Origin: Terriglobales bacterium | GTDB taxonomy: Bacteria > Acidobacteriota > Terriglobia > Terriglobales > Acidobacteriaceae | DNA: 64,000 bases | Direction of reading: 5' to 3' | Assembly: GCA_035601775.1 (NCBI GenBank) | Contig: DATNNO010000085.1 | Span: 190,826 to 254,825, forward strand | In this document: positions 1 through 64,000 of the stretch, one piece after another | How the letters are laid out: every line of letters begins with the position of its first letter | How positions within the stretch are numbered: position 1 is the first letter of the stretch | Notes under the pieces: model-generated | Told to the model about the DNA's origin: nothing | Databases searched by the model: none | The model's input: only the letters and a program-made list of their open reading frames with translations | Made by a program: the position numbers and the translations under genes

Positions 1-6
1 GCTAGC

Positions 7-699
7 GTGCTGATAGCTAAGATTATGAAGAAGACTTTTTGGATCACGCTAACATTTTCACTGGGCTATTTGGTTTTGGCCCTTGCCTGTCTAGTCCTGT
101 GGAGGACTGCTCATCCATGGCTGCGGGTAGATTGTTTCTCGGGTGGCTACCTGGCGTTAAGATTCTTGGGTTCAATTCACTCCCTGATTTCAAGTCGAGG
201 AGTCTTTCATTCAAAGCCTGTCATGCGGGAGTGGTGGGCACTGGAATCAGACCAGTCAGCGCCGCACATGGTCGTTCTTCTCATGGTAGCCGACTTGGCT
301 GTCTTTCTCGACTACGGGCACTGGCAGTTGATTCCCAGCCTTGAGCGACCGTTGCTTCAAAGCTTTGGATTAGGACTGTACGTTGCGGACGCGATTTGGC
401 AAACCTGGACAGACGCCCATCTTGCCAGATACTTCAGTCAAGAACGACCTGAAGCGATGCCAATGGATTATGGGCCTTATCGTTACGTCCGCCATCCCCG
501 TTACGCCGCTGCCATCGTGGGGAAGATCGCATTCGCACTGGTGTTGGCGAGTGCGTTCGGCTGGCTGCTGGCCGCCTGTTGGGGAGTTGTCCTTCTGCGG
601 AAGATGGCAGTAGAGGAGGCACACTTGCAGAGGTTATTTGGCCCCAAGTACAAGTCGTATGCACAACGAACCGCCAGGGTAATTCCAGGAGTCTATTAG
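7..699 (+). CDS. Isoprenylcysteine carboxyl methyltransferase (ICMT)/phospholipid methyltransferase family membrane protein
   Basis: ORF 7..699 (GTG start; in-frame ATG at 25). Several hydrophobic helices. C-terminal YRYVRHPRYAAA ... EEAHLQRLFGPKYKSYAQRT is typical of ICMT/PEMT-type enzymes. Confidence 0.7.
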   Translation: MLIAKIMKKTFWITLTFSLGYLVLALACLVLWRTAHPWLRVDCFSGGYLALRFLGSIHSLISSRGVFHSKPVMREWWALESDQSAPHMVVLLMVADLAVFLDYGHWQLIPSLERPLLQSFGLGLYVADAIWQTWTDAHLARYFSQERPEAMPMDYGPYRYVRHPRYAAAIVGKIAFALVLASAFGWLLAACWGVVLLRKMAVEEAHLQRLFGPKYKSYAQRTARVIPGVY

Positions 700-880
700 C
701 GGAGCCGTCATATGGCTGTGACTTCACATGCGAGAATCATGTATCTCTCGCACCCGAAGAAATGAGGAAGGGTTTTACACTCACGACCTGAGCAACCAGA
801 GCTCGTGAAAAGTAGCATAATTAGCATGTTGCCAGGGTGATTTGCTGAAGCTGAGCAGGTATAACTAAATTGGGGGTCAT

Positions 881-1822
881 ATGCTAATGCTGAAGGGTAT
901 AGCACCGTGGTTTGGCATCGTCCTGCTGTGTTCTTCACCGGTTCTTTCCCAGATTAATCCCAATCAGGTAGCCATTCTGAAGTGGTATCCGGCAAATACG
1001 GCAGCAACATTTTCAGTAGGGCGAGCCCCATGGGGAACCGCTTTTGACGGATCAAGCATCTGGGTGACGAACTTTACCGATGATACAGTAAGCAAGTTGC
1101 GTGCTAGTGATGGGCAGCGATTAGGGACCTTTAAGACTGGAAACGGTCCTACCGCTATGGCGTTTGATGGCGAGAATGTTTGGGTCGCCAATTCTGGAAG
1201 CAATTCCACCACTAAGATCCGTGCCCGAAATGGCGCTGTTGTAGGGACATTCTCCGTTGGCAATACCCCAGATGGCATTGCTTTCGATGGCGCAAACATA
1301 TGGGTTGCCAATGGATTCGGAAATACCGTTACAAAGTTGCGGGCCATAGATGGCAAGGTTCTCGGCACATTCCCCACTGGTAAAGAACCAGCGTGCGTCG
1401 CTTTTGATGGATCCAATGTTTGGGTGAACAATTTTGCAAGTGGCAGTGTTACAAAACTCCGCGGCAGCGATGGAAAAAATCTCGGAGAATTCCCGGTTGG
1501 CGCAGGCGCAGAGGCAATCGCGTTTGACGGCTCTAATGTCTGGATCACAAATAGTGACAGCAACACCGTCACCGAATTAAGAGCGTCAGATGGTCTTACC
1601 TTAGGAACATTCTCCGTTGGTTCTACTCCATCAGGCATCGTATTCGATGGGCAAAGCATGTGGGTCACAAACTACAGAAGCAGTACCGTAATGAAAATGC
1701 GTATCAGTGATGGTATGGTTTTGGGGACTTTCCCCACGGGAAATGAACCTCTTGTTCCTGCTTTTGATGGAGCAAATATTTGGATTCCAAATAGCGAGGA
1801 TAATTCAGTTTCTAAGATGTGA
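881..1822 (+). CDS. Secreted seven-bladed beta-propeller repeat protein (YncE/NHL-like)
   Basis: Signal-like N-terminus (WFGIVLLCSSPVLS). Seven ~41-aa repeats with consensus V(T/S)KLRasDGxxLGTFxVGxxPxGIAFDGxNIWVxN. Confidence 0.75.
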   Translation: MLMLKGIAPWFGIVLLCSSPVLSQINPNQVAILKWYPANTAATFSVGRAPWGTAFDGSSIWVTNFTDDTVSKLRASDGQRLGTFKTGNGPTAMAFDGENVWVANSGSNSTTKIRARNGAVVGTFSVGNTPDGIAFDGANIWVANGFGNTVTKLRAIDGKVLGTFPTGKEPACVAFDGSNVWVNNFASGSVTKLRGSDGKNLGEFPVGAGAEAIAFDGSNVWITNSDSNTVTELRASDGLTLGTFSVGSTPSGIVFDGQSMWVTNYRSSTVMKMRISDGMVLGTFPTGNEPLVPAFDGANIWIPNSEDNSVSKM

Positions 1823-1856
1823 ACCAGGGCAGCAGCCTGGGCCCTCCTCTTGCTTG

Positions 1857-1958
1857 GGGAAGATCCCCCTCGATGAGGCTCACCTGAGAACGACCTTCGG
1901 TTCCAGTTATGTGTCGTACTCACAAAGGACCGCAAAGGCGCTGCCAAGTATCTACTAA
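1857..1958 (+). pseudogene. Relic 3-prime end of a second ICMT-family gene
   Basis: The last ~33 codons of ORF 1707..1958 (GKIPLDEAHLRTTFGSSYVSYSQRTAKALPSIY*) align with the C-terminus of the ICMT ORF at 7..699 (VEEAHLQRLFGPKYKSYAQRTARVIPGVY*). No ICMT body or start lies upstream. Confidence 0.45.
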
Positions 1959-1993
1959 GGTCAGCCGGGTTGCCTCATTAATAAACTTTCAAG

Positions 1994-4210
1994 ATGACAG
2001 CCACGGAATCATTGCGGACATCAGATCCCAGAGCATCTGCTCCAAGGCTTCGTCATCGGCTTGGTTGGAGTGGGTGGAGCGAAAGAGCTTTCCTGGCAAT
2101 TCTGGTCCTCGTTTTTGTAGTTACAGGATTCATTCCGGCATGGACCCATCTCAATTCAGATTTTCCCAATTACTACCTAATTGCACGTCTGTACCGCGAG
2201 GGCTATCCGCTTGAGCGGGTGTACGAATGGACTTGGTTGCAACGGAAGAAAGATCACCAAGGAATTGATCAGCCACTAGTTAGCTTTATTCCTTCCACTC
2301 TTCCATCGGCACTAATAGTCCTGCCCTGGTCCTCACTTCCGCCCTTGCAGGCGAAGCGCTGGTGGCTGGTGGTAAACCTGGCGTTCTTGTTGGTAATAGC
2401 TGTCCTGCTGACCGCGATTACGAAGTTAAGCTTGACACGGATTGCGTTGGTGATGTTCCTGGCGACTATTCCTCTCCGCGACAGCTTTCTTTATGGGCAA
2501 ATGCACATTCTAGTTTTACTCTTGCTCACCTTCGCTGCGTGCTTGTATTTCAAAGATTCCTTTTTCTTATCTGGCATAGTTCTCGCGATCGCTGCAACCA
2601 TAAAGATCTATCCCGCTTTGTTCCTGATCTTCTTTGTATTCAAGAAGCAGTGGCGTGCCGCGATGGGTCTTATTGTTGGACTCTCAAGTGCGGCAACGAT
2701 TTCACTCTACCTTTTCGGAAGAAACGCATGCCTGCTCTATGTTCAAGAAGTCTTGCCCCAAGGCTTGAGGGGGGAAACCATTGATCCTTACAGCGTCGCT
2801 TGGAACTCGTTGAGCGCACTATTGCGGCGACTCTTCGTTGCAGAACCAGAACTGAATCCCGCTCCGGTCGCACACCTGCCGTGGCTTTACGCGCTTCTTC
2901 ACCCCCTGGCTCACGGCCTCATTTTTGTAGTTTTCATGTCGGCGATCAGTTCGAGAGCCGCGGACTACGGCAGAAGGAAGCTGGAGTGGGCGACTTATTT
3001 GTTTTTGCTGTTACTTCTGTCCTCACAGCCTGGCTCTTATCATTTTGTGGCGATGATATTGACGGCTGTCTTGGTCGTCGATTACCTGCTTGCTCATCAG
3101 CAAACAACCAGAGCGGCCGTCGTTGTTTTCATCTATGCCCTAATTTGTGGTCCACTGATCCAACTACACTGGATACAGGCAGCGGGCTGGCGCAATCTTC
3201 TGTTTTTCCCCCGGCTCGCATTGATGAGTTTTTTCGGGGGCGCATTGCTCTGTATTCTAGTCTCAGTGTCGCCGGAATCGTCGAGAATCCGCTTCAACCT
3301 AAAGGCCTCGGCCTTTGCTGCACTTGCCTTGCTCGCATTGGTCGCGGTCGGGTTCGTCTTTAACGCAAGACATCTTAAGGGACAGTTCGATAACTACAAG
3401 ACACGCTTGGTCACTATCCCTGATTCCCTGTTTGCATCCGATCCTGTAGTTACGTCACGAGGCGTGTTGTTTACTGGGTTGGTGAGGGGAGGCTACGCAG
3501 TGCGCCGCCTAAGTACGGGGGCGGTAACAGATTTTCCTGAGGTTGGCGGCGATTGGTTCCATCCGACTGCTGGAGAGCAGACGGACGAAAGCTGGGCCGA
3601 GCAGTCATTGCCGGGGGGTTCGCGTATCGTGCGTTTCTTTCCTTGGGATGCGCCTCGGAACCCTGCCGACATGACAATTGAGGCTGACAACGCGGAGCAC
3701 CCGGTAGTGTCGCCCGATGGCAAGTTACTTGCGTTCATCCGAGAGTCAAACGGCCGAGATAGCTTGTGGATTCGGCAAATCAGAACGGAGGAGGACAAGA
3801 TTCAAGCAATTGGAGAACGTGAAATCGCAGGAACTGGGTACGATGTGAGAGAAATGAGTTTCGCTCCCGACCACCGATTAGTATTTAGCTCCAGAAGCAA
3901 GGGACGGTTCGCGCTGTATATGGCAGAGCAGTCGGGAAGCATAGAAGAGATGAACGCTCCGAGTTGTTCTGCCCGTTATCCTACAATATCGCCGGATGGA
4001 CAGTGGATGGCATTTAGTTGTGAAGAGCGCGGAAACTGGCAGATTCACGTGATGAACCTGCATACGAGCGAAGAATCGCAACTAACCAATAGTGAATGCA
4101 ACTCCATTAGTCCTGCGTGGACGCCCGATTCCAAGCATATCGTTTACGCGACAGACTGCGGCCGCGGTCTCGGACTAACCGCTCTGGCAGAACTCACCGT
4201 CTTCCATTGA
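1994..4210 (+). CDS. Polytopic GT-C/DUF2029 (GT87-like) membrane glycosyltransferase-like protein fused to a C-terminal TolB-type PD40 beta-propeller
   Basis: 738-aa ORF. The N-terminal ~430 aa are dominated by TM helices. The C-terminal ~250 aa carry PD40-type repeats (VSPDGKLLAF, ISPDGQWMAFS, PAWTPDSKHIVY). Confidence 0.6.
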   Translation: MTATESLRTSDPRASAPRLRHRLGWSGWSERAFLAILVLVFVVTGFIPAWTHLNSDFPNYYLIARLYREGYPLERVYEWTWLQRKKDHQGIDQPLVSFIPSTLPSALIVLPWSSLPPLQAKRWWLVVNLAFLLVIAVLLTAITKLSLTRIALVMFLATIPLRDSFLYGQMHILVLLLLTFAACLYFKDSFFLSGIVLAIAATIKIYPALFLIFFVFKKQWRAAMGLIVGLSSAATISLYLFGRNACLLYVQEVLPQGLRGETIDPYSVAWNSLSALLRRLFVAEPELNPAPVAHLPWLYALLHPLAHGLIFVVFMSAISSRAADYGRRKLEWATYLFLLLLLSSQPGSYHFVAMILTAVLVVDYLLAHQQTTRAAVVVFIYALICGPLIQLHWIQAAGWRNLLFFPRLALMSFFGGALLCILVSVSPESSRIRFNLKASAFAALALLALVAVGFVFNARHLKGQFDNYKTRLVTIPDSLFASDPVVTSRGVLFTGLVRGGYAVRRLSTGAVTDFPEVGGDWFHPTAGEQTDESWAEQSLPGGSRIVRFFPWDAPRNPADMTIEADNAEHPVVSPDGKLLAFIRESNGRDSLWIRQIRTEEDKIQAIGEREIAGTGYDVREMSFAPDHRLVFSSRSKGRFALYMAEQSGSIEEMNAPSCSARYPTISPDGQWMAFSCEERGNWQIHVMNLHTSEESQLTNSECNSISPAWTPDSKHIVYATDCGRGLGLTALAELTVFH

Positions 4211-4285
4211 GCTGCTTACCGGAAAGAGGGAGTTCGCTTGTATCCGAGTTTTCGCACCTGACCTTGAAAGTTTTGCCAGCTTGAG

Positions 4286-5209
4286 ATGACCAACTTCTCC
4301 GTCCTTCGTTACCGGATGTATTTCGCCGCCAAAGACCTTGGTGTGCCGGATATGTTGCGCAGGTGGCCTTGGGCCGTACGAGCGCTTAGGCGGTTTAAGG
4401 CGCTGATCGAACGCTACGCGTTGCCGAACAAGCAGGTTTGGGTTCAGGCGCAAGCTGGGCTATCTCAGGGAATGTGGATGCGGCTTCGTCTTCCCGAGGA
4501 AGCACGCCACTGGCGCGGTGAACACGAAACCGAGGTGCAGGATGCAATTTGTGCCGGGGTTCGGCCGGGTACTGTTGTCTATGACATTGGCTCTCATGTA
4601 GGAACTGTCGCTCTTGGGGTCGCACGGCTCGTGGGTCAATTGGGCCGAGTGGTAGCTTTTGATGGTGATCCCGACAACACGGCGACGTTAGGGGAAAGCA
4701 GGCTGCGGAACCGACTGGAGGCGCGCCTTGCAGTTGTGCATGCCGCCGTCTGGTCTTACACCGCCAGTCATGGAATTCCTTTCCGGCGCGGCGGAACCCG
4801 AAGATCCCAGGGAGGAGTGGAAGCGAACGGACAACACCCCGTGGCGGGAACGGGCGAAATCATAAGTGTGCCAGCGGTCACGTTGGACGACTTCATCGCT
4901 GCTGGGGGACCCGTTCCGCAACTGGTCAAGATTGACGTGGAAGGCGGCGAGTACGAAGTCCTGCGCGGCGGCACCAACCTTTTCGCAAGTCAACGGCCAC
5001 TCATCATCGCCGAGGTCCACCATCAGCAGGCTGCCGAGCTGATTGGCGTTTGGCTGGGACAGTACCAGTATTGCGCACAGTGGAACATCCCAAGGGAGAA
5101 TTTTCCACGCTGCATGTTCGCTTGGCCAACTGAATATGATGGAGCAACATGGATGCAGAAGAGCGCCGGCTTCCGGAAGCCACGGCCCACGCCTCATTTT
5201 GTCTTGTAG
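4286..5209 (+). CDS. FkbM-family SAM-dependent methyltransferase
   Basis: VYDIGSHVGTVALGVARLVG (SAM-binding loop) and VKIDVEGGEYEVLRGG are characteristic of FkbM-type methyltransferases. The start is uncertain because in-frame Met codons lie downstream. Confidence 0.75.
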   Translation: MTNFSVLRYRMYFAAKDLGVPDMLRRWPWAVRALRRFKALIERYALPNKQVWVQAQAGLSQGMWMRLRLPEEARHWRGEHETEVQDAICAGVRPGTVVYDIGSHVGTVALGVARLVGQLGRVVAFDGDPDNTATLGESRLRNRLEARLAVVHAAVWSYTASHGIPFRRGGTRRSQGGVEANGQHPVAGTGEIISVPAVTLDDFIAAGGPVPQLVKIDVEGGEYEVLRGGTNLFASQRPLIIAEVHHQQAAELIGVWLGQYQYCAQWNIPRENFPRCMFAWPTEYDGATWMQKSAGFRKPRPTPHFVL

Positions 5210-5267
5210 ATTTGCCGCCCACCGGCTTCCCGACGATTGTGAAGTCGCTCCCTCAGCAGACCCCGCA

Positions 5268-6779
5268 TCAAGTGCAACTCGGTGCCGTCTCCGGCTGCAG
5301 TCTTTTCGCGTCCACGCTCGGTTTCGGCAGTTTGATGATGTTCTTCAACTGGCGATTGATCCACAGTTCAATCGGAAAATTGTAGAAGTCGTGGTTCAAA
5401 CGCACACGAGCGGGGTAAGCGGTGAGATGTTGAACCGCTTTCGCAAAGCGGCCGTGGCCGGTGGTCGCGATTGGAGCACGATCAAAGGCGATGCGCAGAT
5501 AATCCCGCATGGTTTGAACACGCTGATGGTCCCTGCCTTTGAGCCAGGGCAGAACTGTATAACGGGGGAAGTAGTCCACCCACCCCTCAAAGGACTTGGG
5601 AACTTCGATGCCCAGCTTTGCCGCCTGGTGAAAAATTGGCGAGCCCGGATAGGGCGTGAAAATGTTGGTCCAGAACTCTGCGCCGGGAAACTTTTGGCAG
5701 ATATCCATCATGAAGTTGACTGTCTCGCGTCGTTCTTTCGGACCCTCACCCGGGAAACCAAAAATGATATTGAAGGACGGGATGACCCCGGCTCTTATGC
5801 AACGCTCCGTCGATTGGTAGATGTCCCCTAGGATCTGAAAATCTTTGTTCATCAACTTCATTACGGTCGGGGAGGCGGTTTCGATGCCTTGGCAGATTTG
5901 GTGCAGCCCGGAGCGGCGAAGCAGGGTCAACTCTCCGATACTGAGACGCGCCGTCAGATTGGTCGTGGCTTGAACACTCCACTTAAAAGTGCTGCCTGCG
6001 CGAACCAATCCTTCCGCAATCTGCAACGACCGGTCAAGGTCGACCAGGAAATTATCGTCAGCCATCCACAGCAGATCGAGCCTGTAACGTCTGGTAAGCT
6101 CGATGGTTTCTTCAACGACCTGTTCGACCGGCAGTGCATTCCATTTGCGCCCGTATACTCCAGCATTGGTGCAGTAGAAACAATTGAAGGGGCAAGCGAG
6201 ACTGGAAACATACATGGTCCAGCGGCGCCCGCAAACTTTCTCATAAGCGTCGAAATCCGCAAGGTGATAGGCCTTGGCGGGCATTTTGTCGAGCGTCTTC
6301 AGAGGACGTTCAGGCGTGAGGTGCAGCTTGCCATCGCGCTTGAACCCAATGCCCAGGACGTCATCCAGAGGAGCGTCGTCACGCAGGCGGTCGGCAACCT
6401 CGAGCATACTGTCTTCGCCCTGTGCCCGAACGATGATGTCCACGTATGGCGCCTCGAGTGTCTGGCCGGGCAACAGGGACGGGTGCCATCCTCCCAGAAT
6501 CACGGGGAAGTCAGGATTCCACTTCTTGACTGCCTTGGCGACGTCCACCGTCTCGCGGATCATTGGCCCGGTCACGACGGAAATGCCCAGGCAGAGTGCA
6601 TCTTTTACTTCTTCCATGATCCGCTTCTTGTAGTCGGGGGTAATCGTCGAGTCGATAATCCGAATGTCGTATCCCGCATTCAATAGGGGAGTGGAGATAG
6701 CAAGGATGCCTAAGGGAGCCGTCGCCTCGATGCTTGAAAAAGAAGCGACAAAAAACACGATCTTCTTCGACGATTTCAC
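5268..6779 (-). CDS. B12-binding-domain radical SAM protein (class B rSAM), subfamily 1
   Basis: CxxxCxxC = CPFNCFYC. N-terminal Rossmann-like region (KKIVFFVASF ... GISVVTGP ... ILGGWHP). C-terminal tail NIFTPYPG ... LPWL ... YNFPIELW is shared with 7134..8645 and 12602..14065. GTG at 6779 was chosen by alignment with paralogues. The track ORF extends to a TTG at 6887. Confidence 0.85.
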   Translation of the reverse strand: MKSSKKIVFFVASFSSIEATAPLGILAISTPLLNAGYDIRIIDSTITPDYKKRIMEEVKDALCLGISVVTGPMIRETVDVAKAVKKWNPDFPVILGGWHPSLLPGQTLEAPYVDIIVRAQGEDSMLEVADRLRDDAPLDDVLGIGFKRDGKLHLTPERPLKTLDKMPAKAYHLADFDAYEKVCGRRWTMYVSSLACPFNCFYCTNAGVYGRKWNALPVEQVVEETIELTRRYRLDLLWMADDNFLVDLDRSLQIAEGLVRAGSTFKWSVQATTNLTARLSIGELTLLRRSGLHQICQGIETASPTVMKLMNKDFQILGDIYQSTERCIRAGVIPSFNIIFGFPGEGPKERRETVNFMMDICQKFPGAEFWTNIFTPYPGSPIFHQAAKLGIEVPKSFEGWVDYFPRYTVLPWLKGRDHQRVQTMRDYLRIAFDRAPIATTGHGRFAKAVQHLTAYPARVRLNHDFYNFPIELWINRQLKNIIKLPKPSVDAKRLQPETAPSCT

Positions 6780-6968
6780 GGGAGTGCCTTTCAGTGTTTC
6801 ATCTTGACCAGACCTAGGCGCTATTTGCCCTACGGCTTTGATCGAGCATTGGGTTCCAGTCGTGCATTGCTCAACCCGATCTCGCAACCCGGCCCGGGCA
6901 GATTACGGAACTTTGGGCGTAAGACTTGAAATCGAGTAGTCAAAAAGTACCAACCCGCCTCGCAGCGG

Positions 6969-7103
6969 TTGTCTCTAAATTGTCAAGATTCTGCAAAATC
7001 CACGTGACTATCGCCCTTTGTTGCTGTTGAATTTCTTAGTGCCTTCAAGAAAATGACAGATTTTTGACAATTGCATGACAAATGCCTTTCACCTGAATCC
7101 TAG
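6969..7103. promoter_or_regulatory. Bidirectional control region, copy A, between divergent rSAM genes
   Basis: Colinear with 14134..14269. The first 44 nt are 40/44 identical (TTGTCTCTAAATTGTCAAGATTCTGCAAAATCCACGTGACTATC). Both share TAGTGCC, three TGACA at 7054, 7065 and 7076 (11-bp phasing), mirrored TGTCT/TGTCA/TGCAA at 6970, 6981 and 6992, and a terminal TCCTAG. Confidence 0.55.
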
Positions 7104-7133
7104 CTTGGGTATTCCAGCGCGCACGCGATTGCA

Positions 7134-8645
7134 TTGAGCGAAATGCCTCGGAGCAGAAAAGTCGTACTGTTTTATCCGCCCTATGACGGACCTCCGTTGG
7201 GGGCGCCGTTGTGTCTGCTGGCGCTGGCATCCCCGTTGCTCGAGGCTGGTTTCGAAGTCAAGCTGGTGGACAATCTGATGTCACCCGACTTCGAGAATGT
7301 GATTCTGCGCGAGACAGAGGACGCGCTCTGTCTGGGCATTTCAATCCTCACCGGCCCGATGATCGGTTCCGCGATCAGGATAGCGAAAAAAGTGAGGCAG
7401 AATCGCCCGGAGCTGCCCATTGTGTTTGGCGGCTGGCATCCCACGCTGGTTCCAGAACAAACGCTCAAGCCGGATTTCGTGGATGCCATCGTGCGAGGCC
7501 AAGGCGAGCTGACTTTGCTCGAACTGGCCCAGCGACTGGCGGAGGGTCAGGACTTGCACGGGGTGCGGGGCCTATCGTTCAAAGATGACGCAGGCATGCA
7601 TCATGAGCCGGAGAGACCAGTTGCAAACATCAACGACCTGCCAGCCCCCGCGTATCACCTGGCGAATGTCGATGTTTATGCCTCTACCACTGGCGTACGG
7701 CAGCTGGCCTATGCGAGCAGTGTTGGTTGCCCCTACGCATGCAATTACTGTACGGACATGGTCTTTTACAAGCGCCGCTTCAACGCGTATCGCGCCGACC
7801 GGGTAGTCAGCGATCTGGCTGAGCTGGTTCCGCGCTACGGCATTGAAGAAGTCGCGCTTCTGGATTCCAATTTTCTGGTTGACATCAAACGCGCGGTCGC
7901 AATTGCCCGCGGGATCATCGCGAGCGGCGTCAAGTTCAAGTGGGATTTTCAAGCTTCAACTGACTTCGTGGCGAGGATGAGCGAAGACGATGTTCGGTTG
8001 CTGGGTGAGAGTGGCGTGAACCACATGGGATTTGGCACGGAATCGGCTTCCAAAGATGTGCTCGCTTTGATGAACAAGAAACACGAGCGCATAGAAGACA
8101 TGGTAGACACGGCCCGCAAGGCGGAGCTCGCGGGCATTCACGTTACTTTTAATGTCATTCTCGGATACCCGGGCGAAACCGAGGCGGATCGCCAACAAAC
8201 GTTCCGCATCATGAGCGAGATCGCCAAGCAATACTGGAATGTCAGCTTTTCTCCCAACATTTTCACTCCCTACCCCGGGATTCCAATATGGCCGCAACTG
8301 AAGGAGATGGGACTGCAGGAACCGCAGTCACTGGAGGAATGGGAGAATCTGGCCTTAGGATTTAATGTGCTTCCATGGTTGCAGGGGGAAGAACTGCGCC
8401 GGCTGCGACGCAGCCTCGAGTACTTCCTGCTAAACAACCAGATCCGCAAGGCGACAAAGAAGAGTGCTTGGTTGCGGCAGGGTTTTCGCCGGGCTCTCGG
8501 TGCGCCTGTACGCTGGCGCATCAACAAGAACCGCTACTCATTCCCTTGGGAACTCTGGGTTTCGCGTGCGGTAGAGCGGGTCACGACGCGGCGATCGCTC
8601 CTCACAGGCCAAAAACTAAGTGACCGAATGCAGGAAGTTTGCTGA
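7134..8645 (+). CDS. B12-binding-domain radical SAM protein (class B rSAM), subfamily 1
   Basis: CPYACNYC motif. N-terminal KVVLFYPPYDG ... GISILTGP ... VFGGWHP. C-terminal NIFTPYPG ... LPWL ... YSFPWELW. TTG at 7134 or ATG at 7143. Confidence 0.85.
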   Translation: MSEMPRSRKVVLFYPPYDGPPLGAPLCLLALASPLLEAGFEVKLVDNLMSPDFENVILRETEDALCLGISILTGPMIGSAIRIAKKVRQNRPELPIVFGGWHPTLVPEQTLKPDFVDAIVRGQGELTLLELAQRLAEGQDLHGVRGLSFKDDAGMHHEPERPVANINDLPAPAYHLANVDVYASTTGVRQLAYASSVGCPYACNYCTDMVFYKRRFNAYRADRVVSDLAELVPRYGIEEVALLDSNFLVDIKRAVAIARGIIASGVKFKWDFQASTDFVARMSEDDVRLLGESGVNHMGFGTESASKDVLALMNKKHERIEDMVDTARKAELAGIHVTFNVILGYPGETEADRQQTFRIMSEIAKQYWNVSFSPNIFTPYPGIPIWPQLKEMGLQEPQSLEEWENLALGFNVLPWLQGEELRRLRRSLEYFLLNNQIRKATKKSAWLRQGFRRALGAPVRWRINKNRYSFPWELWVSRAVERVTTRRSLLTGQKLSDRMQEVC

Positions 8646-8706
8646 TGTCGTGAGTTCGACCAAGCAGGCACAGTCCCAGGGTGCCTAACCCAGTCTTTTC
8701 CGTGTT

Positions 8707-10221
8707 TTAATTGTCCAACCTAGTCAGTGCTTCCCACGGCTTGATGCCAGCAGGTCCATTTGGCGCCAGGAGCGCCCAGCCTAACCCGGCGGAGTACAAT
8801 AACCCACCGCATGCAACCTGGAGGATCAGCGAGCCATAATGGTGGGCTGGAAACTCTTGTCTCATGAGCAAGAGTACGCCGGCGAGCGGCACACAGAGAC
8901 TCAAGGGCAGCATGTAAGCCTGGCTGAGAAAGGTGCTCAAAGGGATGTCCAGCTCGCGACGGACGTGCCTTGGAAGAAAAAACACGCAGGTAAACGTTAA
9001 TGGAATTGCCGTGCCGAGTGCGACACCGACAATTCCGAAATGAGATAGCAACCAGATGCTCAAAATCAAGTTGATTGCACCTTCGAGCAATAACACTGCG
9101 GCTAGCGTTCGGTGCCTGCCGATGCCGAGCAGGATTCTCGTTGAAGTCGACTGCGCCAGGTAGATGGTTTTGGGCACGGCCAAGATCACCAAAACAAAAT
9201 AGCTGGAAAGATACTTGGTGCCCACCCAAACTTCAATGATCGACCTGCCCAGGATCACCAGAATCGCGCAGAGAGGAAAGATTATGAGTGCACACGCGCG
9301 GTTTCCCGCCACAAGAGTCCGCCGCAGACGCACCACATCTCCAGTAGCATGCAGGTGGCTGGACATAGGAGTAAATATTACCGCCATGCTTCGGACAGCG
9401 GAACTTGAGTATTCGACCAGCTTTGATCCGATCGAGAAATAAGTGACTGCACTCGAAGAAAGCAGCGCTCCGATAAGGATCGGGTCCGATTGGAAGCGGA
9501 GTTTCTCCGCCAGAAGAATCACAAAAGCAAACGCACTATAGCTCAACATCTGCCAAAAGGAGTGACAATCGACATACCTCGGGCTTAACCTTAGAGGGCA
9601 AGCTCGGAAGGCCATCCCCATGAAAATCAGATAGCCGAAGAGGTTCATCCCGACCGTGATGGCCCCAATCGCCACCAACCCGCCCCCCTGGCTCAGCGCA
9701 ATCACGATCAGTAGGCCGCGGAGCAGCGTAACTCCGACCTGGCTAAGATGTAGCCAGGAGAACTTCTGCAACCCCTCGAGAACTGCGGCAAATACGCTTA
9801 GCGGAAAGGACAATGCCACACCGGCGCCCGCCAGCGCAAACAGTACCCGCGCCGATCCGAGAAAGCTAGGTGGTATTTTGAAAAGCGATTGCAGGTGAAA
9901 GAACCCCATTCCAGTAAGTAGCAACACAACCAACGACGCAATGGCATAGAAGGCGACGCTCGTGCTGAGAAAGCAGCTGAGTTTGTCTGCGTTCTGGGTT
10001 GCCGCAAACTTGGCAACATATCGCACGATGGAAGATCGGATCCCAAGATCGAGGAGTCCGTAATATCCGGTCAGGGAGAAGACCAGCACCCACAGGCTAA
10101 ATGCATCATCGCCCAGCCTATGGAGGATGAAGGGAGAAAGAAAGAAACCAACCACCGCGTGGACCAAAAGGCCCAGCCATGTGGCACTAACATTCTTCGC
10201 GGCTTGTTCCCTCAGACTCAT
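8707..10221 (-). CDS. MOP-superfamily oligo/polysaccharide flippase (Wzx-like)
   Basis: 504 aa with ~12-14 TM helices. N-terminal KNVSATWLGLLVHAVVGFFLSPFILHRLG is typical of polysaccharide biosynthesis (PST/MOP) flippases. Confidence 0.7.
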   Translation of the reverse strand: MSLREQAAKNVSATWLGLLVHAVVGFFLSPFILHRLGDDAFSLWVLVFSLTGYYGLLDLGIRSSIVRYVAKFAATQNADKLSCFLSTSVAFYAIASLVVLLLTGMGFFHLQSLFKIPPSFLGSARVLFALAGAGVALSFPLSVFAAVLEGLQKFSWLHLSQVGVTLLRGLLIVIALSQGGGLVAIGAITVGMNLFGYLIFMGMAFRACPLRLSPRYVDCHSFWQMLSYSAFAFVILLAEKLRFQSDPILIGALLSSSAVTYFSIGSKLVEYSSSAVRSMAVIFTPMSSHLHATGDVVRLRRTLVAGNRACALIIFPLCAILVILGRSIIEVWVGTKYLSSYFVLVILAVPKTIYLAQSTSTRILLGIGRHRTLAAVLLLEGAINLILSIWLLSHFGIVGVALGTAIPLTFTCVFFLPRHVRRELDIPLSTFLSQAYMLPLSLCVPLAGVLLLMRQEFPAHHYGSLILQVACGGLLYSAGLGWALLAPNGPAGIKPWEALTRLDN

Positions 10222-11671
10222 GCCAGTTCTTACGAGAAAACTCTAATCTGGTGGAGTCGCCGGGCAACTCGTCCGACCTCCATCGTGGTTCCTCCGAAGC
10301 AGCGTCGTGCTGCTCGCAGCTGAATGCTCGATTCTGGATTGTCAGCGCCGACGAGATCGGTCGCTGCCCAATTACGCCTGGCTGAGGGGCTAAATGTGCG
10401 GTCACTTTGTTCAGCCGCCGCCAACGTGGGATTTCCCAGAGGTATCGTAGCCCTGCCGTCACGTGGAAAAGAAGTCGGATGAGTACGCGCTCGAGTTGTC
10501 GCCCGCGTTCTCCGGAGTTTGTCGAAGATTTGGTTGTTATCGAGCGGGCCCTCCGAAAGAGTTGCTCCCAAGGCAACAGCCGAATCCGCATTAGGTGTCT
10601 CCTGGCCCTTGCGTCAGAAAGATATTGCCGATGAAGGAAGAGGATAACCTTGGCAACTGAGAACAGGCTGAATTGGTCAACTCGATTTTTCCCAAATACC
10701 CACGTCCGCGCATAGTTTTGAATCCAGATTCGAACTGCGGGACGAAGCTCCTCCGCCCAAATCCTTGAGGGCGACGGAAGGGGTGCTCCGTAAAAATGCG
10801 CGGATAGCTCGGTAACCACGACCACCATCTCGCGCAGCAGCGGGTCGCCTCCGATGCGTCGCTCGACGCGTCCCCATAGCAATGTGTCAGGTGCCCGCTG
10901 ACTGAGAAAGTATCCAATCTCGTACAGCCAGGACATTCGCACCCAGCCACTCAAAATGTGGTTGAAAGCGTGGATGACTTGAAGCAGGAATACGTCTTCC
11001 TCGGGAAGCGTACGAAAAGCCAATCCCTGCCATCGATGAGTTCTTATGTTGTCCACAGAGAACTCGGGTTCCGTCAAAGACACGCCATGGGAGTCGCTAT
11101 CCCAGAAGGCGAGACGCAATTCGACCGCATGAGGGGCGTGTGCCTCGTACTGCTCATCGGCAAGCGGCGGCATCCATGCTGATGCCATCAAGAATACGAA
11201 CTCGTTAGCGGAGGACTTTTTCAGGGAGTATCCAGCGTCCTCCAGTACGCGTCGCGCCACTGGCAGCGATTGATTATCAACCAAGTAGTCGAAGTCGCTC
11301 TGGTGCCGTAGAGACGCATCGGGACAGAACTGAGGGACAAGGGAAAGCCCCTTCACGGCCGCATATCTCACGCCGGCGCCATTGAATTTCTGGTTGAGAA
11401 AATCAAATTGACGCGCCATGTAGGCGACACGTCGCCGATTGGCAGTTAAGTTCTCCTCGAGGCGAGACAATGTCGACCTCGGCAGTATGTCGGTGGCGTT
11501 TGTGTCCTTGAGTTTTTGTAATAGATAAAGGATTAAGCCAGCATCGTGCAGCCATGTGAGTGCGTGCTCCCACTCACGGCGACGAAATCCCCTCAGTTCG
11601 TTTAGGCAGCCACTTGTCTTTCCTGAAAAACTCAGGAAATCGACGATGGCGTTGGGCAAAGTTTGCCTCAC
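10187..11671 (-). CDS. Uncharacterised nucleotidyltransferase-like protein (NTP_transf_5/PF14907-like)
   Basis: GTG start at 11671. GLSLVPQFCPDASLRHQSDFDYLV resembles the DxD-containing core of the NTP_transf_5 family. The 3-prime end overlaps the flippase start by 35 nt. Assignment is by eye only. Confidence 0.45.
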   Translation of the reverse strand: MRQTLPNAIVDFLSFSGKTSGCLNELRGFRRREWEHALTWLHDAGLILYLLQKLKDTNATDILPRSTLSRLEENLTANRRRVAYMARQFDFLNQKFNGAGVRYAAVKGLSLVPQFCPDASLRHQSDFDYLVDNQSLPVARRVLEDAGYSLKKSSANEFVFLMASAWMPPLADEQYEAHAPHAVELRLAFWDSDSHGVSLTEPEFSVDNIRTHRWQGLAFRTLPEEDVFLLQVIHAFNHILSGWVRMSWLYEIGYFLSQRAPDTLLWGRVERRIGGDPLLREMVVVVTELSAHFYGAPLPSPSRIWAEELRPAVRIWIQNYARTWVFGKNRVDQFSLFSVAKVILFLHRQYLSDARARRHLMRIRLLPWEQLFRRARSITTKSSTNSGERGRQLERVLIRLLFHVTAGLRYLWEIPRWRRLNKVTAHLAPQPGVIGQRPISSALTIQNRAFSCEQHDAASEEPRWRSDELPGDSTRLEFSRKNWHESEGTSREEC

Positions 11672-11822
11672 GACCCGACCTGGACTGGTCCTTCCGCAGA
11701 GAATCGAGCGGGAAATATTGTTCTAAGCTGTGAGGACAACGTCAATGGCAACAGCAGTTCTCGTTGCTGAGAAGCTGGGTTCTCCCTAGCGGACGCCATC
11801 GTGAAAGTGATAACCAGAGTTC

Positions 11823-12605
11823 TCACCGCCCACCTCGCAACCTGGTCTCCGCCGAGGTACGTCTAAACTGGCAGACTAGAACCGCGGGCAGTTGGCAGGC
11901 CCGTGTGAACAAATGGCTTTTCCCCGCTCGGGCGAAGATCGGCTTTTCCGGTTCTCCAAGGCAGAGTGGGAGGTGTGTAAGGCACTCGAACCCTCCCGAG
12001 TAGAAAGCTCGGATAATTTCTTCAGCCGTGCGAGGCAACATCTCGATTTGCATGGCACTGCGGGAATCACGGAAGCCAGTTCGCCATCCTCGCGCGTATG
12101 CCTCGGGGTGGAGATCACTGACAAAAACATCCGCTCCAGCCTTCATCACCCGTGCCAGCTCGCGCACCATCGCTCCCAGGTCACGGATGTGTCCGAGAGC
12201 GAACGAACAGACAACAAGGTCGAAAACCTCTGATCGGAATGGAAGCGCGAGGCAATCGGCCTGTGCCAGCCGTCCCGCTATCGCGGCCTTTTTTCCGGCA
12301 ACCCGAAGCATCGCAGCCGACAAATCAACGCCGATTCCTACACCGGCACCCCGCCCCGTAAGCTTCTCGAGCCACCGGCCGGTACCGCACGCGAGATCAA
12401 GCACGTGTCTGCCACTCAAGTCGGGAAGGTGCGCCGCGAGCTTACGTTCTTCGAGATTGAGTAACGGGTTGGGAGCCTGGTCATAGGTTGGTGCCCAACG
12501 CTCATAACCTTCCGCGACGGAAACATAAGGAGCAACCGAAAAATCGGCTCTACAATTCGATGATCCGATATCGCCGGATTCCGACGTGCTGGAGATCTGG
12601 TTCAC
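11823..12605 (-). CDS. Class I SAM-dependent methyltransferase
   Basis: VLDLACGTGRWLEKL (motif I) and FDLVVCSFALGHI. Start set to GTG at 12605, which overlaps the upstream rSAM stop as GTGA (12602-12605). The track ORF runs on to 12878 inside the rSAM gene. Confidence 0.8.
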   Translation of the reverse strand: MNQISSTSESGDIGSSNCRADFSVAPYVSVAEGYERWAPTYDQAPNPLLNLEERKLAAHLPDLSGRHVLDLACGTGRWLEKLTGRGAGVGIGVDLSAAMLRVAGKKAAIAGRLAQADCLALPFRSEVFDLVVCSFALGHIRDLGAMVRELARVMKAGADVFVSDLHPEAYARGWRTGFRDSRSAMQIEMLPRTAEEIIRAFYSGGFECLTHLPLCLGEPEKPIFARAGKSHLFTRACQLPAVLVCQFRRTSAETRLRGGR

Positions 12606-14065
12606 AGGCTTTCCGCCTTCGGCTTCCGCAGGTCGATGAACTCCTGGGTCCATTTCAGTTCCAGGGGCGCGGCATAGACGCCTAGCCGATATCGCCAACT
12701 GCTCAGGGCTTTGAGCACGACGCGGCCCCAGTTGGGCAAACGGATGTCCTGCACCGTCGGCCACCTGGAGGACACCACCAATTCGAAGTTGTCGATCAAC
12801 TGCTTGGTGCCAGGCCGCAGCCAGGGTGTTTGGGGATCCTTCTGAGTGGCGAATCGCTGCCAAGAATCCGTTGCCCACTCATCCGGGGTGGTGGGAAACT
12901 GAAACTTGTCCTCGACATCTCCATACATACGCGCACGCTGCGGAACCGGAGTGTAATGCTCGACGATGATCTCTGAATCTGGATTCAGCCGCTTCAGTTG
13001 GCGGATGAATTTGATGCACTCCCGAGTGTCGGCTTCGGGATCCTTTGGATTTCCGAAGATGATGGAGAATTCGGGAATGATGCCGAAGCGCCGTATTCGC
13101 GAAGCTAGAGCGAGAGTGTCTTCGGCGCAGAGGTCCTTATTCATCTCCTTTAGGTTTTCGTTCGATCCCGATTCGGCGCCGAAGAAAATCATGGCGCAGC
13201 CGGCGCGGCGAATGGCTTCGAACGTGGCGTCCGAGTACTTCATCATGATGTCGGTACGGCCTTCGCACCACCATCGCATCTTGAGCGGGGCCATCCGGTC
13301 CGCCAGTTCACGGGTGTGGTCCTCGCGCAGGAAAAAATTGTTGTCGTAAAACTGAATGGCATCGACGCCATAGGTTTGGGCGAGGTGGCGCAGCATGCCT
13401 TCGGTCCGAGCCGGCGATTCCATCTTTTCGCGGCTGCCGGAAAAGTTGACTACTCCGCAAAAATTGCAGCGAAAAGGGCACCCAATGCTAGCCTGGTGAA
13501 CCGCGGTGCGGCGGCCTAGGAACGTAGGCAGGAAATATCTCTCTGCCGGAATGCGATGGTATGGGTACCAGGGAAAATCGTCGGGACTTCGCATGGGACG
13601 CTCAGGATTGTGACGAGGAGTTCCGTCAGCGTCCTTGTAAGAGAGCCCGTTGATACTCTTGAGATCGCGATGTCCACGAATTGCTTCCAGCAAGTCGAGC
13701 AAAGTCTGCTCGCCCTGGCCGCGGACCGCGTAATCTACGTAGCCTGCGTTGAGAGCGGCAGCCGTATAGTTGGTAGCGAAGTAGCCTCCCCAAACGATCG
13801 GCAGGTGCGGGAATCGTGCTCGAACCTCGCGGCAGCTTGCGACAGCACCGACCGTCTGCGGTCCCGGCATGACCGTAACTGCCAGGAGTTCAATCCCATG
13901 CTCCCTGATCAGCGCGACCAGACTCTCGGTGGGATTTGGATCGATGTTGCCATCGACGATGGTGTATTCCTCTTTGCCCTCGAGCACTGCCGCGATCGCT
14001 AAGATCGACAACGGGAGGCGGCGGTTACGAGGCTTGGTTGCCTTCGGGTTATACAAGACGATCAT
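12602..14065 (-). CDS. B12-binding-domain radical SAM protein (class B rSAM), subfamily 1
   Basis: CPFRCNFC motif. N-terminal MIVLYNPKA ... VTVMPGPQ ... VWGGYF. The C-terminal extension ends in W-Y-LG ... LELKW, analogous to the paralogues. Confidence 0.85.
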   Translation of the reverse strand: MIVLYNPKATKPRNRRLPLSILAIAAVLEGKEEYTIVDGNIDPNPTESLVALIREHGIELLAVTVMPGPQTVGAVASCREVRARFPHLPIVWGGYFATNYTAAALNAGYVDYAVRGQGEQTLLDLLEAIRGHRDLKSINGLSYKDADGTPRHNPERPMRSPDDFPWYPYHRIPAERYFLPTFLGRRTAVHQASIGCPFRCNFCGVVNFSGSREKMESPARTEGMLRHLAQTYGVDAIQFYDNNFFLREDHTRELADRMAPLKMRWWCEGRTDIMMKYSDATFEAIRRAGCAMIFFGAESGSNENLKEMNKDLCAEDTLALASRIRRFGIIPEFSIIFGNPKDPEADTRECIKFIRQLKRLNPDSEIIVEHYTPVPQRARMYGDVEDKFQFPTTPDEWATDSWQRFATQKDPQTPWLRPGTKQLIDNFELVVSSRWPTVQDIRLPNWGRVVLKALSSWRYRLGVYAAPLELKWTQEFIDLRKPKAESL

Positions 14066-14133
14066 GTGCTAGGTGTCACCCCGAGACTGGAGACTGGTTG
14101 GCGCAGTTAAGGTACCAATCGGAGGGAGGGGAC

Positions 14134-14269
14134 TTGTCTCTAATTTGTCAACATTCTGCAAATTCCCCGTGACTATCCATCGATTTTTCGGTCTCCATCT
14201 CATAGTGCCACAAAGAAGTGACACAAATTTGACAATCTGCTGACAAAACACCTGTCCCATCTGTCCTAG
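14134..14269. promoter_or_regulatory. Bidirectional control region, copy B, between divergent rSAM genes
   Basis: Paralogue of 6969..7103 in the same orientation. TGTCT/TGTCA/TGCAA at 14135, 14146 and 14157. TGACA at 14219, 14230 and 14241. Terminal TCCTAG at 14264-14269. Confidence 0.55.
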
Positions 14270-14471
14270 ATTTGCTTACTCCTCTTGCATAGGTGCGGTA
14301 GATGCTGCGAAGCAATCGACCGCAATGGAGACGCGAGAGTATATTGGCGAGTGTGGTTTGGCGATCCCGCGCCTCTTAGAAGACGACGCCTCCTGACGAG
14401 CGCGGAGCTGAGCGAGCGTACGTAGGAAGTTTGCTGATATTTTTACTACCGACGAGCGAGGCGCAACTAGC

Positions 14472-15983
14472 GTGGCTGACGTTCTGCTAACCCATTCCTA
14501 TCACCTTTATTACGACCGCAAGCAGACGCGGAAAATGCAGCCTTATCCTCCGCTCGGCACGCTTTATGCGGCTGCCTTGCTGCGAAGCGCGGGCCTATCC
14601 GTCGCGTTGTTCGACACCATGCTCAACGATCCCGAGCAAGGGTTTCAGGCTGCTCTCGACGAGCACCGACCCCGGGTCGTCGTGGTCTACGAGGACAACT
14701 TTAACTTTCTTACGAAGATGTGCCTCACCCGCATGCGGGAAGTTGCCTATCACATTCTTGAGGTCTCGCAGAAGGCCGGGACCGCGGTCCTGGTAAATGG
14801 CTCTGATGCTTCCGATCACGCTCTGGAGTACCTTCGAAAAGGCTTCCGCTCCGTGCTGCTGGGCGAGGCGGAATGGACATTGTTAGAAGCAATCCAACAT
14901 CTCTTGAAAGGGGACAGCCAGGAAATAGCACAGACTCCCGGGCTGGCATATTTGGATGACGAGACTCAAGAACTAGTCCGGACGCCACATCGCCCGCTTA
15001 CGCGCGATCTCGACCTCTTGTCATTTCCTGCCCGCGATCTGATCGATGCGGCTCAATACCGCACTGCATGGAAAACTGCTCACGGCTATTTCTCCCTGAA
15101 TATTGTCGCGAGCCGCGGTTGCCCCTACCGCTGCAATTGGTGCGCAAAGCCCATTTATGGCGACTCATTCGCCGTGCGGTCGGCATGGAGCGTTGCCGAA
15201 GAGATGAGGCGGCTGAAATACGACTTCGGCGCTGAGCATCTGTGGTTCGCCGATGACATCTTCGGCCTCCGAGCGAAATGGGTCCGCGAACTTGCTGTGG
15301 AGGTCGAGAGGCTAGACGCTGCCGTACCTTTCAAGATGCAGTCCCGAGTTGATTTGATGACCGTCGACACCGTACGCGCTTTGCGCCGGGCCGGGTGCGC
15401 CGAAGTCTGGTTAGGTGTCGAGTCGGGGTCCCAGAAGATTCTGGATGCAATGGATAAGGGAACTCGAGTGGAACAGATCGCGAAAGCACGGGAGAATTTG
15501 CGGAACGAGGGGATTCGGGCATGCTATTTCCTTCAGTTTGGATACCAAGGCGAGACCTGGGAGGACATTCAGAAGACGGTGAAACTCGTGCAAGATACGC
15601 GTCCCGACGATGTAGGAGTCTCGGTTTCGTACCCGCTCCCGGGAACAAAATTCTTCGACCGAGTGCAGGCACAGTTGGGCGACAAGACCAATTGGTCGGA
15701 TAGCGAAGACCTTTCCATGATGTTCCAGGGCGCGTACACAGACGAGTTCTATCGCGCCTTGCACGACGCTTTGCATGCCCAAGTTGATTCTTGGCATTCA
15801 CACAAAGCGCAGGCCACCGGGAAGGACCTGCGTGCAAACCTTGACCCAGACGAACTGTGGAAGCGAGTCGTGCAGCTTGAGAAATCGTGCCGTAGCGCTC
15901 GCCCCACCGTTGTGCCGAGTCTTGCAAGCCAACAACTGGTGCAATTGCAGGCAGGCCCTGGCCTGACGTGCGGGGATGACTAG
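14472..15983 (+). CDS. B12-binding-domain radical SAM protein (class B rSAM), subfamily 2
   Basis: GTG start. CPYRCNWC motif. N-terminus VLLTHSYHLYYDRKQTRKMQPYPPLGTLYAAALLRSAGLSV is paralogous to 16006..17400. Confidence 0.85.
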   Translation: MADVLLTHSYHLYYDRKQTRKMQPYPPLGTLYAAALLRSAGLSVALFDTMLNDPEQGFQAALDEHRPRVVVVYEDNFNFLTKMCLTRMREVAYHILEVSQKAGTAVLVNGSDASDHALEYLRKGFRSVLLGEAEWTLLEAIQHLLKGDSQEIAQTPGLAYLDDETQELVRTPHRPLTRDLDLLSFPARDLIDAAQYRTAWKTAHGYFSLNIVASRGCPYRCNWCAKPIYGDSFAVRSAWSVAEEMRRLKYDFGAEHLWFADDIFGLRAKWVRELAVEVERLDAAVPFKMQSRVDLMTVDTVRALRRAGCAEVWLGVESGSQKILDAMDKGTRVEQIAKARENLRNEGIRACYFLQFGYQGETWEDIQKTVKLVQDTRPDDVGVSVSYPLPGTKFFDRVQAQLGDKTNWSDSEDLSMMFQGAYTDEFYRALHDALHAQVDSWHSHKAQATGKDLRANLDPDELWKRVVQLEKSCRSARPTVVPSLASQQLVQLQAGPGLTCGDD

Positions 15984-16005
15984 ATCCCGCGGGCCGAATC
16001 GAAAC

Positions 16006-17400
16006 ATGGACATACTTCTCACTCACGGTTACTTCCTTTACGAGGATCCTAAGGAGCTTCAAATCATGAAGCCCTATCCTCCACTGGGGATCCTGTACAT
16101 CTGCGCGCATCTGCGGAGCAAGGGCCTGAGTGTTGAGGTGTTCGATTCCACTTTCTCATCGCGCCAGCAACTATTTGAACTGCTCCAGCAGGGCCCTCCA
16201 TCCGTGCTCGGCATCTACGCAAATCTGATGACCCGACCCAACGTCGTCGAGATTCTGCGTGTCGCAAAGGATGCAGGCTGGAAGACGATGGTTGGTGGCC
16301 CGGAGCCCAGTGCTTATATCGACGAGTACCTCGAAGCGGGTGCAGACGTCATTGTGATCGGTGAGGGAGAAGTCACGCTGGAGGAATTGGTACCGGTGTT
16401 GAATTCGCATTCCGTCGACGCCTTACAGCACGTCAACGGCATTGCTTTCCGGGCTGCGGACGGAACCATCATCCGCACGCCTCCGCGAGATCAACTCCGA
16501 GACATCGATGCTCAGCCTTGGCCGGCGCGCGAATCGATCGATTTGACGCGCTATCTGACAGTCTGGCGCGAGCACCACGGCATGGGGTCGGTGTCGCTGA
16601 TCACGGCTCGCGGTTGCCCCTATCATTGCCGCTGGTGCAGCCACGAAGTTTTTGGCAAAACCCACCGCCGCAGAAAGCCGGCGTCGGTGGCCGACGAACT
16701 TGAGTGGCTAATTGGTCGATACCAACCCGAAATGGCTTGGATGGCCGATGACGTCTTCACCATTCACCACGGTTGGCTCTTTCAGTACGCCGCCGAACTT
16801 AAGCGGCGGGGACTGAAGTTGCCTTTTGAATGTATTTCGCGCGCCGACCGGTTGAGTCCTCAAGTTGTCGCAACCCTCGCTGAAATGGGATGCTTTCGCG
16901 TGTGGATCGGCTCCGAGAGCGGCTCGCAGCGCATCTTGGATGCTATGGAACGGGGCGTCACCGCTGAAGAAGTACGATCCGCGGTAGCTATGTGCAAATC
17001 GCACGGAATCAAAACTGGAATGTTTCTGATGTGGGGCTACGAGGGCGAGGAGCTTGGCGATATCGAAGCGACTATTGAGCACGTGAAGAAAACTGATCCC
17101 GATATCTTCTTCACCACCGTTGCATATCCGATCAAAGGCACTCCCTACTTCGCGGAAGTTGCAGACCGCGTTGAGAACCTCAAGCCGTGGAACGTGGGCT
17201 CGGACAGGGAGGTTCGCATTCGTAACCGGCATTCACGTCAGTTTTACAGCTTTGCCGATAAGTTGCTTCGCAGCGAAGTTGAGCTGGAACGCCTCCGGAA
17301 CGAACCTATTGTTGACGGATACGCCATTGCGGAATTGCAATCCAAAGTCTCTGATTTCCGCGCTGGCTTGACAGCGGCTGCCCATGAGATGGAGACCTGA
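16006..17400 (+). CDS. B12-binding-domain radical SAM protein (class B rSAM), subfamily 2
   Basis: CPYHCRWC motif. N-terminus MDILLTHGYFLYEDPKELQIMKPYPPLGILYICAHLRSKGLSV. ATG at 16006 is preferred over the track start at 15976, which overlaps the upstream gene. Confidence 0.85.
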   Translation: MDILLTHGYFLYEDPKELQIMKPYPPLGILYICAHLRSKGLSVEVFDSTFSSRQQLFELLQQGPPSVLGIYANLMTRPNVVEILRVAKDAGWKTMVGGPEPSAYIDEYLEAGADVIVIGEGEVTLEELVPVLNSHSVDALQHVNGIAFRAADGTIIRTPPRDQLRDIDAQPWPARESIDLTRYLTVWREHHGMGSVSLITARGCPYHCRWCSHEVFGKTHRRRKPASVADELEWLIGRYQPEMAWMADDVFTIHHGWLFQYAAELKRRGLKLPFECISRADRLSPQVVATLAEMGCFRVWIGSESGSQRILDAMERGVTAEEVRSAVAMCKSHGIKTGMFLMWGYEGEELGDIEATIEHVKKTDPDIFFTTVAYPIKGTPYFAEVADRVENLKPWNVGSDREVRIRNRHSRQFYSFADKLLRSEVELERLRNEPIVDGYAIAELQSKVSDFRAGLTAAAHEMET

Positions 17401-17404
17401 GCCC

Positions 17405-18232
17405 ATGGCAGTCGCTCAAGCGCAAATTTATGCAGCCCCGTTCGACGCTATCGCCGAGCGCTACGACGAGACTTTTACCACGTCGAAGATCGGCCGAGCC
17501 CAACGCGCATCGGTGTGGAAAGAACTTGAGAGAGTATTTCGCCCTGATGATCGTGTTCTTGAAATTGGCTGTGGCACGGGTGTAGATGCGTGTTTTCTGG
17601 CAGAGCATGGCGTGACGGTGGTTGCCTGCGACAACTCACCTCAAATGATCACAGTGACGACTCGCAGAGTCAAAGAAAACGGAAAAGATAGTTTGGTGTT
17701 TCCGCATTTGCTCGCGGCCGAAGACATAGCCAGCTTGCAAAACGGCGACTCCTTCGATGGAGCATTCTCGAACTTCGGGGCGCTCAATTGTGTTCAGGAT
17801 CTCCAGCGATTCGCTAGAGACTTGGCGATTCTTCTCAAGCCCGGTGCGACGGCTTTGCTCTGTTGGATGGGCCCGTGCTGCTTATGGGAAATCATGTGGT
17901 ATCTCGCTCAGGGAAAACCGGGCAAAGCCCTCCGACGATTCCGTCGCGCGGGCGTGACCGCGCGACTGGCAGAGGGAGCAACCGTTCGGGTGCATTACCC
18001 TTCGGTACGGTTACTCGCACACATCTTCGCACCTCAATTTCGCCTCGTGTCCATCAAAGGGATTGGTGTTTCGGTGCCGCCGAGCTACCTCGAAACTTGG
18101 GCAAATCGGTTTCCAGGTCTATTCGGTTTGAGTATGCGAGCCGATTCACTCTTGGGCCGCTGCCCCGGCATGCGCGCGGTTGCCGACCATATCCTGCTGG
18201 AATTCCGTCGTGAAAATCTTGAGTGGCGATAA
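17405..18232 (+). CDS. Class I SAM-dependent methyltransferase
   Basis: VLEIGCGTGVDACFLAEHG (motif I) and FDGAFSNFGALNCV. ATG at 17405, 5 nt after the upstream stop. Confidence 0.8.
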   Translation: MAVAQAQIYAAPFDAIAERYDETFTTSKIGRAQRASVWKELERVFRPDDRVLEIGCGTGVDACFLAEHGVTVVACDNSPQMITVTTRRVKENGKDSLVFPHLLAAEDIASLQNGDSFDGAFSNFGALNCVQDLQRFARDLAILLKPGATALLCWMGPCCLWEIMWYLAQGKPGKALRRFRRAGVTARLAEGATVRVHYPSVRLLAHIFAPQFRLVSIKGIGVSVPPSYLETWANRFPGLFGLSMRADSLLGRCPGMRAVADHILLEFRRENLEWR

Positions 18233-19287
18233 TGAGCACTCTCGTATCCATTTCGGTCGCCCGCGAATCGACTGGCAGCGACGCTTCTGACCTTGCCGCA
18301 CACCAACTCCGTGCCATGCCGGTCGTAGTGATTTCGCCGCACAACCAGTGCAATTGCCGTTGTGTGATGTGCGACATCTGGCGGATTCGCGATCCCAAGG
18401 AAATCACGCCCACAGATCTCGAACGACAATTGACTTCATTTCGCGAACTTCGTGTCCGCTGGGTTGTGTTTACCGGCGGCGAACCACAGATGAATGGCCA
18501 GTTGAGTTCTTTGGCGCAGATGCTCCGCGCCGAGGGAATCCGCGTAACCATGCTTACCGCCGGGCTGTTGTTGGAATCTCACGCCGAATCCATCGCTGCG
18601 AACATCGACGATGTGATCGTCTCCCTGGACGGGCCACCTACGGTGCACGACCACATACGGCGTGTTCCCCACGCTTTTGAACGAATAACAGCCGGGGTTA
18701 CGGCATTGCGAAAGTTCCGGCCCGACATCGAGGTGCGGGCGCGCTGCACCGTCCAGAAAGCAAATCACCGCTCGCTCTGCGAGGTAGTGCAATCGGCGAA
18801 GGAAATAGGCTTGAACTCGATTTCGTTTCTCGCAGCCGATCTCACCTCGGACGCCTTCAATCGCCCCCAGGGTTGGTTGCCCAAACGCCAAGACCGGGTC
18901 GCTTTGAAGGCTGAGGAAGTCGATGCGCTGGAGGCAGAAGTCGAGCGGCTCATCAGCGAGCACCAGATCGACCTGGATTCGGGGTTTGTGGTCGAATCAG
19001 CCGGAAAATTGCGCCGTATCGTGCTCCACTTCCGGGCCCACCTTGGCCAGGCACAGCACGTCGCACCACGCTGCAACGCGCCTTGGGTCTCCGCTGTGAT
19101 TGAGGCGTCGGGTGAGGTCCGTCCGTGCTTTTTCCATCCTTCGTTCGGGAATGTTCACAATCAAACCTTGCACCAGATCGTGAATGGTCCCGAAGCGCTG
19201 AAGTTTCGAGCGAACCTTGATGTTGCAACCAACCCAATCTGCCGCCGATGCGTGTGCTCTCTGCACATTCCGCGCCACGAAGAATGA
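18232..19287 (+). CDS. Radical SAM protein with Cys-rich SPASM/twitch-like C-terminal domain
   Basis: CNCRCVMC (CxxxCxxC). C-terminal cysteines CNAPW ... RPCFF ... CRRCVCSL. ATG at 18232 overlaps the upstream stop as TAATG. Confidence 0.75.
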   Translation: MSTLVSISVARESTGSDASDLAAHQLRAMPVVVISPHNQCNCRCVMCDIWRIRDPKEITPTDLERQLTSFRELRVRWVVFTGGEPQMNGQLSSLAQMLRAEGIRVTMLTAGLLLESHAESIAANIDDVIVSLDGPPTVHDHIRRVPHAFERITAGVTALRKFRPDIEVRARCTVQKANHRSLCEVVQSAKEIGLNSISFLAADLTSDAFNRPQGWLPKRQDRVALKAEEVDALEAEVERLISEHQIDLDSGFVVESAGKLRRIVLHFRAHLGQAQHVAPRCNAPWVSAVIEASGEVRPCFFHPSFGNVHNQTLHQIVNGPEALKFRANLDVATNPICRRCVCSLHIPRHEE

Positions 19288-19297
19288 GATGGGAGGC

Positions 19298-20029
19298 TTA
19301 AGACCCCGACTTGAACACGAAATCTACCGCCTTGGTTTCATTCGTTCCCACCGTAATTTTCTGGCTCTGGGTACCGAGCTTCTCATGCCACGCCTTGATC
19401 GTGTAGGTACCAGGCGGAAGACCTTTCAATTCGAAACTCCCGTCCTTGTCCGTAACCACAAAATACGGATGCTTGAAAACCGCGATGTAGCCTCGCATCC
19501 ACGGGTGCACGTTGCACTTGACTGGGATGGCGATCTCTTCCCGCGGAAACGTTTCTTCGATGGCCAGCCCATGCGGCTGCGTCTTATTCCATTCCCGATT
19601 GTTGTTTGGCATCGGATGAATGTTGTGCGTAGTTTCGTCGCTGTTGACCACATTCAGCTTCTGGTTCGCTTGCAACGCAAGCACATGCGGCTTGTATTGG
19701 CAGCCTTTCTGCTCGATGACGGCGGGTTGCGGCGGCGGTTCAAATGTTCGGTCTCCCAAACCGTCGGAAACATAGACGATGACGTTTGCCAGGCCACCAT
19801 TGGCGCCGATTACCACATCCTCGGTCGTCGCTGGCGTGGGATGCGACTTGGCACAGTTGGGATCGGACGACATGTCGATTTTAGTCGGTTTGAGTGCGGA
19901 GCCCTCAAACTTCGCAATACCCTTCAATGATCCGGCGGCGGCCGCATCTGCGGCACCCGCAGGGACGTAAGCGGCCAGGGATAAAGCAAGTGCTGCGGTT
20001 ATCACGATTAGGCCGTACTTGGTTTTCAT
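19298..20029 (-). CDS. Secreted cupredoxin-like (amicyanin-type loop) protein with C-terminal carboxypeptidase-regulatory-like domain
   Basis: Signal peptide (LIVITAALALSLAAYVPAGA). Candidate type-1 Cu ligands are THNIHP (His) and CNVHPWM (Cys-x2-His-x2-Met, as in amicyanin CTPHPFM). C-terminal DKDGSFELKGLPPGTYTIKAWHEKLG. Confidence 0.65.
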   Translation of the reverse strand: MKTKYGLIVITAALALSLAAYVPAGAADAAAAGSLKGIAKFEGSALKPTKIDMSSDPNCAKSHPTPATTEDVVIGANGGLANVIVYVSDGLGDRTFEPPPQPAVIEQKGCQYKPHVLALQANQKLNVVNSDETTHNIHPMPNNNREWNKTQPHGLAIEETFPREEIAIPVKCNVHPWMRGYIAVFKHPYFVVTDKDGSFELKGLPPGTYTIKAWHEKLGTQSQKITVGTNETKAVDFVFKSGS

Positions 20030-20161
20030 ATACCACCCGCTTTCTGTCCCTCGCAGTTGCGACGGCTGTCGCCTTTCGGGACGGTTGTTACAAGATAGAC
20101 TTGTCGAGTTACCACGTATTGCATGAGACGTGGCAGATTGGACCTGAACTTCGCATAGGTC

Positions 20162-20959
20162 TCACTCCGCTTTAGGCTCGGCCTGCGCTGGGCTGGGCCT
20201 ACCCTTTGCAGCCGCACGGAGCGTATGTATGTAATGCACTACGTCCCATATCTGGTCCGGTTTCATAGCATCCGTAAATGAGGGCATCGGAGTGCCGTCG
20301 AGGCCGGTGGTCAAGTCACGGAACAGCCCTTCATCCGACTCTCCACACTTAAACCGCGTTCCACCGCTCAGGTCGAAAGGTGTGATGGGATAGCCTTTAC
20401 TGTCGGTGAGCGAAGCCGCAGACGGACCGTTCCCCCGTCCTTCCTTGCCGTGGCAAAGCCAGCAGTTCATGCTCTGGAAGAGCTCCGCGCCGCGCTTCAC
20501 GCTCTCGGCCGAGGTGGGCGGCTCGGGAGGTATCGGCAGTGGAGCGGCCGGTTTCTCTTCCTGAAATCGTGGAGAGAAGCTCTTGATGTACGCGATCAGG
20601 TCGACCCGCTCCTGCCGCGTCAGAGGCTTCCACGAAGGCATTCCGCTGGCGTGGATGCCACGGCTGATGGTGTCGTACAAGTCGCTATCCAACGGCAGAC
20701 TTCCGCTCGGCGTCGATCGGCATTTGAATGTGGCCTTGGTGAAATCGCGAGGCTTCGGATCGAGATAAGGCGCGCTGTCTCCAGTTCCGTCGCCATACGC
20801 ACCGTGGCAGAAAATACAGTAGCGCTGGTAGAGCGCTTTGCCGTGGCTGGCATTCCCTGCCAAATTACCGACGTGGGTCTGTTGTGCGACAGCGGTCAGA
20901 CTCAACAAGAGGGAAACGAAGACCACCGCGCCGCCGGCCAAACTGATTTTAATGCGCAT
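20162..20959 (-). CDS. Dihaem c-type cytochrome (c4-like)
   Basis: Two CxxCH motifs (CIFCHG, CWLCHG). Signal or TM N-terminus. ATG at 20959 is preceded by GGAGA. The track ORF start at 21055 overlaps the upstream gene. Confidence 0.8.
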   Translation of the reverse strand: MRIKISLAGGAVVFVSLLLSLTAVAQQTHVGNLAGNASHGKALYQRYCIFCHGAYGDGTGDSAPYLDPKPRDFTKATFKCRSTPSGSLPLDSDLYDTISRGIHASGMPSWKPLTRQERVDLIAYIKSFSPRFQEEKPAAPLPIPPEPPTSAESVKRGAELFQSMNCWLCHGKEGRGNGPSAASLTDSKGYPITPFDLSGGTRFKCGESDEGLFRDLTTGLDGTPMPSFTDAMKPDQIWDVVHYIHTLRAAAKGRPSPAQAEPKAE

Positions 20960-20978
20960 GAACCGTTCTCCTCTCTCC

Positions 20979-22328
20979 TCAAAAATCAAAATCAAATCCC
21001 ATGAGATAACTGTTATTAATGTCGTCTTTGCCGGAAAGCGGCGCTGTTCCCGCATTGACGATGCGTGAATACTCCTGCACCCAGGCGAGGCCAGCTCGAG
21101 GGTTCATGATCGGATACCAGCGATAGCCGACGGTCCAAGTGTCGAGATTCCCCGCGTTGCTGCGCATACCGGGATTCGCCTCCCGCGACATTCGAATCAA
21201 CTCATATCGGCTAATCAAGATAAGTCGGGGGTTGTAGTCGTAATGGCCTTCCACAAAACCGCCGTTCCATGACGGACCAACCGCACCAACTGGCAACTTC
21301 GAGGGCTGATTAGCCGGCACGGAATTACCCAGGAAAACGTTGTCGTACCCATGCATGTAAAACGTTTGAAAATCGAATTTACCAAAGTACCACTGCCCAT
21401 ACGCACCCGCGCGATAAAAGCTACGGTTTCCCATGCCGGTTCCCGGGATCGGTCGGCCTCCGGTAGTTTGGAAAAAGGTGGGAGATTCGCCGAAATAACC
21501 GTAGACTCCGACCCGTTGCAAGCCTAATCCTGGGACTTCGAAGCCCTGGTTAAGGTTCGTGTAAACGTCGTAGGTTTGGTTCGAGGGTAAGCCCGTCAGG
21601 CCGTTATTACTGCTGACCACGGCGACGGAGTAGCGGGTGTAATCGTTGTCGGAGTGTCCCGATACCTCAGCGCCGAGCTGGAGGTTGCCAATGCCAGTAA
21701 AAAAGTTAGTGTCACCCGGCGGGGTAAAGAAATAGTTGTAATAGAGTGCTCCAGTATTGTTGATCGTCAGAGCTCGCTCCTGGGAAATCGGCTCATCCAG
21801 TTCAAACTTTCCCATTTTGAAGTTTAGCCAGTGCGATCCGACAAGATTGTCCAGGCGTACCCACGCTTGTGCCAAACCAGCGCTTGAGTTTCCGATGAAC
21901 GGTTGCACAAAGAATGAGATGTTTTTGTAAAGTGTGCCCGCTGTAACTATGTCAATGCCGCCAACATCGAATCCAGATGCAGTGACTGTGGACTCCACGA
22001 GGCCACTGCTCTTGTTGCCGGGAACCTTGTCCACCGGTACGCGTTTCGTGCTCTCCCGATGCCAGGTTGGCGTCACGCGAAACATGATCGGCCAATAGCC
22101 CGGTTGCTGATATATGGGAGCATCGCGATCGTTGCCCAGCTGATATCCGTTGTCTTTGAAGGTCTGCCCGAAGTTGTTCAGCATTGGCCAGGCCTCGTGA
22201 CACGCGGAACAAGGAAGGCCGTACTTGCGGGCGAAGGCAGGAATGGCATGCGCGGGCCGGACCGCCGCCAGCAGCACCATTGCAACCATCAGATGCGTGC
22301 CTATTTTTTTCAACGCCACAATTCCCAT
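20979..22328 (-). CDS. Cyc2-like fused monohaem cytochrome-porin (outer-membrane beta-barrel with N-terminal CxxCH)
   Basis: ATG at 22328 with AAGGAG SD. Signal peptide ends in AHA. FARKYGLPCSACHEAWPMLNNFGQTFKDNGY follows directly (single CxxCH plus P-x-L). About 400 aa of alternating beta-strand-like sequence end in ...YLMGFDFDF (C-terminal Phe). Confidence 0.6.
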   Translation of the reverse strand: MGIVALKKIGTHLMVAMVLLAAVRPAHAIPAFARKYGLPCSACHEAWPMLNNFGQTFKDNGYQLGNDRDAPIYQQPGYWPIMFRVTPTWHRESTKRVPVDKVPGNKSSGLVESTVTASGFDVGGIDIVTAGTLYKNISFFVQPFIGNSSAGLAQAWVRLDNLVGSHWLNFKMGKFELDEPISQERALTINNTGALYYNYFFTPPGDTNFFTGIGNLQLGAEVSGHSDNDYTRYSVAVVSSNNGLTGLPSNQTYDVYTNLNQGFEVPGLGLQRVGVYGYFGESPTFFQTTGGRPIPGTGMGNRSFYRAGAYGQWYFGKFDFQTFYMHGYDNVFLGNSVPANQPSKLPVGAVGPSWNGGFVEGHYDYNPRLILISRYELIRMSREANPGMRSNAGNLDTWTVGYRWYPIMNPRAGLAWVQEYSRIVNAGTAPLSGKDDINNSYLMGFDFDF

Positions 22329-22473
22329 GTCCTTCTCCTTAACTTCTTGGGCAGACTGTCCCTGCCGCCGGTACCGAATGCAAAGCTTCGCCCCCCGGCG
22401 CACTAACGGCAGGTAACCCCAAGCGTGCTGTCGCAGTGACAATTTAAAGATAAAAAAGTAAGGAGTCCGAGGT

Positions 22474-22511
22474 TGTCACGGGCGGGTCAAATTTCGGTCA
22501 CTTTCTTGTCA
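22474..22511 (-). promoter_or_regulatory. Four phased TGAC(A/C) direct repeats upstream of the Cyc2-like operon
   Basis: The minus strand reads TGACAAGAAAG TGACCGAAATT TGACCCGCCCG TGACA with exact 11-bp spacing. It lies 146-183 nt upstream of the start at 22328. Confidence 0.45.
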
Positions 22512-22684
22512 CCAGGTGGCGTCCAAGCCTCCGATGTGGGCTTAACGGTGGCGCGGAGAGAGATCGTCCTAACGAGCCGCGAGACACATGCTGATAAGAC
22601 GCTAAGAAGAGCGGAATTGAACGAATCCGACCTTGCTGGGTAATCCCGAGGGCGAGCTTGCAAATGCCACAGCAGCGGAGGCGG

Positions 22685-23827
22685 CTATGCGGAAACGGTT
22701 TCGGCCAGGTCGGGGCGGGGATTTCTTTGCTTGCGCAGTTCACTCCGAAAGTCTGCGGCGGTGAGTTCCGTATTTCTCTGGAAAAGTGCGAGCAAAGGGT
22801 CTTCGATCTCAGCCAAGGCCAGCCCCTTTGAGCTAATCGGCTGGACATCGTGCATGCCCTCGGGCTCCACCACGAGCTCGGGCTGCACCCCGTTGTTGTG
22901 CCTAAGGGGGTCGATGAACTTTTCCAAACGCTCGCGCTGCTGCTTGGTGGCCCAGGTGAATTCCACTCCCATGCCGATCTCGGGGTGCATCGCGCGCACC
23001 AGGCCTTCCGCTCGACTCTCGAGTTTTGCCATCCGCATGGTCAGGATGACTCTCGTATTCAGGGGAAATGGTGCAGCTATCTCCAGGTAGCAGCCGCCCA
23101 CGCTGAGGTCGGTAAGTGTGCAAGGTGCGGGTGGATCATCTGGCTCTATCTCTGGAGAATGCCGGGCTAGCCACGACTCGAGCTGATCGCGTTGTTCCGG
23201 AGGCAGATGCACAAAGCGAATGCCCGCCTGCGGGCCGCCACCCTCCCACGCCACTTCTGCAGCGCATTCGATACTGTCGTCGGTTCCGGGCAGATTAAAT
23301 TTGATACGCATGGGACCGGCGCTCTGAGCGCACCGCGAAAGTTGTAGGGACATACCGCCTTGACTGATGTCCGAAGTGACCGCCTTTCTCTGGCCCGCCC
23401 CGTTCTCGCTAACCAAGGCCACCGGAATCTGCATGGCGACACGTGCATTGCGACGGCGTTCGCACTTCATCAAAGCCCGGCCGGCACGAAAACTAGTTTT
23501 GGCGCGTTCCGCGGAGATGGGTTTATAAAGAACAAAATGCGCGCCTAGCGCGAAGGCGCTACGCACAGCCTTTTGACCATCAATCATCGCAACGACGATG
23601 GAGCGTTGGTTGCACGGAGCGGAGCGAACGCTCTTGAGTACTTGGGCCGCCACGTCCTCGTCGTTGCAGTCGACGACCACCGCTTCAAATCTCCGGCGGG
23701 TCAATTTTCGAACCGCCGAATCAGCATCGGTGCAAAGTTCAACGGCAATTTCCAGGTCACTGAGGACTCGCCGCAGCACCCGTAGGATCTTGTCGTCAGA
23801 ACACAGAACCAGCGCTTGCAAACTCAT
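22685..23827 (-). CDS. Response-regulator receiver domain protein with two PilZ (c-di-GMP-binding) domains
   Basis: REC-like N-terminus (ALVLCSDD ... AVVVDCND ... VLYKP). First PilZ has RRRNAR ... DISQGGMSL (RxxxR and DxSxxG). Second PilZ-like domain has LTDLSVGGCYLE. Confidence 0.75.
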   Translation of the reverse strand: MSLQALVLCSDDKILRVLRRVLSDLEIAVELCTDADSAVRKLTRRRFEAVVVDCNDEDVAAQVLKSVRSAPCNQRSIVVAMIDGQKAVRSAFALGAHFVLYKPISAERAKTSFRAGRALMKCERRRNARVAMQIPVALVSENGAGQRKAVTSDISQGGMSLQLSRCAQSAGPMRIKFNLPGTDDSIECAAEVAWEGGGPQAGIRFVHLPPEQRDQLESWLARHSPEIEPDDPPAPCTLTDLSVGGCYLEIAAPFPLNTRVILTMRMAKLESRAEGLVRAMHPEIGMGVEFTWATKQQRERLEKFIDPLRHNNGVQPELVVEPEGMHDVQPISSKGLALAEIEDPLLALFQRNTELTAADFRSELRKQRNPRPDLAETVSA

Positions 23828-23852
23828 CGTGGACGAACTCCGTTAAACACGT

Positions 23853-24014
23853 TCAGCCGCCAATGGCGGCTCCTTCCCCGTGGGCTTCCTCTTCGTTGAG
23901 TAAATGAGCTACGCTGCGAAGCTGCTCAGCGGCGGTCTGCAGGGCCTCGATCTGCTTGCCCAGTTGAGCCTGCTCGGCTTGCTTCTTTCGGAGCACTTCA
24001 TAAATATCCTTCAC
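23853..24014 (-). CDS. Small coiled-coil protein (53 aa), below the ORF-track length cutoff
   Basis: GTG at 24014 is preceded by AAGGAGGC with a 6-nt spacer. Hand translation gives VKDIYEVLRKKQAEQAQLGKQIEALQTAAEQLRSVAHLLNEEEAHGEGAAIGG*. The stop lies 25 nt upstream of the PilZ regulator start. Confidence 0.5.
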   Translation of the reverse strand: MKDIYEVLRKKQAEQAQLGKQIEALQTAAEQLRSVAHLLNEEEAHGEGAAIGG

Positions 24015-24238
24015 GATACAGCCTCCTTAATGCAATGTAAGTTGGTACCCTTTGACGGTCAATGAGACAGGGCCAGGACTGGGTTACGGCAGTAATCAGG
24101 CCGTGGTCTTACAGGAGGCCGTTAAAAGTATCTTCGCTTACTTGGGACCCCCGTCTCGCTCACTGTGATGTGTGCCGTTAAAACATTTATTATCATTAAT
24201 TTACATGGACGCGATTCAACTCGCGGGTACGATTTCTG

Positions 24239-24267
24239 TTGACTTTTGCGCGAAACACCCATAGAAT
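24239..24267 (+). promoter_or_regulatory. Sigma-70-type promoter candidate
   Basis: TTGACT (24239-24244), 17-nt spacer, TAGAAT (24262-24267). It lies ~150 nt upstream of the 24420 ORF. Confidence 0.45.
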
Positions 24268-24419
24268 CAAGACCTTCCGGTTAACCCAACAAGTCGACGT
24301 ACGGGTCTTTAGAACGCTAATTTACTGGCCGCCGGTAGGATGTGAATCCCTCCGTGCGCGGAATGAATCTGAACTTTTTACCGGTGTAAGTTTATCTCAC
24401 GCACGAGGCGTAAATATCT

Positions 24420-24647
24420 ATGGCTAAGCGACGCGGAAATCCTAACTGGGGCAAGCCGGAGCCCATCGGGCCGATTGTTCCCACTATCACCGAATTCGAA
24501 CAAGTGGTACGCGAGTACAAGCTTTCGCCGGACCAGTACCTGCGCTCTACCCGGCTGCGGGAATGGGCCCGGCGCAACAAGAATTCGAAGTACATTCCTG
24601 AGCCCCTGCTTGAGGCTTGGGGGTTCGAGATCGAATCCACCCTTTAA
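24420..24647 (+). CDS. Small basic hypothetical protein (75 aa)
   Basis: ORF MAKRRGNPNWGKPEPIG..., with a good promoter upstream and an intrinsic terminator downstream. No family recognised. Confidence 0.55.
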   Translation: MAKRRGNPNWGKPEPIGPIVPTITEFEQVVREYKLSPDQYLRSTRLREWARRNKNSKYIPEPLLEAWGFEIESTL

Positions 24648-24668
24648 CTGAAGATGAATCAGAACCCT

Positions 24669-24700
24669 GAGGGTCGCCCGAGCGGCGACCCTTTGTTTTT
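24669..24700 (+). terminator. Rho-independent terminator
   Basis: Stem GGGTCGCC (24671-24678) / GGCGACCC (24684-24691), 5-nt loop, then TTTGTTTTT. Confidence 0.7.
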
Positions 24701-24737
24701 GCCCCACAGCTTCGCGAGAAACTGGCAGAGGTTTTAG

Positions 24738-25358
24738 TTGGCCACTATTCTAACCATCCCGAGCATTCCGGCAAGTGAACTCGTGGCTCTCCTGATAGCC
24801 GTCAGCTTCGCTGCCGGACTCAATGTTTACGCCACTGTGGCCACGCTCGGATTACTGGCGCACGCTGGAGTGCTGCCGCTGCCACCTGCCCTGCAATTGC
24901 TGTCGAATTGGTGGGTGATCGCGGTCGGTGGCGTGATGTTCGTGATCGAATTCTTTGCCGATAAGATACCCGCCTTCGACCTGGTCTGGAACGCGCTGCA
25001 TACTTTCATTCGTATCCCCATCGCGGCTCTGCTGGCCTACGGCGCCACCGCGACGCTCTCTCCCTGGGAGCAAGTAGTGGCCACGGTTGCTGGCGGTGCC
25101 ATCGCTCTTGCTGCCCATGGAGGCAAAACTGCCGTGCGCGCTGCCGTCACTCCCTCGCCGGAACCGTTCTCGAATATGGCCTTAAGTCTGGGAGAAGACG
25201 GGCTCGCCATCTTCATTACATGGTTTGCAACCCAGCATCCGTATGGCGCGATAGCTATTGTCGGCCTATTGCTGGTTGTCATCGTGGTGCTAACCCGCTG
25301 GGTCGTGCGCTCGCTCCGGGCCCTTTTCCGGGGAGCCGAGCACGAGTTGGCGAAGTAG
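24738..25358 (+). CDS. DUF4126-like integral membrane protein
   Basis: TTG start. Gly/Ala-rich TM helices with FFADKIPAFDLVWNALHTFIRIP, as I recall for DUF4126. Confidence 0.5.
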   Translation: MATILTIPSIPASELVALLIAVSFAAGLNVYATVATLGLLAHAGVLPLPPALQLLSNWWVIAVGGVMFVIEFFADKIPAFDLVWNALHTFIRIPIAALLAYGATATLSPWEQVVATVAGGAIALAAHGGKTAVRAAVTPSPEPFSNMALSLGEDGLAIFITWFATQHPYGAIAIVGLLLVVIVVLTRWVVRSLRALFRGAEHELAK

Positions 25359-25381
25359 CTGCCTCAGCCGGTTCGCCCAGT

Positions 25382-25424
25382 TGACAATTCTCTGACAATT
25401 TCCTGAAAGCGCCTTTGCTACAAT
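25382..25424 (+). promoter_or_regulatory. Phased TGACA/TGACA/TGAAA repeats plus TACAAT box upstream of ribBA
   Basis: TGACA at 25382 and 25393 and TGAAA at 25404 (11-bp phasing). TACAAT at 25419-25424 starts 10 nt after the third pentamer and ends 9 nt before the ATG. Confidence 0.4.
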
Positions 25425-25433
25425 CGCACTGTA

Positions 25434-26624
25434 ATGACGCCACAATCGGCATTCACCGATGTCCCCACCGCCATCGAGGAAATCCGCTCCGGCCGCATGG
25501 TCGTGGTAGTGGATGATGAGGATCGCGAGAACGAAGGCGATCTGACGCTCGCTGCCGAGAAAGTCACTCCTGAACTGATCAATTTCATGGCCAAGTACGG
25601 CCGCGGATTGGTTTGCCTGGCCATGACTGAGGAGCGGCTGGACCATTTGCACATCGGTCCCATGACCGCCGAAAACACGTCGAACTACGGGACCGCGTTT
25701 TGCGAAGCGATTGATGCCCGCGATGGAGTGACCACTGGAATTTCAGCCTACGATCGCGCCCGGACGATAAAGGTTGCAATCGATCCCGCCACTCGCCCTT
25801 CGGATCTGGCGCGTCCCGGACATGTCTTCCCACTGCGGGCCCGCAAGGGTGGCGTGCTGGTGCGCGCCGGCCAAACCGAGGCCTCGGTCGACCTGGCCCG
25901 CATGGCGGGACTGATTCCGGCGGGAGTGATTTGCGAGATCATGCGCGACGACGGAACCATGGCGCGGGTTCCCGACCTCATTGAGTTCTGCAAAACCCAC
26001 AGCATGAAGATGCTGACCGTGGCCGAACTCATTCGCTACCGCATGCAGCACGAGCGCTATGTGCACCGGGTTGGGGAAGCGATTATTGGAACCCGTTACG
26101 GAGAGTTTCGCCTGATTGCCTATGAGAGCGAAGTGGACGGCGGCGAATCTCACGTTGCCTTGGTTAAAGGGGACGCACGCGGCGATATGGGTCCCGATAA
26201 CGACAGCGGCAGCGAGCCGGTGCTGGTCCGCATGCACTCCCATTGCGTGATGGGCGATGTATTCGGTTCTACGGCTTGCGATTGTCACGCGACCATTGAA
26301 GGCTCGATGCAGGCCATTGCGCGCGCAGGCCGGGGCGCTCTGATCTATCTGCATCAAACTTCGAAGGGCTTTTCGGTAGAGAGCATCGGAGAGCGGAGCA
26401 TGCTCACCTTCCACCGCGACAAGCGTCTCCCGTCTCTACCAGAGAGCGAACGCAAAACTCAGCGGGAAATTGGAATTGGAGCGCAAATTCTCTCGGACTT
26501 GAATCTGCGGCGCATTCGCCTTCTGACCAACCATCCCCGAAAAGTTCCGGCGCTCGAAGGATTCAACATCGAGATCGTCGAGCAGGTGCCGGTGCTGCTG
26601 GACAAAGTCAAGACTCATTCCTGA
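25434..26624 (+). CDS. ribBA: Bifunctional 3,4-dihydroxy-2-butanone-4-phosphate synthase / GTP cyclohydrolase II-like protein
   Basis: RibB core [45 protein letters not shown]. The C-terminal GCH II-like domain has [17 protein letters not shown] ... [25 protein letters not shown]. Confidence 0.85.
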
Positions 26625-26632
26625 AGCGGGTG

Positions 26633-26700
26633 CCCCATCCTAACGTCGCGGAAATAGTCCGATCCCAACCTCACTCTGGTTTTGCGACGTTAGGGTGGGG
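26633..26700. repeat. Long hairpin (17-bp stem) immediately after ribBA
   Basis: CCCCATCCTAACGTCGC (26633-26649) pairs with GCGACGTTAGGGTGGGG (26684-26700) with one G-T mismatch and a 34-nt loop. ATTTTGACTTTT follows. It may be a terminator or a REP-like element. Confidence 0.5.
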
Positions 26701-26766
26701 ATTTTGACTTTTAACCGTTGGATGTATTGCCCCCATTTCGCTTGAGTTTTACAGTACCGGATGGCC

Positions 26767-27030
26767 GGTTCAAAGCCCGGTTTAGGCTTGACCGGGGATG
26801 TTCAGCCCTCCCCAACTCTGTCATCCCGACTCAACTCTGTGATCCCGACCGGAACAGATCATCGCAAAGCGATGATCTGTGGAGTGGAGGGACCTTGCGT
26901 TGCGACGTCACCCGGCTGTGAGAAACGGTCGGGATCGAGTCGGAATAGACGACACAAAAACACGAAAGAGCGGCAGGAAGACTCTGTCCGGCTCCGAACT
27001 GCCCCCAACCAAGCCAAAACCGGGCTTGAA
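26767..27030. repeat. Nested-palindrome (MITE/REP-like) element
   Basis: Terminal inverted repeats GGTTCAAAGCCCGGTTTAGGCTTG (26767-) and CCAAGCCAAAACCGGGCTTGAA (-27030). Internal IRs CCGACTC...GATCCCGACCG / CGGTCGGGATCGAGTCGG and GATCATCGC-AAA-GCGATGATC. Confidence 0.5.
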
Positions 27031-27085
27031 TGGGCCACCGGCCGGCGAATCGGCCCAGCCTTTCAAACTAAATCCTTCTTCCCTG

Positions 27086-27676
27086 ATGTACAATTCCCAT
27101 GATTTTGATTGGAAAGGATGGATCATCGCCATGGTCGATCTCGATCCCCACACCATACGCGAAGTGATGAGCGACGCCCGACACCGAAGCAAAGATCCGG
27201 CAGAAGGATTCATGCTTGGGATTTCCATCGTACTTGCGGCCGGGGTCATCATCAGGTTCATCTTTGGGGAAGAGCGGAGTATCAGGTCCATTTGGACTTA
27301 CCTTGAAGGAATCGCTGTAGTTTACGCCCTTTGCTTTCTGATCTTGCTCATCTTTTTTGCGCGCGGCCCCCGACAATCTGCAAAACTAGCTGCGCGGCCG
27401 GCCATTTCTCTCCTATCACTACCGCTACTGCCGCTGGCTCTGGCTTTGGCTCTCTTCCTCTACCTCGTTTTGCTGGCAGGAGGCCTCTTGCTTCTTATTG
27501 TTATAAAGGTCTCGGGGAAAAAGGATTTCGCCTGGGGAACAGGGTCTTTGGCGGACATGTTTACCCTGAAATGGTGGAAGTCTAAGGGCTGGAGACCACC
27601 ATCAAGGATGGAACCGGGCACAGGTCATGGGATGATTAGCAGCCGTTCAGGGGTTAGCCCATCCCCTCAGAAATAA
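27086..27676 (+). CDS. Hypothetical membrane protein (3-4 TM helices)
   Basis: ATG at 27086 is chosen because the track ORF (26879) runs through the palindromic element. TM segments include FMLGISIVLAAGVIIRFIF, IAVVYALCFLILLIFFA and LALALALFLYLVLLAGGLLLLIVI. No family recognised. Confidence 0.4.
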   Translation: MYNSHDFDWKGWIIAMVDLDPHTIREVMSDARHRSKDPAEGFMLGISIVLAAGVIIRFIFGEERSIRSIWTYLEGIAVVYALCFLILLIFFARGPRQSAKLAARPAISLLSLPLLPLALALALFLYLVLLAGGLLLLIVIKVSGKKDFAWGTGSLADMFTLKWWKSKGWRPPSRMEPGTGHGMISSRSGVSPSPQK

Positions 27677-27906
27677 CAAATCAGGGTTGTCCGGGTGGCT
27701 GACCACCTTTGCGGCTTTGCAAAGGCCGGGACCAATGCAGCCTGCGTCCCGATTTTCCACCCGTGACCGCCGACCTCATCGCTCCCACCTTTACAAGTAG
27801 AGGCGCGCCAGCCCCGAGCGCCGCTAGAAAACGACAACACATCTTCGCCTTGTTTTCGCCGCAGTGGAAATGCTAGGCTGCTCAGTAGATCAGGTGGCGG
27901 AGAAAC

Positions 27907-28794
27907 TTGAACTACGAAATCCTTAAGACGGTTTCCCAAATTCTCACGTATATCGGCCTCTCTGTATCGTCGATTCTGACGTGGATAAATCTGCATTTCA
28001 AAACGTCTCAAGACCCCGATGCCGGTCATCGAAAAATTCTGACGCCGGCGGGAAAAGCAGCTAGAATTTTTCTTGTCATCTCATTTGTGCTCACAATATG
28101 TTCGGCAATCGTACAAAACTATGCTGATTCACAATTGAGACGCGCTGCCGAGCAACGCGGAACGAAGGCCATTCAGGCGGCTCTAGAAGAACAACACAAG
28201 CTATACGTAAATGAGTTGGAGCAACAATTTGAGGGGCCGAACGGAGTCATTCCCAAAATAGGTGAACAGGCGAAAGCGTTGAAAGCCGCCGAGTCACTGA
28301 TTGTTACCCAATCATCCGAAACCATCAATCAGTTCACGGGCTCAGAGTCCTACGCTGTCCTGATGTATGCTCCGGGACAAGGTTCTTTGCTATTTGCCCA
28401 TGTAGGAAAATACCCGCTCTACGGAGTCTCTGCTCGAATTGCTGACCTTGACCAAATGCCGACGAACCTTGCGGGCGTAACAGTTCCGGTTGGCGACATG
28501 ATTCGGGAACACGCGAACATCGAATCCATACCAGCAGGCATTCCGACATCAGGTGACCACTTCAATGCTAATGTTTTCTTCACAGCTAGAAATGGTGATT
28601 GGACTGAACTATTGCGGGTAATACGAGTGAATGACGGATGGGCAAGGGCTATTCGGGTGATGGGACGATTTACTTCTCTCAAGAAGGAAAAAGTGATGTG
28701 TGAGACTATCGACCCGAAATTTCCCCAGAACGCCGCGAGCGTACTCAATGAATTCAAACCTGTAGATGGCCCAAAGCCGCCGCGCTGTCTGTGA
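27907..28794 (+). CDS. Hypothetical protein with two N-terminal TM helices, a coiled-coil segment and an unknown C-terminal domain
   Basis: TTG start preceded by GGAG. TM segments VSQILTYIGLSVSSILTWINL and AARIFLVISFVLTICSAIVQNY. The region looks AT-richer by eye. No family recognised. Confidence 0.5.
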   Translation: MNYEILKTVSQILTYIGLSVSSILTWINLHFKTSQDPDAGHRKILTPAGKAARIFLVISFVLTICSAIVQNYADSQLRRAAEQRGTKAIQAALEEQHKLYVNELEQQFEGPNGVIPKIGEQAKALKAAESLIVTQSSETINQFTGSESYAVLMYAPGQGSLLFAHVGKYPLYGVSARIADLDQMPTNLAGVTVPVGDMIREHANIESIPAGIPTSGDHFNANVFFTARNGDWTELLRVIRVNDGWARAIRVMGRFTSLKKEKVMCETIDPKFPQNAASVLNEFKPVDGPKPPRCL

Positions 28795-29045
28795 CACGCG
28801 GCGCGTGGCCTGGCGCCCCAAGTTCGCGTCGGTTTTTGACGCTAACCTGCGTCAGCACATACCGACGTGGCTCCCAAGTTACCGCCCAAAAACCGGGCGG
28901 GAACCTGGGACACCGGGCCCAGCGTCAGTCGCGAAACTGGATCGCCGAGAAGAGATGACGGACTGAGCGAGCGCCAGGCGCGGCGGAGAAACCGGTAGTG
29001 TCAGGTTAAACCGGAGGGGGCCGATCCAGCAGACGCGGTTTTTTC

Positions 29046-30408
29046 ATGGAGCTCCCGACGACTATGTCAGATGATAACGTGCCAACTCCACGAGACAAAT
29101 TTGACAACGAACTGATTGAAATTTCGGGGCAGATCGCAAAGTCTGGTATGGACCGAATCTTCATGCATCTGAGAGACGCCCGCGAGACGCTACGGGTTGC
29201 TGATACAACAATCGGGGCGAAGGCAACAATCATCCTAGCTTCAGCTGCCCTGGAGTCAAACCTTGCCCATCTGACATTGCGCGCTCAGGCATTTGCTGCT
29301 GCGCGGCCACACCTTTACAAGCCTGAGCAAGTTGAATATCTATACGGGAAAAAAGACAACAGTCACGGATCGGGGTGCCCTGAAGGATGTACCGCTTCGA
29401 CAAAGCTTGGAAGAACGCCTGCAGGTTGTTCCAGATCTCTTGGCCCGAGCAGTCAATCGCAGGTATGCACTGCCGAGCAAGTCGCTTGCAATCCGCAAAC
29501 TCCGGCGCACAATAGAGCTGCGCGACAGCATCATCCATCCGCGCTGGGACAAATATCTACCTAGCATTTCCGCAATGGAAGCGGCTCAAGCTGTAGACGC
29601 AGTAGAACTATACCTTGATTCAGTTTGGAAACAACTCCATCCTTACTTGATAGGCTACGTCGCAGTACTTCCCACTATCAGAGGCTTCGACAAGCACGAT
29701 GTGGCAATCGGCCACCGAACAGCGGAGAAGCGAGTGCCCAAGACAAGCTTCACCACGATGACAAAAATCGGCATCGTTGAAGTCTTGGTCCATGAGTGGG
29801 TTGATATGGTGACGATCTGCAGCCTCGCTTTCGAAGGCGGATGTGAGGGTGACTCGGCAGGAAGTCTCTTAACCCGCGTTGCGCTCGTCTTACTCTTTGC
29901 AGGTTTAAACTCACAGCTGTCCATTGTTGCTCAATGGAGACTCCACGACCGATCATCGGCATTTCACGAGGCCGAGCGCAATTTCCTAAACGAAAACGCT
30001 GTGGGACTCGGCATGGATGGGGAGATTGAAATCGAAGAGGATCGTCAAAGCTTTAAGGAACGTATTGTCGCGGTGCCGACTGTACTGGTCAGGCGAGTGG
30101 AGAGTCAAGAGATCAACATCGATCTTGGAACCAAATGGGGTGAGCAACTACAGAAGTCGTATTTATTACGCAATGCTGTCGTGCATGCACCTTCCGACAA
30201 ACCCATCGAGCGCGTAAGTCTGTTGGAACTCCGGGCCGCCGCCACTGCTGTTCGCTCCTACTTCGAAGAATTAGTGCGGAAGGCCCCCGAAACCTTCAAA
30301 GCTCAGAACAAACTGCTGCCAGGCTTCGAAATCCCAGACGAAGCAGACCTCGAGGCGCTGATTAAAGCAGAAAGGATTCGCTGGGACAATCTCAATTCCC
30401 GTTTCTGA
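29046..30408 (+). pseudogene. Putative tandem-HEPN protein (~454 aa) interrupted by a frameshift at an A6 tract
   Basis: ORFs 29046..29564 and 29293..30408 overlap in different frames. The protein-like sequence switches frame at AAAAAA (29350-29355). Two Rx4H motifs are present: LRDSIIH (29521-29538) and LRNAVVH (30169-30186), each at the end of a ~150-aa helical-looking block. Confidence 0.55.
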
Positions 30409-30766
30409 GGCCCAGTGCCCCTGGTTCGCGCACTTTCCTTGTATATTCAGGCTCGTAACCCCCGTTTTTCGGGCGCTAACCTGGGTTTCGCCATATTCCG
30501 AAGGAGACAGCCCCAGATGTCATAGCTAAAGATCGTCTTGCGCCATCAGGCCCCCACAGTTCGCGCACTTTACGTTTCCCACTTCGGGAACCGTCTTCGG
30601 GGCCCGTCCACTTTCCCCTTGATCTCATTCCCTCCACCACGATATTATAGAACAACACAGGTTATCTATAAGATAAAGATAACCACGTTCTTTGACAACC
30701 TGACAAGGGCGCAGCTCTTGGCCATTGTGTTCACCACATACGCCAACTGCTGAGTCCGACCAACCA

Positions 30767-30800
30767 GACGAAGGCGAAAACCTTCGTCCGGCGCTTTTGC
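30767..30800 (+). terminator. Possible intrinsic terminator in non-coding DNA
   Basis: Stem GACGAAGG (30767-30774) / CCTTCGTC (30781-30788), loop CGAAAA, then CGGCGCTTTTGCTGTT. The U-tract is weak and displaced. Confidence 0.3.
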
Positions 30801-31072
30801 TGTTGTCCAGAGCGTAGGCGCAACCGGCCCGACAGACACGCTAACCCCAACGTTTAGAATATTTTGCCTGTAACTACCTTAAGAACCATAGATCTACAAG
30901 GCAAGAAAAAATCCGACCCTTTGTTTTCTAGATTTTGGGCGGAATTGAGTGTTTTTTTTGAGGGAAATTCTGCACCAGAATAGGTGCAGTTCTCGAAATA
31001 AGTCGTCGAAAGAACATGGATGACGCGCAGCGAGAGCACAAGGAGCCGGCAGCCATCCTCATGTCGGCGGCG

Positions 31073-31336
31073 TCAGAAAGGCTTTCGACTTACCACCTGA
31101 CTATCGTTAATGAAGAACTGCGCGGGGCACTGATCGGAGCCGCAGATTACGGGGAGCAGTCCGGCGAGCTGCTTGCGCGTAATCAGGCCCAGAGTGCCGC
31201 ATTCAGGGCAGGAGAGCACGGCCCAGTAGGGGTCATCTTTTTCTCCGACGCGGCCGGCGTTCTCCAGCACGAAGATGGTGCCGGGGAGCATCTGTTCGGG
31301 GATCCATTGGCTTAGGACGTCCAGTTCTCCAACCAT
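31073..31336 (-). CDS. Small zinc-ribbon-like hypothetical protein (87 aa)
   Basis: ATG at 31336 with AAGGAGG SD (31341-31347 on plus strand). Cys pairs CPECG ... CGSDQC. Lies downstream of the MerR gene on the same strand. Confidence 0.55.
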   Translation of the reverse strand: MVGELDVLSQWIPEQMLPGTIFVLENAGRVGEKDDPYWAVLSCPECGTLGLITRKQLAGLLPVICGSDQCPAQFFINDSQVVSRKPF

Positions 31337-31409
31337 CTCGCCTCCTTGTTCGGTCAAACGATGTTCGGCCAAGCAACGTGGAGCCACTATGTGGAACCAA
31401 ACTTCCCGC

Positions 31410-31877
31410 TTATGAAGCCTGTCTTACTTTGCGCAATGAGCGAGACATACCGGTGCTACTCTTCTTGGCGCGTATTTCGGCGCGCACCTGCCGCACGGTG
31501 TCGCTGAGACAGATCGTCAGCATGGGCTGGCGCGCATTTTTCAAGATGTCCACAATCTGCCGGGGCGAAGTTTCGAGATACAGAGTTTTGCCGTCGGTGA
31601 GCAAGTGGTATTCAGAGGCGCCACTGACGGTCTCCGCCAGGCGCTTACCGAACTCCCGCTGCAGGAAGCGCATGACCTTGCGCACGCGCTGCAAGGAGAA
31701 TCCTCGGTGGCGCAACTCGCAGATCACGGCGACCTCCGCGAGGTCTTCCATGGAATACACCCGGCGGCGCCCTTCCCGAGCTGGAACCACGATGCGGCGC
31801 TCGTCCCACCACTGCAACTGCCGGGGCGTGATGCCGGTCAGCGATACCACATCGCGAGATGTGAATGGTTCCCGCAT
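31410..31877 (-). CDS. MerR-family transcriptional regulator
   Basis: N-terminal HTH FTSRDVVSLTGITPRQLQWWDERRIVVP ... RRVYSMEDLAEVAVICELRHRGFSLQRV. Confidence 0.8.
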   Translation of the reverse strand: MREPFTSRDVVSLTGITPRQLQWWDERRIVVPAREGRRRVYSMEDLAEVAVICELRHRGFSLQRVRKVMRFLQREFGKRLAETVSGASEYHLLTDGKTLYLETSPRQIVDILKNARQPMLTICLSDTVRQVRAEIRAKKSSTGMSRSLRKVRQAS

Positions 31878-31891
31878 GCCAAGTCTGAAAA

Positions 31892-31928
31892 TGTTTCAAA
31901 CAATTGCAGAACCAAATGTTTGGAACAT
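31892..31928. promoter_or_regulatory. Two palindromic operator-like sites upstream of the MerR gene
   Basis: TGTTTCAAACA (31892-31902) and ATGTTTGGAACAT (31916-31928), 15-50 nt upstream of the start at 31877. Confidence 0.35.
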
Positions 31929-32207
31929 TCTAGGCGGGAACGGGCAGGTGTCAACTGTGGATTTCGCGGAGGAGGGGTGACTAGACGAGTTCCCTCAAGT
32001 GGAATCTCTTACATTGGGTTCAGAAGTGGAGTGTCAAGCGGAGCCGCCGTGTCGGTTACTTGGACATTTCAGCACCGACAATTCTTCCTAAAGAAGACCT
32101 GATAAAGGACTTACAGCAAATACGAATTCGAAAGCGGGTGGATTGGCAGTTGTTAGTTCCTGGTGCTCAGTTCTCAGATCCAGAGCAATGAGGGGCGTCA
32201 AGAAGTC

Positions 32208-32408
32208 TTAGCCCCCGCCGACGAAGTGGACAATCTCCAAGCGGTCGCCTTCACTCAGGTTGGTTCTCGCCCATTGATCGCGGGCAACGATGCTTCGGTT
32301 CAGCTCGATGGCTACGCGATCTGCTTTCATCTCCAGCTGGTCCACAAGACCGGCGAGAGTGAGCGGAGGATTGAAATCCCGAGCTTCGCCATTGATCTGC
32401 AATTTCAT
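32208..32408 (-). CDS. thiS: Sulfur-carrier protein ThiS
   Basis: 66 aa from ATG 32408: MKLQINGEARDF ... GDRLEIVHFVGGG* with a C-terminal Gly-Gly. Confidence 0.85.
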   Translation of the reverse strand: MKLQINGEARDFNPPLTLAGLVDQLEMKADRVAIELNRSIVARDQWARTNLSEGDRLEIVHFVGGG

Positions 32409-32510
32409 ATCATCTGGATTCTCGCAGCCAGCGCGTGCCGACGGCAAGTGAGCTGTCGAGCTTCGCTCGACCGCGCAGCCGGAGGCGCTGCCCCCACGCG
32501 ATCATCTCGC

Positions 32511-33101
32511 TTATGCTTCTACTTTGCGCAGGTGGAATTTGCGGGTTGCAGTGCGGCCGGAGTAGTTGGCTTGCACGAGCACGGCAGAATCGGGGAGAGA
32601 GGCTTCATCAACATCGATCTTCAGCTCGGCGTCGCCGTCTGAACCGGTGACCACTTGGGTGTAGAACGGGGCAGCGTCGGGACGGGCAAAGCGAACCGTC
32701 AGCCGCGCTCCCTCCACTGCGGCGCCTCCCTCGGTGACGCGCAGGCGCAGGGTCAGATTACGGTCCGAATGCACGGAGCCAGCGTTGAGCCACAGCACAT
32801 CGAGTTCCTTGATAGCAGCCAGCGACTCGGGCGTGAAGCGTTTGTCGAGAACACCGTCCACCTGTCCGTCGCGGATAGAGTCGAGCACCAGACGATGCTG
32901 GTCGCGCAGGATCTGCTCTTTCTGCTGGTCGGTGAAGCCGGACTCGGCGGCTTTGTCCGCGTAGGAGGTGGCACGCTTGCCGATGCAGCGTCCGCGGACG
33001 AAGACTTGAGTCTGCAGGAGCAACTCGTTCTCCCGCGCTTCGCTTTGCACGTGGTAAACCGTGCCGTCGTGCTTCACGTCGGTATTGAAGCCAAAGATCA
33101 T
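32511..33101 (-). CDS. Hypothetical protein (196 aa)
   Basis: Clean ORF with an ATG start: MIFGFNTDVKHDGTVYHVQSEARENELLLQTQVFVRGRCIG... No family recognised. Confidence 0.6.
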   Translation of the reverse strand: MIFGFNTDVKHDGTVYHVQSEARENELLLQTQVFVRGRCIGKRATSYADKAAESGFTDQQKEQILRDQHRLVLDSIRDGQVDGVLDKRFTPESLAAIKELDVLWLNAGSVHSDRNLTLRLRVTEGGAAVEGARLTVRFARPDAAPFYTQVVTGSDGDAELKIDVDEASLPDSAVLVQANYSGRTATRKFHLRKVEA

Positions 33102-33106
33102 CTGAC

Positions 33107-33147
33107 CCTACTTAACCAATCCTACTTAACCAATCCTACTTAACCAT
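33107..33147. repeat. 14-bp tandem repeat x3 (CCTACTTAACCAAT)
   Basis: Units at 33107-33120 and 33121-33134, with a partial unit at 33135-33147. It begins 5 nt upstream of the minus-strand start codon at 33101. Confidence 0.8.
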
Positions 33148-33199
33148 CGGCAGAAATCCACGCGCATGTTAAACGCTCGTCACAAAGTGGCCCAGTCGC

Positions 33200-33228
33200 T
33201 TGACACTCCCATCCGCGAAATCTACTCT
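33200..33228 (+). promoter_or_regulatory. Sigma-70-type promoter candidate for the nuo operon
   Basis: TTGACA (33200-33205), 17-nt spacer, TACTCT (33223-33228). It lies ~45 nt upstream of the nuoA ATG. Confidence 0.45.
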
Positions 33229-33274
33229 AGAATGTTTAGTGAATGCTTGGCTGCGAATTATATATAGCTCCTCT

Positions 33275-33670
33275 ATGCCGGACAATTACTTCGCTCGCTA
33301 CCTGCCATTATTGATTCACCTCATCGTAGCAGGTGCTTTGGCTTCTGCCATTGTGCTGCTTTCCTGGTTTATTGGCTACCGGCGGCCTACGCGAGCCAAG
33401 CTTTCTCCTTATGAGTGCGGGATGACCCCGGTGGGAGACGCCCGGGAGCGCTTCTCGGTAAAGTTCTACCTGGTGGCCATGCTCTTCATTCTGTTCGACG
33501 TGGAAGCGATCTTCCTTTATCCCTGGGCGGTGATCCTGCGGGAGCTTAAGATGTTTGGTTTCTGGGAGATGCTGGTGTATATCGGCATCGTTCTGGTGGG
33601 CTACTTCTATATCTGGAAAAAGGGTGTGCTGGACTGGGGTACTCCGTCGGCAAGAAGAGGGGAGGTCTGA
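33275..33670 (+). CDS. nuoA: NADH-quinone oxidoreductase subunit A
   Basis: 131 aa from ATG 33275. KLSPYECGMTPVGDARERFSVKFYLVAMLFILFDVEAIFLYPWA. Confidence 0.9.
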   Translation: MPDNYFARYLPLLIHLIVAGALASAIVLLSWFIGYRRPTRAKLSPYECGMTPVGDARERFSVKFYLVAMLFILFDVEAIFLYPWAVILRELKMFGFWEMLVYIGIVLVGYFYIWKKGVLDWGTPSARRGEV

Positions 33671-34167
33671 TGCCGCTGACCCCTGCCATTACCGATCTTG
33701 AAGCGCTGAAGGAGCACCCTGCGGTGGCTAGATTGCGGTCGTGGAACTCGGCGGCGGTCGAGGGAGCGAAGTTTGACCGCGAGGAGATGACGATCCACAT
33801 CGAACGCTCTTGCATCCGCGAGGCTTGCGTCATTCTGCGGGACGATCCGACCTATCCTTTTAATTATCTTTCCGATGTGACTTGCGTGGATTGGTATCCC
33901 TCGCAGCCGCGCTTCGAGGTGGTTTACCAGTTGCTGTCGATCCCCAAGAAGGAACGAGTGCGGCTGAAGGTGCGTTTGGGGGCCGATAGCCCGGTGGTGG
34001 AATCGGTGACTTCGGTTTGGCCGGCGGCGAATTACTTCGAGCGAGAGGTTTTCGATTTGTTTGGCATCCGGTTTACCGGGCATCCTTATTTGCGGCGTAT
34101 TCAGATGCCGGAAGATTGGGAAGGGCATCCGCTGCGGAAAGACTATCCAGTGGAGGGCTATCGCTAG
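33670..34167 (+). CDS. nuoC: NADH-quinone oxidoreductase subunit C
   Basis: Its ATG overlaps the nuoA stop (TGATG at 33668-33672). WPAANYFEREVFDLFGIRFTGHPYLRRIQMPEDWEGHPLRKDYP. Confidence 0.92.
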   Translation: MPLTPAITDLEALKEHPAVARLRSWNSAAVEGAKFDREEMTIHIERSCIREACVILRDDPTYPFNYLSDVTCVDWYPSQPRFEVVYQLLSIPKKERVRLKVRLGADSPVVESVTSVWPAANYFEREVFDLFGIRFTGHPYLRRIQMPEDWEGHPLRKDYPVEGYR

Positions 34168-34175
34168 ACTTCGTT

Positions 34176-35381
34176 ATGGCGCACATGACATCCACGCCCG
34201 CGCTCGAACCCGGCCAGGATCGGACGATGATCCTGAACATGGGTCCGCAGCATCCGTCCACGCACGGGGTGTTGCGGCTGATTCTGGAAATCGATGGCGA
34301 AACCGTGGTGCGGCTTATGCCCGATATTGGGTATCTGCACACCGGGATCGAGAAGACTTGCGAAGCCAAGTTCTACCAGCAAGTGGTGCCGCTTACCGAC
34401 CGCATCGACTACCTCTGCCCGATGACCAACAATCTTTGTTATGCGTTGGCGGTCGAGAAACTGCTGGGGCTGGAGATCCCTCCTAAGGCGCAATGGCTGC
34501 GCGTGATGCTGAACGAATTGACGCGCATCAACTCGCACCTGGTGTGGCTGGGGACTCATGCCATGGATATTGGCGCGCTTACCGTTTTTCTTTACTGCTT
34601 CCGCGAGCGTGAGGATATTTTGCGTTTGTTCGAGGCGGTCAGCGGCCAGCGCATGATGACTTCTTATTTCCGCATCGGCGGCGTGGCACTGGAACCGCCG
34701 ATGGGATTCTTTGACCGTGTGCGGGACTTCGCCAACCGCTTCCCTGCCAAGGTGGATGAGTACGAAAACCTGCTGACGGGGAATCCTATCTGGGTGATGC
34801 GGACGAAAGGCGTGGCGCGGATTACGGCGGAAGATGCTATCGCACTGGGCGCAAGCGGACCTACGCTGCGTGGAAGTGGCGTCGACTTCGATCTGCGCCG
34901 GGACATGCCTTACTCCGGTTACGAGAACTTCAAGTTCAAAGTCCCGGTGGCACTGGAAGGCGACGTGTTCGCGCGATACATTTGCCGGGTTCAGGAGCTG
35001 CGTGAATCAATTGCCATTGTGCAGCAGGCTCTCGACGGAATGCCGGAGGGTCCGATCAAGGCGGATGCGCCGAAAGTGGTGTTGCCCGATCGGGAAAAGA
35101 TGAAGACGCAGATGGAAGCTCTCATCTATCACTTCAAGATCATCACCGAGGGCTTTGCGGTACCGGCGGGCGAGGTTTACCAGGCGGTGGAGTCGCCGCG
35201 CGGCGAAATGGGGTATTACATCGTCAGCGACGGAACGGCTAAACCGTATCGCGTGCATATGCGGGCGGCGTGCCTGGCGAATCTGCAGTTGCTGCCGAAG
35301 ATGTGCGAAGGGCGGTTGCTGGCGGATGTGGTGGCGGCGATTGGATCGATCGACATCGTGCTGGGAGAAATCGACCGGTAG
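34176..35381 (+). CDS. nuoD: NADH-quinone oxidoreductase subunit D
   Basis: ATG at 34176 follows the nuoC stop. MILNMGPQHPSTHGVLRL ... ESPRGEMGYYIVSDG ... DIVLGEIDR*. Confidence 0.93.
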   Translation: MAHMTSTPALEPGQDRTMILNMGPQHPSTHGVLRLILEIDGETVVRLMPDIGYLHTGIEKTCEAKFYQQVVPLTDRIDYLCPMTNNLCYALAVEKLLGLEIPPKAQWLRVMLNELTRINSHLVWLGTHAMDIGALTVFLYCFREREDILRLFEAVSGQRMMTSYFRIGGVALEPPMGFFDRVRDFANRFPAKVDEYENLLTGNPIWVMRTKGVARITAEDAIALGASGPTLRGSGVDFDLRRDMPYSGYENFKFKVPVALEGDVFARYICRVQELRESIAIVQQALDGMPEGPIKADAPKVVLPDREKMKTQMEALIYHFKIITEGFAVPAGEVYQAVESPRGEMGYYIVSDGTAKPYRVHMRAACLANLQLLPKMCEGRLLADVVAAIGSIDIVLGEIDR

Positions 35382-35383
35382 AA

Positions 35384-35423
35384 ATTGAGTAATTTGGGAA
35401 TTGGGTAATCGGGTAATTGAATC
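35384..35423. repeat. Array of ~5 degenerate octamers (ATTGGGTA type, i.e. GGTAATT repeats)
   Basis: ATTGAGTA ATTTGGGA ATTGGGTA ATCGGGTA ATTGAATC, starting 3 nt after the nuoD stop. Confidence 0.8.
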
Positions 35424-35484
35424 CTGAGGTTTGCAGTGAGTTCTCCGCCCCGAGCAACTCCGGGACCGGACCAAGGCGTTTGCA

Positions 35485-35796
35485 TTGCGTGTGATTCGGC
35501 TTTTTCGATCGCTTCCGTCTAAGCCTGATGCTCAGGTCTTGGGGAAGCAGCTGCTGCGGTGTGGAACATCGGTGGCCGCAAATTATCGGTCTGTTTGCCG
35601 CTCCCGATCAAAGGCAGAGTTTATCGCTAGAATCGGAATCGTTGTGGAGGAGGCGGACGAAGCTGTCCTGTGGCTGGAATTGTTGGCAGAATCTGGCATT
35701 GTGTCGCGGGAGAAAACGAAGGAACTGCTAGTGGAAGCTCGGGAGCTGACTGCGATCTTTACGGCATCGCAAAAAACGGCTCGGAGCAATACCTAG
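35485..35796 (+). CDS. Four-helix-bundle protein (23S rRNA intervening-sequence protein family, PF05635-like) inserted between nuoD and nuoE
   Basis: LRVIRLFRSLPSKPDAQVLGKQLLRCGTSVAANYRSVCRSRSKAEFIARIGIVVEEADEAVLWLELL is typical of this family. Family-like sequence (EQLRDRTKAFA) continues upstream of the TTG at 35485 to a stop at 35437 with no canonical start. The 5-prime end may therefore be truncated or non-canonical. Confidence 0.7.
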   Translation: MRVIRLFRSLPSKPDAQVLGKQLLRCGTSVAANYRSVCRSRSKAEFIARIGIVVEEADEAVLWLELLAESGIVSREKTKELLVEARELTAIFTASQKTARSNT

Positions 35797-35809
35797 CGTT
35801 AAATTTCAC

Positions 35810-35841
35810 AATTACCAGATTACTCAATTACTCAATGGCAA
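35810..35841. repeat. Inverted-orientation octamer array (AATTACTC type)
   Basis: AATTACCA GATTACTC AATTACTC AATGGCAA, ending 1 nt before the nuoE ATG. It is the reverse complement of the 35384-35423 array units. Confidence 0.8.
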
Positions 35842-35842
35842 C

Positions 35843-36328
35843 ATGAAGTTTTCTGATCAATTCGAATCGCGCTTTTCGGAGATGCTGACGCATTATCCGA
35901 CGAAGCGGTCTGTGCTGGTGCCGACGCTGCTTTATGCGCAGGATGAGGTCGGGTATCTGAACCATCACGTCATTCATGAGATTGCGCAGCGGTTGGATTT
36001 GACGGACCTCGAGGTGAGCAACGTGATCAGCTACTACTCCATGCTGACGACCAAACCTCGGGGCAAATTCAATGTGCAGGTTTGCACCAACATTGCGTGC
36101 ATGCTGCGCGGGGGCGAAGAGATTCTCGATCACTGTGAGAAGAAGTTGGGCATCGGGCACAAAGGGACCACGCCGGACGGTATGTTCTCGCTCGAGGAAG
36201 TGGAGTGCATCGGGGCTTGCAGCTGGGCTCCGGCGGTGCAAGTAAATTATGACTTCCATGAGAACTTGACCGTGGAGAAGATGGACAAGGTCCTGGACGA
36301 GTATAAGAAGAATCGAGCAATTGGGTAA
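35843..36328 (+). CDS. nuoE: NADH-quinone oxidoreductase subunit E (2Fe-2S)
   Basis: VQVCTNIACMLRGGEEI ... EVECIGACSWAPAVQVN (four Cys of the 2Fe-2S site). Confidence 0.92.
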   Translation: MKFSDQFESRFSEMLTHYPTKRSVLVPTLLYAQDEVGYLNHHVIHEIAQRLDLTDLEVSNVISYYSMLTTKPRGKFNVQVCTNIACMLRGGEEILDHCEKKLGIGHKGTTPDGMFSLEEVECIGACSWAPAVQVNYDFHENLTVEKMDKVLDEYKKNRAIG

Positions 36329-36386
36329 TTTTGCAATTGCCGGAAGAATTACCCGATTACTCAATTACTCAATTACTCAATTACAA
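36311..36386. repeat. Cargo-less inverted octamer element at the nuoE-nuoF junction
   Basis: AATCGAGCAATTGGGTAATT (36311-36330, including the nuoE stop) is 17/20 complementary to AATTACCCGATTACTCAATT (36347-36366). The array continues AATTACTC AATTACTC AATTACAA up to the nuoF ATG. A central GCAATTGC palindrome is present. Confidence 0.75.
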
Positions 36387-36387
36387 A

Positions 36388-37713
36388 ATGATTTTGGTTT
36401 CCCATCCCGACGAAGTAAAAGTCGTCTCCAAACGCTTCGGGAAAGGTGCGACCGATATTGATCGCTACTTGGAGCTCGACGGCTACAAAGCTGTCCAGAA
36501 AGCGCTGGGGATGCAGCCGGATGCGATTGTCAACCTGGTGAAGGATTCCGGCCTGCGCGGGCGCGGCGGGGCTGGATTCAACACCGGGATGAAATGGTCA
36601 TTCGTTCCCAAGCAGTCCTCGAAACCAAAATACATTTTGTGCAACGGCGATGAGAGCGAACCGGGCACTTGCAAAGACCGCCTGATTTTCGAGCACGACC
36701 CGCATGCGGTGATCGAAGGAGTCGTGATCGCCGGAATTGCCACGGGCTCGCATGCCGGATACATCTATGTTCGCGGCGAGTACCGATATCTTTTGGAGAT
36801 CATGCAGAAGGCGATCAAAGACGCCTATGCGCGGGGATTCCTGGGCAAGAACATTTTCGACAGTGGCTACGACTTCGACGTGTATTGGCATGGCGGCGCT
36901 GGGGCTTATGAAGTAGGCGAAGAGTCGGCGCTGATGGAATCGCTCGAGGGCAAGCGCGGGATTCCACGAATCCGGCCTCCCTTCCCGGCCGTAGTCGGGC
37001 TATGGGGCGGGCCAACTGTCATTAATAACGCGGAGACGCTCGCCAGCGTGCCGCATATCATCCTAGGCGGCGCGGAATGGTTTGCCAAGCTGGGGCCGCC
37101 CAAGAATGGCGGGACCCGCCTGTTCTGCCTGAGCGGGCATTTGAATCGTCCTGGGGTGTATGAGCTCCCGATGGGCTACAACCTGAAGAAGATGATCTAC
37201 GAGGTCGGCGGCGGTATTCCCAATGGGCGCGCGTTGAAAGCCGTAGTTCCGGGCGGTTCGAGCTGTCCGATTTTGACTTCTGCTGAAATCGATGTCTCCA
37301 TGGATTTTGATTCGATGGTGAAAGCGGGCTCGATGCTTGGCTCAGGAGGCTTGGTGGTCGTTGATGACACCACCTGCATGGTCAAGTTTGCCTTGCGGAT
37401 CATGAAGTTTTATCAGCACGAGAGTTGCGGGTGGTGCATCCCCTGCCGCGAAGGTACGGATTGGCTAAAGAAAACGCTTGCTCGATTTCACGCTGGTGGC
37501 GGGGTGAAGAAGGATATCGATAATATCCAATACCTCTCGGAAAACATGTTGGGACGCACGTTCTGTCCGCTGGGCGACGCGGCGGCGATGCCGACGATTT
37601 CCATCGTGAAGAAATTCCGCAAGGAGTTTGAAGAGCATTTGGAAGGCAGGCCTTGTCCGTTTGAAAAGGCTGGTGTGGTCGAGCAGTTACCGGTGATGGC
37701 GGGAACCGATTGA
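36388..37713 (+). CDS. nuoF: NADH-quinone oxidoreductase subunit F (FMN, 4Fe-4S)
   Basis: ATG at 36388. GLRGRGGAGFNTGMKW ... CNGDESEPGTCKDR ... ESCGWCIPCREGT. Confidence 0.93.
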   Translation: MILVSHPDEVKVVSKRFGKGATDIDRYLELDGYKAVQKALGMQPDAIVNLVKDSGLRGRGGAGFNTGMKWSFVPKQSSKPKYILCNGDESEPGTCKDRLIFEHDPHAVIEGVVIAGIATGSHAGYIYVRGEYRYLLEIMQKAIKDAYARGFLGKNIFDSGYDFDVYWHGGAGAYEVGEESALMESLEGKRGIPRIRPPFPAVVGLWGGPTVINNAETLASVPHIILGGAEWFAKLGPPKNGGTRLFCLSGHLNRPGVYELPMGYNLKKMIYEVGGGIPNGRALKAVVPGGSSCPILTSAEIDVSMDFDSMVKAGSMLGSGGLVVVDDTTCMVKFALRIMKFYQHESCGWCIPCREGTDWLKKTLARFHAGGGVKKDIDNIQYLSENMLGRTFCPLGDAAAMPTISIVKKFRKEFEEHLEGRPCPFEKAGVVEQLPVMAGTD

Positions 37714-37723
37714 GGAGCGAATT

Positions 37724-37804
37724 GCGTAATTTGGTAATTGTGTAATTTCGTAATTTAAAGGCAAGGTTCTTCAATAGCCCGATCACCCGATTACTCAATT
37801 ACGA
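37724..37804. repeat. Cargo-less inverted octamer element at the nuoF-nuoG junction
   Basis: Forward units GCGTAATT TGGTAATT GTGTAATT TCGTAATT (37724-37755), a 25-nt spacer, then reverse units GATCACCC GATTACTC AATTACGA (37781-37804). It ends 9 nt before the nuoG ATG. Confidence 0.75.
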
Positions 37805-37813
37805 AATGTTCTT

Positions 37814-40171
37814 ATGGCTGACGTAAACATTACGGTGGATGGCAAGAAGGTCACGGCTCCATCTGGGACGCTGCTGATTGAGGCCTGCAAGAGCGTGGGC
37901 ATCGAGGTGCCCTCATTCTGTTACTACCCAAATCTGTCGCTGCAGGGCGCTTGCCGCATGTGCCTGGTCAAAGTGGAGAAGATGCCCAAGCTGCAAACTG
38001 CGTGTACCACGGTGATCAGCGAAGGCATGGCGGTCACGACGGAGAGTGACGAGATTCGGCAGGCGCGGAAGAGCATGGTGGAATTGCTGCTGGGCAATCA
38101 TCCACTCGACTGTCCGGTGTGCGATGCGGGCGGCGAATGCGAACTGCAGGATATGACGTTCTCCTACGGTGCAGCCGAATCCAAGTACATCGACGCCAAG
38201 AATCACAAGGAAGAGCAGCAGTGGTCGCCGGTGGTCTTCTTTGACCGGCCGCGCTGCATCTTGTGCTACCGCTGCGTGCGGGTGTGTGGCGAAGGCATGG
38301 ATGTTTGGGCTCTGGGTGTGCAGAACCGCGGGGTGAGTTCGATCATTGCGCCGAATCAGGACGATCATCTGGAGTGCGAAGAATGTGGCATGTGCATCGA
38401 TATATGCCCGGTGGGCGCGCTGACTTCCGGCGCGTACCGCTACAAGACGCGTCCCTGGGAGATGAAACACGTGGGCACGACTTGCACTCACTGCGCCGAC
38501 GGCTGCAAGACCACGTTGGGCGTGCGCCGATCCGATACCGGCATGGAGATTGTACGCGGAGACAACCGCGACAAGAGCGGCATCAATGGTGATTTCCTTT
38601 GCATCAAGGGGCGCTATGCTTTCGATTTCGCGCATCACGAAGACCGGCTGACGCAGCCGTTGATCCGCAAGAACGGCCGGCTGACTCCATCAACATGGGA
38701 AGAGGCGTTTGAGCTGGTCGGAAAACGATTCGCCGAGATTCGCGAGAAAGACGGCGGACAGGCGGTAGGTGTTGTCGGCTCGAACCGCACCACCAACGAA
38801 GAAAATTATCTGCTGCAGAAGTTTGCTCGCGTGGTGCTGCAGACCAATAATATCGACCATCACCGCACTGCCGACTTCCCTGCTCTGGCCGCGGCTCTCG
38901 CAGGCAAACCAGAAGCAACGGCCAGCATGCGGGACGTATTCAATGCGCCGGCGACTCTGCTGATCGGCAACGATCCGACTGAGCAGCATCCGTTGCTGGC
39001 ATGGCAGATTCGGAACAATGTTCGGCTGCACCGGGCGCGGCTGTCTGTGATCAATTCGCAACCCATTAAGTTGCGACGGCAAGCGGCCAGCTTCGTCCAG
39101 ATCCCTGCGGGATCGGAAGGAAAAGTGGCTGCGTTTCTAGCGGGCGATGACGCGGCCGTCGACGCAATTGCCAGCGAAGCGACCAGCAGCGATGCCTGGA
39201 TCGCGTTGCGTGACAAACTCCGTGGCGAACCGAGCCTCGTCATTATTTTTGGATCGGAGATCCGGGGCAAGGACATCGCTTCGGTGGTGAAGTTCGGCTC
39301 CGGTATTGCGGGCGCCAAACTTGTCTGCCTGGGCGACTACGCCAACTCGCGCGGCGCCGCTGATATGGGGCTCTACCCTGACCTGCTTCCGGGCTATCAG
39401 CGGGTTTCGGAGACGGTTCACGAAGAGTGGGGCAGCGTGCCGCAAGCGCACGGCCTGACCTTGCCTGAGATGGTCGAAAGCGCGAAAGCTGGCAAGCTGA
39501 AGGCGTTTTATGTAGTGGGTGCGAACCCCGTCGAGCAGTTCGGCATAGATCCATTCGTCTTCGCAAATAGTTTCGTGGTGGTGCAGGACATGTTCCTGAC
39601 CGAAACGGCCGCGATTGCGGATGTGGTCTTACCTGCCGCCAATGCGTACGAGAAATCTGGAACGTTCACTAACACGTGCGGCGACTTGCAACTGGTGAAA
39701 AAGGCTGGCGAGGTCACCGGTACGAAGTCAGATTTCGAAATGATCGTCCGTATTGCCGGCGCGATGGGCTTTGACGTTCAGCGATTGGTGCCGTTTAGCC
39801 GGGGAACCGGCACGGACATGGGACAATCGCGCGGTGCGCAGTCCGGTGAAGCGGACCGGCACGGGGTATGGCTCGAGGCCCATGGACTCGAACCGAAAAT
39901 GAGCCCGTTCGATCCCATGGCGATTCTGGATGAGATCCAGCGGTTGGTGCCTGGGTACGACGTTTCCCGTATGAATATCCTGACCGGCAACGATCAGCAC
40001 ACGACTTTGTCCGGAAGCGGGCCTGGGGCATTGCACAATCCGGAGTTGATCGTACCCGCCAAGGATAATCTTTTTAGTTCGGGCACATTGGGCCGTTATT
40101 CCCGCACCTTGAATTCGGTAATTGAGAACCGTCACAAACAGCCAGCGGAGGCGGAAGTCGCCGCCGACTAG
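37814..40171 (+). CDS. nuoG: NADH-quinone oxidoreductase subunit G (long, molybdopterin-fold form)
   Basis: N-terminal 2Fe-2S/4Fe-4S motifs (CYYPNLSLQGACRMC, HPLDCPVCDAGGECELQ, CILCYRCVRVC, CEECGMCIDICPVGA) followed by an MopB-like domain. Confidence 0.92.
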   Translation: MADVNITVDGKKVTAPSGTLLIEACKSVGIEVPSFCYYPNLSLQGACRMCLVKVEKMPKLQTACTTVISEGMAVTTESDEIRQARKSMVELLLGNHPLDCPVCDAGGECELQDMTFSYGAAESKYIDAKNHKEEQQWSPVVFFDRPRCILCYRCVRVCGEGMDVWALGVQNRGVSSIIAPNQDDHLECEECGMCIDICPVGALTSGAYRYKTRPWEMKHVGTTCTHCADGCKTTLGVRRSDTGMEIVRGDNRDKSGINGDFLCIKGRYAFDFAHHEDRLTQPLIRKNGRLTPSTWEEAFELVGKRFAEIREKDGGQAVGVVGSNRTTNEENYLLQKFARVVLQTNNIDHHRTADFPALAAALAGKPEATASMRDVFNAPATLLIGNDPTEQHPLLAWQIRNNVRLHRARLSVINSQPIKLRRQAASFVQIPAGSEGKVAAFLAGDDAAVDAIASEATSSDAWIALRDKLRGEPSLVIIFGSEIRGKDIASVVKFGSGIAGAKLVCLGDYANSRGAADMGLYPDLLPGYQRVSETVHEEWGSVPQAHGLTLPEMVESAKAGKLKAFYVVGANPVEQFGIDPFVFANSFVVVQDMFLTETAAIADVVLPAANAYEKSGTFTNTCGDLQLVKKAGEVTGTKSDFEMIVRIAGAMGFDVQRLVPFSRGTGTDMGQSRGAQSGEADRHGVWLEAHGLEPKMSPFDPMAILDEIQRLVPGYDVSRMNILTGNDQHTTLSGSGPGALHNPELIVPAKDNLFSSGTLGRYSRTLNSVIENRHKQPAEAEVAAD

Positions 40172-40184
40172 ATTCTTGTTGGAC

Positions 40185-40250
40185 CGCCCTCCCGGCGGCT
40201 TGGTTTGCGGGCGAGACGCCCGCGCGCGACAGCCGGCGGGACGCCGACGC
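40185..40250. repeat. GC-rich multi-hairpin element between nuoG and nuoH
   Basis: CCGCC..GGCGG (40185-40198), GCGGGCG-AGA-CGCCCGC (40207-40223) and GCCGGCG-GGA-CGCCGAC. The direct repeat CCGGCGG occurs twice. Confidence 0.45.
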
Positions 40251-40290
40251 TTACAAATGGCTTCGGAGAGCGTCAGGGAAACTACTTCGT

Positions 40291-41331
40291 TTGAGCCTTA
40301 GCGAATTTATTCTCGTTTCCATCGTTAAGATCGTGATCGCACTCGGCGTGTTGCTCACGGCGGTCGCGTATACGGTGTGGCTGGAGCGCAAGGTTGTGGG
40401 CCACATTCAGAATCGCTGGGGACCCACGCGGGTCGGCCCGTTTGGCCTGCTGCAACCGCTGGCGGACGGGGTCAAGTTTATCTTCAAAGAGGATCTGCTA
40501 CCACCGCACGTGTACAAACCGCTGTACATTGCGGCGCCGATGATCGCGTTGATTTTCGCGCTGACCTCGATCTCAGTCATTCCCATCGGGAACTGGATTA
40601 CGGTGTTCGGAATCCACACACCCCTGGAGATCACCGACGTCAACATCGGGTTGCTGATCGTGCTGGGCATCACTTCGCTGGGTGTGTACGGCGTCGCGCT
40701 GGCGGGATGGTCTTCGAACAGCAAGTATTCGCTGCTGGGTGGATTGCGCGCCAGCGCCCAGATGGTGAGTTATGAGATCTCACTGGGCCTTTCGCTGGTG
40801 GGTGTGCTGATTCTGGCCGGCAGTTTCAGTCTGCGGGAGATCGTCGATGCGCAGGCGGGAACGTTTTGGGGGTTTATCCCGCGCTGGAATATTTTCCAGG
40901 GACAGATCGTCGCGTTTTTTATTTATCTGATGGCGGCGTACGCGGAAACCAACCGAATTCCGTTTGACCTGCCGGAGGCGGAGACCGAACTGGTGGCCGG
41001 CTATCACACCGAGTACAGTGCCATGAAGTTCGCCATGTTCTTCATGGCGGAATACGCAAACATGATCACGGTGGCGTGCCTGGCAACTTTGTTGTTTCTA
41101 GGCGGATGGCATGGGCCCCATCGGTTCGGGCCGCCCATTCTGCAAGCGATCCTCCCGGTATTCTGGTTTGTGGCTAAGATATTCGCGTTTTTGTTCCTTT
41201 ATATATGGGTTCGCGGCACGTTGCCGCGCTTTCGCTATGACCAATTGATGGCGTTCGGATGGAAATTTTTGCTGCCGCTGGCCATCGCGAATTTGGTGAT
41301 TACAGCCTTGATTGTCGCTTTGAGAGCGTAG
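40291..41331 (+). CDS. nuoH: NADH-quinone oxidoreductase subunit H
   Basis: TTG start. WLERKVVGHIQNRWGPTRVGPFGLLQPLADGVKF ... PFDLPEAETELVAGYHTEYS. Confidence 0.92.
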   Translation: MSLSEFILVSIVKIVIALGVLLTAVAYTVWLERKVVGHIQNRWGPTRVGPFGLLQPLADGVKFIFKEDLLPPHVYKPLYIAAPMIALIFALTSISVIPIGNWITVFGIHTPLEITDVNIGLLIVLGITSLGVYGVALAGWSSNSKYSLLGGLRASAQMVSYEISLGLSLVGVLILAGSFSLREIVDAQAGTFWGFIPRWNIFQGQIVAFFIYLMAAYAETNRIPFDLPEAETELVAGYHTEYSAMKFAMFFMAEYANMITVACLATLLFLGGWHGPHRFGPPILQAILPVFWFVAKIFAFLFLYIWVRGTLPRFRYDQLMAFGWKFLLPLAIANLVITALIVALRA

Positions 41332-41343
41332 CGCAAAAACAAG

Positions 41344-41880
41344 ATGCTTCATCTGATCGTATTTTCGGTGTTTGGGTTGGTGTGCGTTGCCGGCGCGGTA
41401 AATCTGCTGGTGCAGCGGCATCCGATCAACAGCGCGCTGTCGCTGGTCGTGGTGATGGGCTCGCTCGCGGTGGAATATCTGCTTTTGGGCGCGGAGTTTG
41501 TGGCGGCTGTGCAGGTGATTGTCTATGCCGGGGCAATCATGGTGCTATTTGTCTTCGTCATCATGCTCTTGAACGCTGGTGAGGAGGAGCGAACCAAAGG
41601 CAGCCGGGTCGCGATGCTGTTTGGAATCCCGGGTATGCTGATTGGCAGCGTGCTCGTGGCCTGGGTTCTACTCGAACACTCGGGCACGGGAAACGTAGCG
41701 GTTGGTGCGCTTCCCGGACCTCCGAAAGTAATCGGATGGCTGCTCTTCCACGATTTCCTGCTACCGTTTGAAGTGACGTCGGTGCTGGTGTTGATCGCGA
41801 TTATGGGCGCAGTCGTCCTGGCCAGCCATCCTGGGTCAGCGCAGCAAGGGTCCACACAGCAAGACAAGAGGGAGGGTTGA
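41344..41880 (+). CDS. nuoJ: NADH-quinone oxidoreductase subunit J
   Basis: Starts 12 nt after the nuoH stop. [28 protein letters not shown]. Confidence 0.9.
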
Positions 41881-42182
41881 TGGTACCGCTTTCGTATTAC
41901 CTGGTCCTAAGCGGCATTCTGTTTGCCTGCGGCGTAACCGGGTTTCTGATAAAGCGCAACATCATCACCATCTTTATGTCGATTGAGCTGATGCTCAACG
42001 GGGTGAATTTGTCTTTCGTCGCATTCGCGGCGCAGTGGCACGCACTCAGCGGACAAGTTTTTGTGTTCTTTGTGATGGTGGTGGCAGCGGCAGAATCGGC
42101 GGTGGGACTGGCCATCATCATTGCTGTGTACCGCACGCGCGAGACTCTGAATGTGGATCGGGTGAACCTGCTCAAACTATGA
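41880..42182 (+). CDS. nuoK: NADH-quinone oxidoreductase subunit K
   Basis: ATG at 41880 overlaps the nuoJ stop (TGATG) and has a [27 protein letters not shown] ... [17 protein letters not shown]. Confidence 0.9.
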
Positions 42183-44197
42183 CGCCGAACCCTTATCTCT
42201 GGCTAATTCCGGTGCTGCCGCTGGTGGGTGCTGCCATCAATGGTCTGTTCGGGAAGCGCTTTTCCCGGCAGACCGTGTCGGCAATCGCGCTTGGGTTTAG
42301 CGGCGCGGCATTGGTCATGGCGCTATGGATCGCGGCCCATTTTTCTTCTTTGACTTTGCCTCTTGTGGAAAACCTGGCCCCGTGGATTCGAGCGGGCGAC
42401 TTTCAGGTGGACTTCGCATTCTACCTCGATCAACTTTCATTAGTGATGCTGCTGGTCGTCACTGGCGTCGGCTTCCTGATTCACATTTATTCCGTTGGCT
42501 ACATGTGGGAAGAGGGCGGGTTTTACCGTTTCTTCAGCTACCTGAATCTGTTTATGTTTTTCATGCTGACGCTGGTGCTGGCCAGTAACTATTTACTGAT
42601 GTTTATTGGCTGGGAAGGTGTGGGGCTGGCGTCTTACCTGCTGATCGGATTCTGGTTCACGAAAGACTCGGCGGCCTCTGCCGGAAAGAAGGCATTCATT
42701 GTTAATCGCATTGGCGACTTCGGATTCTTGATCGCGCTATTCTTGATGATCAAGCATTTCGGCTCACTAAATTTCGAGCAGATGTTCCGGATCGTATCTG
42801 GCATGCCAGCGGAAACCGCTGGCGCCGGTTTGCTGACCGCGATAGGTCTGCTGCTGATGGTGGGGGCTGCCGGAAAGTCAGCCCAACTCCCGCTCTATGT
42901 TTGGTTGCCGGACGCGATGGAGGGCCCGACGCCGGTTTCCGCGCTCATCCATGCGGCGACCATGGTGACGGCAGGCGTGTACATGGTGGTACGGTCGCAC
43001 GTGATTTTCGACCGCGCGCCGCAGGCGTTAGCGGTAGTCGCGATCGTCGGGACATTGACTGCTTTGTTCGCGGCGACGATTGGTGTCTGCCAAACTGACA
43101 TCAAGAAAGTTCTTGCCTACTCTACGATTTCGCAGCTGGGCTACATGTTTATGGCTTGTGGCGTGGCCGCGTATTCTGCGGGGATTTTTCACCTGATGAC
43201 CCATGCGTTCTTTAAAGGGCTGCTGTTTCTAGCGGCGGGGTCGGTGATCCATGCCGTTGGAGGCGAGCAGGACATGCGCCGCATGGGCGGGTTGCGGCAC
43301 CACATTCCGTGGACGTTCTGGACGATGACGGCGGCGACATTCGCTATCGCCGGATTCCCTCCATTCGCGGGCTTCTTCAGCAAGGACGAGATCCTTTGGC
43401 GAGCGTACTCGAGTCCTTATGGAAGCTGGGTGTACTGGGCGATTGGCGTCTTCACAGCATTTTTGACTTCGTTCTACATGTTCCGGCTTTGGTTCCTGAC
43501 TTTCTTCGGCGAGTACCGCGGTACGGCGGCAGCCCCTGGCGACGACCACATGCGCGTTGTCAGCGGGTCGCGGGCGGGGGCGCCCGCGCCACACGAGCAC
43601 GGCCACGGCGGCATCCACGAGAGCCCGAAGATCATGCTCATACCGCTGCTGATCCTAGCGGTGCTTTCGATTTGCGGTGGCTGGGTGGGAAGTGGTCGCT
43701 TCGATAAGTTCCTTACGCCGGCGCTTCACGCCGGCGTAACTGCGTATTCGATGGAGAATGTGGGGGCTGCGACTCCTGCGCCGGAACCGAAAGAGCAAGG
43801 TGGCTCTGAAACGTTTCTCACCGGCATTTCAGTTTTCGCTGCGGTCTCGGGATTGTTTCTCGCCTGGCTGTTGTACCAACGCCGACCGCAATTGCCGCAG
43901 GAAATTGCACATGCGCTCGGTGGATTCTATCAGGCCGTGCTGCACAAGTATTACGTGGACGAACTCTATGCTGCTGTCTTCGTGAAGCCTCTCATCGATG
44001 GCTCGACTCGGATTCTGTGGCACGGCATCGATCGGGACGTGATCGATGCGACGCTGGATAACAGCGCGGAGGGTGCGCGCGAAGTGTCCGATGCGATGCG
44101 ACACATGCAGTCCGGCAACCTTCGTTCCTACGCCGGCTGGATTGCCGCGGGCGCAGCAGTGGTGATCGCATACATGATCTGGATGGGAACACAATGA
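42179..44197 (+). CDS. nuoL: NADH-quinone oxidoreductase subunit L
   Basis: ATG at 42179 overlaps the nuoK stop (ATGA). [16 protein letters not shown] ... [31 protein letters not shown]. Confidence 0.92.
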
Positions 44198-45708
44198 GCA
44201 CCGCCCTGGACAACTCGATGCTCACGCTGGTCACGTTTATTCCGGTGGCGGGTGGGATTTTGCTGTTGCTGTTTCCGCGGCGTGACCGCGATATTCGTCT
44301 GTTCGCTCTCGTGGTCTCGCTGCTGGATTTTGTTCTTTCTTTGCACCTGCCGGTACATTTTCAGCGGGGACAAACCGGATTCCAGTACGAAGTCAACAAC
44401 CTTTGGATCTCGAATCCCAATATCCATTACCACATGGGTGTGGACGGTGTTTCGATGTGGCTGGTGGTGCTGACCACTTTTCTGACGCCGCTCTGTGTCC
44501 TCATCTCGTGGAAATCGATTCATGAGCGGGTAAAAGAATTTTTCATTCTGCTGTTGGTTCTGCAGACTGCGTTGATTGGGGTCTTTGTCGCGCTTGATCT
44601 GTTCCTTTTTTACTTCTTCTGGGAAGCCACTTTGATCCCGATGGCTTTGCTGATCGGAATTTATGGCCACGAACGGCGTGTCTATGCAGCGGTGAAATTC
44701 TTCTTGTACACGATGGTTGCTTCGATGTTCATGCTGGCGGCGATCCTGTGGCTTTACGCTAAAACCGGCACGTTTGATTTCGTTAGCATCCAAGCTGCAA
44801 TTCGTAACGGCCAAGTCGAGAACTTTGCTGGCGCAGCGCCCTGGCTCTTTCTGGGATTCTTTATCGCGTTTGCCGTGAAAGTTCCGGTCTTCCCTTTCCA
44901 TACCTGGCTGCCCGACGCGCACGTGGAAGCGCCCACGGCGGGTTCAGTTCTGCTGGCCGGTGTTCTGCTCAAGATGGGCACATACGGCTTGTTGCGATTC
45001 AATCTCGGCCTGTTTCCTGAGCAGTCGCGGAGCAATGCTTGGTGGATCATGGTGCTGGCGCTGATCGGTATCGTCTACGGCGCGCTGGTCGCAATGGTGC
45101 AGCCTAATATGAAGAAGCTGATCGCGTATTCTTCGATCAGCCACCTTGGCTTCGTTGTGCTGGGGATTTTCAGCTTCACCCAGACGGGACTGGATGGCGC
45201 GACCTTCGTCATGCTGGCGCATGGCGTTTCCACGGGCGCTCTGTTCATGGTGGCGGGGATTCTTTACGAGCGGCGACATACCTACGAAATCACAGAATTT
45301 GGCGGTCTCGCCACTCCGATGCCGGTATACGCGACGTTTTTTCTGTTCATCGTGCTGGCATCCGTGGGATTGCCTCTGCTCAACGGTTTTATCGGCGAGT
45401 TCCTGGTGCTGAGCGGTGCTTTCCGTGACCGCGCGGTTTACGGAATCCTGGGGGCAACGGGCGTGATTTGGAGCGCCTGTTATTTGCTCTGGATGTATCA
45501 GCGAGTCTTCTACGGCAAAGTCACACAGCAAGTCAATATGTCATTGCCTGACCTGAGCGGACGTGAACGTGCGGCGCTGTGGCCCACGGCGGCCGTCGCT
45601 CTGGTGATGGGCGTGGCGCCGCTACTCTGGCTGAACGCGATTGATCCCGCCGTACAAACTGCATTGGCCCCGTTCGCGCAACTTGCCAGCAAGGTGGTAG
45701 GCCGGTGA
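44194..45708 (+). CDS. nuoM: NADH-quinone oxidoreductase subunit M
   Basis: ATGA overlap with nuoL. FFWEATLIPMALLIGIYG ... FPFHTWLPDAHVEAPTAGSVLLAGVLLKMG. Confidence 0.92.
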   Translation: MSTALDNSMLTLVTFIPVAGGILLLLFPRRDRDIRLFALVVSLLDFVLSLHLPVHFQRGQTGFQYEVNNLWISNPNIHYHMGVDGVSMWLVVLTTFLTPLCVLISWKSIHERVKEFFILLLVLQTALIGVFVALDLFLFYFFWEATLIPMALLIGIYGHERRVYAAVKFFLYTMVASMFMLAAILWLYAKTGTFDFVSIQAAIRNGQVENFAGAAPWLFLGFFIAFAVKVPVFPFHTWLPDAHVEAPTAGSVLLAGVLLKMGTYGLLRFNLGLFPEQSRSNAWWIMVLALIGIVYGALVAMVQPNMKKLIAYSSISHLGFVVLGIFSFTQTGLDGATFVMLAHGVSTGALFMVAGILYERRHTYEITEFGGLATPMPVYATFFLFIVLASVGLPLLNGFIGEFLVLSGAFRDRAVYGILGATGVIWSACYLLWMYQRVFYGKVTQQVNMSLPDLSGRERAALWPTAAVALVMGVAPLLWLNAIDPAVQTALAPFAQLASKVVGR

Positions 45709-47171
45709 ACAGCGCCAACGATATGGCGCAAGTGATTCCCCATGCGGCTGACTACGTCCGCATCTTGCCGGAAATCGTGTTGGCGATTTTTGGCATGATC
45801 GTGATGGTGCTCGATCCCCTGATGGACGAGAGACGTAGTCAAAGGACGCTGGGAACCGTTGCGCTGGTTGGATCGCTGGCGGCGCTGGTTGCAACGTTAT
45901 TCCAGTCGCAATATCCAGGCCTGGGCTTCTGGAACATGGTGCGGGTGGACAGCTTCAGCGTGTTCTTCCATTTTCTGGTCGCGGCGGTAACCGTGGTTGT
46001 AATCCTGACTTCTTATGATTACATGGAAGTACAGGGGATTCGCGCTGGCGAATACTACGCGTTGGTCTTGTTTGGCGCAGTTGGGATGAGCTTGATGTCC
46101 TCGGCTGTGGAACTGGTCCTGATCTTTATTGCGCTGGAAATTTCTTCGATTTCCACATACATCCTGGCGGGATTTCGCCGGCGCGCAGCGATCAGCAGTG
46201 AGTCTTCGGTCAAGTACTTCCTGCTTGGTTCGTTTGCGACTGCATTTTTTCTTTATGGGGTCGCGCTGATGTTCGGAGCCACAGGCTCGACGAGCATAAC
46301 GGTGATCGGCGATGCACTTCGCTCGGGGCACATCCCAGTCCTGGCCTACCTTGGAGTAGCACTCATGTTCGTGGGCCTGGGTTTCAAAGTGGCGGCGGCT
46401 CCGTTCCACGTCTGGACACCCGACGTATATGAGGGCGCACCCTCACCGGTCGTTGGATTCATGTCCACCGCTCCCAAGGCAGCGGTGTTCGCCGTGCTGC
46501 TGCGGATCATGTTTGAGGCTGACGCTCCCGGGCGCGTCTGGTTGATTTGGGTAGTGGCGGCGCTTTCGATGACCCTGGGCAATATCGGGGCGCTGGTGCA
46601 GGACAACGTGAAGCGGTTGCTGGCGTACTCTTCCATCGCTCACGCAGGATATTTGCTGGTTGCGTTCGCTGCCTTGCCGAACAACGGCATTCCAGCTGCG
46701 ATGTTTTACACGACTTCGTATGCCGCGATGAACGTCGGGGCTTTTGCTGTGATCAGCCACATCGGCGGCAAGGACGAACGTTATGTCACGCTGGAAGATT
46801 ACGAAGGCCTGGGACGCCGCAGTCCCCTGCTGGCAGCGATACTGACGATTTTTCTTCTGTCATTGATCGGCATTCCGATTACCGGTGGTTTTTTCGCCAA
46901 GTTCTACGTGTTCAGCGCGGCGCTGCAGGCTAATCTGGTCGGGCTAGTGATTATCGGCGTGCTCAATAGCGCGGTGGCTTCGTACTACTATCTGCGGCTG
47001 ATCGTCGTGATGTATATGCGCGAAGCGCGCGAGGAAGTGCCCGTGGCACCAATTCCGTTGGGACTCGGAACGGCTTTGGCAATCAGCTTGGGCGCAACCA
47101 TTTATCTTGGTGTCCTTCCCGGACGAGTGCTCGACTATGCGGCCCGCACCGCAGCCGAGTGGGCGCGCTGA
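45705..47171 (+). CDS. nuoN: NADH-quinone oxidoreductase subunit N
   Basis: GTGA overlap with nuoM (alternative ATG at 45723). FKVAAAPFHVWTPDVYEGAPSPVVGFMS ... LLAYSSIAHAGY. Confidence 0.9.
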   Translation: MNSANDMAQVIPHAADYVRILPEIVLAIFGMIVMVLDPLMDERRSQRTLGTVALVGSLAALVATLFQSQYPGLGFWNMVRVDSFSVFFHFLVAAVTVVVILTSYDYMEVQGIRAGEYYALVLFGAVGMSLMSSAVELVLIFIALEISSISTYILAGFRRRAAISSESSVKYFLLGSFATAFFLYGVALMFGATGSTSITVIGDALRSGHIPVLAYLGVALMFVGLGFKVAAAPFHVWTPDVYEGAPSPVVGFMSTAPKAAVFAVLLRIMFEADAPGRVWLIWVVAALSMTLGNIGALVQDNVKRLLAYSSIAHAGYLLVAFAALPNNGIPAAMFYTTSYAAMNVGAFAVISHIGGKDERYVTLEDYEGLGRRSPLLAAILTIFLLSLIGIPITGGFFAKFYVFSAALQANLVGLVIIGVLNSAVASYYYLRLIVVMYMREAREEVPVAPIPLGLGTALAISLGATIYLGVLPGRVLDYAARTAAEWAR

Positions 47172-47184
47172 CCAGATCAGCCAC

Positions 47185-47895
47185 TCACTCCACCGCGACC
47201 GCAATATCCACATAAGCAAAAATGCGAGCGGAGAGCAGCCAGAACGCCAGTGTTTCCGCCGCCGCCAATACGACAGGAAACCAGGAAGCTGTTCCTGGAG
47301 AGCGAAAAGACGAGTTGACGACGGTCGTTCCGAGTTCCCACACGGGTATCACATATCCCCATTGTGGCCCGAGGAACTGCCCGGCCAGAGCAGGCAGCCC
47401 AAGGACCATTGCTGTGGCACCAGCCGCGAAAAAAGGGTTCAGGAACGTGGAAAACATCAGAGCCACGGTGCCGGCCAACATGCAGGCCGCCACCAGGCAG
47501 ACCATCAGAAACCAGAGATGCGAGATGGGAAATCCCGTCTCCCCTAATGTCCAACTTCCGGTGAGGCCGAGGGCGAAACAATAGACGGCGCAAGCCAGAG
47601 TTACGCCGAGCACGAGCCCCGAAAGATATTGCTGGCGTCCCACTGCCTTGGAGAGGACGCTTAGAATCCGGCGGGACCGGCGCTCGTTGTAGATGGCCGA
47701 TCCGCCGAAAAAGACGCTGAACGCCAGCACGTAGATGGCATCCTGCTTGAAGACGAAGAGCAGGTCCTCCCGTTGGCGGTGAATGTCGGTAACCAGCCCG
47801 AGAAATGCGAGGAGCAGGACCCAGAGCAGCAGAGTGAGAATGGGCCAACGCTGCTCGCGGGCGAAATTGACTGCAATGAGCAGAACCGGCTTCAC
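47185..47895 (-). CDS. ABC-2-type transporter permease-like membrane protein
   Basis: 236 aa with six TM-like segments. The start overlaps the stop of the upstream ATPase gene (ATGA). Confidence 0.6.
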   Translation of the reverse strand: MKPVLLIAVNFAREQRWPILTLLLWVLLLAFLGLVTDIHRQREDLLFVFKQDAIYVLAFSVFFGGSAIYNERRSRRILSVLSKAVGRQQYLSGLVLGVTLACAVYCFALGLTGSWTLGETGFPISHLWFLMVCLVAACMLAGTVALMFSTFLNPFFAAGATAMVLGLPALAGQFLGPQWGYVIPVWELGTTVVNSSFRSPGTASWFPVVLAAAETLAFWLLSARIFAYVDIAVAVE

Positions 47896-48815
47896 TGATT
47901 GCCTGCAAACGGAGGGGATTGAGGATCGGCGGTCACTTCCAGGAAAATCTCTTCCAGCGAGCGCCGCAGCGGATTGACGCTTACAACCTCACCTCCCAGG
48001 TTCCAGACCTTTTCCAAGGCTGCACGTTGCGTGTGGGCAGGCACGGAGAAGCTAACAACTCCGTCCCGGGCCACGGCCCCGTCGAAGTGTTTTACGGCGA
48101 TGGCGCGAACTACAATTTCAGTTTGCTCACCCACTTGGAGGAGATCGGCAGTCCTGCCCAGACGAGCCAGTCTGCCACGATGCAGCACCGCGACGCGATC
48201 ACACACCAATTCCACTTCAGAAAGCAAATGGGAACTCAAGAAGATAGTTTTGCCGGCGTTCCGCGCGCCCAGCAGCAACTCACGAACCATGACTCGCGCC
48301 AATGGATCCAGGGCGGAGGTGGGTTCGTCCAGAATCAGCAAGTCGGGATCGTTGACCATGGCCTGGGCCAATCCTACACGCTGCAGCATGCCACGGGAGA
48401 ACTTGCCCGCATTACGGTTCGCATGATCCCGCAGCCCGACAATTTCCAGGACCTGTCGCGCGCGGGTCTCAAGATGAGTTCCCCCCATCCCATTAAGTGC
48501 CCCGTAAAAGCGGACCAGTCGTTCCGCACGGCGGTGATAGAGAGCAACGCTTTCGGCGAGAAAGCCCACACGGCGGCGCGTGGCGGGATGACCAAAGCGC
48601 TCTCCAAGCAGGCGACCGCTGCCGCTCGTGGGCCGCATAAAGCCCATGGCCAGATGAATGGCGGTACTTTTGCCAGCACCGTTTGGTCCCAGGAAACCGA
48701 AAATTTCTCCAGCCTCCACGGTCAGGCTGAAGCCGTCGAGAGCACGCAGGCGACGCTTACTGGCGAAGCTACGATACTCTTTCGTAACATTGTCGAACTC
48801 GAGTACGAAGCGCAT
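47892..48815 (-). CDS. ABC transporter ATP-binding protein
   Basis: Walker A GPNGAGKST, signature-like FSRGMLQRV, Walker B LLILDEPTSALD. Confidence 0.88.
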   Translation of the reverse strand: MRFVLEFDNVTKEYRSFASKRRLRALDGFSLTVEAGEIFGFLGPNGAGKSTAIHLAMGFMRPTSGSGRLLGERFGHPATRRRVGFLAESVALYHRRAERLVRFYGALNGMGGTHLETRARQVLEIVGLRDHANRNAGKFSRGMLQRVGLAQAMVNDPDLLILDEPTSALDPLARVMVRELLLGARNAGKTIFLSSHLLSEVELVCDRVAVLHRGRLARLGRTADLLQVGEQTEIVVRAIAVKHFDGAVARDGVVSFSVPAHTQRAALEKVWNLGGEVVSVNPLRRSLEEIFLEVTADPQSPPFAGNQ

Positions 48816-48959
48816 CGTCGCTTATTCTAAATGGCTTCCCGAGCAAGCGCAGACTGGTCGCCATAAAGTCACTGCTTTAGCACAACTTTGATTTGACAAG
48901 CACGCTCTATCCCGGCCATGATAGTCGCGCGTTACAACACAAACAGCGGAGGGGGCAGT

Positions 48960-49127
48960 ATGGCTAAGTTGATGAAGAGGCTGTGGTCTGAGGAACAGGG
49001 CCAGGACATAGCGGAGTATGCCGTGATGCTGGCAGTGATTCTGGTTCTGGTGGTCGGAACCATACGACTCATCGGCGGCAGCTCAAACAATGTTTTCTCA
49101 TCAGTCGCGAGCTCGATCGGGCAGTAA
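48960..49127 (+). CDS. Flp/Fap-family type IVb pilin
   Basis: ATG at 48960 with a GGAGGGGG SD. MAKLMKRLWSEEQGQDIAEYAVMLAVILVLVVGTI has the Flp motif G-x4-EY followed by a hydrophobic helix. Confidence 0.8.
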   Translation: MAKLMKRLWSEEQGQDIAEYAVMLAVILVLVVGTIRLIGGSSNNVFSSVASSIGQ

Positions 49128-49244
49128 CCCATGCCGACGGTTGGCTGCTATTGTTTTCAACGGGTGCGGCTCAACCGCAGATTGTTTCTTGGAACTTGAG
49201 GCCAGTGCTTCCCGGGACATCCTGGGTCGGTCCTGCTGTCCGCA

Positions 49245-50732
49245 TCAGGAGACCGGCCGCATGCCGGATTGATCCGTCTTGTACTGTTTGAGTTTGTGGT
49301 AGAGAGAACTGCGCGGAATGCCGAGCTTCCTCGCGGCTGATTGGACTCGCCCACGTTCTTTATGAAGCACCTGCTGAATGTAGTTACGCTCCATCTCCTC
49401 TAAAGTTCTGAACTGGCCCATGCCTGCCAGGTACTGCTCGACCTGCACATCAAAATGCAAATCCTGATCCGCCAAGACATCGTTCCCGGCGACCAGCGCA
49501 ACCCGTTCCAGAACATTTCTGAGTTCCCGAATATTTCCCGGCCAGGAATAACTTTGCAACGCTCGCAGTGCGGCCGCACCAAGTTCCAAGCCGCCTGTCC
49601 CGAGGTCGGCGGTCAGCTCGCCGAGGATATGGGTGCTCAGAATGGGTATGTCTTCGACTCGCTCACGCAGGGACGGAACGGAAAGAGGAATCCAGCCGAT
49701 GCGATAGTACAGATCGCCCCGAAATTGCTTGCGCAGCGCCGGCGGCGCCATGACTTGCTGGGCGGCTGCCATCAAACGAACGTCAACTCGTCGATCACAG
49801 ACTTCCCCGAGCCTGCGAAACTGCTTCTCTTCCACGACCTTCAGTAGTTTTGGCTGGATCTGGAAGTCCACATTTTCAATCCCCTCGAGGAAAACCGTCC
49901 CCTTGTCGGCGATCTCCAGCAGTCCGCCTTTACTCTGCACCGTCCCGGCAGCATCTTCCTGATTGTCTCCGAACAACTCAGCCTCCAGGAGATCCTGTGA
50001 CAACCCGCCACAGTTCATATCCACGAAAGGCTCGGAAGTTCTGGGACCGTTCTGATGCAACCACCGCGCCGTCGTTCCCTTGCCGGTCCCAGTTTCTCCT
50101 TGGACTAAGACCGGGGTATCACTTAACGCTGCCCTGTGAGCCAGATCAGCAAGTCTTCGTATGCTGTCGCTTTTCCCCAAAAAAGGGTCTGGGATTCCAC
50201 GATTACTCATGGTCTTCTTCGCCAACTGCTGACGACGGTTTCGCTGATTCTCCAGGCTGCGTTGAACCATGACATGGAGTGTGGACAACTCCGCGGGCTT
50301 CGGCAAAAAGTACTCTGCTCCCAGCTTGACAGCTTCAACCGCCAAATCGATCGAACCATATCCGGTCAGAATGATGATGGGAATCGACGCATCAATCGCC
50401 TTCAGACGAGGTATGAGCTCCATGGCATTCCCGTCGGGCAGGCTGTAATCGAGGATAGCGACATCGGGGCGGGTTGCACGCCAGACTTGTTCCGCAAGCG
50501 CGCAGGTTCCGGCCGTCGCGACCTCGTACCCTTTGTCCTCGACATAATCCCGTAATAGCCCGCAATTTTCTTTCTCTCCTTCAACAATCAATACCCTGTC
50601 TCTGCGCACCCCGGTTCCTCCGGGGAGAGCAGATATTGCTCTTGAAGCGGAACTGGCTGCGAACATGCTCACGCCGTGTCTCCCTTCACGCATTTCGCCG
50701 GCAGATTTCCCGGTGCCGGCAGGTTTCCGCAA
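49245..50732 (-). CDS. NtrC/Fis-family response regulator (REC - AAA+ - Fis HTH) with degenerate sigma-54 interaction motifs
   Basis: REC (RVLIVEGEKE ... DVAILDYSLPDGN ... LPKP). AAA+ Walker A VLVQGETGTGKG. C-terminal HTH AARKLGIPRSSLYHKLKQY. The start is uncertain (in-frame Met codons at 50693 and 50666). Confidence 0.8.
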   Translation of the reverse strand: MRKPAGTGKSAGEMREGRHGVSMFAASSASRAISALPGGTGVRRDRVLIVEGEKENCGLLRDYVEDKGYEVATAGTCALAEQVWRATRPDVAILDYSLPDGNAMELIPRLKAIDASIPIIILTGYGSIDLAVEAVKLGAEYFLPKPAELSTLHVMVQRSLENQRNRRQQLAKKTMSNRGIPDPFLGKSDSIRRLADLAHRAALSDTPVLVQGETGTGKGTTARWLHQNGPRTSEPFVDMNCGGLSQDLLEAELFGDNQEDAAGTVQSKGGLLEIADKGTVFLEGIENVDFQIQPKLLKVVEEKQFRRLGEVCDRRVDVRLMAAAQQVMAPPALRKQFRGDLYYRIGWIPLSVPSLRERVEDIPILSTHILGELTADLGTGGLELGAAALRALQSYSWPGNIRELRNVLERVALVAGNDVLADQDLHFDVQVEQYLAGMGQFRTLEEMERNYIQQVLHKERGRVQSAARKLGIPRSSLYHKLKQYKTDQSGMRPVS

Positions 50733-51037
50733 CCTCTTGTTAACACATGGAGAGTGGATCGAGCTCTAGTTCGCGCCGCTGTTACGAAAACGGAACAAAA
50801 GCCGTCCCCCGCATTTTCGGCCCATTTCGATCACCAGGCCGCTTGCAAACGCGCGCCAGTCCGGGCTAATCCCAACCTTGAATTTTTGGGCTGATGCAGC
50901 TTTGAACGAACCGGAACAGAACCGGGCATGCGAGGCTTGTTCTTTGCATGCCTGTTCTTATTTCGCTAAGTTGTCCACAGCAGATCGGATTTTCTTATAC
51001 CGTGAGGCTTGCCGACGCTAAGACCATCCGAACTGCA

Positions 51038-51064
51038 AGACAATTGTTTAACAATTAAGTGACA
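51038..51064 (+). promoter_or_regulatory. Orphan phased AGACA/TAACA/TGACA repeat array in gene-poor DNA
   Basis: Pentamers at 51038, 51049 and 51060 (11-bp phasing), the same architecture as upstream of the rSAM, ribBA and Cyc2-like genes. Confidence 0.35.
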
Positions 51065-51542
51065 ACTCTGCTGCTTCCCAGTCCGCTCCAGGTGAATCCA
51101 ACGATATGTCAGGATCGAAAGTAGCTTTCGAAGATGATCTCTGCTTGACGGTTGTATCAGCGGTGGCAAAGAGCGCAGAGCACATGGGAGCGAACCTGCT
51201 CCCATGCAATGCGGCAGCCCGGTTGCAAGCCCGGGCCCAACAAAAAACATGTCTCCCCTGGCACAACTCGATCGCCTGCTGGAAAGCATCGTTCAGGAGC
51301 TGACTTTGCGTATTGTCGTTCCACGGTTGAGCGAGTTTGACTCGGTTTGGGACACTGCGAACAGTATCTGCGACCGCTACCAGATCAAGAGCGTCTCCAG
51401 TTGGCGATAGCTCCCTCGGTTACAGTCGAGAGGCAGGGGGACGGGAAACGATTTGGAAGGGCGGGACGTGATGCAAACTGGGATGGACGCCGCTCGTTGC
51501 GCCGCGGAATAACCTGAGCGCAATACCAAGACCCAACTTTCG

Positions 51543-52271
51543 CTATTGCTGCGTCCAGCGAAAAGCGCGCACGCCAAGAAAGATGTTGGCGGCGGTTACA
51601 CACGCAGCGGGGACGTACCAAATGCGGCTGTGTTTCCTCTTCATGTAGTAGGTCAGATACGCAACCCCCAAGTCAGCGGGAATTCCGATTCCATACAGGG
51701 CGGCCCGGCTGCGTAAGGAAGGTGGGACATCGTTGCAGGAGGCGTGTTGCTTCAAGCAGCTCAGGGTCAATTCTGCATTTGCGATGCTTGCGCCGAACAT
51801 CCCGCTGGTGAGCGCCAGGTAGTTCCGGTCCGCGACAGTGCGATCCACCCAAAGCGGGCCACCCATGGCAGCGGCCGGTGCCCCGTGAGACTCTCTCTTA
51901 ACAGCTGGGGAAGCCTCTGGGTCTGCGGTTGACGTGTCCGGCTTGGTCGCGCTCGGTGCGTCCGGCAGTTCGGATTCATTGCTTGCGCTGCCGATCACCG
52001 GAGCTTCAACGAGGGTCGCGGTAAGCAGCGACTGGCTAGCCTTGCCCACCTTCAGTTGAAGGTCGTCCCGCCGTTGAACGTCAATGCGATCAGACTGCGC
52101 CAGCAGTGAAAGCGCTGACCCGAGCGCAAAAGCGATACAGATATTGAACCTTCGATAACGATTACGCACCCTTCCCTCCTGGTGCTCAAGCTTCGATTTC
52201 GCGAACGGCCAATCCACATCAGTTACCTGAGCACGGGGCGGGCCAAAATCACACGCGGTGCCCTGCTGCAT
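51543..52271 (-). CDS. Hypothetical secreted/membrane protein
   Basis: Signal-like RRFNICIAFALGSALSLLAQ, a Pro/Ala/Ser-rich linker and a C-terminal hydrophobic region. The start is uncertain. No family recognised. Confidence 0.5.
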   Translation of the reverse strand: MQQGTACDFGPPRAQVTDVDWPFAKSKLEHQEGRVRNRYRRFNICIAFALGSALSLLAQSDRIDVQRRDDLQLKVGKASQSLLTATLVEAPVIGSASNESELPDAPSATKPDTSTADPEASPAVKRESHGAPAAAMGGPLWVDRTVADRNYLALTSGMFGASIANAELTLSCLKQHASCNDVPPSLRSRAALYGIGIPADLGVAYLTYYMKRKHSRIWYVPAACVTAANIFLGVRAFRWTQQ

Positions 52272-52527
52272 TAGAGCACTTTAATCGCCGAGACTAACTT
52301 GAAGCTGGCACGTGACACTAGTAGCTGAGGAACTAGCACTTTGGATTGGAGTTCGCGCGCAGGATCGTGGGAGATAAAACGTGCAGTGTTGGGCATTTAC
52401 ACGCGATGCCACTTCGTGCTTCGCACTCCGGAAAAAAATTGCGGTGCCCACTGAGCCTCGATTTTCAACACGAGATCCGATGTCATTTTTCTCGTCGCGA
52501 ATGAGACAGGTGAGATACTATCGCCAT

Positions 52528-52550
52528 ACTTTTCTCTCGCTTTGAGACAC
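52528..52550 (+). repeat. Leader repeat copy 1 (TTTCTCTCGCTTTGAGAC)
   Basis: Pairs with 52745-52767 (TTTCTCTCGTTTTGAGAC), with one mismatch over 18 nt. Each copy is preceded ~25 nt upstream by ATGAGAC(A/G)G. Confidence 0.6.
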
Positions 52551-52744
52551 TTGGTCCGCAGAGTCTCTCAGCTTCCGAACCAAATTGAGGTGCCTGGAGT
52601 TTGTTCGGACGTCCGGTCCGCCCGCGGCTTTGATCATCCGTGCGCACTGGAAACGAAACTCAGACGCCGCTGAGATTGCAGCGGATGTTCGAGGGCGAGC
52701 TCCACAGCATGAGACGGACCCGAATTTATTCTTGACTCTTTCTC

Positions 52745-52767
52745 TCGTTTTGAGACGCCGGGCGCGA
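52745..52767 (+). repeat. Leader repeat copy 2 (TTTCTCTCGTTTTGAGAC)
   Basis: See 52528-52550. The two copies are 217 nt apart, and both lie in the ~720-nt non-coding leader upstream of the NusG paralogue. Confidence 0.6.
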
Positions 52768-52991
52768 GCCGTTCCCGAATTGGAACCGCTAAACATCAGA
52801 TAACATGGAGGTTAGTGAATGGACCGAATTGGCATCCGCCATGCATCTAGCAGCGTCAGGCGAAGAGTGTAGTCGCCTACTTACACCTAAGAACGAATCG
52901 CGGCACAGGTGAGCCGTCTCCAGCAGCGACCGCGAGTGCCAACAAGCTTTTCACACGAAACAAACGCTATCTAAGCGACGGGGGCGAAGCC

Positions 52992-53624
52992 TTGTCTCAA
53001 GTGATGGACGCCAGCACCTCAGCGATGACTCAGAGCTTGTGGTCGCCTCCGCCCCTGCAAACGGCAGAGCGCCTTCCCCACTGGTACGCCGTCTATACGA
53101 GTCCGCGACATGAGAAGCGAGTTCGCGATCATCTGGGGCACCGCCGTGTGGAATGCTTTCTCCCCTTGTTCCGAAGCGTTCATCGCTGGAAAAACGGCTG
53201 CAAGGCCCAGGTTGAACTTCCGCTATTTCCCGGCTACCTGTTCGTGAACATCCCGCGCAGCGAACGGGTGCGAGTCCTGGACGTGCCCGGGGTTCTCTCC
53301 TTTGTCGGTCCTAGAGCCGAACCTGCTCAGCTTCCCGATGTTGAGATCGAGACTTTACGTTCCGGTTTGCACCTACAGAGGTTTGAGCCATATAACAATC
53401 TCATCATTGGCCAAAAGGTCCGCATCAAGGCGGGTTCGCTGACCGGCTTGGCAGGCGTACTGGTTCGCAGCGCGAATGGCTTCCGAGTAGTTCTTACCGT
53501 GGAACTTATCCAACAGAGTGTGGCGGTGGAATTGGACGCTGCTGATGTCGAACCTATCGCCCCCCACTCGATTCACTCCGCACCTACGTTCGCCCAAAGC
53601 CACTCCCTAAATAAATGCCAGTAG
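52992..53624 (+). CDS. NusG-family specialised paralogue (UpxY/RfaH-like transcription antiterminator)
   Basis: NGN-like WYAVYTSPRHEKRVRDHL ... ECFLPL ... LFPGYLFV and KOW-like GQKVRIKAGSLTGLAGVLV. TTG at 52992 or ATG at 53004. It heads an EPS locus. Confidence 0.75.
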   Translation: MSQVMDASTSAMTQSLWSPPPLQTAERLPHWYAVYTSPRHEKRVRDHLGHRRVECFLPLFRSVHRWKNGCKAQVELPLFPGYLFVNIPRSERVRVLDVPGVLSFVGPRAEPAQLPDVEIETLRSGLHLQRFEPYNNLIIGQKVRIKAGSLTGLAGVLVRSANGFRVVLTVELIQQSVAVELDAADVEPIAPHSIHSAPTFAQSHSLNKCQ

Positions 53625-54367
53625 CAAAAGAGCGCAGTAAGAACTCCACAAAGGACCGCATTGTGGAAGCCGCTGTACAACTGTTCTCGCGACAAGGCTT
53701 CGCGGGCAGCAGTACGCACGAGATTGCCCGCCTGGCAGGGGTCAGCGAAGTCACCGTTTTCCGTCATTTTCCGCGAAAAAAAGATCTCTTCTGGGCGGCG
53801 ACCGAGTCCCGTCTCCGGCGGCTGCGGCTCAGCAAGGAACTGCGCGGGCGGCTCGATGCCGATGAGAATCCTCGGACTGCTCTGCCCGGCGTGGTTGCCC
53901 TGCTGGTCGAGACCTTTCACAACCAACCAGAGATGGTCCGCTTGCTCTATCTCAGCCTTTTTGAGCTGGAACATGGCGCAGAACGAATACTGCGCAAGTA
54001 CCTGGTTCCTTTTTTCCAACCGGTTCGTGAATATCTCTCCAGGTGTGCCTCGAACGGACTGGCACGCGATCTCGATCCCTCGATTGCTGCCCTTGCCCTC
54101 ATGACTTCAATCGTGGCGCATCATGGGCTTTATCGCGTAGTGACCAACGAAGTAGATGGTTACACAAGCACCGATGAAGCAACGACTGCGTACGCGGAAT
54201 TCTGGTTCAAAGCCTTAATGTTCGAATCTTCACGGCCCGTGACCAACACGGACGAATGTCTTGCCGCCCCTCAAGACAATCCACAAGAACAGTGGACACG
54301 CGCGCGCGCTGTAAGGCAAAACACCGACAGTAGTCACTCTCCGATACAAGCTCTAGGGATCGAATGA
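53615..54367 (+). CDS. TetR/AcrR-family transcriptional regulator
   Basis: KDRIVEAAVQLFSRQGFAGSSTHEIARLAGVSEVTVFRHFPRKKDLF. It overlaps the upstream gene by 10 nt and the downstream gene by ATGA. Confidence 0.85.
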   Translation: MPVAKERSKNSTKDRIVEAAVQLFSRQGFAGSSTHEIARLAGVSEVTVFRHFPRKKDLFWAATESRLRRLRLSKELRGRLDADENPRTALPGVVALLVETFHNQPEMVRLLYLSLFELEHGAERILRKYLVPFFQPVREYLSRCASNGLARDLDPSIAALALMTSIVAHHGLYRVVTNEVDGYTSTDEATTAYAEFWFKALMFESSRPVTNTDECLAAPQDNPQEQWTRARAVRQNTDSSHSPIQALGIE

Positions 54368-56616
54368 CGGATACCCACTCTCTAGCAACCAACAAAAAGA
54401 CGGACCTGGAACCGTTCAGTTTCTCTGAACAGCATCCAGTGACCATCGAGTCTCACGAAGACCAGATCTCCATCATCCAATTCTGGCGCGTGCTCCAGAA
54501 GCGTCGCTGGCTTGTCATTGGAAGTCTCGCCGCAGTAGTGTTGCTGGTCACTGCCGTCTCTCTGGTTTTACCCAAACGCTATGACGCGTCCTCCCGGCTG
54601 CTGCTCGACCTGGAAGGTTCGCAGGATCTCGGCCTCGACCAGGTTGTGATGCCGATGGGAATTGATCTAGACACGAAGCTGCAAACACAGATACGGATCG
54701 TCCAGAGCGACACCATTGCCGTCAGCGTGATCAAGCAACTTGGGCTTCACCACAACCCAGGATTCGTTGGCAAACAGGCGGTGCCACCGGGAAACGACTT
54801 TGACAACCTGGATTTGCAGACCCGCGCGCGGCTAATGAACGGTTTGCATCGGTATCTGACCGTGCAACTGATTCCTAAAACGGAAATCATTGAGATTCAC
54901 TTTCGCAGCGGGGACCCCAAACTTGCTGCGGACGTCGCTAACGCGGTAGCCAATACTTACATCGAACACAACTTCCAAACCAAGTATCAAGCCACCCTGC
55001 AGACCTCTGAGTGGTTAACCAAGCAACTTGACGATGTGAGAAAGAATGCCGAGGCAGCCCAAGAGAAAGTGATTTCTTATCAAAAGAAGACAGGCTTGCT
55101 GGGAACGGACGAAAGCCACAACATTATTATTGACAGACTTGAGCAGCTAAACAAAGCCCTTTCCGAAGCTGAAGGCGATCGCATCGTAAAGGAAGCGAAA
55201 TATCGCATCGCGATGACAGAGAATCCGGAACTGATCGCGAACATCGCTCCCGACAGCCTCCTCGGCGCGCTTTACAAACAGCGGGCGGAGAGCAGGTCTG
55301 AATATGCACAATTGGCCGCCAAATATGGAGCAGCCTATCCCCGTGTCATCCAACTCCAATCGCAACTGAGCGAGTTGGATTCCAGCATCACCCAGGAAAT
55401 CAGGAAAGTTAGCGAAACCTTACGTGCGGAATACCGGGCGGCATTGAAGTCACAGGAGATGCTGCAGGCAACCCTCGAGAAGCAAAAGGACGATGCTTAC
55501 AAGATGAACCAGGATGCCATCCAGTATGGCATCATGCGGCGCGAAGTCGAATCCAGCCGTGACCTCTATGAAGGGCTACTCAAAAAGCTCAAAGAAGCCG
55601 GTATTCTAGCCGGTCTTAGATCGAGCAATATCAATATTGTGGACCAAGCCAGCGTGCCAATCGAACCCGTCGAGCCCAAGATCCCGCTCAACATAGGTTT
55701 GGGTTGCATGGGTGGTCTCCTGTTTGGCTTGGCCCTGGCTTTCGTGGTTGAGAACGTCGACAGCTCCATTCGCACGCCAGAAGACATTGAAGCCTACTGC
55801 GCGCTTCCTTCTCTTGGAATCATCCCCAGTGTGGCTATGACTCGCCCTGATCGTACTGCCGAGAAGAGCCTGGTTGGTACACGGTCGCCGCAGCTGATCC
55901 TGCCCGTCACCATGGAGCACCGCAACTCCGGCAGCGCCGAGGCGTTTCGCGCGCTCCGTACCTCCCTGTTGCTATCCTCTCCCGGCACGCCCCCACAAGT
56001 GATCCTTGTAACGAGCGCCATGATGCAGGAAGGTAAGAGCTTCACCTCACTGAATCTCGCGGTGGTCCTGTCCCAAACTGGACAAAAGGTACTGCTGGTT
56101 GATTCAGACATGCGCCGGCCCGCGATAAACAAATACTTGGGTATCTCCACGAATCGAGGGCTGAGCGCCTGCTTAGCTGGCACCGAAGATTCGGCGGCCA
56201 TGATCATGAAAATCGAGGAAATTCCGGGACTTCATGTCATGCCCGCGGGGCACATGCCGCCTTATCCATCGGAAATGTTAGCCTCGGAAGCCATGCCACA
56301 GCTTGTGCAGCGCTGGCGCGAGGAGTTCCGCTACATCATAATTGACACTCCGCCGGTGCTTGCGGTCACCGACGCAGTAGTCTGCGCAAGAATCGCCGAC
56401 GCAGTTGTATTGGTTGCGCGCTCTGAAAAAACGGGCCGGCAGTCACTCGTGCGCGCCCGCGATTTGCTGAAGAAGGCCCGCGCGAATATCGCCGGCGTGG
56501 TCGTAAATGATCTCTCTTTCGACTCGGTGGAATATCGCCAGTATTATGGCTACTACGGCAAAGATCATCAAGGCTACTACCACAACGGCAATGGCAACGG
56601 CGACGGTACCCATTGA
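54364..56616 (+). CDS. Polysaccharide co-polymerase / tyrosine autokinase (Wzc/GumC-like)
   Basis: Wzz-like N-terminus with a TM segment, a long coiled-coil, a second TM segment and a C-terminal P-loop kinase (VTSAMMQEGKSFTSLNLA, LLVDSDMRRP, IIIDTPPVL). Tyr-rich tail YRQYYGYYGKDHQGYYHNG. Confidence 0.85.
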   Translation: MTDTHSLATNKKTDLEPFSFSEQHPVTIESHEDQISIIQFWRVLQKRRWLVIGSLAAVVLLVTAVSLVLPKRYDASSRLLLDLEGSQDLGLDQVVMPMGIDLDTKLQTQIRIVQSDTIAVSVIKQLGLHHNPGFVGKQAVPPGNDFDNLDLQTRARLMNGLHRYLTVQLIPKTEIIEIHFRSGDPKLAADVANAVANTYIEHNFQTKYQATLQTSEWLTKQLDDVRKNAEAAQEKVISYQKKTGLLGTDESHNIIIDRLEQLNKALSEAEGDRIVKEAKYRIAMTENPELIANIAPDSLLGALYKQRAESRSEYAQLAAKYGAAYPRVIQLQSQLSELDSSITQEIRKVSETLRAEYRAALKSQEMLQATLEKQKDDAYKMNQDAIQYGIMRREVESSRDLYEGLLKKLKEAGILAGLRSSNINIVDQASVPIEPVEPKIPLNIGLGCMGGLLFGLALAFVVENVDSSIRTPEDIEAYCALPSLGIIPSVAMTRPDRTAEKSLVGTRSPQLILPVTMEHRNSGSAEAFRALRTSLLLSSPGTPPQVILVTSAMMQEGKSFTSLNLAVVLSQTGQKVLLVDSDMRRPAINKYLGISTNRGLSACLAGTEDSAAMIMKIEEIPGLHVMPAGHMPPYPSEMLASEAMPQLVQRWREEFRYIIIDTPPVLAVTDAVVCARIADAVVLVARSEKTGRQSLVRARDLLKKARANIAGVVVNDLSFDSVEYRQYYGYYGKDHQGYYHNGNGNGDGTH

Positions 56617-56665
56617 TTTGCCCGGATAAGGACGATGTCCACAGATAGTTTTCTAGAGAATCCGC

Positions 56666-57619
56666 ATGAAGCAATCGAATGTTTACTCTAAGTATTTCGC
56701 CGCAATGCTCTTAGTACTGACTCTCGCGGCCACAGCCGCGACTGCTCAGGAGAAAGCGGCAGCGCCCGGCGGCATGGCTGGTGGCGTTAGTTTCGGCAGT
56801 GGCGCCGCAGGTCCGATTGGCGCTGGCGACCTGATCGAAATGAGCGTCTTTGACACGCCCGAACTGAGCGGAAAGCTTCGCGTCAGCAATACCGGAGACA
56901 TCTCGCTACCGCTGGTGGGTTCGCTGCACGTGGCTGGGCTCAAAGCGGATGACGTGCAGAGTCTAATACGCCGGAAGTTCATCGACGGTGGATTCCTGAA
57001 AGACCCACAGGTGACGGTGTTTGTCGCCGAATACGCTACACAAGGTGTTTCGGTCCTTGGTGAAGTGAAAAGCCCCGGCATCTATCCTGCGTTCGGATCA
57101 CATCATTTGCTGGATTATATTTCGGTCGCCGGAGGACTTACGCCCTTAGCCGGCACCACCATCACCATTACGCGTGTTGGTCATCCGGATGCGCCGGAGA
57201 ACGTGAAGATCTCAGCCAGCGCGGCTTCCAAGCCACTGAACAATCCGGAGATCCTGCCTGGAGACTCCATCTTCGTGGAGAGAACCGGACTGATCTATGT
57301 CATCGGTGAGGTCGTACGCCCGGGTGGCTTTCCGATGGATCATGATCAACACCTCACTATTCTCCAGGCCATCGCCCTGGCCCAAGGCACGAGTTACACG
57401 GCTGCGAAAGGATCGGCAAAAATCATCCGTACCACGCTGCAAGGACGACAGGAGATACCGGTTAATCTAAAAAACATCCTTGCCGCCAAAGCTCCCGACG
57501 AGCCCCTCCAGGACAACGACATCCTATTCGTGCCGAGCAGCGCGACTAAGGCCACGTTGAAGAACATGGAGAGTCTTCTGCCGGTGGCTGCTTCCGCAAC
57601 GATCTACCGCATCCCTTAG
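56666..57619 (+). CDS. Polysaccharide export protein (Wza-like, Poly_export + SLBB)
   Basis: Signal peptide. IGAGDLIEMSVFDTPELSGKLRVSNTGDISLPLVGSLHVAGL ... GDSIFVERTGLIYVIGEV. Confidence 0.82.
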   Translation: MKQSNVYSKYFAAMLLVLTLAATAATAQEKAAAPGGMAGGVSFGSGAAGPIGAGDLIEMSVFDTPELSGKLRVSNTGDISLPLVGSLHVAGLKADDVQSLIRRKFIDGGFLKDPQVTVFVAEYATQGVSVLGEVKSPGIYPAFGSHHLLDYISVAGGLTPLAGTTITITRVGHPDAPENVKISASAASKPLNNPEILPGDSIFVERTGLIYVIGEVVRPGGFPMDHDQHLTILQAIALAQGTSYTAAKGSAKIIRTTLQGRQEIPVNLKNILAAKAPDEPLQDNDILFVPSSATKATLKNMESLLPVAASATIYRIP

Positions 57620-57732
57620 ACATTTCTTGGCTAGTGGACTGGATCACTGTCCATCTGAGCTGATCCACCTATTCGCGGTATGCATCTCCCACAAAACTCG
57701 ACAAGTGGCAAAGACGCCCAAAAAACTTTGGT

Positions 57733-58986
57733 ATGAGAGTCCTTCACGTTACGAAAACATCGGAAGCATCTTTCTGGGCTGTACGCCAGGCAACCCAACT
57801 CGCACTACGCGGGGTTGAAGTCCATGCCGTGCTTCCGAGTTCTTCCGGGGCGGCTGTGACGGCCTGGCAAAGATCGGGCGCGACCCTGCATTTTCTGGAT
57901 TGTAGCTTGCCGGTGTGCAATCCCGCGGCAGTTTCAAAAAGCGCATCTGAAATCCGGGAATTGGTTGAGTCAGTCCGGCCTGACTTGATTCATACCCACC
58001 ACGTTACAACCACATTGATGCTCCGCCTCGCTCTTGGGCGAAAACACCCCGTACCCAGAGTTTTTCAGGTACCTGGCCCGCTTCATCTGGAGCATTGGCA
58101 TGCTCGCAAGCTCGAGATTGCCTTGGCTGGTGAAAATGATTCCTGGATCGCCAGCAGCCGGTTCATCATGCAGCTCTACCAGAAAGCTGGGATTGCCATA
58201 AGCAGGCTTTTCTTGAGTTACTACACAACAGATACCACTCTTTTCTCAAGCTCCAGGACCGGATACCTGCGGCAGAAGTTACAAATACCGGACAATGCGT
58301 TAGTCGTGGGAAACATTAATCTCATTTATCCCCCAAAGAGATATCTGGGGCACACCGTTGGATTGAAGTGCCACGAGGACATCATCGAAGCAATCAGAAT
58401 CGTGCGGCAGAAGCGAAATGATGTTTGGGGCGTATTGGTCGGCGGCACCTTCGAAGCTTCCCAGAGTTACGAGCGAAAGCTTCGCACTCTGGCCAAGCAA
58501 AAGGGCGACGGCAAGATTCTAATGCCTGGTCATTTCAATTCGCAGGAAGTTGCAAGCAGCTGGCCGGACTTCGATTGTGCTGTGCATGTGCCCCTATCGG
58601 AGAACTGTGGCGGGGTTGTCGAGCCATTGCTCTCGGGCGTTCCTACCGTTGCTGGAGATGTGGGCGGCCTTCCGGAAGTTGTGCGGCCCGGGTTCACGGG
58701 AGAACTTGTGCCGATTCGTCGTCCGGATTTGCTGGCAAAGGCCGTATTGAACGTCTTCGACCATTACGATGAATTCCAGCAGATGGCAGAGTCCGGAAGA
58801 CAACTCGCAAACGTAATGTTCGATCCGGAGCGATGCAGTACCGAGGTTCTGTCCATTTATCGCCACCTGCTATTCGAGGAGCCTCGACCTGATACCTTCC
58901 ATTCAGGACAATTCCTGATTTCAAATCAGGACCCGACTCCCAGGGAAGCTGTTTCTACCCTGAGACTTGCACCCTCAATCCACTGA
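57733..58986 (+). CDS. Glycosyltransferase family 4 (GT-B)
   Basis: MRVLHVTKT... N-terminus. C-terminal E-x7-E-like region SENCGGVVEPLLSGVPTVAGDVGGLPEVV. Confidence 0.8.
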   Translation: MRVLHVTKTSEASFWAVRQATQLALRGVEVHAVLPSSSGAAVTAWQRSGATLHFLDCSLPVCNPAAVSKSASEIRELVESVRPDLIHTHHVTTTLMLRLALGRKHPVPRVFQVPGPLHLEHWHARKLEIALAGENDSWIASSRFIMQLYQKAGIAISRLFLSYYTTDTTLFSSSRTGYLRQKLQIPDNALVVGNINLIYPPKRYLGHTVGLKCHEDIIEAIRIVRQKRNDVWGVLVGGTFEASQSYERKLRTLAKQKGDGKILMPGHFNSQEVASSWPDFDCAVHVPLSENCGGVVEPLLSGVPTVAGDVGGLPEVVRPGFTGELVPIRRPDLLAKAVLNVFDHYDEFQQMAESGRQLANVMFDPERCSTEVLSIYRHLLFEEPRPDTFHSGQFLISNQDPTPREAVSTLRLAPSIH

Positions 58987-60314
58987 TGACTCCGAGAACC
59001 AAGAGAGTATTCGATCTTGCTTTTAGCTGCTTCGCGCTGGTGATCTTGTCGCCACTGCTGCTCGCCGTCGCGCTACTCGTCCGATTATTTCTCGGCTCAC
59101 CGATCCTGTTCCGCCAGGGTCGACCGGGTCTGGGCACCAAGATGTTCACGTGCTTGAAATTCCGCACCATGACCGATGCGCGCGACTTTCAGGGCGAGTT
59201 GCTGCCGGATTCGCAGCGGCTGACTGTACTCGGCGGTTTTCTTCGCAGTGTCAGCATCGACGAACTGCCCGGGCTCATCAATGTGGTTCGCGGCGAGATG
59301 AGCCTGGTGGGACCGCGGCCGCTGCTACCGCAGTACTTGAAGCGCTACACGCCAGAGCAAATGCGCCGGCATGAGGTCAAACCGGGCATCACCGGGTGGG
59401 TGCAGATCAACGGCCGGAATGCCCTTGAGTGGGATCAGAAGTTCGCACTTGACATCTGGTATGTAGATCATCAGAGTCTCTGGCTGGACCTGCGCATCCT
59501 AGCCACAACCGCGTGGCAAGTTTTCAGGCGCAACGGGATTGCACAGCCCGGGCACGCTACCATGCCCGAATTTCTCGGCATGAGGGCCGGGCGTGAAAAA
59601 GGAACCCTGTTGCAACGCAAACGAATTGCAATCATTGGAGCCGGTGGAGCAGCCAGGGAAATCGCTTCCGCTCTGCGTTCCATCAATCAGATTGAACCGC
59701 AATTTGAGTTCTTAGGCTACGTTGTCAGTGACCTGTCTCGATTGCAACCACGCGACAGCCGTGATCAAGTACTGGGAGACTTCGGCTGGTTGCAAGCAAA
59801 CCGGCATTCCCTCGATGCACTCGCAATCGGTATAGGTACTCCGTCCGTGCGGCTGAGGCTCGCCGCTGAACTTCGCCATCTGCTGCCAGGTATCGAGTGG
59901 CCCACGATCATACATCCGACTGCAATTATCGAACTCGATTCAGCCCGAATTGCGGAAGGGTGTTTCATCGGCGCAGGGGTTACGGCAACCGTGAACATCA
60001 CTCTGGAAGCTTTCGTGTTGTGCAATTTTGGATGTACCCTGGGACACGAAGCCCGGATCGGCGCGGGCTCTGTTGTTAATCCGGGCGCAAACATTTCGGG
60101 AGGTGTTGTGATCGGCACAGGCGTACTAGTAGGAACGGGCGCACAAATCCTGCAATATCTTCACATCGGCCCAGGCGCGACTGTCGGTGCGGGAGCGGTC
60201 GTTACCCGTAATGTCCCTGAGGGTCTCACGGTTCTGGGTGTTCCAGCGCGTCCTCGCGCTTTGGGTGAGTTACCGTCTTCGGTCCAGCAAGAGCAATATC
60301 AGACTCAATTCTGA
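58986..60314 (+). CDS. Fused monotopic phosphoglycosyltransferase (PglC/WbaP C-terminal type) and NeuD/PglD-type hexapeptide acetyltransferase
   Basis: N-terminal half: KRVFDLAFSCFALVILSPLLL ... FRTM ... SIDELPGLINVVRGEMSLVGPRP. C-terminal half: IAIIGAGGAAREI followed by left-handed beta-helix repeats (IGAGSVVNPGANISGGVVIGTGVLVGTGAQI). Confidence 0.8.
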   Translation: MTPRTKRVFDLAFSCFALVILSPLLLAVALLVRLFLGSPILFRQGRPGLGTKMFTCLKFRTMTDARDFQGELLPDSQRLTVLGGFLRSVSIDELPGLINVVRGEMSLVGPRPLLPQYLKRYTPEQMRRHEVKPGITGWVQINGRNALEWDQKFALDIWYVDHQSLWLDLRILATTAWQVFRRNGIAQPGHATMPEFLGMRAGREKGTLLQRKRIAIIGAGGAAREIASALRSINQIEPQFEFLGYVVSDLSRLQPRDSRDQVLGDFGWLQANRHSLDALAIGIGTPSVRLRLAAELRHLLPGIEWPTIIHPTAIIELDSARIAEGCFIGAGVTATVNITLEAFVLCNFGCTLGHEARIGAGSVVNPGANISGGVVIGTGVLVGTGAQILQYLHIGPGATVGAGAVVTRNVPEGLTVLGVPARPRALGELPSSVQQEQYQTQF

Positions 60315-60334
60315 AGTCTGTACGTCCTCTATTT

Positions 60335-61513
60335 ATGGATAACGCAGTGACTTCGGCACCTCCGCGCTGCCCTCGTTACGCCAGCTTGGACTTTTGGCGG
60401 GGCGTCGCCCGTTTGATGGTCATTGTGTTTCACTCGACTTACTACCTCCAAGCCGAAAGTGCAGAGACACACGGGCTTCGTAAGCTCTTCCTGGTTGGGC
60501 TGACCTACCTTTGGCTTGGAGTCCCAATCTTTTTCGTCATCTCTGGATACTGCATAAGTGGAGCCTGCGATTCCATGCGGCGCAAAGAGCATTCTGTTCG
60601 CTCCTACCTTTGGCGAAGATACCGCCGAATATTTCCTCCTTTCTGGGCATGCGTCGTGCTTACTGTGGCGGTGTTATTGATCTCAGGCAACTCCGCGCTA
60701 TTCACCGAGTCGACACTACGACATGCTTTCCCCCAGCTAACTTCGCTGTCGCTTTCGCAGTGGCTCGGGAACCTGACGCTTACCGAGTCCTGGCGTCATA
60801 ATTTTGGGGGTAATTCACTAGCTTACTTACTCGGTCAGTCATGGTCGCTGTGTTACGAGGAGCAGTTCTACATCGTCTGCGGGATACTGCTATTTGCCGC
60901 ACTGGGAAAGTTCTTTCGCAATGCCACGTGCATCACTGCTGCGGTGGCTGTCGTTGCGAGTGTCTCGCCTCGCAATTACATCGAAGGGTTCTTTTTCGAC
61001 GGCCGCTGGCTTACGTTCGCGCTCGGAATCCTTGTGTATTGGACGCTCAACTATGCGAGCGAGCCGGCTCGCAGTCGCATAAAGTGCACCATTGTTCTGG
61101 CGTCTTTGACAGCTGTTGCCAGCCTTTCGATCCGCGCCATTCGCATTCTGATCCTTTCCGAGATCTTCCGGACAGAACTACTCTGCGCGCTCTTGTTCAC
61201 AGCGGCGCTGCTCTATCTACGTCCACTTGATGCTCAAATCATGCGGAGCCACATATTCCGTCCAATTAGTTGGGCTGGAGCGATGTGCTACAGCCTCTAT
61301 CTCTGCCACTGGACTGTAGTGAAGCCCATCAGCGCTTGGTTTTGGCATCACGGTTTCACGTCCTTAGCGACGACTATGCTTGTAACTCTCCCACTGTGCC
61401 TCGTGGCCTCATCGGCGGTATCACGACTTTTCTATCTGGGAGTTGAACGTCATTTCCTCAACGCCCGACCCGCACCTCAGCCGAAGCTGCTGGCTTCTGC
61501 TGCAACTGCTTAA
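60335..61513 (+). CDS. Acyltransferase family 3 (membrane O-acyltransferase)
   Basis: SLDFWRGVARLMVIVFHS ... about 10 TM helices, typical of Acyl_transf_3. Confidence 0.78.
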   Translation: MDNAVTSAPPRCPRYASLDFWRGVARLMVIVFHSTYYLQAESAETHGLRKLFLVGLTYLWLGVPIFFVISGYCISGACDSMRRKEHSVRSYLWRRYRRIFPPFWACVVLTVAVLLISGNSALFTESTLRHAFPQLTSLSLSQWLGNLTLTESWRHNFGGNSLAYLLGQSWSLCYEEQFYIVCGILLFAALGKFFRNATCITAAVAVVASVSPRNYIEGFFFDGRWLTFALGILVYWTLNYASEPARSRIKCTIVLASLTAVASLSIRAIRILILSEIFRTELLCALLFTAALLYLRPLDAQIMRSHIFRPISWAGAMCYSLYLCHWTVVKPISAWFWHHGFTSLATTMLVTLPLCLVASSAVSRLFYLGVERHFLNARPAPQPKLLASAATA

Positions 61514-61587
61514 GGACAACTTCGAGAGCTCCCGAGTGCATTTACAGCAAGAGCAATACCAGGTTTGATCCCTCAATCACAGCTCAT

Positions 61588-63090
61588 ATGACTTCCACAG
61601 CGGTCGAACCGGTGCTTGCGGAACAAGCAACCAGCTTTGAAATGCCCGCGCAGGCAGACGTACCGAAACTGGCGCGCCGCGGACTCAACTGGTCTTTGGT
61701 ACTTCTGGCGGGAAGGTACTTGCTTTCGATGGGAAGCACGGCATTACTGGCGCGACTTCTCTCCCCCACCGATTACGGATTGCTGGCAATGGTCGCTGCG
61801 ATTACGGCTCTTGCCCAAGCAAGTTCTGATTTTGGGTTGTCCTGGGCAGCCGTCCAACGTGCACAACTAAGCCGTAATCAGATTGATGCGCTCTTGGTCA
61901 TCAACAGTGCATTCGGATTGTTCTTGATGGTGCTGTGTGCGTTATCGGCGCCCTACATAGCTGCCTTTTATCACCGCCCGGAACTCACGAAAATCATGGT
62001 TGCGGCCAGCACCGCGCTGTTGCTGTCGGCGATCGCGGTGCAGCCGACCGCTTTGATGCGCCGCCAAATGAAGCTGAAAGAGCTTTCGTTGTGCAGCCTA
62101 TGGGCTCTGTTGATCTCCGCCGTAGTAGCGATCGTGCTGGCTCGATTTGGATTCGGCTATTGGGCGCTCGTGGTTCAACTCATTCTTCAGCAGGCAATCA
62201 CCACGGCGCTTTCATTTCCGATGAGTGGATATTTTCCACGACTTCCACGGAATTTCCTGAATCTCCGCTCCCTTGTGACCTTTGGCGGCTACTCGGCGGC
62301 TTACGGCATCGTCAACTATTTTGCACGCAACCTCGACAACGTACTGGTCGGGAAGTTCTGGGGCGCGACCGCTCTCGGATATTATTCCCGCGCCTACTTT
62401 CTGATGACTCTCCCGGGCATGGTTGTGATGGGTGTGTTCAGCGGCGTGCTTATTCCAGCGATGGCGTCCCTACGAAAGGAGCCGGCTCGGATGGAAGCGG
62501 TGTATGTCCGCGCCCTGCGCTTGATCACCGTGTTGGGGTGCGCGTTCGCTGTTGGAATCGCAGCAGCCGCACCGGAACTTGTGGAGTTTGTATACGGGCC
62601 TAAGTGGCGCGCGGTAGTACCAATCCTGCTGTGGCTCTCGGCTGCAAGCATTCTTCAGCCGATACAAAATACAGCCCAGTGGCTCTACATTATCGCGGAA
62701 CGCGGCCGGGGCATGTTCATGATGGGCCTGATAGTTGCTGGATCCGCCATGCTGGCCTTTGCCATAGGCATTCCGTCCGGACCAGTTGGCGTGGCGCGTG
62801 CCTACGCAATTGCAAACACGATCGTTGCGTACCCGGTACTTCTCATGGGGCATCGTGCTTGCGGTCTAAATATTGCAAGAACCGTAGCTGAAAGCGCGCC
62901 TTTACTCCTCTGCGCGCTGATCATGGGTGGCGTTGTTTGGCTCATCGGAGTGGGAACTAGTGCCGCGAGCATGGGTCTCCACGGTCGGTTGGCATTGAAA
63001 ATAATTATTGGCGTATTCACCTATGCCATTTGTCTCCGGCAACTCGCCCGTCCAACGTATTCCGAGATTCTGGCCCAGCTTTCCGCATGA
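61588..63090 (+). CDS. MOP-superfamily polysaccharide flippase (Wzx-like)
   Basis: 500 aa with ~14 TM helices. GRYLLSMGSTALLARLLSPTDYGLLAMV is typical of polysaccharide biosynthesis protein N-termini. Confidence 0.78.
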   Translation: MTSTAVEPVLAEQATSFEMPAQADVPKLARRGLNWSLVLLAGRYLLSMGSTALLARLLSPTDYGLLAMVAAITALAQASSDFGLSWAAVQRAQLSRNQIDALLVINSAFGLFLMVLCALSAPYIAAFYHRPELTKIMVAASTALLLSAIAVQPTALMRRQMKLKELSLCSLWALLISAVVAIVLARFGFGYWALVVQLILQQAITTALSFPMSGYFPRLPRNFLNLRSLVTFGGYSAAYGIVNYFARNLDNVLVGKFWGATALGYYSRAYFLMTLPGMVVMGVFSGVLIPAMASLRKEPARMEAVYVRALRLITVLGCAFAVGIAAAAPELVEFVYGPKWRAVVPILLWLSAASILQPIQNTAQWLYIIAERGRGMFMMGLIVAGSAMLAFAIGIPSGPVGVARAYAIANTIVAYPVLLMGHRACGLNIARTVAESAPLLLCALIMGGVVWLIGVGTSAASMGLHGRLALKIIIGVFTYAICLRQLARPTYSEILAQLSA

Positions 63091-63097
63091 AGGACCA

Positions 63098-64000
63098 ATG
63101 CTGCACGTCCATGTAATCGACGAACTTAGAACTGGTGGGGCCCAGACCCATCTGATCACCATGCTGCGGGAGGCCATTACCTTCCCGGGTATCGAACACC
63201 ACGTTGTGAGCCTCTTTGGAGACGGAGAACTCAGCGGAGAGATCCGCAGCCTCGGAGTTCAGGTACACGTTTTGGATCTGCGTCCTTATTTTCGAAAGCG
63301 AAAGTTCTTGACCGCTACGGCCGAGGTTCAAAAATTGATCGACATGCTGCAGCCGGATTTGGTTGAAGCACACCTGACCTGGAGCCGTTTCATCGCGTTG
63401 TTTGCCGCTTGGCGGGCCGGAGTGCCGCTGAGAATTGGTTTCGAGCAGGGCGATCTGTACATGAATTCTTGGAAATTCCGCATTGCAAACTTCGTGGCGC
63501 AGTCATTCGCACATCGAATCGTGGTTTGCAGTGAGGCGCTCGGGGATTGGGCACGCCATACACACGGCATCTTTCGGTCGAAGTTGCTGGTGCTGCACAA
63601 CTGTGTGGATTTGACCCGGTTCAATCCTGAAGGCCCCGTGGCTAGGGATGTTCAGCCGGTTGCTGGCACTATCCTGTTCTGTGCCGTAGGTACGCTCGGC
63701 CGCGGTGTGAACAAGCGTATGGATGTCTGTATCCGAGCCTTGGCAAGCGCACGATCTGAAGGCGCCAATGTTGCCTTGGTCATTTGCGGAGACGGAGAGC
63801 AACGAAGTGAACTTGAAAAGCTGGCAACCTGCCTCGGTGTCGCTCGCCAAGTGAAGTTTCTGGGAACACGTCCCGATGTCCCAGCAGTCCTCCGGGCGTG
63901 CGACGTGTTTTGTCATGCCGCACCATGGGAGCCATTCGGGATCGTTGCGATCGAAGCTATGGCCGTGGGACTTCCGATTGTTGTGCCTGACTCGGGAGGA
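63098..64000 (+). CDS. Glycosyltransferase family 4 (partial; runs off the window end)
   Basis: Hand translation from ATG 63098: MLHVHVIDELRTGGAQTHLITMLREA ... EPFGIVAIEAMAVGLPIVVPDSGG. Open to the end of the window and absent from the ORF track because no stop is present. Confidence 0.75.
   Translation, partial: MLHVHVIDELRTGGAQTHLITMLREAITFPGIEHHVVSLFGDGELSGEIRSLGVQVHVLDLRPYFRKRKFLTATAEVQKLIDMLQPDLVEAHLTWSRFIALFAAWRAGVPLRIGFEQGDLYMNSWKFRIANFVAQSFAHRIVVCSEALGDWARHTHGIFRSKLLVLHNCVDLTRFNPEGPVARDVQPVAGTILFCAVGTLGRGVNKRMDVCIRALASARSEGANVALVICGDGEQRSELEKLATCLGVARQVKFLGTRPDVPAVLRACDVFCHAAPWEPFGIVAIEAMAVGLPIVVPDSGG

Follow-up and report, generated by a model that had tools for sequence, protein, structure and literature searches.

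Our analysis describes a gene set rich in radical SAM (rSAM) enzymes that, judged from sequence, is strongly conserved in uncultured soil and peat Acidobacteria and is situated inside cell-surface polysaccharide assembly loci. It combines five B12-binding rSAMs and one SPASM rSAM with methyltransferases, a nucleotidyltransferase and a pair of kinase-like proteins. We lean toward interpreting it as a cassette for the radical tailoring of a cell-envelope polysaccharide or glycoconjugate that is lipid-linked (Wzx/Wzy-type) in uncultured Terriglobia. The product would probably be an unfamiliar, chemically unusual sugar decoration, since no curated family covers the genes. Synteny extends beyond a single strain, to 51 species-level loci in MAGs of uncultured peat, palsa and soil Terriglobia and to further metagenome loci.

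Within the window, by which we mean the whole 64,000-nucleotide stretch of DNA that was analyzed, the preliminary description had delimited a cluster at positions 4286-19287 containing five B12-rSAMs, a SPASM rSAM, three methyltransferases, a flippase and an NTP_transf_5 protein, and Pfam and NCBIfam searches confirm all of these genes at the positions in Table 1. Its boundaries were too narrow. The unit reaches left to window position 7 and past the window start, two HprK/PEPCK-fold kinase paralogues (HprA and HprB) lie directly upstream of position 1, and these kinases and the ICMT-like methyltransferase at the left edge belong to the core. A compact form of the cluster (locus L070) consists of 13 core genes. 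Alongside the five B12-binding rSAMs, the core has a single SPASM/twitch rSAM, class I methyltransferases (two or three), a membrane methyltransferase of the ICMT/PEMT-like type, a pair of HprK/PEPCK-fold P-loop kinases and an NTP_transf_5 protein (NTP5). The flippase and the FkbM methyltransferase, which had been taken to complete the block, are accessory, as is GT87, because the compact form has none of the three; an initiating transferase is also missing from it. Companions of the core that vary with lineage are GT87–PD40, MOP flippase, FkbM, GT4, Bac_transf, Wzz, Wzy_C, Acyl_transf_3, sulfotransferase and SDR epimerase/dehydratase genes. At the source locus, GT2, AsnB and PMT_2 genes are found immediately upstream of the cluster.

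Table 1. Features of the rSAM-rich cluster, in window coordinates.
Position	Strand	Feature	Evidence and occurrence
7..699	+	ICMT/PEMT-like polytopic membrane methyltransferase, core; follows two off-window HprK-like genes	Pfam PEMT E=1.2e-10, ICMT
1994..4210	+	GT87 (GT-C fold) glycosyltransferase fused to PD40/Tricorn-type beta-propeller, frequent accessory	GT87 94 bits, PD40 69 bits
4286..5209	+	FkbM-family methyltransferase, accessory	TIGR01444 90.5 bits (cut-off 37.7); 9/51 loci
5268..6779	-	rA1, B12-binding radical SAM, most conserved gene	PF02310 + PF04055
6946..6998	-	Conserved non-coding element upstream of rA1	Copies across loci
7134..8645	+	rA2, B12-binding radical SAM	PF02310 + PF04055; nearest solved relative TokK, 58 bits
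8707..10221	-	MOP-family (Wzx-like) flippase, accessory	Polysacc_synt_3 and Polysacc_synt above Pfam cut-off
10187..11671	-	NTP_transf_5 nucleotidyltransferase-fold protein (NTP5), core	Pfam 119 bits
11823..12605	-	Class I SAM methyltransferase MT1, core	Pfam; start overlaps rA3 stop; 49/51 loci
12602..14065	-	rA3, B12-binding radical SAM	PF02310 + PF04055
14111..14163	-	Second copy of conserved element, ~45 nt upstream of rA3 start codon	Copies across loci
14472..15983	+	rB1, B12-binding radical SAM	Top NCBIfam match HpnJ, 126 bits (cut-off 578)
16006..17400	+	rB2, B12-binding radical SAM	Nearest solved relative 9CCB, 76 bits
17384..18232	+	Class I SAM methyltransferase MT2	Pfam; 43/51 loci
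18232..19287	+	Radical SAM with partial SPASM/twitch domain, without N-terminal RRE	Radical_SAM + SPASM (PF13186); nearest solved relative BlsE

By their domains, rA1, rA2, rA3, rB1 and rB2 belong to the class B (B12-binding) radical SAM superfamily. PF04055 exceeds the Pfam cut-off in all five and PF02310 in four; rB1 falls slightly under (29.6 vs 32.1 bits), and its N-terminal region nonetheless aligns to BchE and TIGR04295. Class B enzymes share no strict sequence motif, and AprD4 carries a B12-binding domain yet no cobalamin. Each of the five has a single CxxxCxxC motif; the strings quoted in the preliminary description were all found, and alignment of 43-48 orthologues per enzyme shows no variation at the three cysteines. 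The proposed division into two subfamilies holds for rA1/rA2 (39% identity) and rB1/rB2 (35%), every other pair sharing 22-28%, but rA3 is only a loose member of the first group (27-28%), with a degenerate version of its C-terminal motif. Across 41 distant loci, identity to the window is 90% (median) for rA1, 85% for rA3, 79% for rB2, 76% for rB1 and 75% for rA2, compared with 53% for HprA and GT87 and 46% for HprB and NTP5. Orthologues at 75-90% identity against paralogues at 22-39% therefore point to five distinct functions being kept and, on this comparison, the five enzymes are anciently diverged and non-redundant.

None of the named B12-rSAM families in NCBIfam (BchE, HpnJ, HpnR, PhpK, ApyD, TIGR03975, TIGR04072, TIGR04295, TIGR04014 and others) was matched above its cut-off, the best scores being 117-154 bits against cut-offs of 281-775, with HpnJ and BchE as the top sub-threshold matches. 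Because all matches lie 4- to 10-fold under the curated cut-offs, no named function can be transferred. A search of the ORFs for PF13282/DUF4070 gave no match at E<=0.01, and apart from FkbM (TIGR01444) no cluster gene reached any NCBIfam cut-off; as far as curated families go, the genes are not claimed by a characterized pathway. The earlier statement that this is neither an hpn nor a bch locus agrees with sub-threshold scores for HpnJ, HpnR, HpnP and BchE and with the lack of such neighbors. AprD4 is among the nearest solved relatives of the cluster's rSAMs, and that of rB2, 9CCB, is QCMT, a glutamine C-methyltransferase acting on protein. The C-methylation first proposed for these enzymes is only an analogy; the features compared fit methylation, ring remodeling, dehydration and cross-linking class B enzymes alike.

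The sixth rSAM scores 49 bits against the SPASM model (PF13186, cut-off 21.5), and its invariant cysteines are 40/44/47 together with 42, 172, 281, 299, 337, 340 and 342. Set against the reference pattern, CX9-15GX4C ... CX2CX5CX3C ... C, the first element is found as C281-X13-G-X4-C299 and the second block reads CxxCxC (337, 340, 342); six invariant extra cysteines would be enough for at least one auxiliary cluster, of SPASM or twitch type. It has no N-terminal RRE, because only ~36 residues precede its cluster motif, and its relative BlsE is a nucleoside-sugar decarboxylase. The start/stop overlaps reported earlier are real, both the 4-nt GTGA shared by rA3 and MT1 (12605-12602, minus strand) and the TAATG preceding the SPASM gene (18230-18234); MT2 may instead start at 17405. 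The ICMT/PEMT-like gene turned up in 20 of 51 loci even though the flanking sequence was limited, and occurs in the compact core and in an HprK–NTP5–ICMT trio in two other loci (L073 and L080).

The predicted model of HprA shows an HprK/PEPCK fold. Its best NCBIfam matches, HprK_rel_A, HprK_rel_B and ScmC (47, 44 and 24 bits), do not reach the respective cut-offs of 200, 200 and 125; NCBI annotates all three as parts of peptide-modification systems. ScmC is a SynChlorMet cassette protein, and the NCBIfam HPr-rel-A system combines HprK-related kinase A/B and a PF14907 nucleotidyltransferase with a chaperone of the PqqD family. The cluster resembles these systems in having two HprK-like paralogues and a PF14907 protein, and differs in the absence of PqqD and in these low scores. 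A motif G108-S110...D126-x-D128 is nearly invariant in alignments of NTP5, whose predicted model gave Foldseek matches that include the ANT(2'') entries 5cfs and 4xje, the same templates as reported for PsmN (PMC6993621). In pseudomycoidin biosynthesis, the HprK-family kinase PsmK and PsmN, described as an "uncharacterised NTP transferase," place first a phosphate and then a hexose on a substrate hydroxyl, PsmN adding the hexose to the PsmK-installed phosphate in a manner that requires a DxD motif (PMC6993621). PsmK/PsmN, like PadeK of the paeninodin system, thus offers a pairing of an HprK-family kinase with an NTP-transferase-fold protein, and NTP5 keeps a G-S...D-x-D motif.

Several arrangements connect this module to glycan synthesis. 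NTP5 is fused to GT4 in one protein (P0389) and directly followed by GT4 in three loci (L077, L085 and L097); in another (L082), an HprAB fusion precedes NTP5-Bac_transf-Wzz-Wzx-Wzy_C. Among 39 NTP5-containing metagenome loci of 7 kb or longer, an HprK-like gene accompanies NTP5 in 36, a glycan gene is present in 24 and rSAMs in 17, with 10 having both a glycan gene and rSAMs. In distant lineages the same rSAM orthologues adjoin kinase–NTP_transf_5–Bac_transf–Wzz–Wzx–Wzy–GT4 operons. L079 and L083 contain rB1-rA2-rA1-GT87/PD40-Wzy_C divergent from HprA-HprB-NTP5-Bac_transf-Wzz-Wzx-Wzy; this type of layout recurs with GT4s in L119, L136, L113, L127, L131, L134 and L142, and L119 also carries an NAD-dependent (nucleotide-sugar) epimerase/dehydratase. 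Bac_transf, Wzz and Wzy lie beside the rSAM orthologues, sharing an operon with the kinase–NTP5 module, in L079, L119, L136 and others, whereas domain scans of the window cluster and the compact form detected none of the three. GT87–PD40 is present in 37 of 51 MAG loci and in distant loci L073, L079 and L119. The MOP flippase, whose NCBIfam WZX_like match is weak, was detected in 21 of 51. The lipid-linked, flippase-handled glycan suggested earlier gains comparative support from the Bac_transf–Wzz–Wzx–Wzy_C–GT4 operons beside the rSAMs elsewhere, but the flippase itself is accessory. Overall, that interpretation is partly supported. The three refuting conditions set out with it all turned out in its favor, since curated families do not claim the genes, the B12-binding domains are there and synteny reaches well past one strain; it fails on the boundaries and on the flippase and FkbM as core genes.

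We propose that, in the cytoplasm, the kinase pair would phosphorylate a hydroxyl of a sugar or lipid-linked intermediate, and that NTP_transf_5, often with an adjacent or fused GT4, would convert the phosphate to a nucleotide-activated or phospho-glycosyl group, with the lasso-peptide pair PsmK/PsmN as precedent. The six rSAMs could then carry out successive radical C-H functionalizations on unactivated carbons of the sugar unit, candidate reactions being C-methylation, ring contraction, dehydration and decarboxylation, as with GenK, HpnJ, AprD4 and BlsE; HpnJ acts on a lipid-linked sugar. O-, N- or carboxyl-methylation may come from the SAM methyltransferases, the MOP flippase could flip the product, and GT-C (GT87–PD40) and Wzy_C-type enzymes would handle it on the outer face. 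Adjacency of genes does not prove that they work in one pathway. Known Wzx/Wzy-dependent loci (O-antigen, EPS, capsule) are comparable: the window cluster, too, encodes a MOP/Wzx-like flippase together with glycosyltransferases and a methyltransferase of the FkbM type, and related loci hold Bac_transf, Wzz-like, Wzx, Wzy_C, GT4 and SDR epimerase/dehydratase genes in the kinase–NTP5 operon. In contrast, the curated family matches and the papers retrieved yielded no such locus with five B12-rSAMs and a SPASM rSAM, and none with an HprK-fold kinase pair plus NTP_transf_5; the window cluster lacks Bac_transf, Wzz and Wzy, and the compact form all assembly genes. To our knowledge, B12-rSAMs have not been published from a polysaccharide locus, and for this reason our sugar-substrate analogies are drawn from antibiotics and hopanoids. 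Class B enzymes with sugars or lipid-linked sugars as substrates (GenK/GenD1, MoeK5, Fom3, HpnJ) share the N-terminal B12-binding Rossmann region and rSAM core, and of the sugar-acting rSAMs BlsE, AprD4, BtrN and DesII, AprD4 and BlsE are among the nearest solved relatives of the cluster enzymes; five paralogues in one locus exceed any of these pathways. Counting against a glycan substrate are the compact form, which carries neither a glycosyltransferase nor a flippase nor an initiating transferase in cis, the missing Bac_transf, Wzz and Wzy of the window cluster, the protein-modifying relative of rB2, the fact that characterized HprK-like and NTP_transf_5 pairs act only on peptide, and lipid-gene neighbors (FAAL, desaturases, KS) in one lineage.

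It is unlikely, in our estimation, that the cluster serves RiPP-like or protein modification, in which the HprK-like enzymes would phosphorylate an unlinked peptide or protein and NTP_transf_5 would decorate it further. The B12-rSAMs would C-methylate this substrate, as happens in bottromycin, polytheonamide or methyl-coenzyme M reductase, the SPASM enzyme would cross-link or epimerize it, and the glycan genes would glycosylate or export the product. The sole characterized HprK–NTP-transferase pair does work on a lasso peptide, HprA weakly matches families annotated as peptide-modifying, a SPASM domain is present, rB2 is closest to QCMT, sub-threshold matches include the RiPP methylases ApyD and TIGR03975, and the PD40/Tricorn propeller on GT87 could bind peptide. 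However, ~50 loci show no small ORF that is conserved within the cluster or next to it, none was called in the compact form, and the sole apparent peptide family is a DNA motif. Pfam and NCBIfam scans of the cluster genes, which addressed sequence rather than fused or cryptic RREs, showed no PqqD, peptidase or ABC domains, in keeping with the preliminary description, and no form of the cluster examined has a peptidase or ABC exporter. The gaps between the genes leave too little room for a PqqD gene, the SPASM enzyme lacks an N-terminal RRE, and the HprK_rel, ScmC and RiPP-rSAM scores are all far under cut-off. Moreover, Bac_transf-Wzz-Wzx-Wzy follows the kinase–NTP5 pair on the same strand, and rSAM conservation of 75-90% would be unusual for RiPP tailoring enzymes. 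RiPP pathways with multiple B12-rSAMs (bottromycin BotRMT1-3, polytheonamide PoyB/C, ApyD) likewise bring several class B rSAMs and class I methyltransferases together, but a precursor, an RRE, a peptidase and a YcaO/LanM-type core enzyme are all missing from the cluster, ApyD/TIGR03975 matches are sub-threshold, and its context is polysaccharide assembly. Unlike lasso PsmK/PsmN, the module sits inside polysaccharide operons, and no lasso cyclase, B1/B2 (leader) protease, RRE or precursor was found at the cluster. The only nearby Asn synthase, considered as a lasso cyclase (L067 376-2298), proved to be a glutamine-hydrolyzing AsnB (TIGR01536, 456 vs 267 bits) with intact GATase domains, and is not conserved with the cluster.

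Tailoring of a membrane lipid or glycolipid aglycone also seems improbable. Here B12-rSAMs would methylate, cyclize or couple alkyl chains, on the model of GrsA/B and the archaeal GDGT methylases, with iso-diabolic acid or branched GDGT lipids of peat Acidobacteria as possible targets and the ICMT/PEMT-like enzyme at work in the membrane. Homologues of mss are missing from Acidobacteria, whose membrane-spanning lipids are made by enzymes still to be identified (PMC13159169); abstracts of papers on brGDGTs describe their methylation and ring-forming enzymes as still sought and the archaeal counterparts as B12-rSAMs. The peat, palsa and soil hosts, the PEMT/ICMT methyltransferase in the core, the glycan-free compact form and a very high conservation, as expected of a core physiological trait, all speak for a lipid substrate, as does one lineage (L072-L076) in which FAAL–desaturase–ACP–desaturase–KS/ACP genes border the cluster. 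That adjacency is confined to a single lineage, however, while each of the lineages sampled has glycan genes, and no locus showed glycerolipid or ether-lipid genes. By motif count there is no Tes-like enzyme either: Tes has two CxxxCxxC motifs and the SPASM enzyme, like every cluster rSAM, has one. All genome matches are uncultured MAGs and none a cultured iso-diabolic-acid producer, which the NTP5-anchored scan could miss, and kinase, nucleotidyltransferase and GT4 modules would be unexpected for alkyl-chain chemistry. Quite unlikely is a regulatory module, in which the HprK-like pair and NTP_transf_5, as protein Ser kinase and NMP-transferase, would control polymerization or export in the manner of BY-kinases while the rSAM and methyltransferase genes still tailored a glycan. 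HprK/P is itself a protein kinase with the fold predicted for HprA, and the module heads Bac_transf-Wzz-Wzx-Wzy operons in which the annotations listed show no kinase domain on the Wzz-like protein. Yet NTP5 lies in one strand run with the overlapping rA3 and MT1 genes, is fused or adjacent to GT4 in several lineages, and is kept as part of a trio with the rSAMs in the compact form, where no assembly machinery exists to regulate; PsmK and PsmN, too, are tailoring enzymes.

The DNA motif that mimicked a conserved peptide family, and was rejected as a precursor, is the non-coding element listed in Table 1. It reads TTTTGCAGAAT-TTGACAA-TTAGAGACAA, followed after ~12 nt by TTGGTAC, and is represented by 77 copies in 47 loci, 30 of which have two copies each.

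On gene content and gene context, the radical SAM cluster at the left end of the window is best read as a tailoring cassette that belongs to a pathway for a lipid-linked polysaccharide or glycoconjugate. Function is assigned here from homology and neighbourhood, and cobalamin binding is judged by domain presence. Every gene named in the preliminary description was recovered at its coordinates (see table), and the CxxxCxxC strings and both start/stop overlaps that it cited are real. Its division of the five B12-binding radical SAM (rSAM) genes into an A group (rA1, rA2, rA3) and a B group (rB1, rB2) is borne out by paralogue identities of 39% for rA1/rA2 and 35% for rB1/rB2, although rA3 is a loose member of the A group, since every other pair is at 22-28%. 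The label "orphan" is fair, since the best NCBIfam scores of the rSAMs (117-154 bits) fall below cut-offs of 281-775 bits and no rSAM reaches a curated cut-off. DUF4070 (PF13282), a domain that had been proposed, gave no match in the Pfam scan.

Features of the cluster and of a separate polysaccharide locus, in window coordinates
Feature	Coordinates	Strand	Basis or remark
ICMT/PEMT-like gene	7-699		HprA/HprB genes run into it
FkbM methyltransferase	4286-5209		
rA1	5268-6779	-	Pfam B12-binding + Radical_SAM
Element copy upstream of rA1	6946-6998	-	
rA2	7134-8645	+	Pfam B12-binding + Radical_SAM
MOP flippase	8707-10221	-	Polysacc_synt
NTP_transf_5 (NTP5)	10187-11671	-	
Class I methyltransferase (MT1)	11823-12605	-	
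rA3	12602-14065	-	Pfam B12-binding + Radical_SAM
Element copy upstream of rA3	14111-14163	-	
rB1	14472-15983	+	Pfam B12-binding + Radical_SAM
rB2	16006-17400	+	Pfam B12-binding + Radical_SAM
Class I methyltransferase (MT2)	17384-18232	+	
SPASM rSAM	18232-19287	+	Pfam Radical_SAM + SPASM
EPS locus: Wzz/GumC-like 750-aa protein, Wza-like protein, GT4, acyltransferase	52992-64000		by eye
Bac_transf-like sugar transferase	58986-60314		by eye
Polysacc_synt-like protein	61588-63090		by eye

Exact-sequence look-ups matched the window to contigs from soil and peat metagenomes, and homologues carry the names Candidatus Sulfotelmatobacter or Terriglobales. Scanning one genome per GTDB species with NTP_transf_5 protein motifs as the anchor returned 60 loci, of which one is labelled Ca. 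Aquilonibacter and all the others come from MAGs of uncultured Acidobacteriota (Terriglobia). When their ORFs were assigned by comparison with the window proteins, 51 loci were found to hold the cluster. Within these, rA3 and NTP5 are universal (51 each), followed by rB1 and MT1 (49), rB2 (48), rA1 and rA2 (47), MT2 (43), SPASM (41) and GT87–PD40 (37), while the flippase (21), an ICMT-like gene (20) and FkbM (9) are less frequent. The scan also revealed a recurrent family outside the window, consisting of two paralogous P-loop proteins of ~340 aa each, HprA and HprB, whose genes lie directly upstream of position 1 (7038-9133 of L067, the extended locus of the same organism) and are cut off by the window edge; they are core members of the cluster. 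Both give weak, sub-threshold NCBIfam matches to HprK-related kinase A and B and to ScmC, the AlphaFold model of HprA (pLDDT 85) has the PEP-carboxykinase/HprK fold, and in some lineages (L082, L119, L136) the two are fused into one protein of ~670-690 aa.

A compact form present in one clade (L070 1683-17425), with unrelated genes on its flanks, sharpens the boundaries of the cluster. It comprises two divergent operons, rA1-rA3-MT1-NTP5-HprA-HprB-ICMT and rA2-rB1-rB2-MT2-MT3-SPASM, and contains no flippase, GT87 or FkbM and no transporter, peptidase or small ORF. This composition defines a core of 13 genes to which GT87 is accessory, as are the flippase and FkbM that the preliminary description had emphasised. 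The cytochrome c and CarboxypepD_reg genes at 19298-22442 were rejected as members because they are absent from the compact form. This segment encodes a dihaem cytochrome c, a CarboxypepD_reg protein and a 487-aa protein that has a CSACH motif but no Pfam match; the sister-clade counterpart is a cytochrome c fused to the DUF5777 membrane beta-barrel. Secreted cytochrome-c-domain proteins recur beside the cluster elsewhere (L097 4810-6222, L136 3489-4967, L119 19433-20671), and these cluster-adjacent proteins share no similarity outside the haem domain. A YVTN/PQQ-type beta-propeller gene at 881-1822, between the ICMT-like gene and GT87, was likewise discarded, as it is confined to this organism's contigs and none of the 50 remaining cluster loci has it, which makes a strain-specific insertion probable.

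Conservation is uneven across the cluster. In 41 loci whose NTP5 is <60% identical to that of the window, median identities to the window proteins are 90% for rA1, 85% for rA3, 79% for rB2, 76% for rB1, 75% for rA2 and 68% for SPASM, compared with 63% for MT1 and MT2, 59% for ICMT, 53% for HprA and GT87, and 46% for NTP5 and HprB. That five deeply diverged paralogues are each under strong purifying selection argues for five distinct, necessary reactions on a fixed substrate. Retention of these rSAMs at 75-90% across lineages, against ~45-60% for their neighbours, points to an important envelope trait that would be cobalamin-dependent and probably low-oxygen-dependent.

More distant relatives place the cluster among polysaccharide assembly genes. 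With 1,307 representatives at E<=1e-3 among 1.84 billion, the NTP5 subfamily is small, and we examined the contexts of relatives 28-36% identical to the window protein, together with a metagenome scan that used a 10-sequence alignment of such relatives, a 27-sequence version being too diverse for pattern scanning. Orthologues of the rSAMs persist in these distant loci (rA1 64-82%, rA2 55-70%, rB1 58-70%, rB2 63-75% and rA3 63-81% identity), where they adjoin HprA and HprB, either as a pair or fused into one HprAB gene, with NTP5 coming next. On the same strand after NTP5 comes a Bac_transf–Wzz–Wzx–Wzy_C–GT4 series, in which Bac_transf is an initiating phosphoglycosyl transferase, in L079/L083, L113, L119, L134, L136 and L142, with partial versions in L125, L127 and L131; L082 has the NTP5–Bac_transf–Wzz–Wzx–Wzy_C–GT4 operon with no rSAM within view. 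GT4 directly follows NTP5, again on the same strand, in L077 (8754-11248), L085 and L097 (10001-12465), and a metagenome protein of 841 aa (P0389) joins NTP_transf_5 to GT4 in one chain. This fusion and adjacency, a Rosetta-stone link, suggest that the orphan family PF14907 works in glycosyl transfer. The divergent arm is often rA2-rA1-GT87/PD40-Wzy_C, to which L119 adds an NAD-dependent nucleotide-sugar epimerase/dehydratase (Pfam), and variant loci carry Acyl_transf_3 (L073) or a sulfotransferase (L080, L137). Among the 39 metagenome loci that are 7 kb or longer, 36 combine an HprK-like gene with NTP5, 24 carry at least one glycan-assembly gene, 17 carry rSAMs and 10 carry both rSAMs and glycan-assembly genes; these counts are lower bounds because many loci are truncated.

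In the two sulfotransferase loci (L080 1341-5819 and L137) the gene precedes HprK–NTP5–ICMT next to rA1; the same trio of kinase, nucleotidyltransferase and sulfotransferase has been reported near some lasso-peptide clusters. In L072-L076 (for example L073 1-6487), a lineage with one member labelled Ca. Eisenbacteria, the cluster directly follows genes for a FAAL, a fatty-acid desaturase, an ACP, a second desaturase and a 1181-aa KS–ACP protein, and a second NTP_transf_5 paralogue is carried along with Acyl_transf_3; these neighbours, not seen in other lineages, hint at a glycolipid or lipid link. Solitary NTP_transf_5 paralogues (37-51% identity) occur in some Terriglobia MAGs (L026, L029, L036, L055, L063, L066) without rSAM or kinase neighbours, a context that is uninformative.

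The recurrent, lineage-independent link to Wzx/Wzy-type assembly genes is what leads us to the polysaccharide or glycoconjugate tailoring cassette, and the organism's own flippase, GT87 and FkbM, with GT2, AsnB and PMT_2 upstream, lead to the same reading. For the kinase and NTP5, experimental precedent comes from one pair only, the HprK-family kinase PsmK and the "uncharacterised NTP transferase" PsmN: a terminal Ser of a lasso peptide is phosphorylated by PsmK, and PsmN, through its DxD motif, is needed for that phosphate to receive one or two hexoses (PMC6993621). The G-S...D-x-D motif is kept in NTP5, whose model weakly resembles ANT(2''), LnuA and MenT in Foldseek matches, including the templates reported for PsmN. 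From these parallels we infer a step in which the kinase would phosphorylate and NTP5 would then nucleotidylate or glycosylate, an order that the NTP5–GT4 fusion and GT4 adjacency also fit. The closest solved relatives of the radical enzymes are TokK and AprD4 for rA2, QCMT (9CCB) and AprD4 for rB2, and BlsE, a nucleoside-sugar decarboxylase, for SPASM. The rSAMs may catalyse methylation, HpnJ-like ring contraction, dehydration or decarboxylation. We tentatively propose that the cassette makes a new sugar unit or phospho-linked substituent of a surface polysaccharide of peat and soil Terriglobia, remodelled by the six rSAMs (for example through multiple C-methylations, ring contraction or carbocycle formation), and that the HprK–NTP5 pair is a general "phosphorylate, then glycosylate or nucleotidylate" module common to lasso peptides and polysaccharides.

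A system that modifies a peptide or protein could be argued from the precedent of PsmK/PsmN, the presence of a SPASM domain and the similarity to QCMT, but we consider it unlikely given the operon linkage to Bac_transf-Wzz-Wzx-Wzy and because no precursor, RRE or peptidase was seen in ~50 MAG loci or in the 39 metagenome loci with a length of 7 kb or more. Clustering of all 18-130-aa ORFs outside assigned genes across ~50 loci yielded no conserved precursor peptide: the intergenic "peptide" ILQNVDNLET is actually a conserved DNA element occurring twice per locus, and the remaining small-ORF families are alternative frames of the HprK genes. Intergenic space in the cluster is too small for a PqqD gene, the SPASM rSAM has no N-terminal extension of RRE size, and Pfam and NCBIfam identify no peptidase or ABC exporter among the cluster genes. 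A lasso-peptide interpretation of the upstream Asn synthase and a 47-aa ORF was set aside, since the enzyme proves to be a genuine AsnB that is not retained alongside the cluster, and a defence system was dismissed when PADLOC returned just generic rSAM or P-loop similarity.

Modification of a membrane lipid, which we regard as improbable, would account for the PEMT/ICMT-type enzyme in the core and the missing glycan genes of the compact form. The known membrane-spanning lipid synthase is missing from Acidobacteria (PMC13159169), and the lipid-tail modifiers of archaea are B12-rSAMs. However, no glycerolipid genes were seen in the loci, and adjacency to FAAL–desaturase–ACP–KS genes, which would favour a lipid substrate, is limited to one lineage. 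That the kinase–NTP5 module is instead regulatory seems very unlikely, being a poor fit both with the NTP5–GT4 fusion and with the operon common to NTP5, rA3 and MT1.

The conserved DNA element is non-coding, spans ~53 nt (TTTTGCAGAAT-TTGACAA-TTAGAGACAA, ~12 nt, TTGGTAC) and is present in 77 copies across 47 related loci, mostly two each. Its position upstream of both rA1 and rA3 suggests that the two operons are co-regulated, and it probably acts as a promoter or regulator site common to both. Neither a sigma-54 nor a sigma-70 consensus suits the element cleanly: a sigma-54 assignment was abandoned because by eye the GG/GC spacing suits only one of the two copies, and scanning for sigma-70 sites and terminators found fewer of them than in shuffled sequence. 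An Rfam E-value scan of window positions 1-24000 detected no riboswitch or other RNA family.

Our literature searches found no paper on this cluster, on PF14907 in such a context or on B12-rSAMs in a Wzx/Wzy locus, and nothing beyond passing mention of PF14907, NTP_transf_5, HprK-related kinases or the cluster. What appears new is the combination, in a polysaccharide locus, of an orphan kinase/nucleotidyltransferase module with a set of radical enzymes that has no precedent. Few bacteria of soil and peat are as abundant as Terriglobia, whose envelope polymers influence how soil aggregates, how well desiccation is tolerated and how carbon is stored. If the substrate is a glycan, class B radical SAM chemistry would reach structural polysaccharides, beyond antibiotics, hopanoids and peptides, and a function would be gained for PF14907 and for the HprK-related kinases, both of them orphan families. 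If it is a lipid, the cluster would speak to an old question: which organisms make the branched tetraether lipids used as proxies of palaeoclimate, and by what route.

GC content is uniform along the window cluster (0.55-0.58) and thus gives no hint of recent transfer. One and the same tRNA-Leu(TAA) gene stands at the kinase end in two genomes (L067 4317-4405, L005 20989-21077) whose NTP5 proteins are just 55% identical. In the window's organism the upstream order is tRNA-Leu, a NicO-like transporter gene, a TIGR03118 secreted-protein gene and then HprA/HprB. The NicO-like gene (L067 4547-5356) encodes a membrane protein of the nickel/cobalt transporter family with a His-rich loop; its match is weak (20 bits) and it is not conserved with the cluster, but it may be relevant to cobalt supply for the B12 enzymes. 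At the other end of the window, ~35 kb from the cluster, lies a separate, conventional-looking EPS locus, judged by eye from N-terminal sequences, which could be the source of the initiating transferase missing from the cluster.

Follow-up and report, generated by a model that had tools for sequence, protein, structure and literature searches.

The 64-kb window (the whole stretch of DNA that we analysed) carries on its minus strand three co-directional ORFs, in the order A, B, C, each predicted to encode a secreted redox protein (Table 1). A first-pass annotation of this DNA had described them as three secreted proteins, namely a Cyc2-like haem-porin, a dihaem cytochrome and a cupredoxin. All three ORFs are present, the trio is confirmed as an observation, and its interpretation is supported by the data below. 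A ribosome-binding sequence, AAGGAG, precedes the ATG of gene A. Among the real genes of the window, CxxCH occurs in A and B only, and a multihaem ORF is absent. No RNA family of Rfam matched the interval 19000–24700, and a search for RNA-seq runs containing gene A found none.

Table 1. Features of the A-B-C locus, with positions in the window
Feature	Positions	Strand	Basis
Gene A, Cyc2-type fused monohaem cytochrome-porin, 449 aa	20979..22328	minus	ORF, RBS, hhalign, AF2, Foldseek
Gene A parts: signal-like segment, aa 1-28; haem segment, aa 29 to ~75; predicted 16-strand barrel, aa ~81-448; C-terminal Phe			
Cyc2 signature AIPAFARKY-GLP-CSACH-EAW-PML (aa 28-50) of gene A	22179..22247	minus	match to PMC8406198 motif
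Haem-binding CSACH of gene A	22211..22197	minus	part of Cyc2 signature
Gene B, predicted periplasmic dihaem class-I cytochrome c, Kustc0457 type, 265 aa	20162..20959	minus	Pfam, PDB 6h5l_B
Gene B haem motifs: CIFCH (aa 48); CWLCH (aa 166)	20818..20804; 20464..20450	minus	
Gene C, predicted secreted CarboxypepD_reg (transthyretin-like) domain with nested type-1 cupredoxin, 243 aa	19298..20029	minus	Pfam, AF2, Foldseek
Cupredoxin insert of gene C, aa 95-186	19472..19747	minus	invariant ligands, in silico removal
Candidate Cu ligands of gene C: H135; C172-x2-H175-x2-M178	19627..19625; 19516..19496	minus	
Operator-like array, four direct [G/T]TGAC cores, 11-nt phase	22475..22512	minus	pattern search, conservation
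T-rich -10-like box (TTTTTTATCTT), then inverted core copy (TTGTCAC)	22436..22460	minus	near-invariant in four lineages
REC-PilZ gene (receiver and two PilZ domains), co-directional, upstream of gene A	22685..23827	minus	Pfam PilZ twice, Response_reg

The product of gene A contains exactly one CxxCH, CSACH at aa 40–44, and two cysteines in all. Its N-terminus consists of a signal-like segment up to AHA, followed by IPAFARKYGLPCSACHEAWPML; by inspection, MGIVALKKIGTHLMVAMVLLAAVRPAHA followed by IPAF looks like a signal peptide, as expected of Cyc2. The C-terminus is ...GFDFDF. Keffer et al. (2021, PMC8406198) defined Cyc2 by the consensus AXPXFAR[Q/K][T/Y]...CXXCH...PXL, and gene A matches it exactly, both in AXPXFAR[Q/K][T/Y] upstream and in PXL downstream of CXXCH. 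Across 31 diverse homologues, residues P30, F32, C40, C43, H44 and P48 do not vary, and the motif is found in strict form at 62 of 80 related loci and in relaxed form at all 80. At E ≤ 1e-3 the family comprises 2642 clusters at 50% identity, throughout which the haem motif is invariant.

Searches of Pfam, NCBIfam and PDB sequences returned no match to gene A; none of these libraries includes a curated model of the family. A search with Cyc2 models had been proposed as a check on the assignment. Besides the exact Keffer motif, we obtained a 97.7% hhalign probability (E = 1.5e-12, 298 columns) for the gene A family profile against Acidithiobacillus Cyc2, the references being rus-operon proteins retrieved via rusticyanin. 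By BLASTP, the match to rus-operon Cyc2 (E = 7e-10, against a threshold of ≤1e-5 for similarity to a validated Cyc2) is limited to 71 N-terminal residues, i.e. the haem segment; the barrel does not resemble validated Cyc2 significantly in sequence, and its likeness there is one of fold alone. Matches found by tblastn in proteins of Ralstonia, Caballeronia and Methylocystis are likewise mostly limited to the N-terminal haem segment.

AlphaFold2 models gene A (pLDDT 86.3, pTM 0.83) as 16 strands preceded by a small helical haem segment at the N-terminus, the fold that had been anticipated for it. Foldseek ranks OprP (2o4v, E = 7.6e-13) and OprO (4rjw, E = 4.3e-12) as the best matches to this model, and both porins have also been published as templates for Cyc2 of Mariprofundus PV-1 (PMC8406198). 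With 449 aa and 16 modelled strands, gene A lies within the range of Cyc2 proteins (at least 365 aa, ~16 strands, OprO/OprP-like). Hence the single CxxCH with its P-x-L, the signal, the barrel and the C-terminal Phe noted in the first-pass annotation all hold up by motif, inspection or AF2.

Judged by all of the sequence features and modelled fold features that we tested, gene A fits the Cyc2 family. With A. ferrooxidans Cyc2, Mariprofundus Cyc2PV-1 and Leptospirillum Cyt572, it shares a putative signal peptide, exact AxPxFAR[QK][TY] and PxL elements, one CxxCH at a distance of 12 residues from the mature N-terminus, a length of ~450 aa, and a predicted 16-strand OprO/OprP-like barrel ending in an aromatic residue. 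It differs from them in its barrel, undetectable by BLASTP against Acidithiobacillus Cyc2, and in its host, a soil Terriglobia lineage. PMC10654088 hints at a place in the Cluster-3/Cyt572 neighbourhood, and divergent, Cluster-3-like homologues are the functionally least certain members of the family according to Keffer et al. (PMC8406198).

Gene B has a signal-like N-terminus and matches Pfam Cytochrom_C twice. The two CxxCH motifs ascribed to it earlier are indeed there, as CIFCH and CWLCH. Its best solved relative is Kustc0457 of the Kuenenia Kustc0458/7 complex (6h5l chain B), which phmmer aligns over 213 aa (query 38–250, chain 9–221) with E = 2e-54. This is a close sequence relative, in which both haem motifs are conserved and both Met-containing segments of gene B (MPSW and TPMPSF) find their counterparts. 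What differs is the company kept: gene B has no HAO-like octahaem partner gene in the window, and its constant partner is the Cyc2-type porin. Gene B also has the dihaem class-I architecture of Cyc1. Orthology with Cyc1, a dihaem c4 protein, was nevertheless rejected, as BLASTP identity is 25% (E = 7e-5) and the best solved relative is 6h5l_B rather than a c4.

In gene C, the motifs THNIHP (H135, H138) and CNVHPWM (C172, H175, M178) accompany a Pfam match to CarboxypepD_reg (E = 6e-10), in full agreement with the amicyanin-type loop, upstream histidine motif and carboxypeptidase-regulatory-like domain described previously. The C-x2-H-x2-M ligand loop follows the amicyanin pattern. When aa 95–186 were removed in silico, the CarboxypepD_reg match grew from profile positions 30–80 to 10–80, and its score rose from 39.8 to 45.4 bits. 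The AF2 model (pLDDT 79.5) superimposes on amicyanin in Foldseek with TM 0.65–0.67 and rmsd 1.7–2.1 Å. Conservation of the cupredoxin ligands had been named as a check, and H135, C172, H175 and M178 proved invariant in 120 homologues and at 49 of 49 linked loci. On this sequence and model evidence, gene C is predicted to be a CarboxypepD_reg domain into which an amicyanin-like type-1 cupredoxin is inserted.

JGI labels homologues of gene C 'plastocyanin'. Common to gene C and amicyanin/plastocyanin are the fold (TM ~0.65, rmsd ~2 Å), the C-x2-H-x2-M loop and the upstream H-N-I-H. Peculiar to gene C are the nesting in CarboxypepD_reg, two extra invariant cysteines (C59, C110), and scores below the Pfam gathering thresholds (Copper-bind, 14.1 vs 21.2 bits; Cupredoxin_1, 14.0–14.4 vs 27). 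Homology to rusticyanin or AcoP was considered and rejected, the best BLASTP E values being 2.3 (rusticyanin) and 9.1 (Cup/AcoP).

Synteny of A, B and C is kept at most of the 80 metagenomic loci, which come from soil, peat and permafrost. At loci whose A shares 62% identity or more with that of the window, B comes next in 22/23 and C in 20/21; where A is <62% identical, B is found in 34/34, C in 22/25 and coxB in 16/21. Adjacency of A and B is near-universal, mostly with small intergenic gaps (in the window, B starts 19 nt past the stop codon of A). Because motifs and gene order are kept across 80 independent loci of 49–85% identity, the features of the trio are not attributable to chance. 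The host is a soil acidobacterium of the class Terriglobia, with Ca. Sulfotelmatobacter as its nearest named relative. Taxonomic placement depends on two labels, namely Ca. Sulfotelmatobacter (75% identity) and Ca. Acidoferrum (the clade with linked cox genes).

The operon had been said to lack a terminal oxidase. This is borne out, with no cox homologue anywhere within the window and no oxidase linkage in its own clade (0/18 loci). The missing oxidase is, however, encoded immediately downstream of the trio in relatives outside that clade. In a sister clade (A 49–58% identical; nearest named relative Ca. Acidoferrum), coxB-coxA-coxC directly follow gene C. Pfam recognises their products as COX2, COX1 (E = 3e-131) and COX3, and CoxB retains the CuA-type residues H...C-x3-C-G-x2-H-x2-M. 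The conserved neighbours examined in relatives are cox genes and genes for SH3-domain proteins, with no HAO-like gene among them.

The locus had been likened to the rus operon of Acidithiobacillus (cyc2-cyc1-acoP/cup-coxBACD-rus). As a parts list the comparison stands: A is of Cyc2 type, B is dihaem and C is a predicted cupredoxin. The sister clade reproduces the series haem-porin, dihaem cytochrome, cupredoxin and coxB-coxA-coxC, of which the window has the first three, likewise ordered. What does not stand is orthology: neither B nor C is an orthologue of Cyc1, AcoP or rusticyanin. Moreover, the acidobacterial loci, over their extent, lack a further cupredoxin gene downstream of the oxidase genes, and the window's clade lacks oxidase genes at the locus altogether. 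From their sequences, B and C can be described as functional analogues, i.e. non-orthologous replacements, of Cyc1 and AcoP/rusticyanin.

AcoP, whose gene comes third in the rus operon, is a better positional counterpart of gene C than rusticyanin. This green cupredoxin, the cytochrome c oxidase partner in A. ferrooxidans, has the same H/C/H/M ligands, and in relatives of the window gene C too comes after the gene for the dihaem cytochrome and before coxB. The electron donor of AcoP is a dihaem Cyt c4 (PMC5982212). The two proteins differ in that they show no sequence similarity, the Cup/AcoP loop of L001 is C-x6-H-x4-M, and AcoP has a membrane anchor where gene C has a cleavable-looking signal peptide.

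We consider it reasonably probable that the locus encodes a self-contained high-potential electron-uptake module, in which a Cyc2-family protein works with B and C as non-orthologous stand-ins for Cyc1 and AcoP/rusticyanin. Since an O2-reducing oxidase comes directly after the trio in relatives, it probably passes electrons from extracellular dissolved iron to respiration, with Fe(II) as the presumed substrate. Protein A would form a 16-strand barrel in the outer membrane, with a single c-type haem on its N-terminal segment, and would take electrons one at a time from a soluble extracellular donor, which family membership points to as most likely Fe2+. Conserved synteny, signal peptides and cofactor motifs suggest that these electrons would then pass to periplasmic B and type-1 copper protein C. 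Gene order in the relatives suggests that the carriers in turn would feed a CuA-containing A-family haem-copper oxidase; in this genome, such an oxidase would lie outside the 64-kb window. Against this reading stand the divergent barrel of A, the doubt that Keffer et al. attach to such distant homologues, and the unlinked oxidase in the window's clade. For soil Acidobacteriia, moreover, Fe(III) reduction is the better-known trait (PMC7980381), and the literature that we searched contains no cultured Fe(II)-oxidising acidobacterium.

Would such a module take electrons from another donor (reduced humic quinones, Mn(II) or Cu(I)), or run outward, discharging electrons onto Fe(III) or humics under anoxia? 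The same architecture could serve, the barrel of A is divergent and falls under the caution of Keffer and colleagues on distant homologues, the window's clade has no linked oxidase, and the hosts live in humic-rich peat and permafrost. Class-I c haems with Met ligands and type-1 copper with a Met ligand are usually high-potential. The carriers here are of these types (haems with aligned Met; type-1 Cu with Met), which speaks against such a reading, as do the direct joining of the trio to an O2 reductase in the sister clade and the presence of a monohaem porin without the multihaem wire used by known outward conduits. We regard another donor or direction as unlikely, though to be taken seriously.

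Two further readings would detach the trio from iron. The kinship of B with the dihaem partner of Kustc0458, the Kuenenia HAO-like nitrite reductase, raises the idea of a nitrogen-oxide pathway, with B as a Kustc0457-like partner of an HAO-like nitrite/hydroxylamine enzyme that A and C also serve. Given a window without a multihaem ORF, relatives whose examined neighbours are cox and SH3-domain genes with nothing HAO-like, and the constant adjacency of B to a Cyc2-type gene, this is very improbable. The fold of A is closest to that of the phosphate porins OprP and OprO, and A might be an ordinary anion/phosphate-type porin whose haem serves sensing, detoxification or iron handling, with B and C as unlinked general respiratory carriers. 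We judge this improbable in view of the invariance of the haem motif over the 2642 clusters, the near-universal and usually tight A–B adjacency, and a gene order in the sister clade that reproduces the rus operon.

No genetic marker for microbial Fe(II) oxidation is used more widely than Cyc2, and metagenome surveys already score Acidobacteriota as 'cyc2-positive', without a supporting pathway (PMC10367259, PMC13594681). We found no description of the acidobacterial operon architecture in the literature searched. What is new is that the acidobacterial gene encodes a well-formed Cyc2-type haem-porin, accompanied at most loci by a specific dihaem cytochrome and copper protein. Together with the terminal oxidase genes that adjoin the trio in the sister clade, this makes the cyc2 marker much more credible in Acidobacteriota and provides concrete proteins for tests. 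The nested cupredoxin and the re-used anammox-type dihaem cytochrome are examples of convergent respiratory-chain assembly.

A wider proposal, possible but doubtful, is that facultative Fe(II) oxidation is practised by abundant Terriglobia of soil, peat and permafrost, in lineages near Ca. Sulfotelmatobacter and Ca. Acidoferrum, by means of an independently assembled, rus-convergent operon (with an aa3-type oxidase in one clade). If the proposal were true, these 'heterotrophs' would constitute a large unrecognised Fe(II) sink in acidic, microoxic soils, and iron oxidation by such abundant inhabitants of soil and peat would bear on how the cycling of iron, carbon and phosphorus is modelled for acidic soils and thawing permafrost.

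Two neighbouring features, the REC-PilZ gene and a radical-SAM cluster, were rejected as parts of the module, each being conserved in close relatives only. The REC-PilZ gene is confined to identical contigs and L025, its place elsewhere being taken by a 128-aa Trans_reg_C gene or unrelated genes; it is a possible regulator of the module.

A phased-repeat control region had been reported upstream of gene A, and the repeat is real. Its cores (GTGAC/GTGAC/TTGAC/GTGAC, 22512..22475) are spaced at exactly 11 nt, the phased [G/T]TGAC pattern has its sole match in the window here, and 0/100 shuffles match. We first saw the array by reading the sequence and then confirmed it by pattern search; automated repeat detection missed it because the cores are just 5 nt long. 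In the near relatives L025, L026 and L027 the array is a conserved island between diverging flanks. Its last copy (GTGACA) sits at the position expected for a -35 element. A sigma-70 scan called no promoter upstream of gene A; the -10-like box is a putative promoter element. Transcription would start just downstream of the four repeats, which are arranged in a way typical of OmpR/PhoB-type winged-helix activators; in many relatives, gene A is instead directly adjoined by a stand-alone gene of the winged-helix type.

The first-pass annotation had described three co-directional genes for secreted proteins, here called A (Cyc2-type haem-porin), B (dihaem cytochrome c) and C (cupredoxin-bearing protein). 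The minus-strand ORFs and their motifs were found as stated, and that description is therefore accurate: gene A has one CxxCH, gene B has two, and gene C contains THNIHP, CNVHPWM and a carboxypeptidase-regulatory-like domain (Pfam CarboxypepD_reg, E 6e-10). By inspection, A, B and C have hydrophobic, signal-like N-termini with small-residue ends (AHA, AVA and AGA, respectively). A strong AAGGAG lies 7 nt ahead of the gene A ATG.

Coordinates of the trio, its surroundings and selected features of related metagenome loci
Feature	Location	Coordinates	Strand	Remarks
Gene A	window	22328..20979	-	449 aa
Gene A, H225	window	about 21656-21654		G-H motif
Gene B	window	20959..20162	-	265 aa; start 19 nt past gene A stop codon
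Gene C	window	20029..19298	-	243 aa; start 132 nt past gene B
Gene C, C59	window	19855-19853		
Gene C, C110	window	19702-19700		
Phased array	window	22512..22475	-	GTGAC, GTGAC, TTGAC, GTGAC at exact 11-nt spacing
REC-PilZ-PilZ gene	window	22685-23827	-	TIGR02266-type; directly upstream of operon
Radical-SAM cluster	window	5268-19287		
Complex I (nuo) operon	window	34017-47171	+	subunits D, F, G, H, L, M, N
128-aa gene	L023	5618-6001		
Partial gene A homologue	L052	5001-6170		
SH3-gene pair	L059	6380-8628		
SH3-gene pair	L083	2283-4516		
Sister-clade CoxB	L083	8040-8843		

Sequence searches with gene A against Pfam, NCBIfam and the PDB returned no match. Its family is nevertheless very large, with more than 4,600 homologues in a 90%-clustered collection and 2,642 clusters (E ≤1e-3) in a 50%-identity library. 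Hallmarks of Cyc2 include a signal peptide, a single CXXCH, a fused porin of ∼16 strands like OprO/OprP and a minimum length of 365 aa; the motif AXPXFAR[Q/K][T/Y] just upstream of CXXCH is 'unique to Cyc2', and PXL lies just downstream (Keffer et al. 2021, PMC8406198). Gene A fits these motifs exactly (AIPAFARKY-GLP-CSACH-EAW-PML). Its sole CxxCH is CSACH, at residues 40-44, and it has no further cysteine. When 31 diverse homologues, all full-length and 26-50% identical, are aligned, P30, F32, C40, C43, H44 and P48 are invariant, and the C-terminal residue is F, Y, L or I in every one.

For Cyc2 reference sequences, we located rus operons (the iron-oxidation operons of Acidithiobacillus) via a rusticyanin sequence (100% match, Acidithiobacillus ferruginosus pCF3-2) and read cyc2, cyc1, cup/acoP, coxBAC(D) and rus out of them. 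By BLASTP, gene A matched rus-operon Cyc2 over 71 N-terminal residues only (35% identity, E 7e-10), while profile-profile comparison of the two families gave a probability of 97.7% over 298 columns (E 1.5e-12). The AlphaFold2 model of gene A, based on the 31-sequence alignment (mean pLDDT 86.3, pTM 0.83), places short helices round the haem motif, while residues 81-448 contribute 16 strand elements. OprP (2o4v) ranked first in a Foldseek search of the PDB with this model, and OprO (4rjx, 4rjw) second and third; OprP and OprO structures are also the templates reported for Cyc2PV-1, the Cyc2 of Mariprofundus PV-1 (PMC8406198). Motif, profile and predicted fold place gene A among the Cyc2-type fused cytochrome-porins, as the first-pass annotation had proposed, and the model shows the barrel and N-terminal haem domain expected of that family. 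On plasmids, tblastn matches to gene A were seen in Ralstonia, Caballeronia, Paraburkholderia and Methylocystis, and mostly cover the N-terminal haem segment; Ralstonia and Burkholderia are among the heavily sampled genera thinned from the Cyc2 set of Keffer et al. (2021, PMC8406198).

Inside the predicted barrel, H225 forms part of a G-H motif and is at least 90% conserved among homologues 26-50% identical, in which N169, G173 and R232 are invariant. These four residues are candidates for a distal haem ligand or a metal/anion site. At metagenome locus L052, a gene A homologue matches residues 1-389 only, with no B or C within 5 kb downstream, and has perhaps decayed or been rearranged.

Gene B, with CIFCH, CWLCH and two Pfam Cytochrom_C domains, encodes a class-I cytochrome c with two haems. 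Among solved structures, 6h5l chain B is closest (E 2e-54, 213 residues), and shares with gene B the two haem motifs as well as the two Met-containing segments. We take 6h5l to be the Kuenenia Kustc0458/Kustc0457 complex, in which an HAO-like nitrite reductase has Kustc0457 as its dihaem partner. Similarity to Acidithiobacillus Cyc1, in contrast, is marginal (25% identity, E 7e-5). On both counts we rejected orthology with Cyc1; on sequence comparison, gene B is a Cyc1 analogue. There is no multihaem gene within the window.

Homologues of gene C carry the JGI label 'plastocyanin'. Conservation of the cupredoxin ligands proved extensive: H135, H138, C172, H175 and M178 are invariant among 120 homologues (69-90% identical), and, among Cyc2-linked homologues that reach further out (48-100% identical), 49/49 keep HN[IV]H and CN[VI]HPWM. 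Neither Cupredoxin_1 nor Copper-bind scores above its Pfam threshold. The AlphaFold2 model (pLDDT 79.5) aligns with amicyanin (TM 0.65-0.67, rmsd about 2 Å); plastocyanins and a Thermus NirK, through its cupredoxin domain, were matched as well. In the native protein, the CarboxypepD_reg match spans profile positions 30-80 only; when residues 95-186 are removed in silico, it spans 10-80, with a score of 45.4 instead of 39.8 bits. Since the match grows upon this removal, the cupredoxin is predicted to be nested between early strands of a transthyretin-like domain. Gene C was also considered as a rusticyanin or Cup/AcoP homologue, and shows no sequence similarity to either. Outside the copper site, C59 and C110 are invariant in the 120 homologues, one in the loop ahead of the cupredoxin insert and the other at the insert start. 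A C59-C110 disulfide could plausibly staple the nested domain.

Scanning JGI metagenomes with the gene A family alignment yielded 80 loci (A 49-85% identical), which we compared with the window's proteins by tblastn; the denominators that follow count only loci with flanking DNA sufficient to judge. Where A is at least 62% identical, B lies directly after A in 22/23 loci, C follows B in 20/21, and coxB is downstream in 0/18. The closest sourced label in this group is Ca. Sulfotelmatobacter (75% identity), and closer relatives share the window's convergent radical-SAM/methyltransferase cluster. In the sister clade (A <62% identical), for which Ca. Acidoferrum is the sole sourced label, B is present in 34/34 loci (31 directly after A), C in 22/25 (18 downstream, 4 upstream), and coxB downstream in 16/21. 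There, coxB-coxA-coxC come directly after C (Pfam COX2, COX1 with E 3e-131, and COX3). CoxB of this clade keeps the CuA-type set H...C-x3-C-G-x2-H-x2-M, which suggests cytochrome c or cupredoxin, not quinol, as the electron source. No cox gene occurs within the window, in keeping with the earlier remark that the operon lacks a terminal oxidase.

The canonical subunit II CuA loop contains Glu (C-x-E-x-C-G). At L083, a sister-clade locus, the CoxB loop reads CTQLCGLGHYNM, with Gln at that position. Also associated with the trio in the cox-linked clade are two conserved, paired genes, of about 320 and about 430 aa, seen at L083 and L059 and likewise at L066, L067, L079, L084 and L104. A bacterial SH3 domain is found on one, the other or both, depending on the locus, with no other Pfam match, and the pair is either divergently upstream of the trio or sits between A and B.

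The order of the rus operon is cyc2-cyc1-cup/acoP-coxBACD-rus (PMC10654088), and we read the same order in the Acidithiobacillus operons retrieved here. The sister clade matches it in haem-porin, dihaem cytochrome, cupredoxin and coxBAC. In Acidithiobacillus, the cupredoxin AcoP takes electrons from dihaem Cyt c4 and is co-purified with the oxidase (PMC5982212); these properties, together with operon order, make AcoP a better positional counterpart of gene C than rusticyanin. The proposed likeness to the rus parts list stands for component order, and in the sister clade extends to coxBAC, with B and C as analogues, not orthologues, of Cyc1 and rusticyanin.

We consider it somewhat probable that A oxidizes a soluble extracellular donor at the outer membrane, with B and C as periplasmic carriers that deliver the electrons to a haem-copper oxidase of CuA type. 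The donor would most plausibly be Fe2+; its identity, the order of the carriers and the direction of flow are what we infer from family membership, conserved cofactor motifs and the oxidase linkage in relatives. The main rival, that the same A-B-C hardware serves another donor or runs in reverse, seems rather unlikely to us. A published similarity network (PMC10654088) sets acidobacterial homologues beside Leptospirillum Cyt572, a neighborhood that would mean Cluster 3, the functionally least certain Cyc2 cluster according to Keffer et al. (PMC8406198). These Cyt572 relatives are already known, as are cyc2 matches in Acidobacteriota MAGs, reported by FeGenie-based surveys (PMC10367259, PMC13594681). 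In the open-access full texts searched, no description turned up of the operon or its cox-linked version, nor of partners of the Kustc0457 type or with a nested cupredoxin.

The phased-repeat region reported upstream of gene A is real: the array of four [G/T]TGAC cores occurs once in the window and in 0 of 100 shuffles. In three further lineages (gene A 78-85% identical), the flanks diverge around a conserved island made up of the array, a T-rich box and TTGTCAC in inverted orientation. In about 19 other relatives (L023, for example), a 128-aa gene ends at or just before the gene A start. It encodes mainly a stand-alone Trans_reg_C domain (OmpR/PhoB-type winged helix), with no receiver domain. 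This gene is absent from the window, where the array stands instead; locus L027 has both the array and, about 470 nt upstream, a 42%-identical copy of the gene. Direct repeats at one helical turn, ending at the -35 position, are typical of PhoB/OmpR-type operators. Given this layout, a winged-helix activator would, by analogy, act at the putative array operator; none was found within the window. The neighboring REC-PilZ-PilZ gene suggests c-di-GMP-linked signalling, and was rejected as part of the module, being conserved only in the nearest relative (L025).

Downstream of the trio lies a dense cluster whose radical-SAM genes number five of the B12-binding type and one of the SPASM type; it also encodes a methyltransferase, a polysaccharide flippase-like protein and an NTP_transf_5 protein. 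The cluster's final genes converge on gene C, leaving 10 nt between the stop codons. In relatives down to roughly 62% identity these genes still adjoin the trio; in the sister clade they do not. Elsewhere in the window, the stretch occupied by the nuo operon has a marked positive GC skew compared to the rest.

What the first reader, a model, noticed from the sequence alone, without database searches (positions are those of the whole stretch)
29046..30408. Single polypeptide with two HEPN-like Rx4H domains, split by a frameshift in an A6 homopolymer
Seen: ORFs 29046-29564 and 29293-30408 overlap in different frames. Protein-like sequence (...PHLYKPEQVEYLYGKK | TTVTDRGALKDVPLRQSLEERL...) switches frame at AAAAAA (29350-29355). 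Loss of one A would give one ~454-aa ORF. It contains two helical blocks, each ending in a HEPN-type motif: ELRDSIIHP (29521-29538) and LLRNAVVHAP (30169-30186, with the typical polar residue after Arg). Established: HEPN RNases use Rx4-6H motifs from two domains to build one active site. Most are homodimers, while Cas13 carries two HEPN domains in one chain. Many abortive-infection and toxin systems are HEPN based. Inference: this is a compact intramolecular double-HEPN RNase with no CRISPR array nearby, sitting in an accessory island. The homopolymer break could be a sequencing error, inactivation of a toxic gene, or a phase-variable or frameshift-controlled switch.
Basis: partly seen in the sequence, partly recalled or inferred. 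Interest (0 to 1): 0.7.

Follow-up and report, generated by a model that had tools for sequence, protein, structure and literature searches.

The report
Frameshifted gene for a double-HEPN-like protein
The two overlapping reading frames are one broken gene from an unannotated family, mostly in soil Acidobacteriota, whose roughly 450-residue proteins carry two related HEPN-like, probable RNA-cutting domains and sit among phage-defence and mobile-element genes; this copy is disrupted by one extra base.

Summary
ORFs 29046-29564 and 29293-30408 are two halves of one gene. Removing one A from the A6 run (29349-29354) gives a 453-aa protein. This protein matches 89 homologue clusters, most of them single ORFs of 420-470 aa, and the closest (95% identical) has A5 at the site.

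The two halves of the protein are homologous to each other (hhalign 98.2%, E 4e-14). Both Rx4H motifs are invariant: RDxxxH in 89/89 homologues and R[N/D/S]xxxH in 81/81.

In a confident AlphaFold model each motif sits at the end of the third core helix. There is a conserved acidic residue in helix 2 and an insert between helices 2 and 3, as described for HEPN domains.

Database support for HEPN is weak but consistent. The real proteins have no Pfam, PADLOC, NCBIfam or PHROGs hit, and Foldseek found nothing significant. Only single-domain remote relatives and family consensus sequences reach HEPN_RiboL-PSP, below threshold.

No neighbouring gene is conserved. The surroundings are prophage, conjugative-element and defence-island DNA, and no CRISPR array was found.

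The frameshifted allele is identical in at least four assembly records, and dN/dS against the intact relative is 0.10. It is most likely a recent real inactivation, not programmed recoding.

The parts
29046..30408 (+). Whole disrupted gene (453 codons after removing one A). It belongs to an unannotated family of about 420-470-aa proteins. The true start may be the second ATG at 29064, because most homologues begin MS.D...
   Evidence: Part of it is annotated in NCBI as hypothetical protein VN948_12425 (HXM22057.1, 371 aa), Terriglobales bacterium MAG.
29349..29354 (+). A6 run where the reading frame changes. The closest intact allele has A5 here. The extra base lies somewhere in 29344-29354.
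29148..29637 (+). N-terminal HEPN-like domain (residues about 35-197 of the repaired protein). It consists of helix 1, helix 2, an insert (short helix, beta-hairpin, helix), helix 3 and helix 4. The frameshift interrupts it inside the insert, after residue 103.
   Evidence: AlphaFold model with pLDDT 88.6 and pTM 0.87. Matches the C-terminal half by hhalign and the single-domain relatives at 99.6%, E 7e-25.
29166..29183 (+). HLRDAR motif in helix 1 of the N-terminal domain. H41, R43, D44 and R46 are invariant; their role is unknown.
   Evidence: 82/82 sequences that cover it.
29253..29261 (+). E70-S-N72 in helix 2 of the N-terminal domain. E70 is the conserved acidic residue expected in helix 2 of a HEPN domain.
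   Evidence: E 83/84, N 84/84. Criterion from PMC3710099.
29521..29538 (+). First Rx4H motif, R159-D-S-I-I-H164, at the end of helix 147-163.
   Evidence: R, D and H are each 89/89 in homologues. Helix position.
29773..30282 (+). C-terminal HEPN-like domain (residues about 243-412), with the same helix order and the same beta-hairpin insert.
   Evidence: The family consensus of this domain has PF18735 HEPN_RiboL-PSP as its top Pfam hit (E 3.9e-4, below the cut-off).
30169..30186 (+). Second Rx4H motif, R375-N-A-V-V-H380, at the end of helix 363-379.
   Evidence: R and H are 81/81 among sequences that cover it. The residue after R is N in 62, D in 11 and S in 8.
28804..30988 (+). Segment shared at 92.5% nucleotide identity with the locus of the intact allele (L001:7762-9935). 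It comprises the gene plus about 240 bp upstream and about 580 bp downstream.
26627..30988 (.). Mosaic stretch of lower GC (51-54% against 57-60% in the flanks) between ribBA and a zinc-ribbon/MerR gene pair. It holds two unannotated ORFs (26879-27676 and 27907-28794) and the broken gene.

Best explanation
The locus is a single gene of an uncharacterised protein family found mainly in Acidobacteriota. The family sits on prophages, on a conjugative element, in defence islands, or as small isolated inserts.

The protein is built from two homologous HEPN-like four-helix domains in one chain. Each keeps an invariant R-[D/N]-x3-H motif at the end of its third core helix.

The most likely mechanism is inferred, not shown. 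The two domains pack as a pseudo-dimer, so the two Rx4H motifs form one composite, metal-independent RNase site, as HEPN homodimers and Cas13 do. The protein would then act alone as a toxic, abortive-infection-type RNase, held inactive until an unknown trigger.

In this Terriglobales genome the gene carries one extra base at or next to an A run (A6 instead of A5). This separates helices 1-2 of the first domain from the rest, including both Rx4H motifs. The copy is therefore most likely a recently inactivated pseudogene.
For: One gene:
- The repaired 453-aa protein matches 89 homologue clusters. 75 of them are at least 400 aa and cover 88-100% of it. P0001 is 95% identical over 100%, and the junction is continuous in all of them.

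Internal duplication:
- hhalign of the N-terminal half against the C-terminal half gives 98.2%, E 4e-14, over 153 columns, with the motifs aligned.

HEPN character:
- The motifs are invariant.
- In the AlphaFold model (pLDDT 88.6, pTM 0.87) R159/H164 and R375/H380 lie at the end of helices 147-163 and 363-379. Acidic E70 and D288 lie in the preceding long helix. There are inserts between helices 2 and 3. This is the layout described for HEPN in PMC3710099.
- A profile search of 1.8 billion proteins found 177 relatives, many of them single-domain proteins of 180-290 aa. These match both halves: hhalign 99.6%, E 7e-25 and 99.3%, E 3e-20.
- Among 75 of these relatives, the only recurring database families are HEPN models: PF18735 in 5 (best E 2.3e-6), PF18737 in 2, and PADLOC RTasHEPN in 3.
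- The consensus of the relatives hits PF18735 over positions 6-190 of 191 (E 4.6e-5). The consensus of our C-terminal domain also has PF18735 as its top hit (E 3.9e-4).

Defence or mobile context, with no conserved partner gene:
- Pycsar genes directly upstream (L019/L020).
- A T4SS conjugative element next to HEPN_Toprim_N and YhcG (L021).
- The end of a prophage, near GmrSD_N plus HEPN_RiboL-PSP (L022-L024).
- HigB, SAVED-HNH and a methylase (L028).
- RES and SIR2+HerA (L030).
- Cas1, Ymh and patatin (L009).

The break is real and recent:
- The A6 allele is 100% identical in the NCBI contig, two ENA assemblies and a Logan contig. Further JGI records carry the same truncated proteins.
- dN/dS against the intact L001 allele is 0.10, with dS 0.21.
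Against: - The real proteins hit no Pfam, PADLOC, NCBIfam or PHROGs model, even at E up to 10 for Pfam and PADLOC.
- Foldseek of the full model and of the C-terminal domain found no significant match against PDB or BFVD. A HepT toxin (7ae2_A) appears only at rank 27, with E 2.3 and TM 0.43.
- Profile searches of PDB sequences found nothing.
- All Pfam HEPN matches are below the gathering score. A genuine PF18735 protein (L022:4199-4954) aligns to the family profiles only weakly, at the motif.
- The proximity of the two motifs in three dimensions could not be measured.
- No RNase, toxicity or phage data exist.
- The identical assemblies may come from the same reads, so a systematic read error is not excluded.
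Confidence: 0.7

Rival explanations
1. The frameshift is a sequencing or assembly error and the organism carries an intact gene.
For: The break is a single extra base at a homopolymer. The coding sequence otherwise looks fully selected (dN/dS 0.10). Long-read assemblies in the same data sources do show broken genes: RND transporter and cyclase genes are split in L019 but intact in L020 for the same locus.
Against: The A6 allele is identical in at least four separately built records. One has a k141_ contig name, which is typical of a short-read assembler (own knowledge). A run of six is short for a homopolymer error. The site also differs from the intact allele by two substitutions (TAC against TCA), so it is not a bare run-length difference.
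Confidence: 0.2
2. The A run is a programmed +1 frameshift, transcriptional slippage or phase-variation switch that controls a toxic gene.
For: Restoring the frame needs a +1 shift, and Lys-tRNA could in principle slip from AAA to AAG on AAAAAAG (inference). Toxic genes are sometimes controlled in this way.
Against: The run is not conserved. The closest allele has A5 in frame, and more distant homologues have unrelated codons (GGGAGGAAG, GGCGTAAGC and others) and plain single ORFs. No stimulatory element was seen. Six A's is short for slippage or phase variation (own knowledge). All recovered copies of this strain carry the same A6.
Confidence: 0.04
3. The domains are not HEPN RNases. They are another helical fold that happens to carry a conserved R-x4-H, with a non-nuclease role such as binding or regulation.
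For: No significant structural match to any solved HEPN structure. No above-threshold Pfam match. Helical bundles are easy to over-interpret.
Against: Five independent positional and sequence criteria of HEPN are met in both domains (PMC3710099). The only database families that recur among remote relatives are HEPN models. The gene neighbourhoods are those typical of HEPN toxins.
Confidence: 0.15
4. It is a CRISPR-linked, RNA-guided effector of the Cas13 kind, with two HEPN domains in one chain.
For: It has the two-HEPN-in-one-chain architecture at about 450 aa, close to the size of compact Cas13an (PMC12165695). A genuine Cas1 gene lies 1.3-3.7 kb upstream in L009 and L013, and a Cas1 fragment about 2 kb upstream in L011.
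Against: No repeat array was found in the whole window or within ±7 kb in the five loci L009-L013 scanned for repeats. Cas1 is absent from most loci. There is no sequence or Foldseek match to the many Cas13 structures in PDB. The motif order is canonical, unlike the rearranged HEPN domains described for Cas13an.
Confidence: 0.03

Closest known systems
HEPN_RiboL-PSP (Pfam PF18735), a family of the HEPN superfamily
   Same: It is the top and only recurring Pfam match for remote single-domain relatives and for the family consensus sequences. The helix order is the same and the R[N/D]xxxH motif sits near the C-terminal end of the domain. It occurs in the same kind of defence islands; one copy lies 5 kb from a family member in L022.
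   Different: All matches are below the gathering score of 28.4 bits, and the real proteins do not match at all. The family here has two domains in one chain and a beta-hairpin insert in each. A genuine PF18735 protein aligns only weakly, at the motif.
Cas13 (type VI CRISPR effectors), especially the compact Cas13an
   Same: Two HEPN domains in one polypeptide, which in Cas13 pair within the molecule to form one RNase site. Cas13an is similarly small and is proposed to derive from the fusion of two related defence HEPN genes (PMC12165695).
   Different: No CRISPR array, no detectable sequence or fold similarity to Cas13, canonical rather than rearranged motif order, and a different nearest HEPN clade (RiboL-PSP-like rather than AbiD/F-like).
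HepT/MNT (HEPN-MNT) toxin-antitoxin RNases
   Same: A small HEPN toxin with an Rx4H motif that is active as a dimer with a composite site. The only solved HEPN structure in the Foldseek lists is a HepT (7ae2_A, TM 0.43, not significant).
   Different: HepT is a single domain that forms homodimers and is neutralised by an adjacent MNT gene. Here there are two fused domains and no conserved neighbour (and the context calls).
Csx1 of the MJ1666 type
   Same: Listed in PMC3710099 as carrying a dyad of HEPN domains in one protein.
   Different: Csx1 is fused to a Rossmann-like sensor domain and is CRISPR-associated. No such domain or association is present here.

Membership tests
HEPN superfamily (criteria of Anantharaman et al. 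2013, PMC3710099) | Conserved Rx4-6H motif | tested here: met
   R159/H164 in 89/89 homologues; R375/H380 in 81/81 that cover it.
HEPN superfamily (criteria of Anantharaman et al. 2013, PMC3710099) | Polar residue (N, D or H) immediately after the Arg | tested here: met
   D160 in 89/89. Position 376 is N in 62, D in 11 and S in 8.
HEPN superfamily (criteria of Anantharaman et al. 2013, PMC3710099) | [quoted passage not shown] | tested here: met
   Secondary structure of the predicted model: helices 147-163 and 363-379 end at the motifs, and a short helix, beta-hairpin and helix are inserted after helix 2 in both halves. This rests on a predicted structure, not a solved one.
HEPN superfamily (criteria of Anantharaman et al. 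2013, PMC3710099) | Conserved acidic residue in helix 2 | tested here: met
   E70 in 83/84. Position 288 is D in 39/45 and N in the window's clade. The Ex3[KR] form of the motif is not present.
HEPN superfamily (criteria of Anantharaman et al. 2013, PMC3710099) | Significant profile or fold similarity to a recognised HEPN family or structure | tested here: inconclusive
   Only sub-threshold, indirect Pfam and PADLOC HEPN matches. Foldseek and PDB profile searches were negative.
HEPN superfamily (criteria of Anantharaman et al. 2013, PMC3710099) | Metal-independent endoribonuclease activity that depends on the R and H residues | not testable with these tools
   Needs biochemistry.
Pfam PF18735 HEPN_RiboL-PSP | Score at or above the gathering threshold (28.4 bits) | tested here: not met
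   No hit for the repaired protein at E up to 10. Consensus of the C-terminal domain scores 20.8 bits and consensus of the remote relatives 23.8 bits.
Cas13 / type VI CRISPR effector | Adjacent CRISPR array | tested here: not met
   No arrays in the window or in loci L009-L013. No Rfam match in 26000-33000.
Cas13 / type VI CRISPR effector | Two HEPN domains in one chain | tested here: met
   subject to the HEPN assignment.
Cas13 / type VI CRISPR effector | Sequence or fold similarity to known Cas13 proteins | tested here: not met
   No Cas13 among PDB sequence, profile or Foldseek hits.
HEPN-MNT type II toxin-antitoxin | Conserved adjacent antitoxin gene (MNT) | tested here: not met
   No neighbour is shared across about 15 contexts.
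Programmed-frameshift or phase-variable gene | Slippery run and split reading frame conserved among homologues | tested here: not met
   Homologues are single ORFs. The site is A5 in L001 and has unrelated codons in the others.

The most novel reading that the evidence does not exclude
The family could be an independent, non-CRISPR case of the Cas13-like design: two HEPN domains fused into one self-contained RNase of about 450 aa. This is the kind of compact fusion proposed as the starting point of Cas13 evolution. In some genomes it may work together with the nearby solo Cas1, or with an as yet unseen RNA, rather than as a plain toxin.
Probability: 0.05. Interest if true: 0.85.

Novelty: new variant of a known kind. 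Interest (0 to 1): 0.45.

Why it matters
The window copy itself is a dead gene. It does, however, point to an unannotated protein family: 89 clusters at 90% identity, with no Pfam, NCBIfam, PADLOC or PHROGs model.

The family has intact members on prophages, on a conjugative element and in defence islands of soil Acidobacteriota. It joins two HEPN-like domains in one small chain with no partner gene.

If it is active, it would be a new single-gene candidate anti-phage RNase. It would also be a natural, compact example of an intramolecular HEPN pair outside CRISPR, which bears on how Cas13-type effectors arose and on the design of small RNases.

A larger family of single-domain relatives (177 hits at E up to 1e-3) is equally unannotated.

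Tried and rejected
**Searches that found nothing**
- Pfam, PADLOC, NCBIfam and PHROGs scans of the repaired protein and of intact homologues.
- PDB sequence and profile searches with the protein, the C-terminal domain alignment and the remote-relative alignment.
- Foldseek of the full-length model against PDB, and of the C-terminal domain model against PDB and BFVD. These returned only non-significant helical noise.
- A second word-indexed homologue search with the remote-relative alignment, intended to harvest Pfam labels. It returned only 2 hits and was wasted.
- An Rfam scan of 26000-33000.

**Weak or uninformative tests**
- Direct comparison of a genuine PF18735 protein (L022:4199-4954) with the domain profiles matched only at the motif.
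- A screen of the window for other overlapping same-strand frames, meant to gauge the assembly error rate, was too noisy in this GC-rich DNA to use.
- A search for terminal repeats at the ends of the 26627-30988 segment found none above chance.

**Readings rejected**
- Two normally separate genes: rejected because the homologues are single ORFs.
- A conserved operon partner: rejected by the neighbour comparison.

Full report
**1. Observation**

The window holds ORF 29046-29564 (172 aa) and ORF 29293-30408 (371 aa) on the + strand. They are one frame apart and overlap. Removing one A gives a 453-codon frame.

**2. One gene, normally intact**

- A search with the repaired protein found 89 clusters. 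75 are at least 400 aa, and most cover 88-100% of the query.
- P0001 is 453 aa and 95% identical over 100% of the length.
- The 371-aa fragment is the NCBI entry HXM22057.1 (locus tag VN948_12425), from a Terriglobales bacterium MAG.
- The junction region is continuous in every intact homologue.
- At the DNA level the closest intact allele reads CTATCAGGGAAAAAGACA, against the window's CTATACGGGAAAAAAGACA. The net difference is one extra base within 29344-29354. The simplest account is A5 to A6 plus a TCA-to-TAC change.

**3. Is the break real?**

- The frameshifted 172-aa product and the downstream fragments occur in several public records.
- Three of these records were fetched: ENA ERZ27256019 k141_1066813, ENA ERZ28654708 scaffold_12 and Logan ERR1700674. 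They are 100% identical to the window over 2.0-6.5 kb and carry the same A6.
- They may share reads, so this shows reproducibility, not independence.
- dN/dS between the repaired gene and the intact L001 allele is 0.10 with dS 0.21, and is similar on both sides of the break. The gene was therefore under purifying selection until recently.
- The run is not conserved in other homologues, which argues against programmed recoding.
- Other decayed copies exist. L014 and L015 keep only residues 11-140 and 18-84. P0023 and P0035 have internal deletions.

**4. Architecture**

- An alignment of 45 sequences at 38-95% identity gives 39 invariant columns. These include H41-x-R43-D44-x-R46, E70, N72, R159-D160, H164, R375 and H380.
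- Across all 89 homologues, R159/D160/H164 are 89/89 and R375/H380 are 81/81.
- The repaired protein has four Rx4H strings where 0.9 are expected by chance. The evidence is the conservation, not the mere presence of the strings.
- AlphaFold2 with this alignment gives pLDDT 88.6 and pTM 0.87. The model shows two repeated modules. Each has a helix, a long helix, an insert (short helix, beta-hairpin, helix), a helix ending at the Rx4H motif, and a final long helix.
- hhalign of the N-terminal half against the C-terminal half gives 98.2% probability, E 4e-14, over 153 columns. The motifs align with each other, and so do the helix-2 acidic positions, LESNL with LDAQL.

**5. Is it HEPN?**

Anantharaman et al. 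2013 (PMC3710099) describe the HEPN domain as follows:
- a four-helix core of 100-120 residues;
- frequent inserts between helices 2 and 3;
- a polar N, D or H residue after the Arg;
- a conserved acidic residue in helix 2.

Both halves meet each of these points.

Direct database support is weak. The real proteins have no Pfam, PADLOC, NCBIfam or PHROGs hit. PDB sequence and profile searches found nothing. Foldseek gave only noise, with the HepT toxin 7ae2_A at rank 27 (E 2.3, TM 0.43) for the C-terminal domain model.

Indirect support comes from remote relatives:
- A full HMMER profile search of 1.84 billion representatives found 177 proteins at E up to 1e-3. Many are single-domain proteins of 180-290 aa with the consensus ...RDRLTHPK....
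- These relatives match both of our halves over the same region. hhalign gives 99.6%, E 7e-25 and 99.3%, E 3e-20.
- Of 75 relatives, 5 hit Pfam HEPN_RiboL-PSP (best E 2.3e-6), 2 hit HEPN_MAE_28990, and 3 hit PADLOC RTasHEPN. No other family recurs.
- The consensus of the relatives hits PF18735 across positions 6-190 of 191 (E 4.6e-5, 23.8 bits against a cut-off of 28.4). The consensus of our C-terminal domain also has PF18735 as its top hit (E 3.9e-4). The N-terminal consensus hits nothing.
- In P0161 the PF18735 match (residues 105-199) lies within the region matched by our profile.
- A genuine PF18735 protein from L022 aligns only weakly, at the motif.

I conclude that this is a divergent new family of the HEPN superfamily, with about 0.8 confidence. 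It is not a member of PF18735.

**6. Context**

No neighbouring gene is conserved. The contexts are:

| Locus | Neighbouring genes |
|---|---|
| window | lower-GC 4.4-kb stretch between ribBA and MerR/ThiS |
| L001 | hypothetical genes between a Cu-oxidase and an M28 peptidase |
| L002/L003 | MqsA-type HTH gene |
| L005 | run of small unannotated ORFs |
| L019/L020 | Pycsar genes (PycTM plus cyclase) directly upstream; PolB-like gene and IS110 downstream |
| L021 | cargo of a T4SS conjugative element, next to HEPN_Toprim_N and YhcG |
| L022-L024 | end of a prophage, near GmrSD_N plus HEPN_RiboL-PSP |
| L025 | isolated insert among housekeeping genes |
| L028 | HigB, SAVED-HNH, methylase plus HNH |
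| L030 | RES, TrfA, SIR2+HerA, methylase |
| L009 | Cas1, Ymh, patatin |
| L013 | Cas1, HNH, serine recombinases |
| L011 | integrase and a Cas1 fragment |
| L010 | P63C-domain protein |

Eight of the nine loci found in reference genomes are from Acidobacteriota MAGs, and one is from a Steroidobacteraceae MAG. No CRISPR-like arrays occur in the window or in L009-L013.

**7. Mechanism**

What is shown:
- a single chain with two homologous domains, invariant motifs and a confident compact fold;
- a mobile or defence neighbourhood with no partner gene.

What is inferred:
- The two domains form a pseudo-dimer whose Rx4H motifs build one RNase site. HEPN homodimers do this, and so does Cas13 within one molecule (PMC12165695).
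- The protein is a stand-alone toxic RNase of the abortive-infection type.
- Candidates for regulation or substrate contact are the invariant HLRDAR helix and the two beta-hairpin inserts.

In the window allele, translation from the start gives helices 1-2 of the first domain plus 69 out-of-frame residues. Any internal restart would lack part or all of the first domain. The copy should therefore be inactive.

**8. Comparison and novelty**

The closest known family is HEPN_RiboL-PSP, matched only below threshold. The closest known architecture is Cas13, especially Cas13an, and the Csx1 dyad. Neither a CRISPR array nor Cas13 similarity is present.

I rate this a new variant of a known kind: an unannotated HEPN family with a tandem-domain, partner-less architecture. 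The frameshift itself is ordinary gene decay.

**9. Verdict**

- Interest is 0.45.
- Confidence by claim:
  - one gene with a frameshift: about 0.97;
  - internal duplication: about 0.95;
  - HEPN superfamily: about 0.8;
  - defence RNase with a composite site: about 0.55-0.6;
  - real mutation rather than error: about 0.75.

Noticed in passing
L009:1721-3256, L013:4176-5738 (also L013:14572-15213 on the - strand), L011:4614-4946: A long (511-520 aa) genuine Cas1 homologue lies upstream of the double-HEPN gene on the same strand in L009 and L013: 3.7 kb and 1.3 kb away (PF01867 E 1e-39 and 6e-41; TIGR00287 105.8 bits for the L009 copy, above the cut-off). A Cas1 fragment lies about 2 kb upstream in L011. 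No repeat array was found within ±7 kb. Cas1 is absent from the other roughly 12 contexts, so this may only reflect clustering in defence islands.
   Followed up: partly
window 28829-28852 (+), 28873-28895 (-), 30463-30485 (+): A motif of about 23 nt (CGGTTTTTG.GCG.TAAC.TG.G) occurs as an inverted pair upstream of the gene and once downstream. The pattern search found two copies in the 64-kb window where none is expected by chance. The third copy, at about 28829-28852, was seen only by pairwise alignment. Its function is unknown.
   Followed up: partly
window 26627-26711 (hairpin arms 26633-26649 and 26684-26700); L001:5900-5984: A 17-bp-stem hairpin directly after ribBA is 95% identical to a segment in L001, where it lies next to a different upstream gene. 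Together with 27703-27807 and 28804-30988, it marks a mosaic segment shared between two otherwise unrelated genomic contexts. The segment has different cargo genes in between and no recognisable recombinase or terminal repeats.
   Followed up: partly
L014:7001-7390, L015:7001-7201; proteins P0023, P0035, P0018, P0048: Several other copies of the family look decayed. Two are N-terminal remnants only (residues 11-140 and 18-84). Two have internal deletions that remove most of the second domain. Two have truncated or frameshifted ends. Some of these may be assembly artefacts.
   Followed up: partly
protein P0145 (338 aa): A single-domain remote relative of the HEPN-like domain (residues about 50-181) is fused to a circularly permuted YpsA SLOG domain (PF12694, E 4.8e-50).
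   Followed up: no
L019 compared with L020 (same locus in two ENA assemblies): Several genes are split into pieces in L019 but intact in L020: OEP, ACR_tran (455+455 aa against 1047 aa) and the Pycsar cyclase (140+37 aa against 302 aa). Some assemblies in these collections therefore carry frequent frameshift errors.
   Followed up: no
window 35383-35420, 35809-35836, 36347-36384, 37720-37756: Short tandem arrays of an 8-nt unit (AATTACTC, AATTTCGT or AATTGAGT types; some are reported with a 16-nt period) recur at four sites near ORFs between about 35.4 and 37.8 kb.
   Followed up: no
window 33107-33146: A perfect 14-nt tandem repeat (CCTACTTAACCAAT, 2.9 copies) lies just beyond the 5' end of the minus-strand ORF 32511-33101.
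   Followed up: no
window 31073-31387 (-) and 31410-31877 (-): A 104-aa ORF with a borderline MJ0042-type zinc-ribbon match (TIGR02098, 20.8 bits against a cut-off of 20.9) lies next to a MerR-family regulator, at the right edge of the lower-GC stretch.
   Followed up: no
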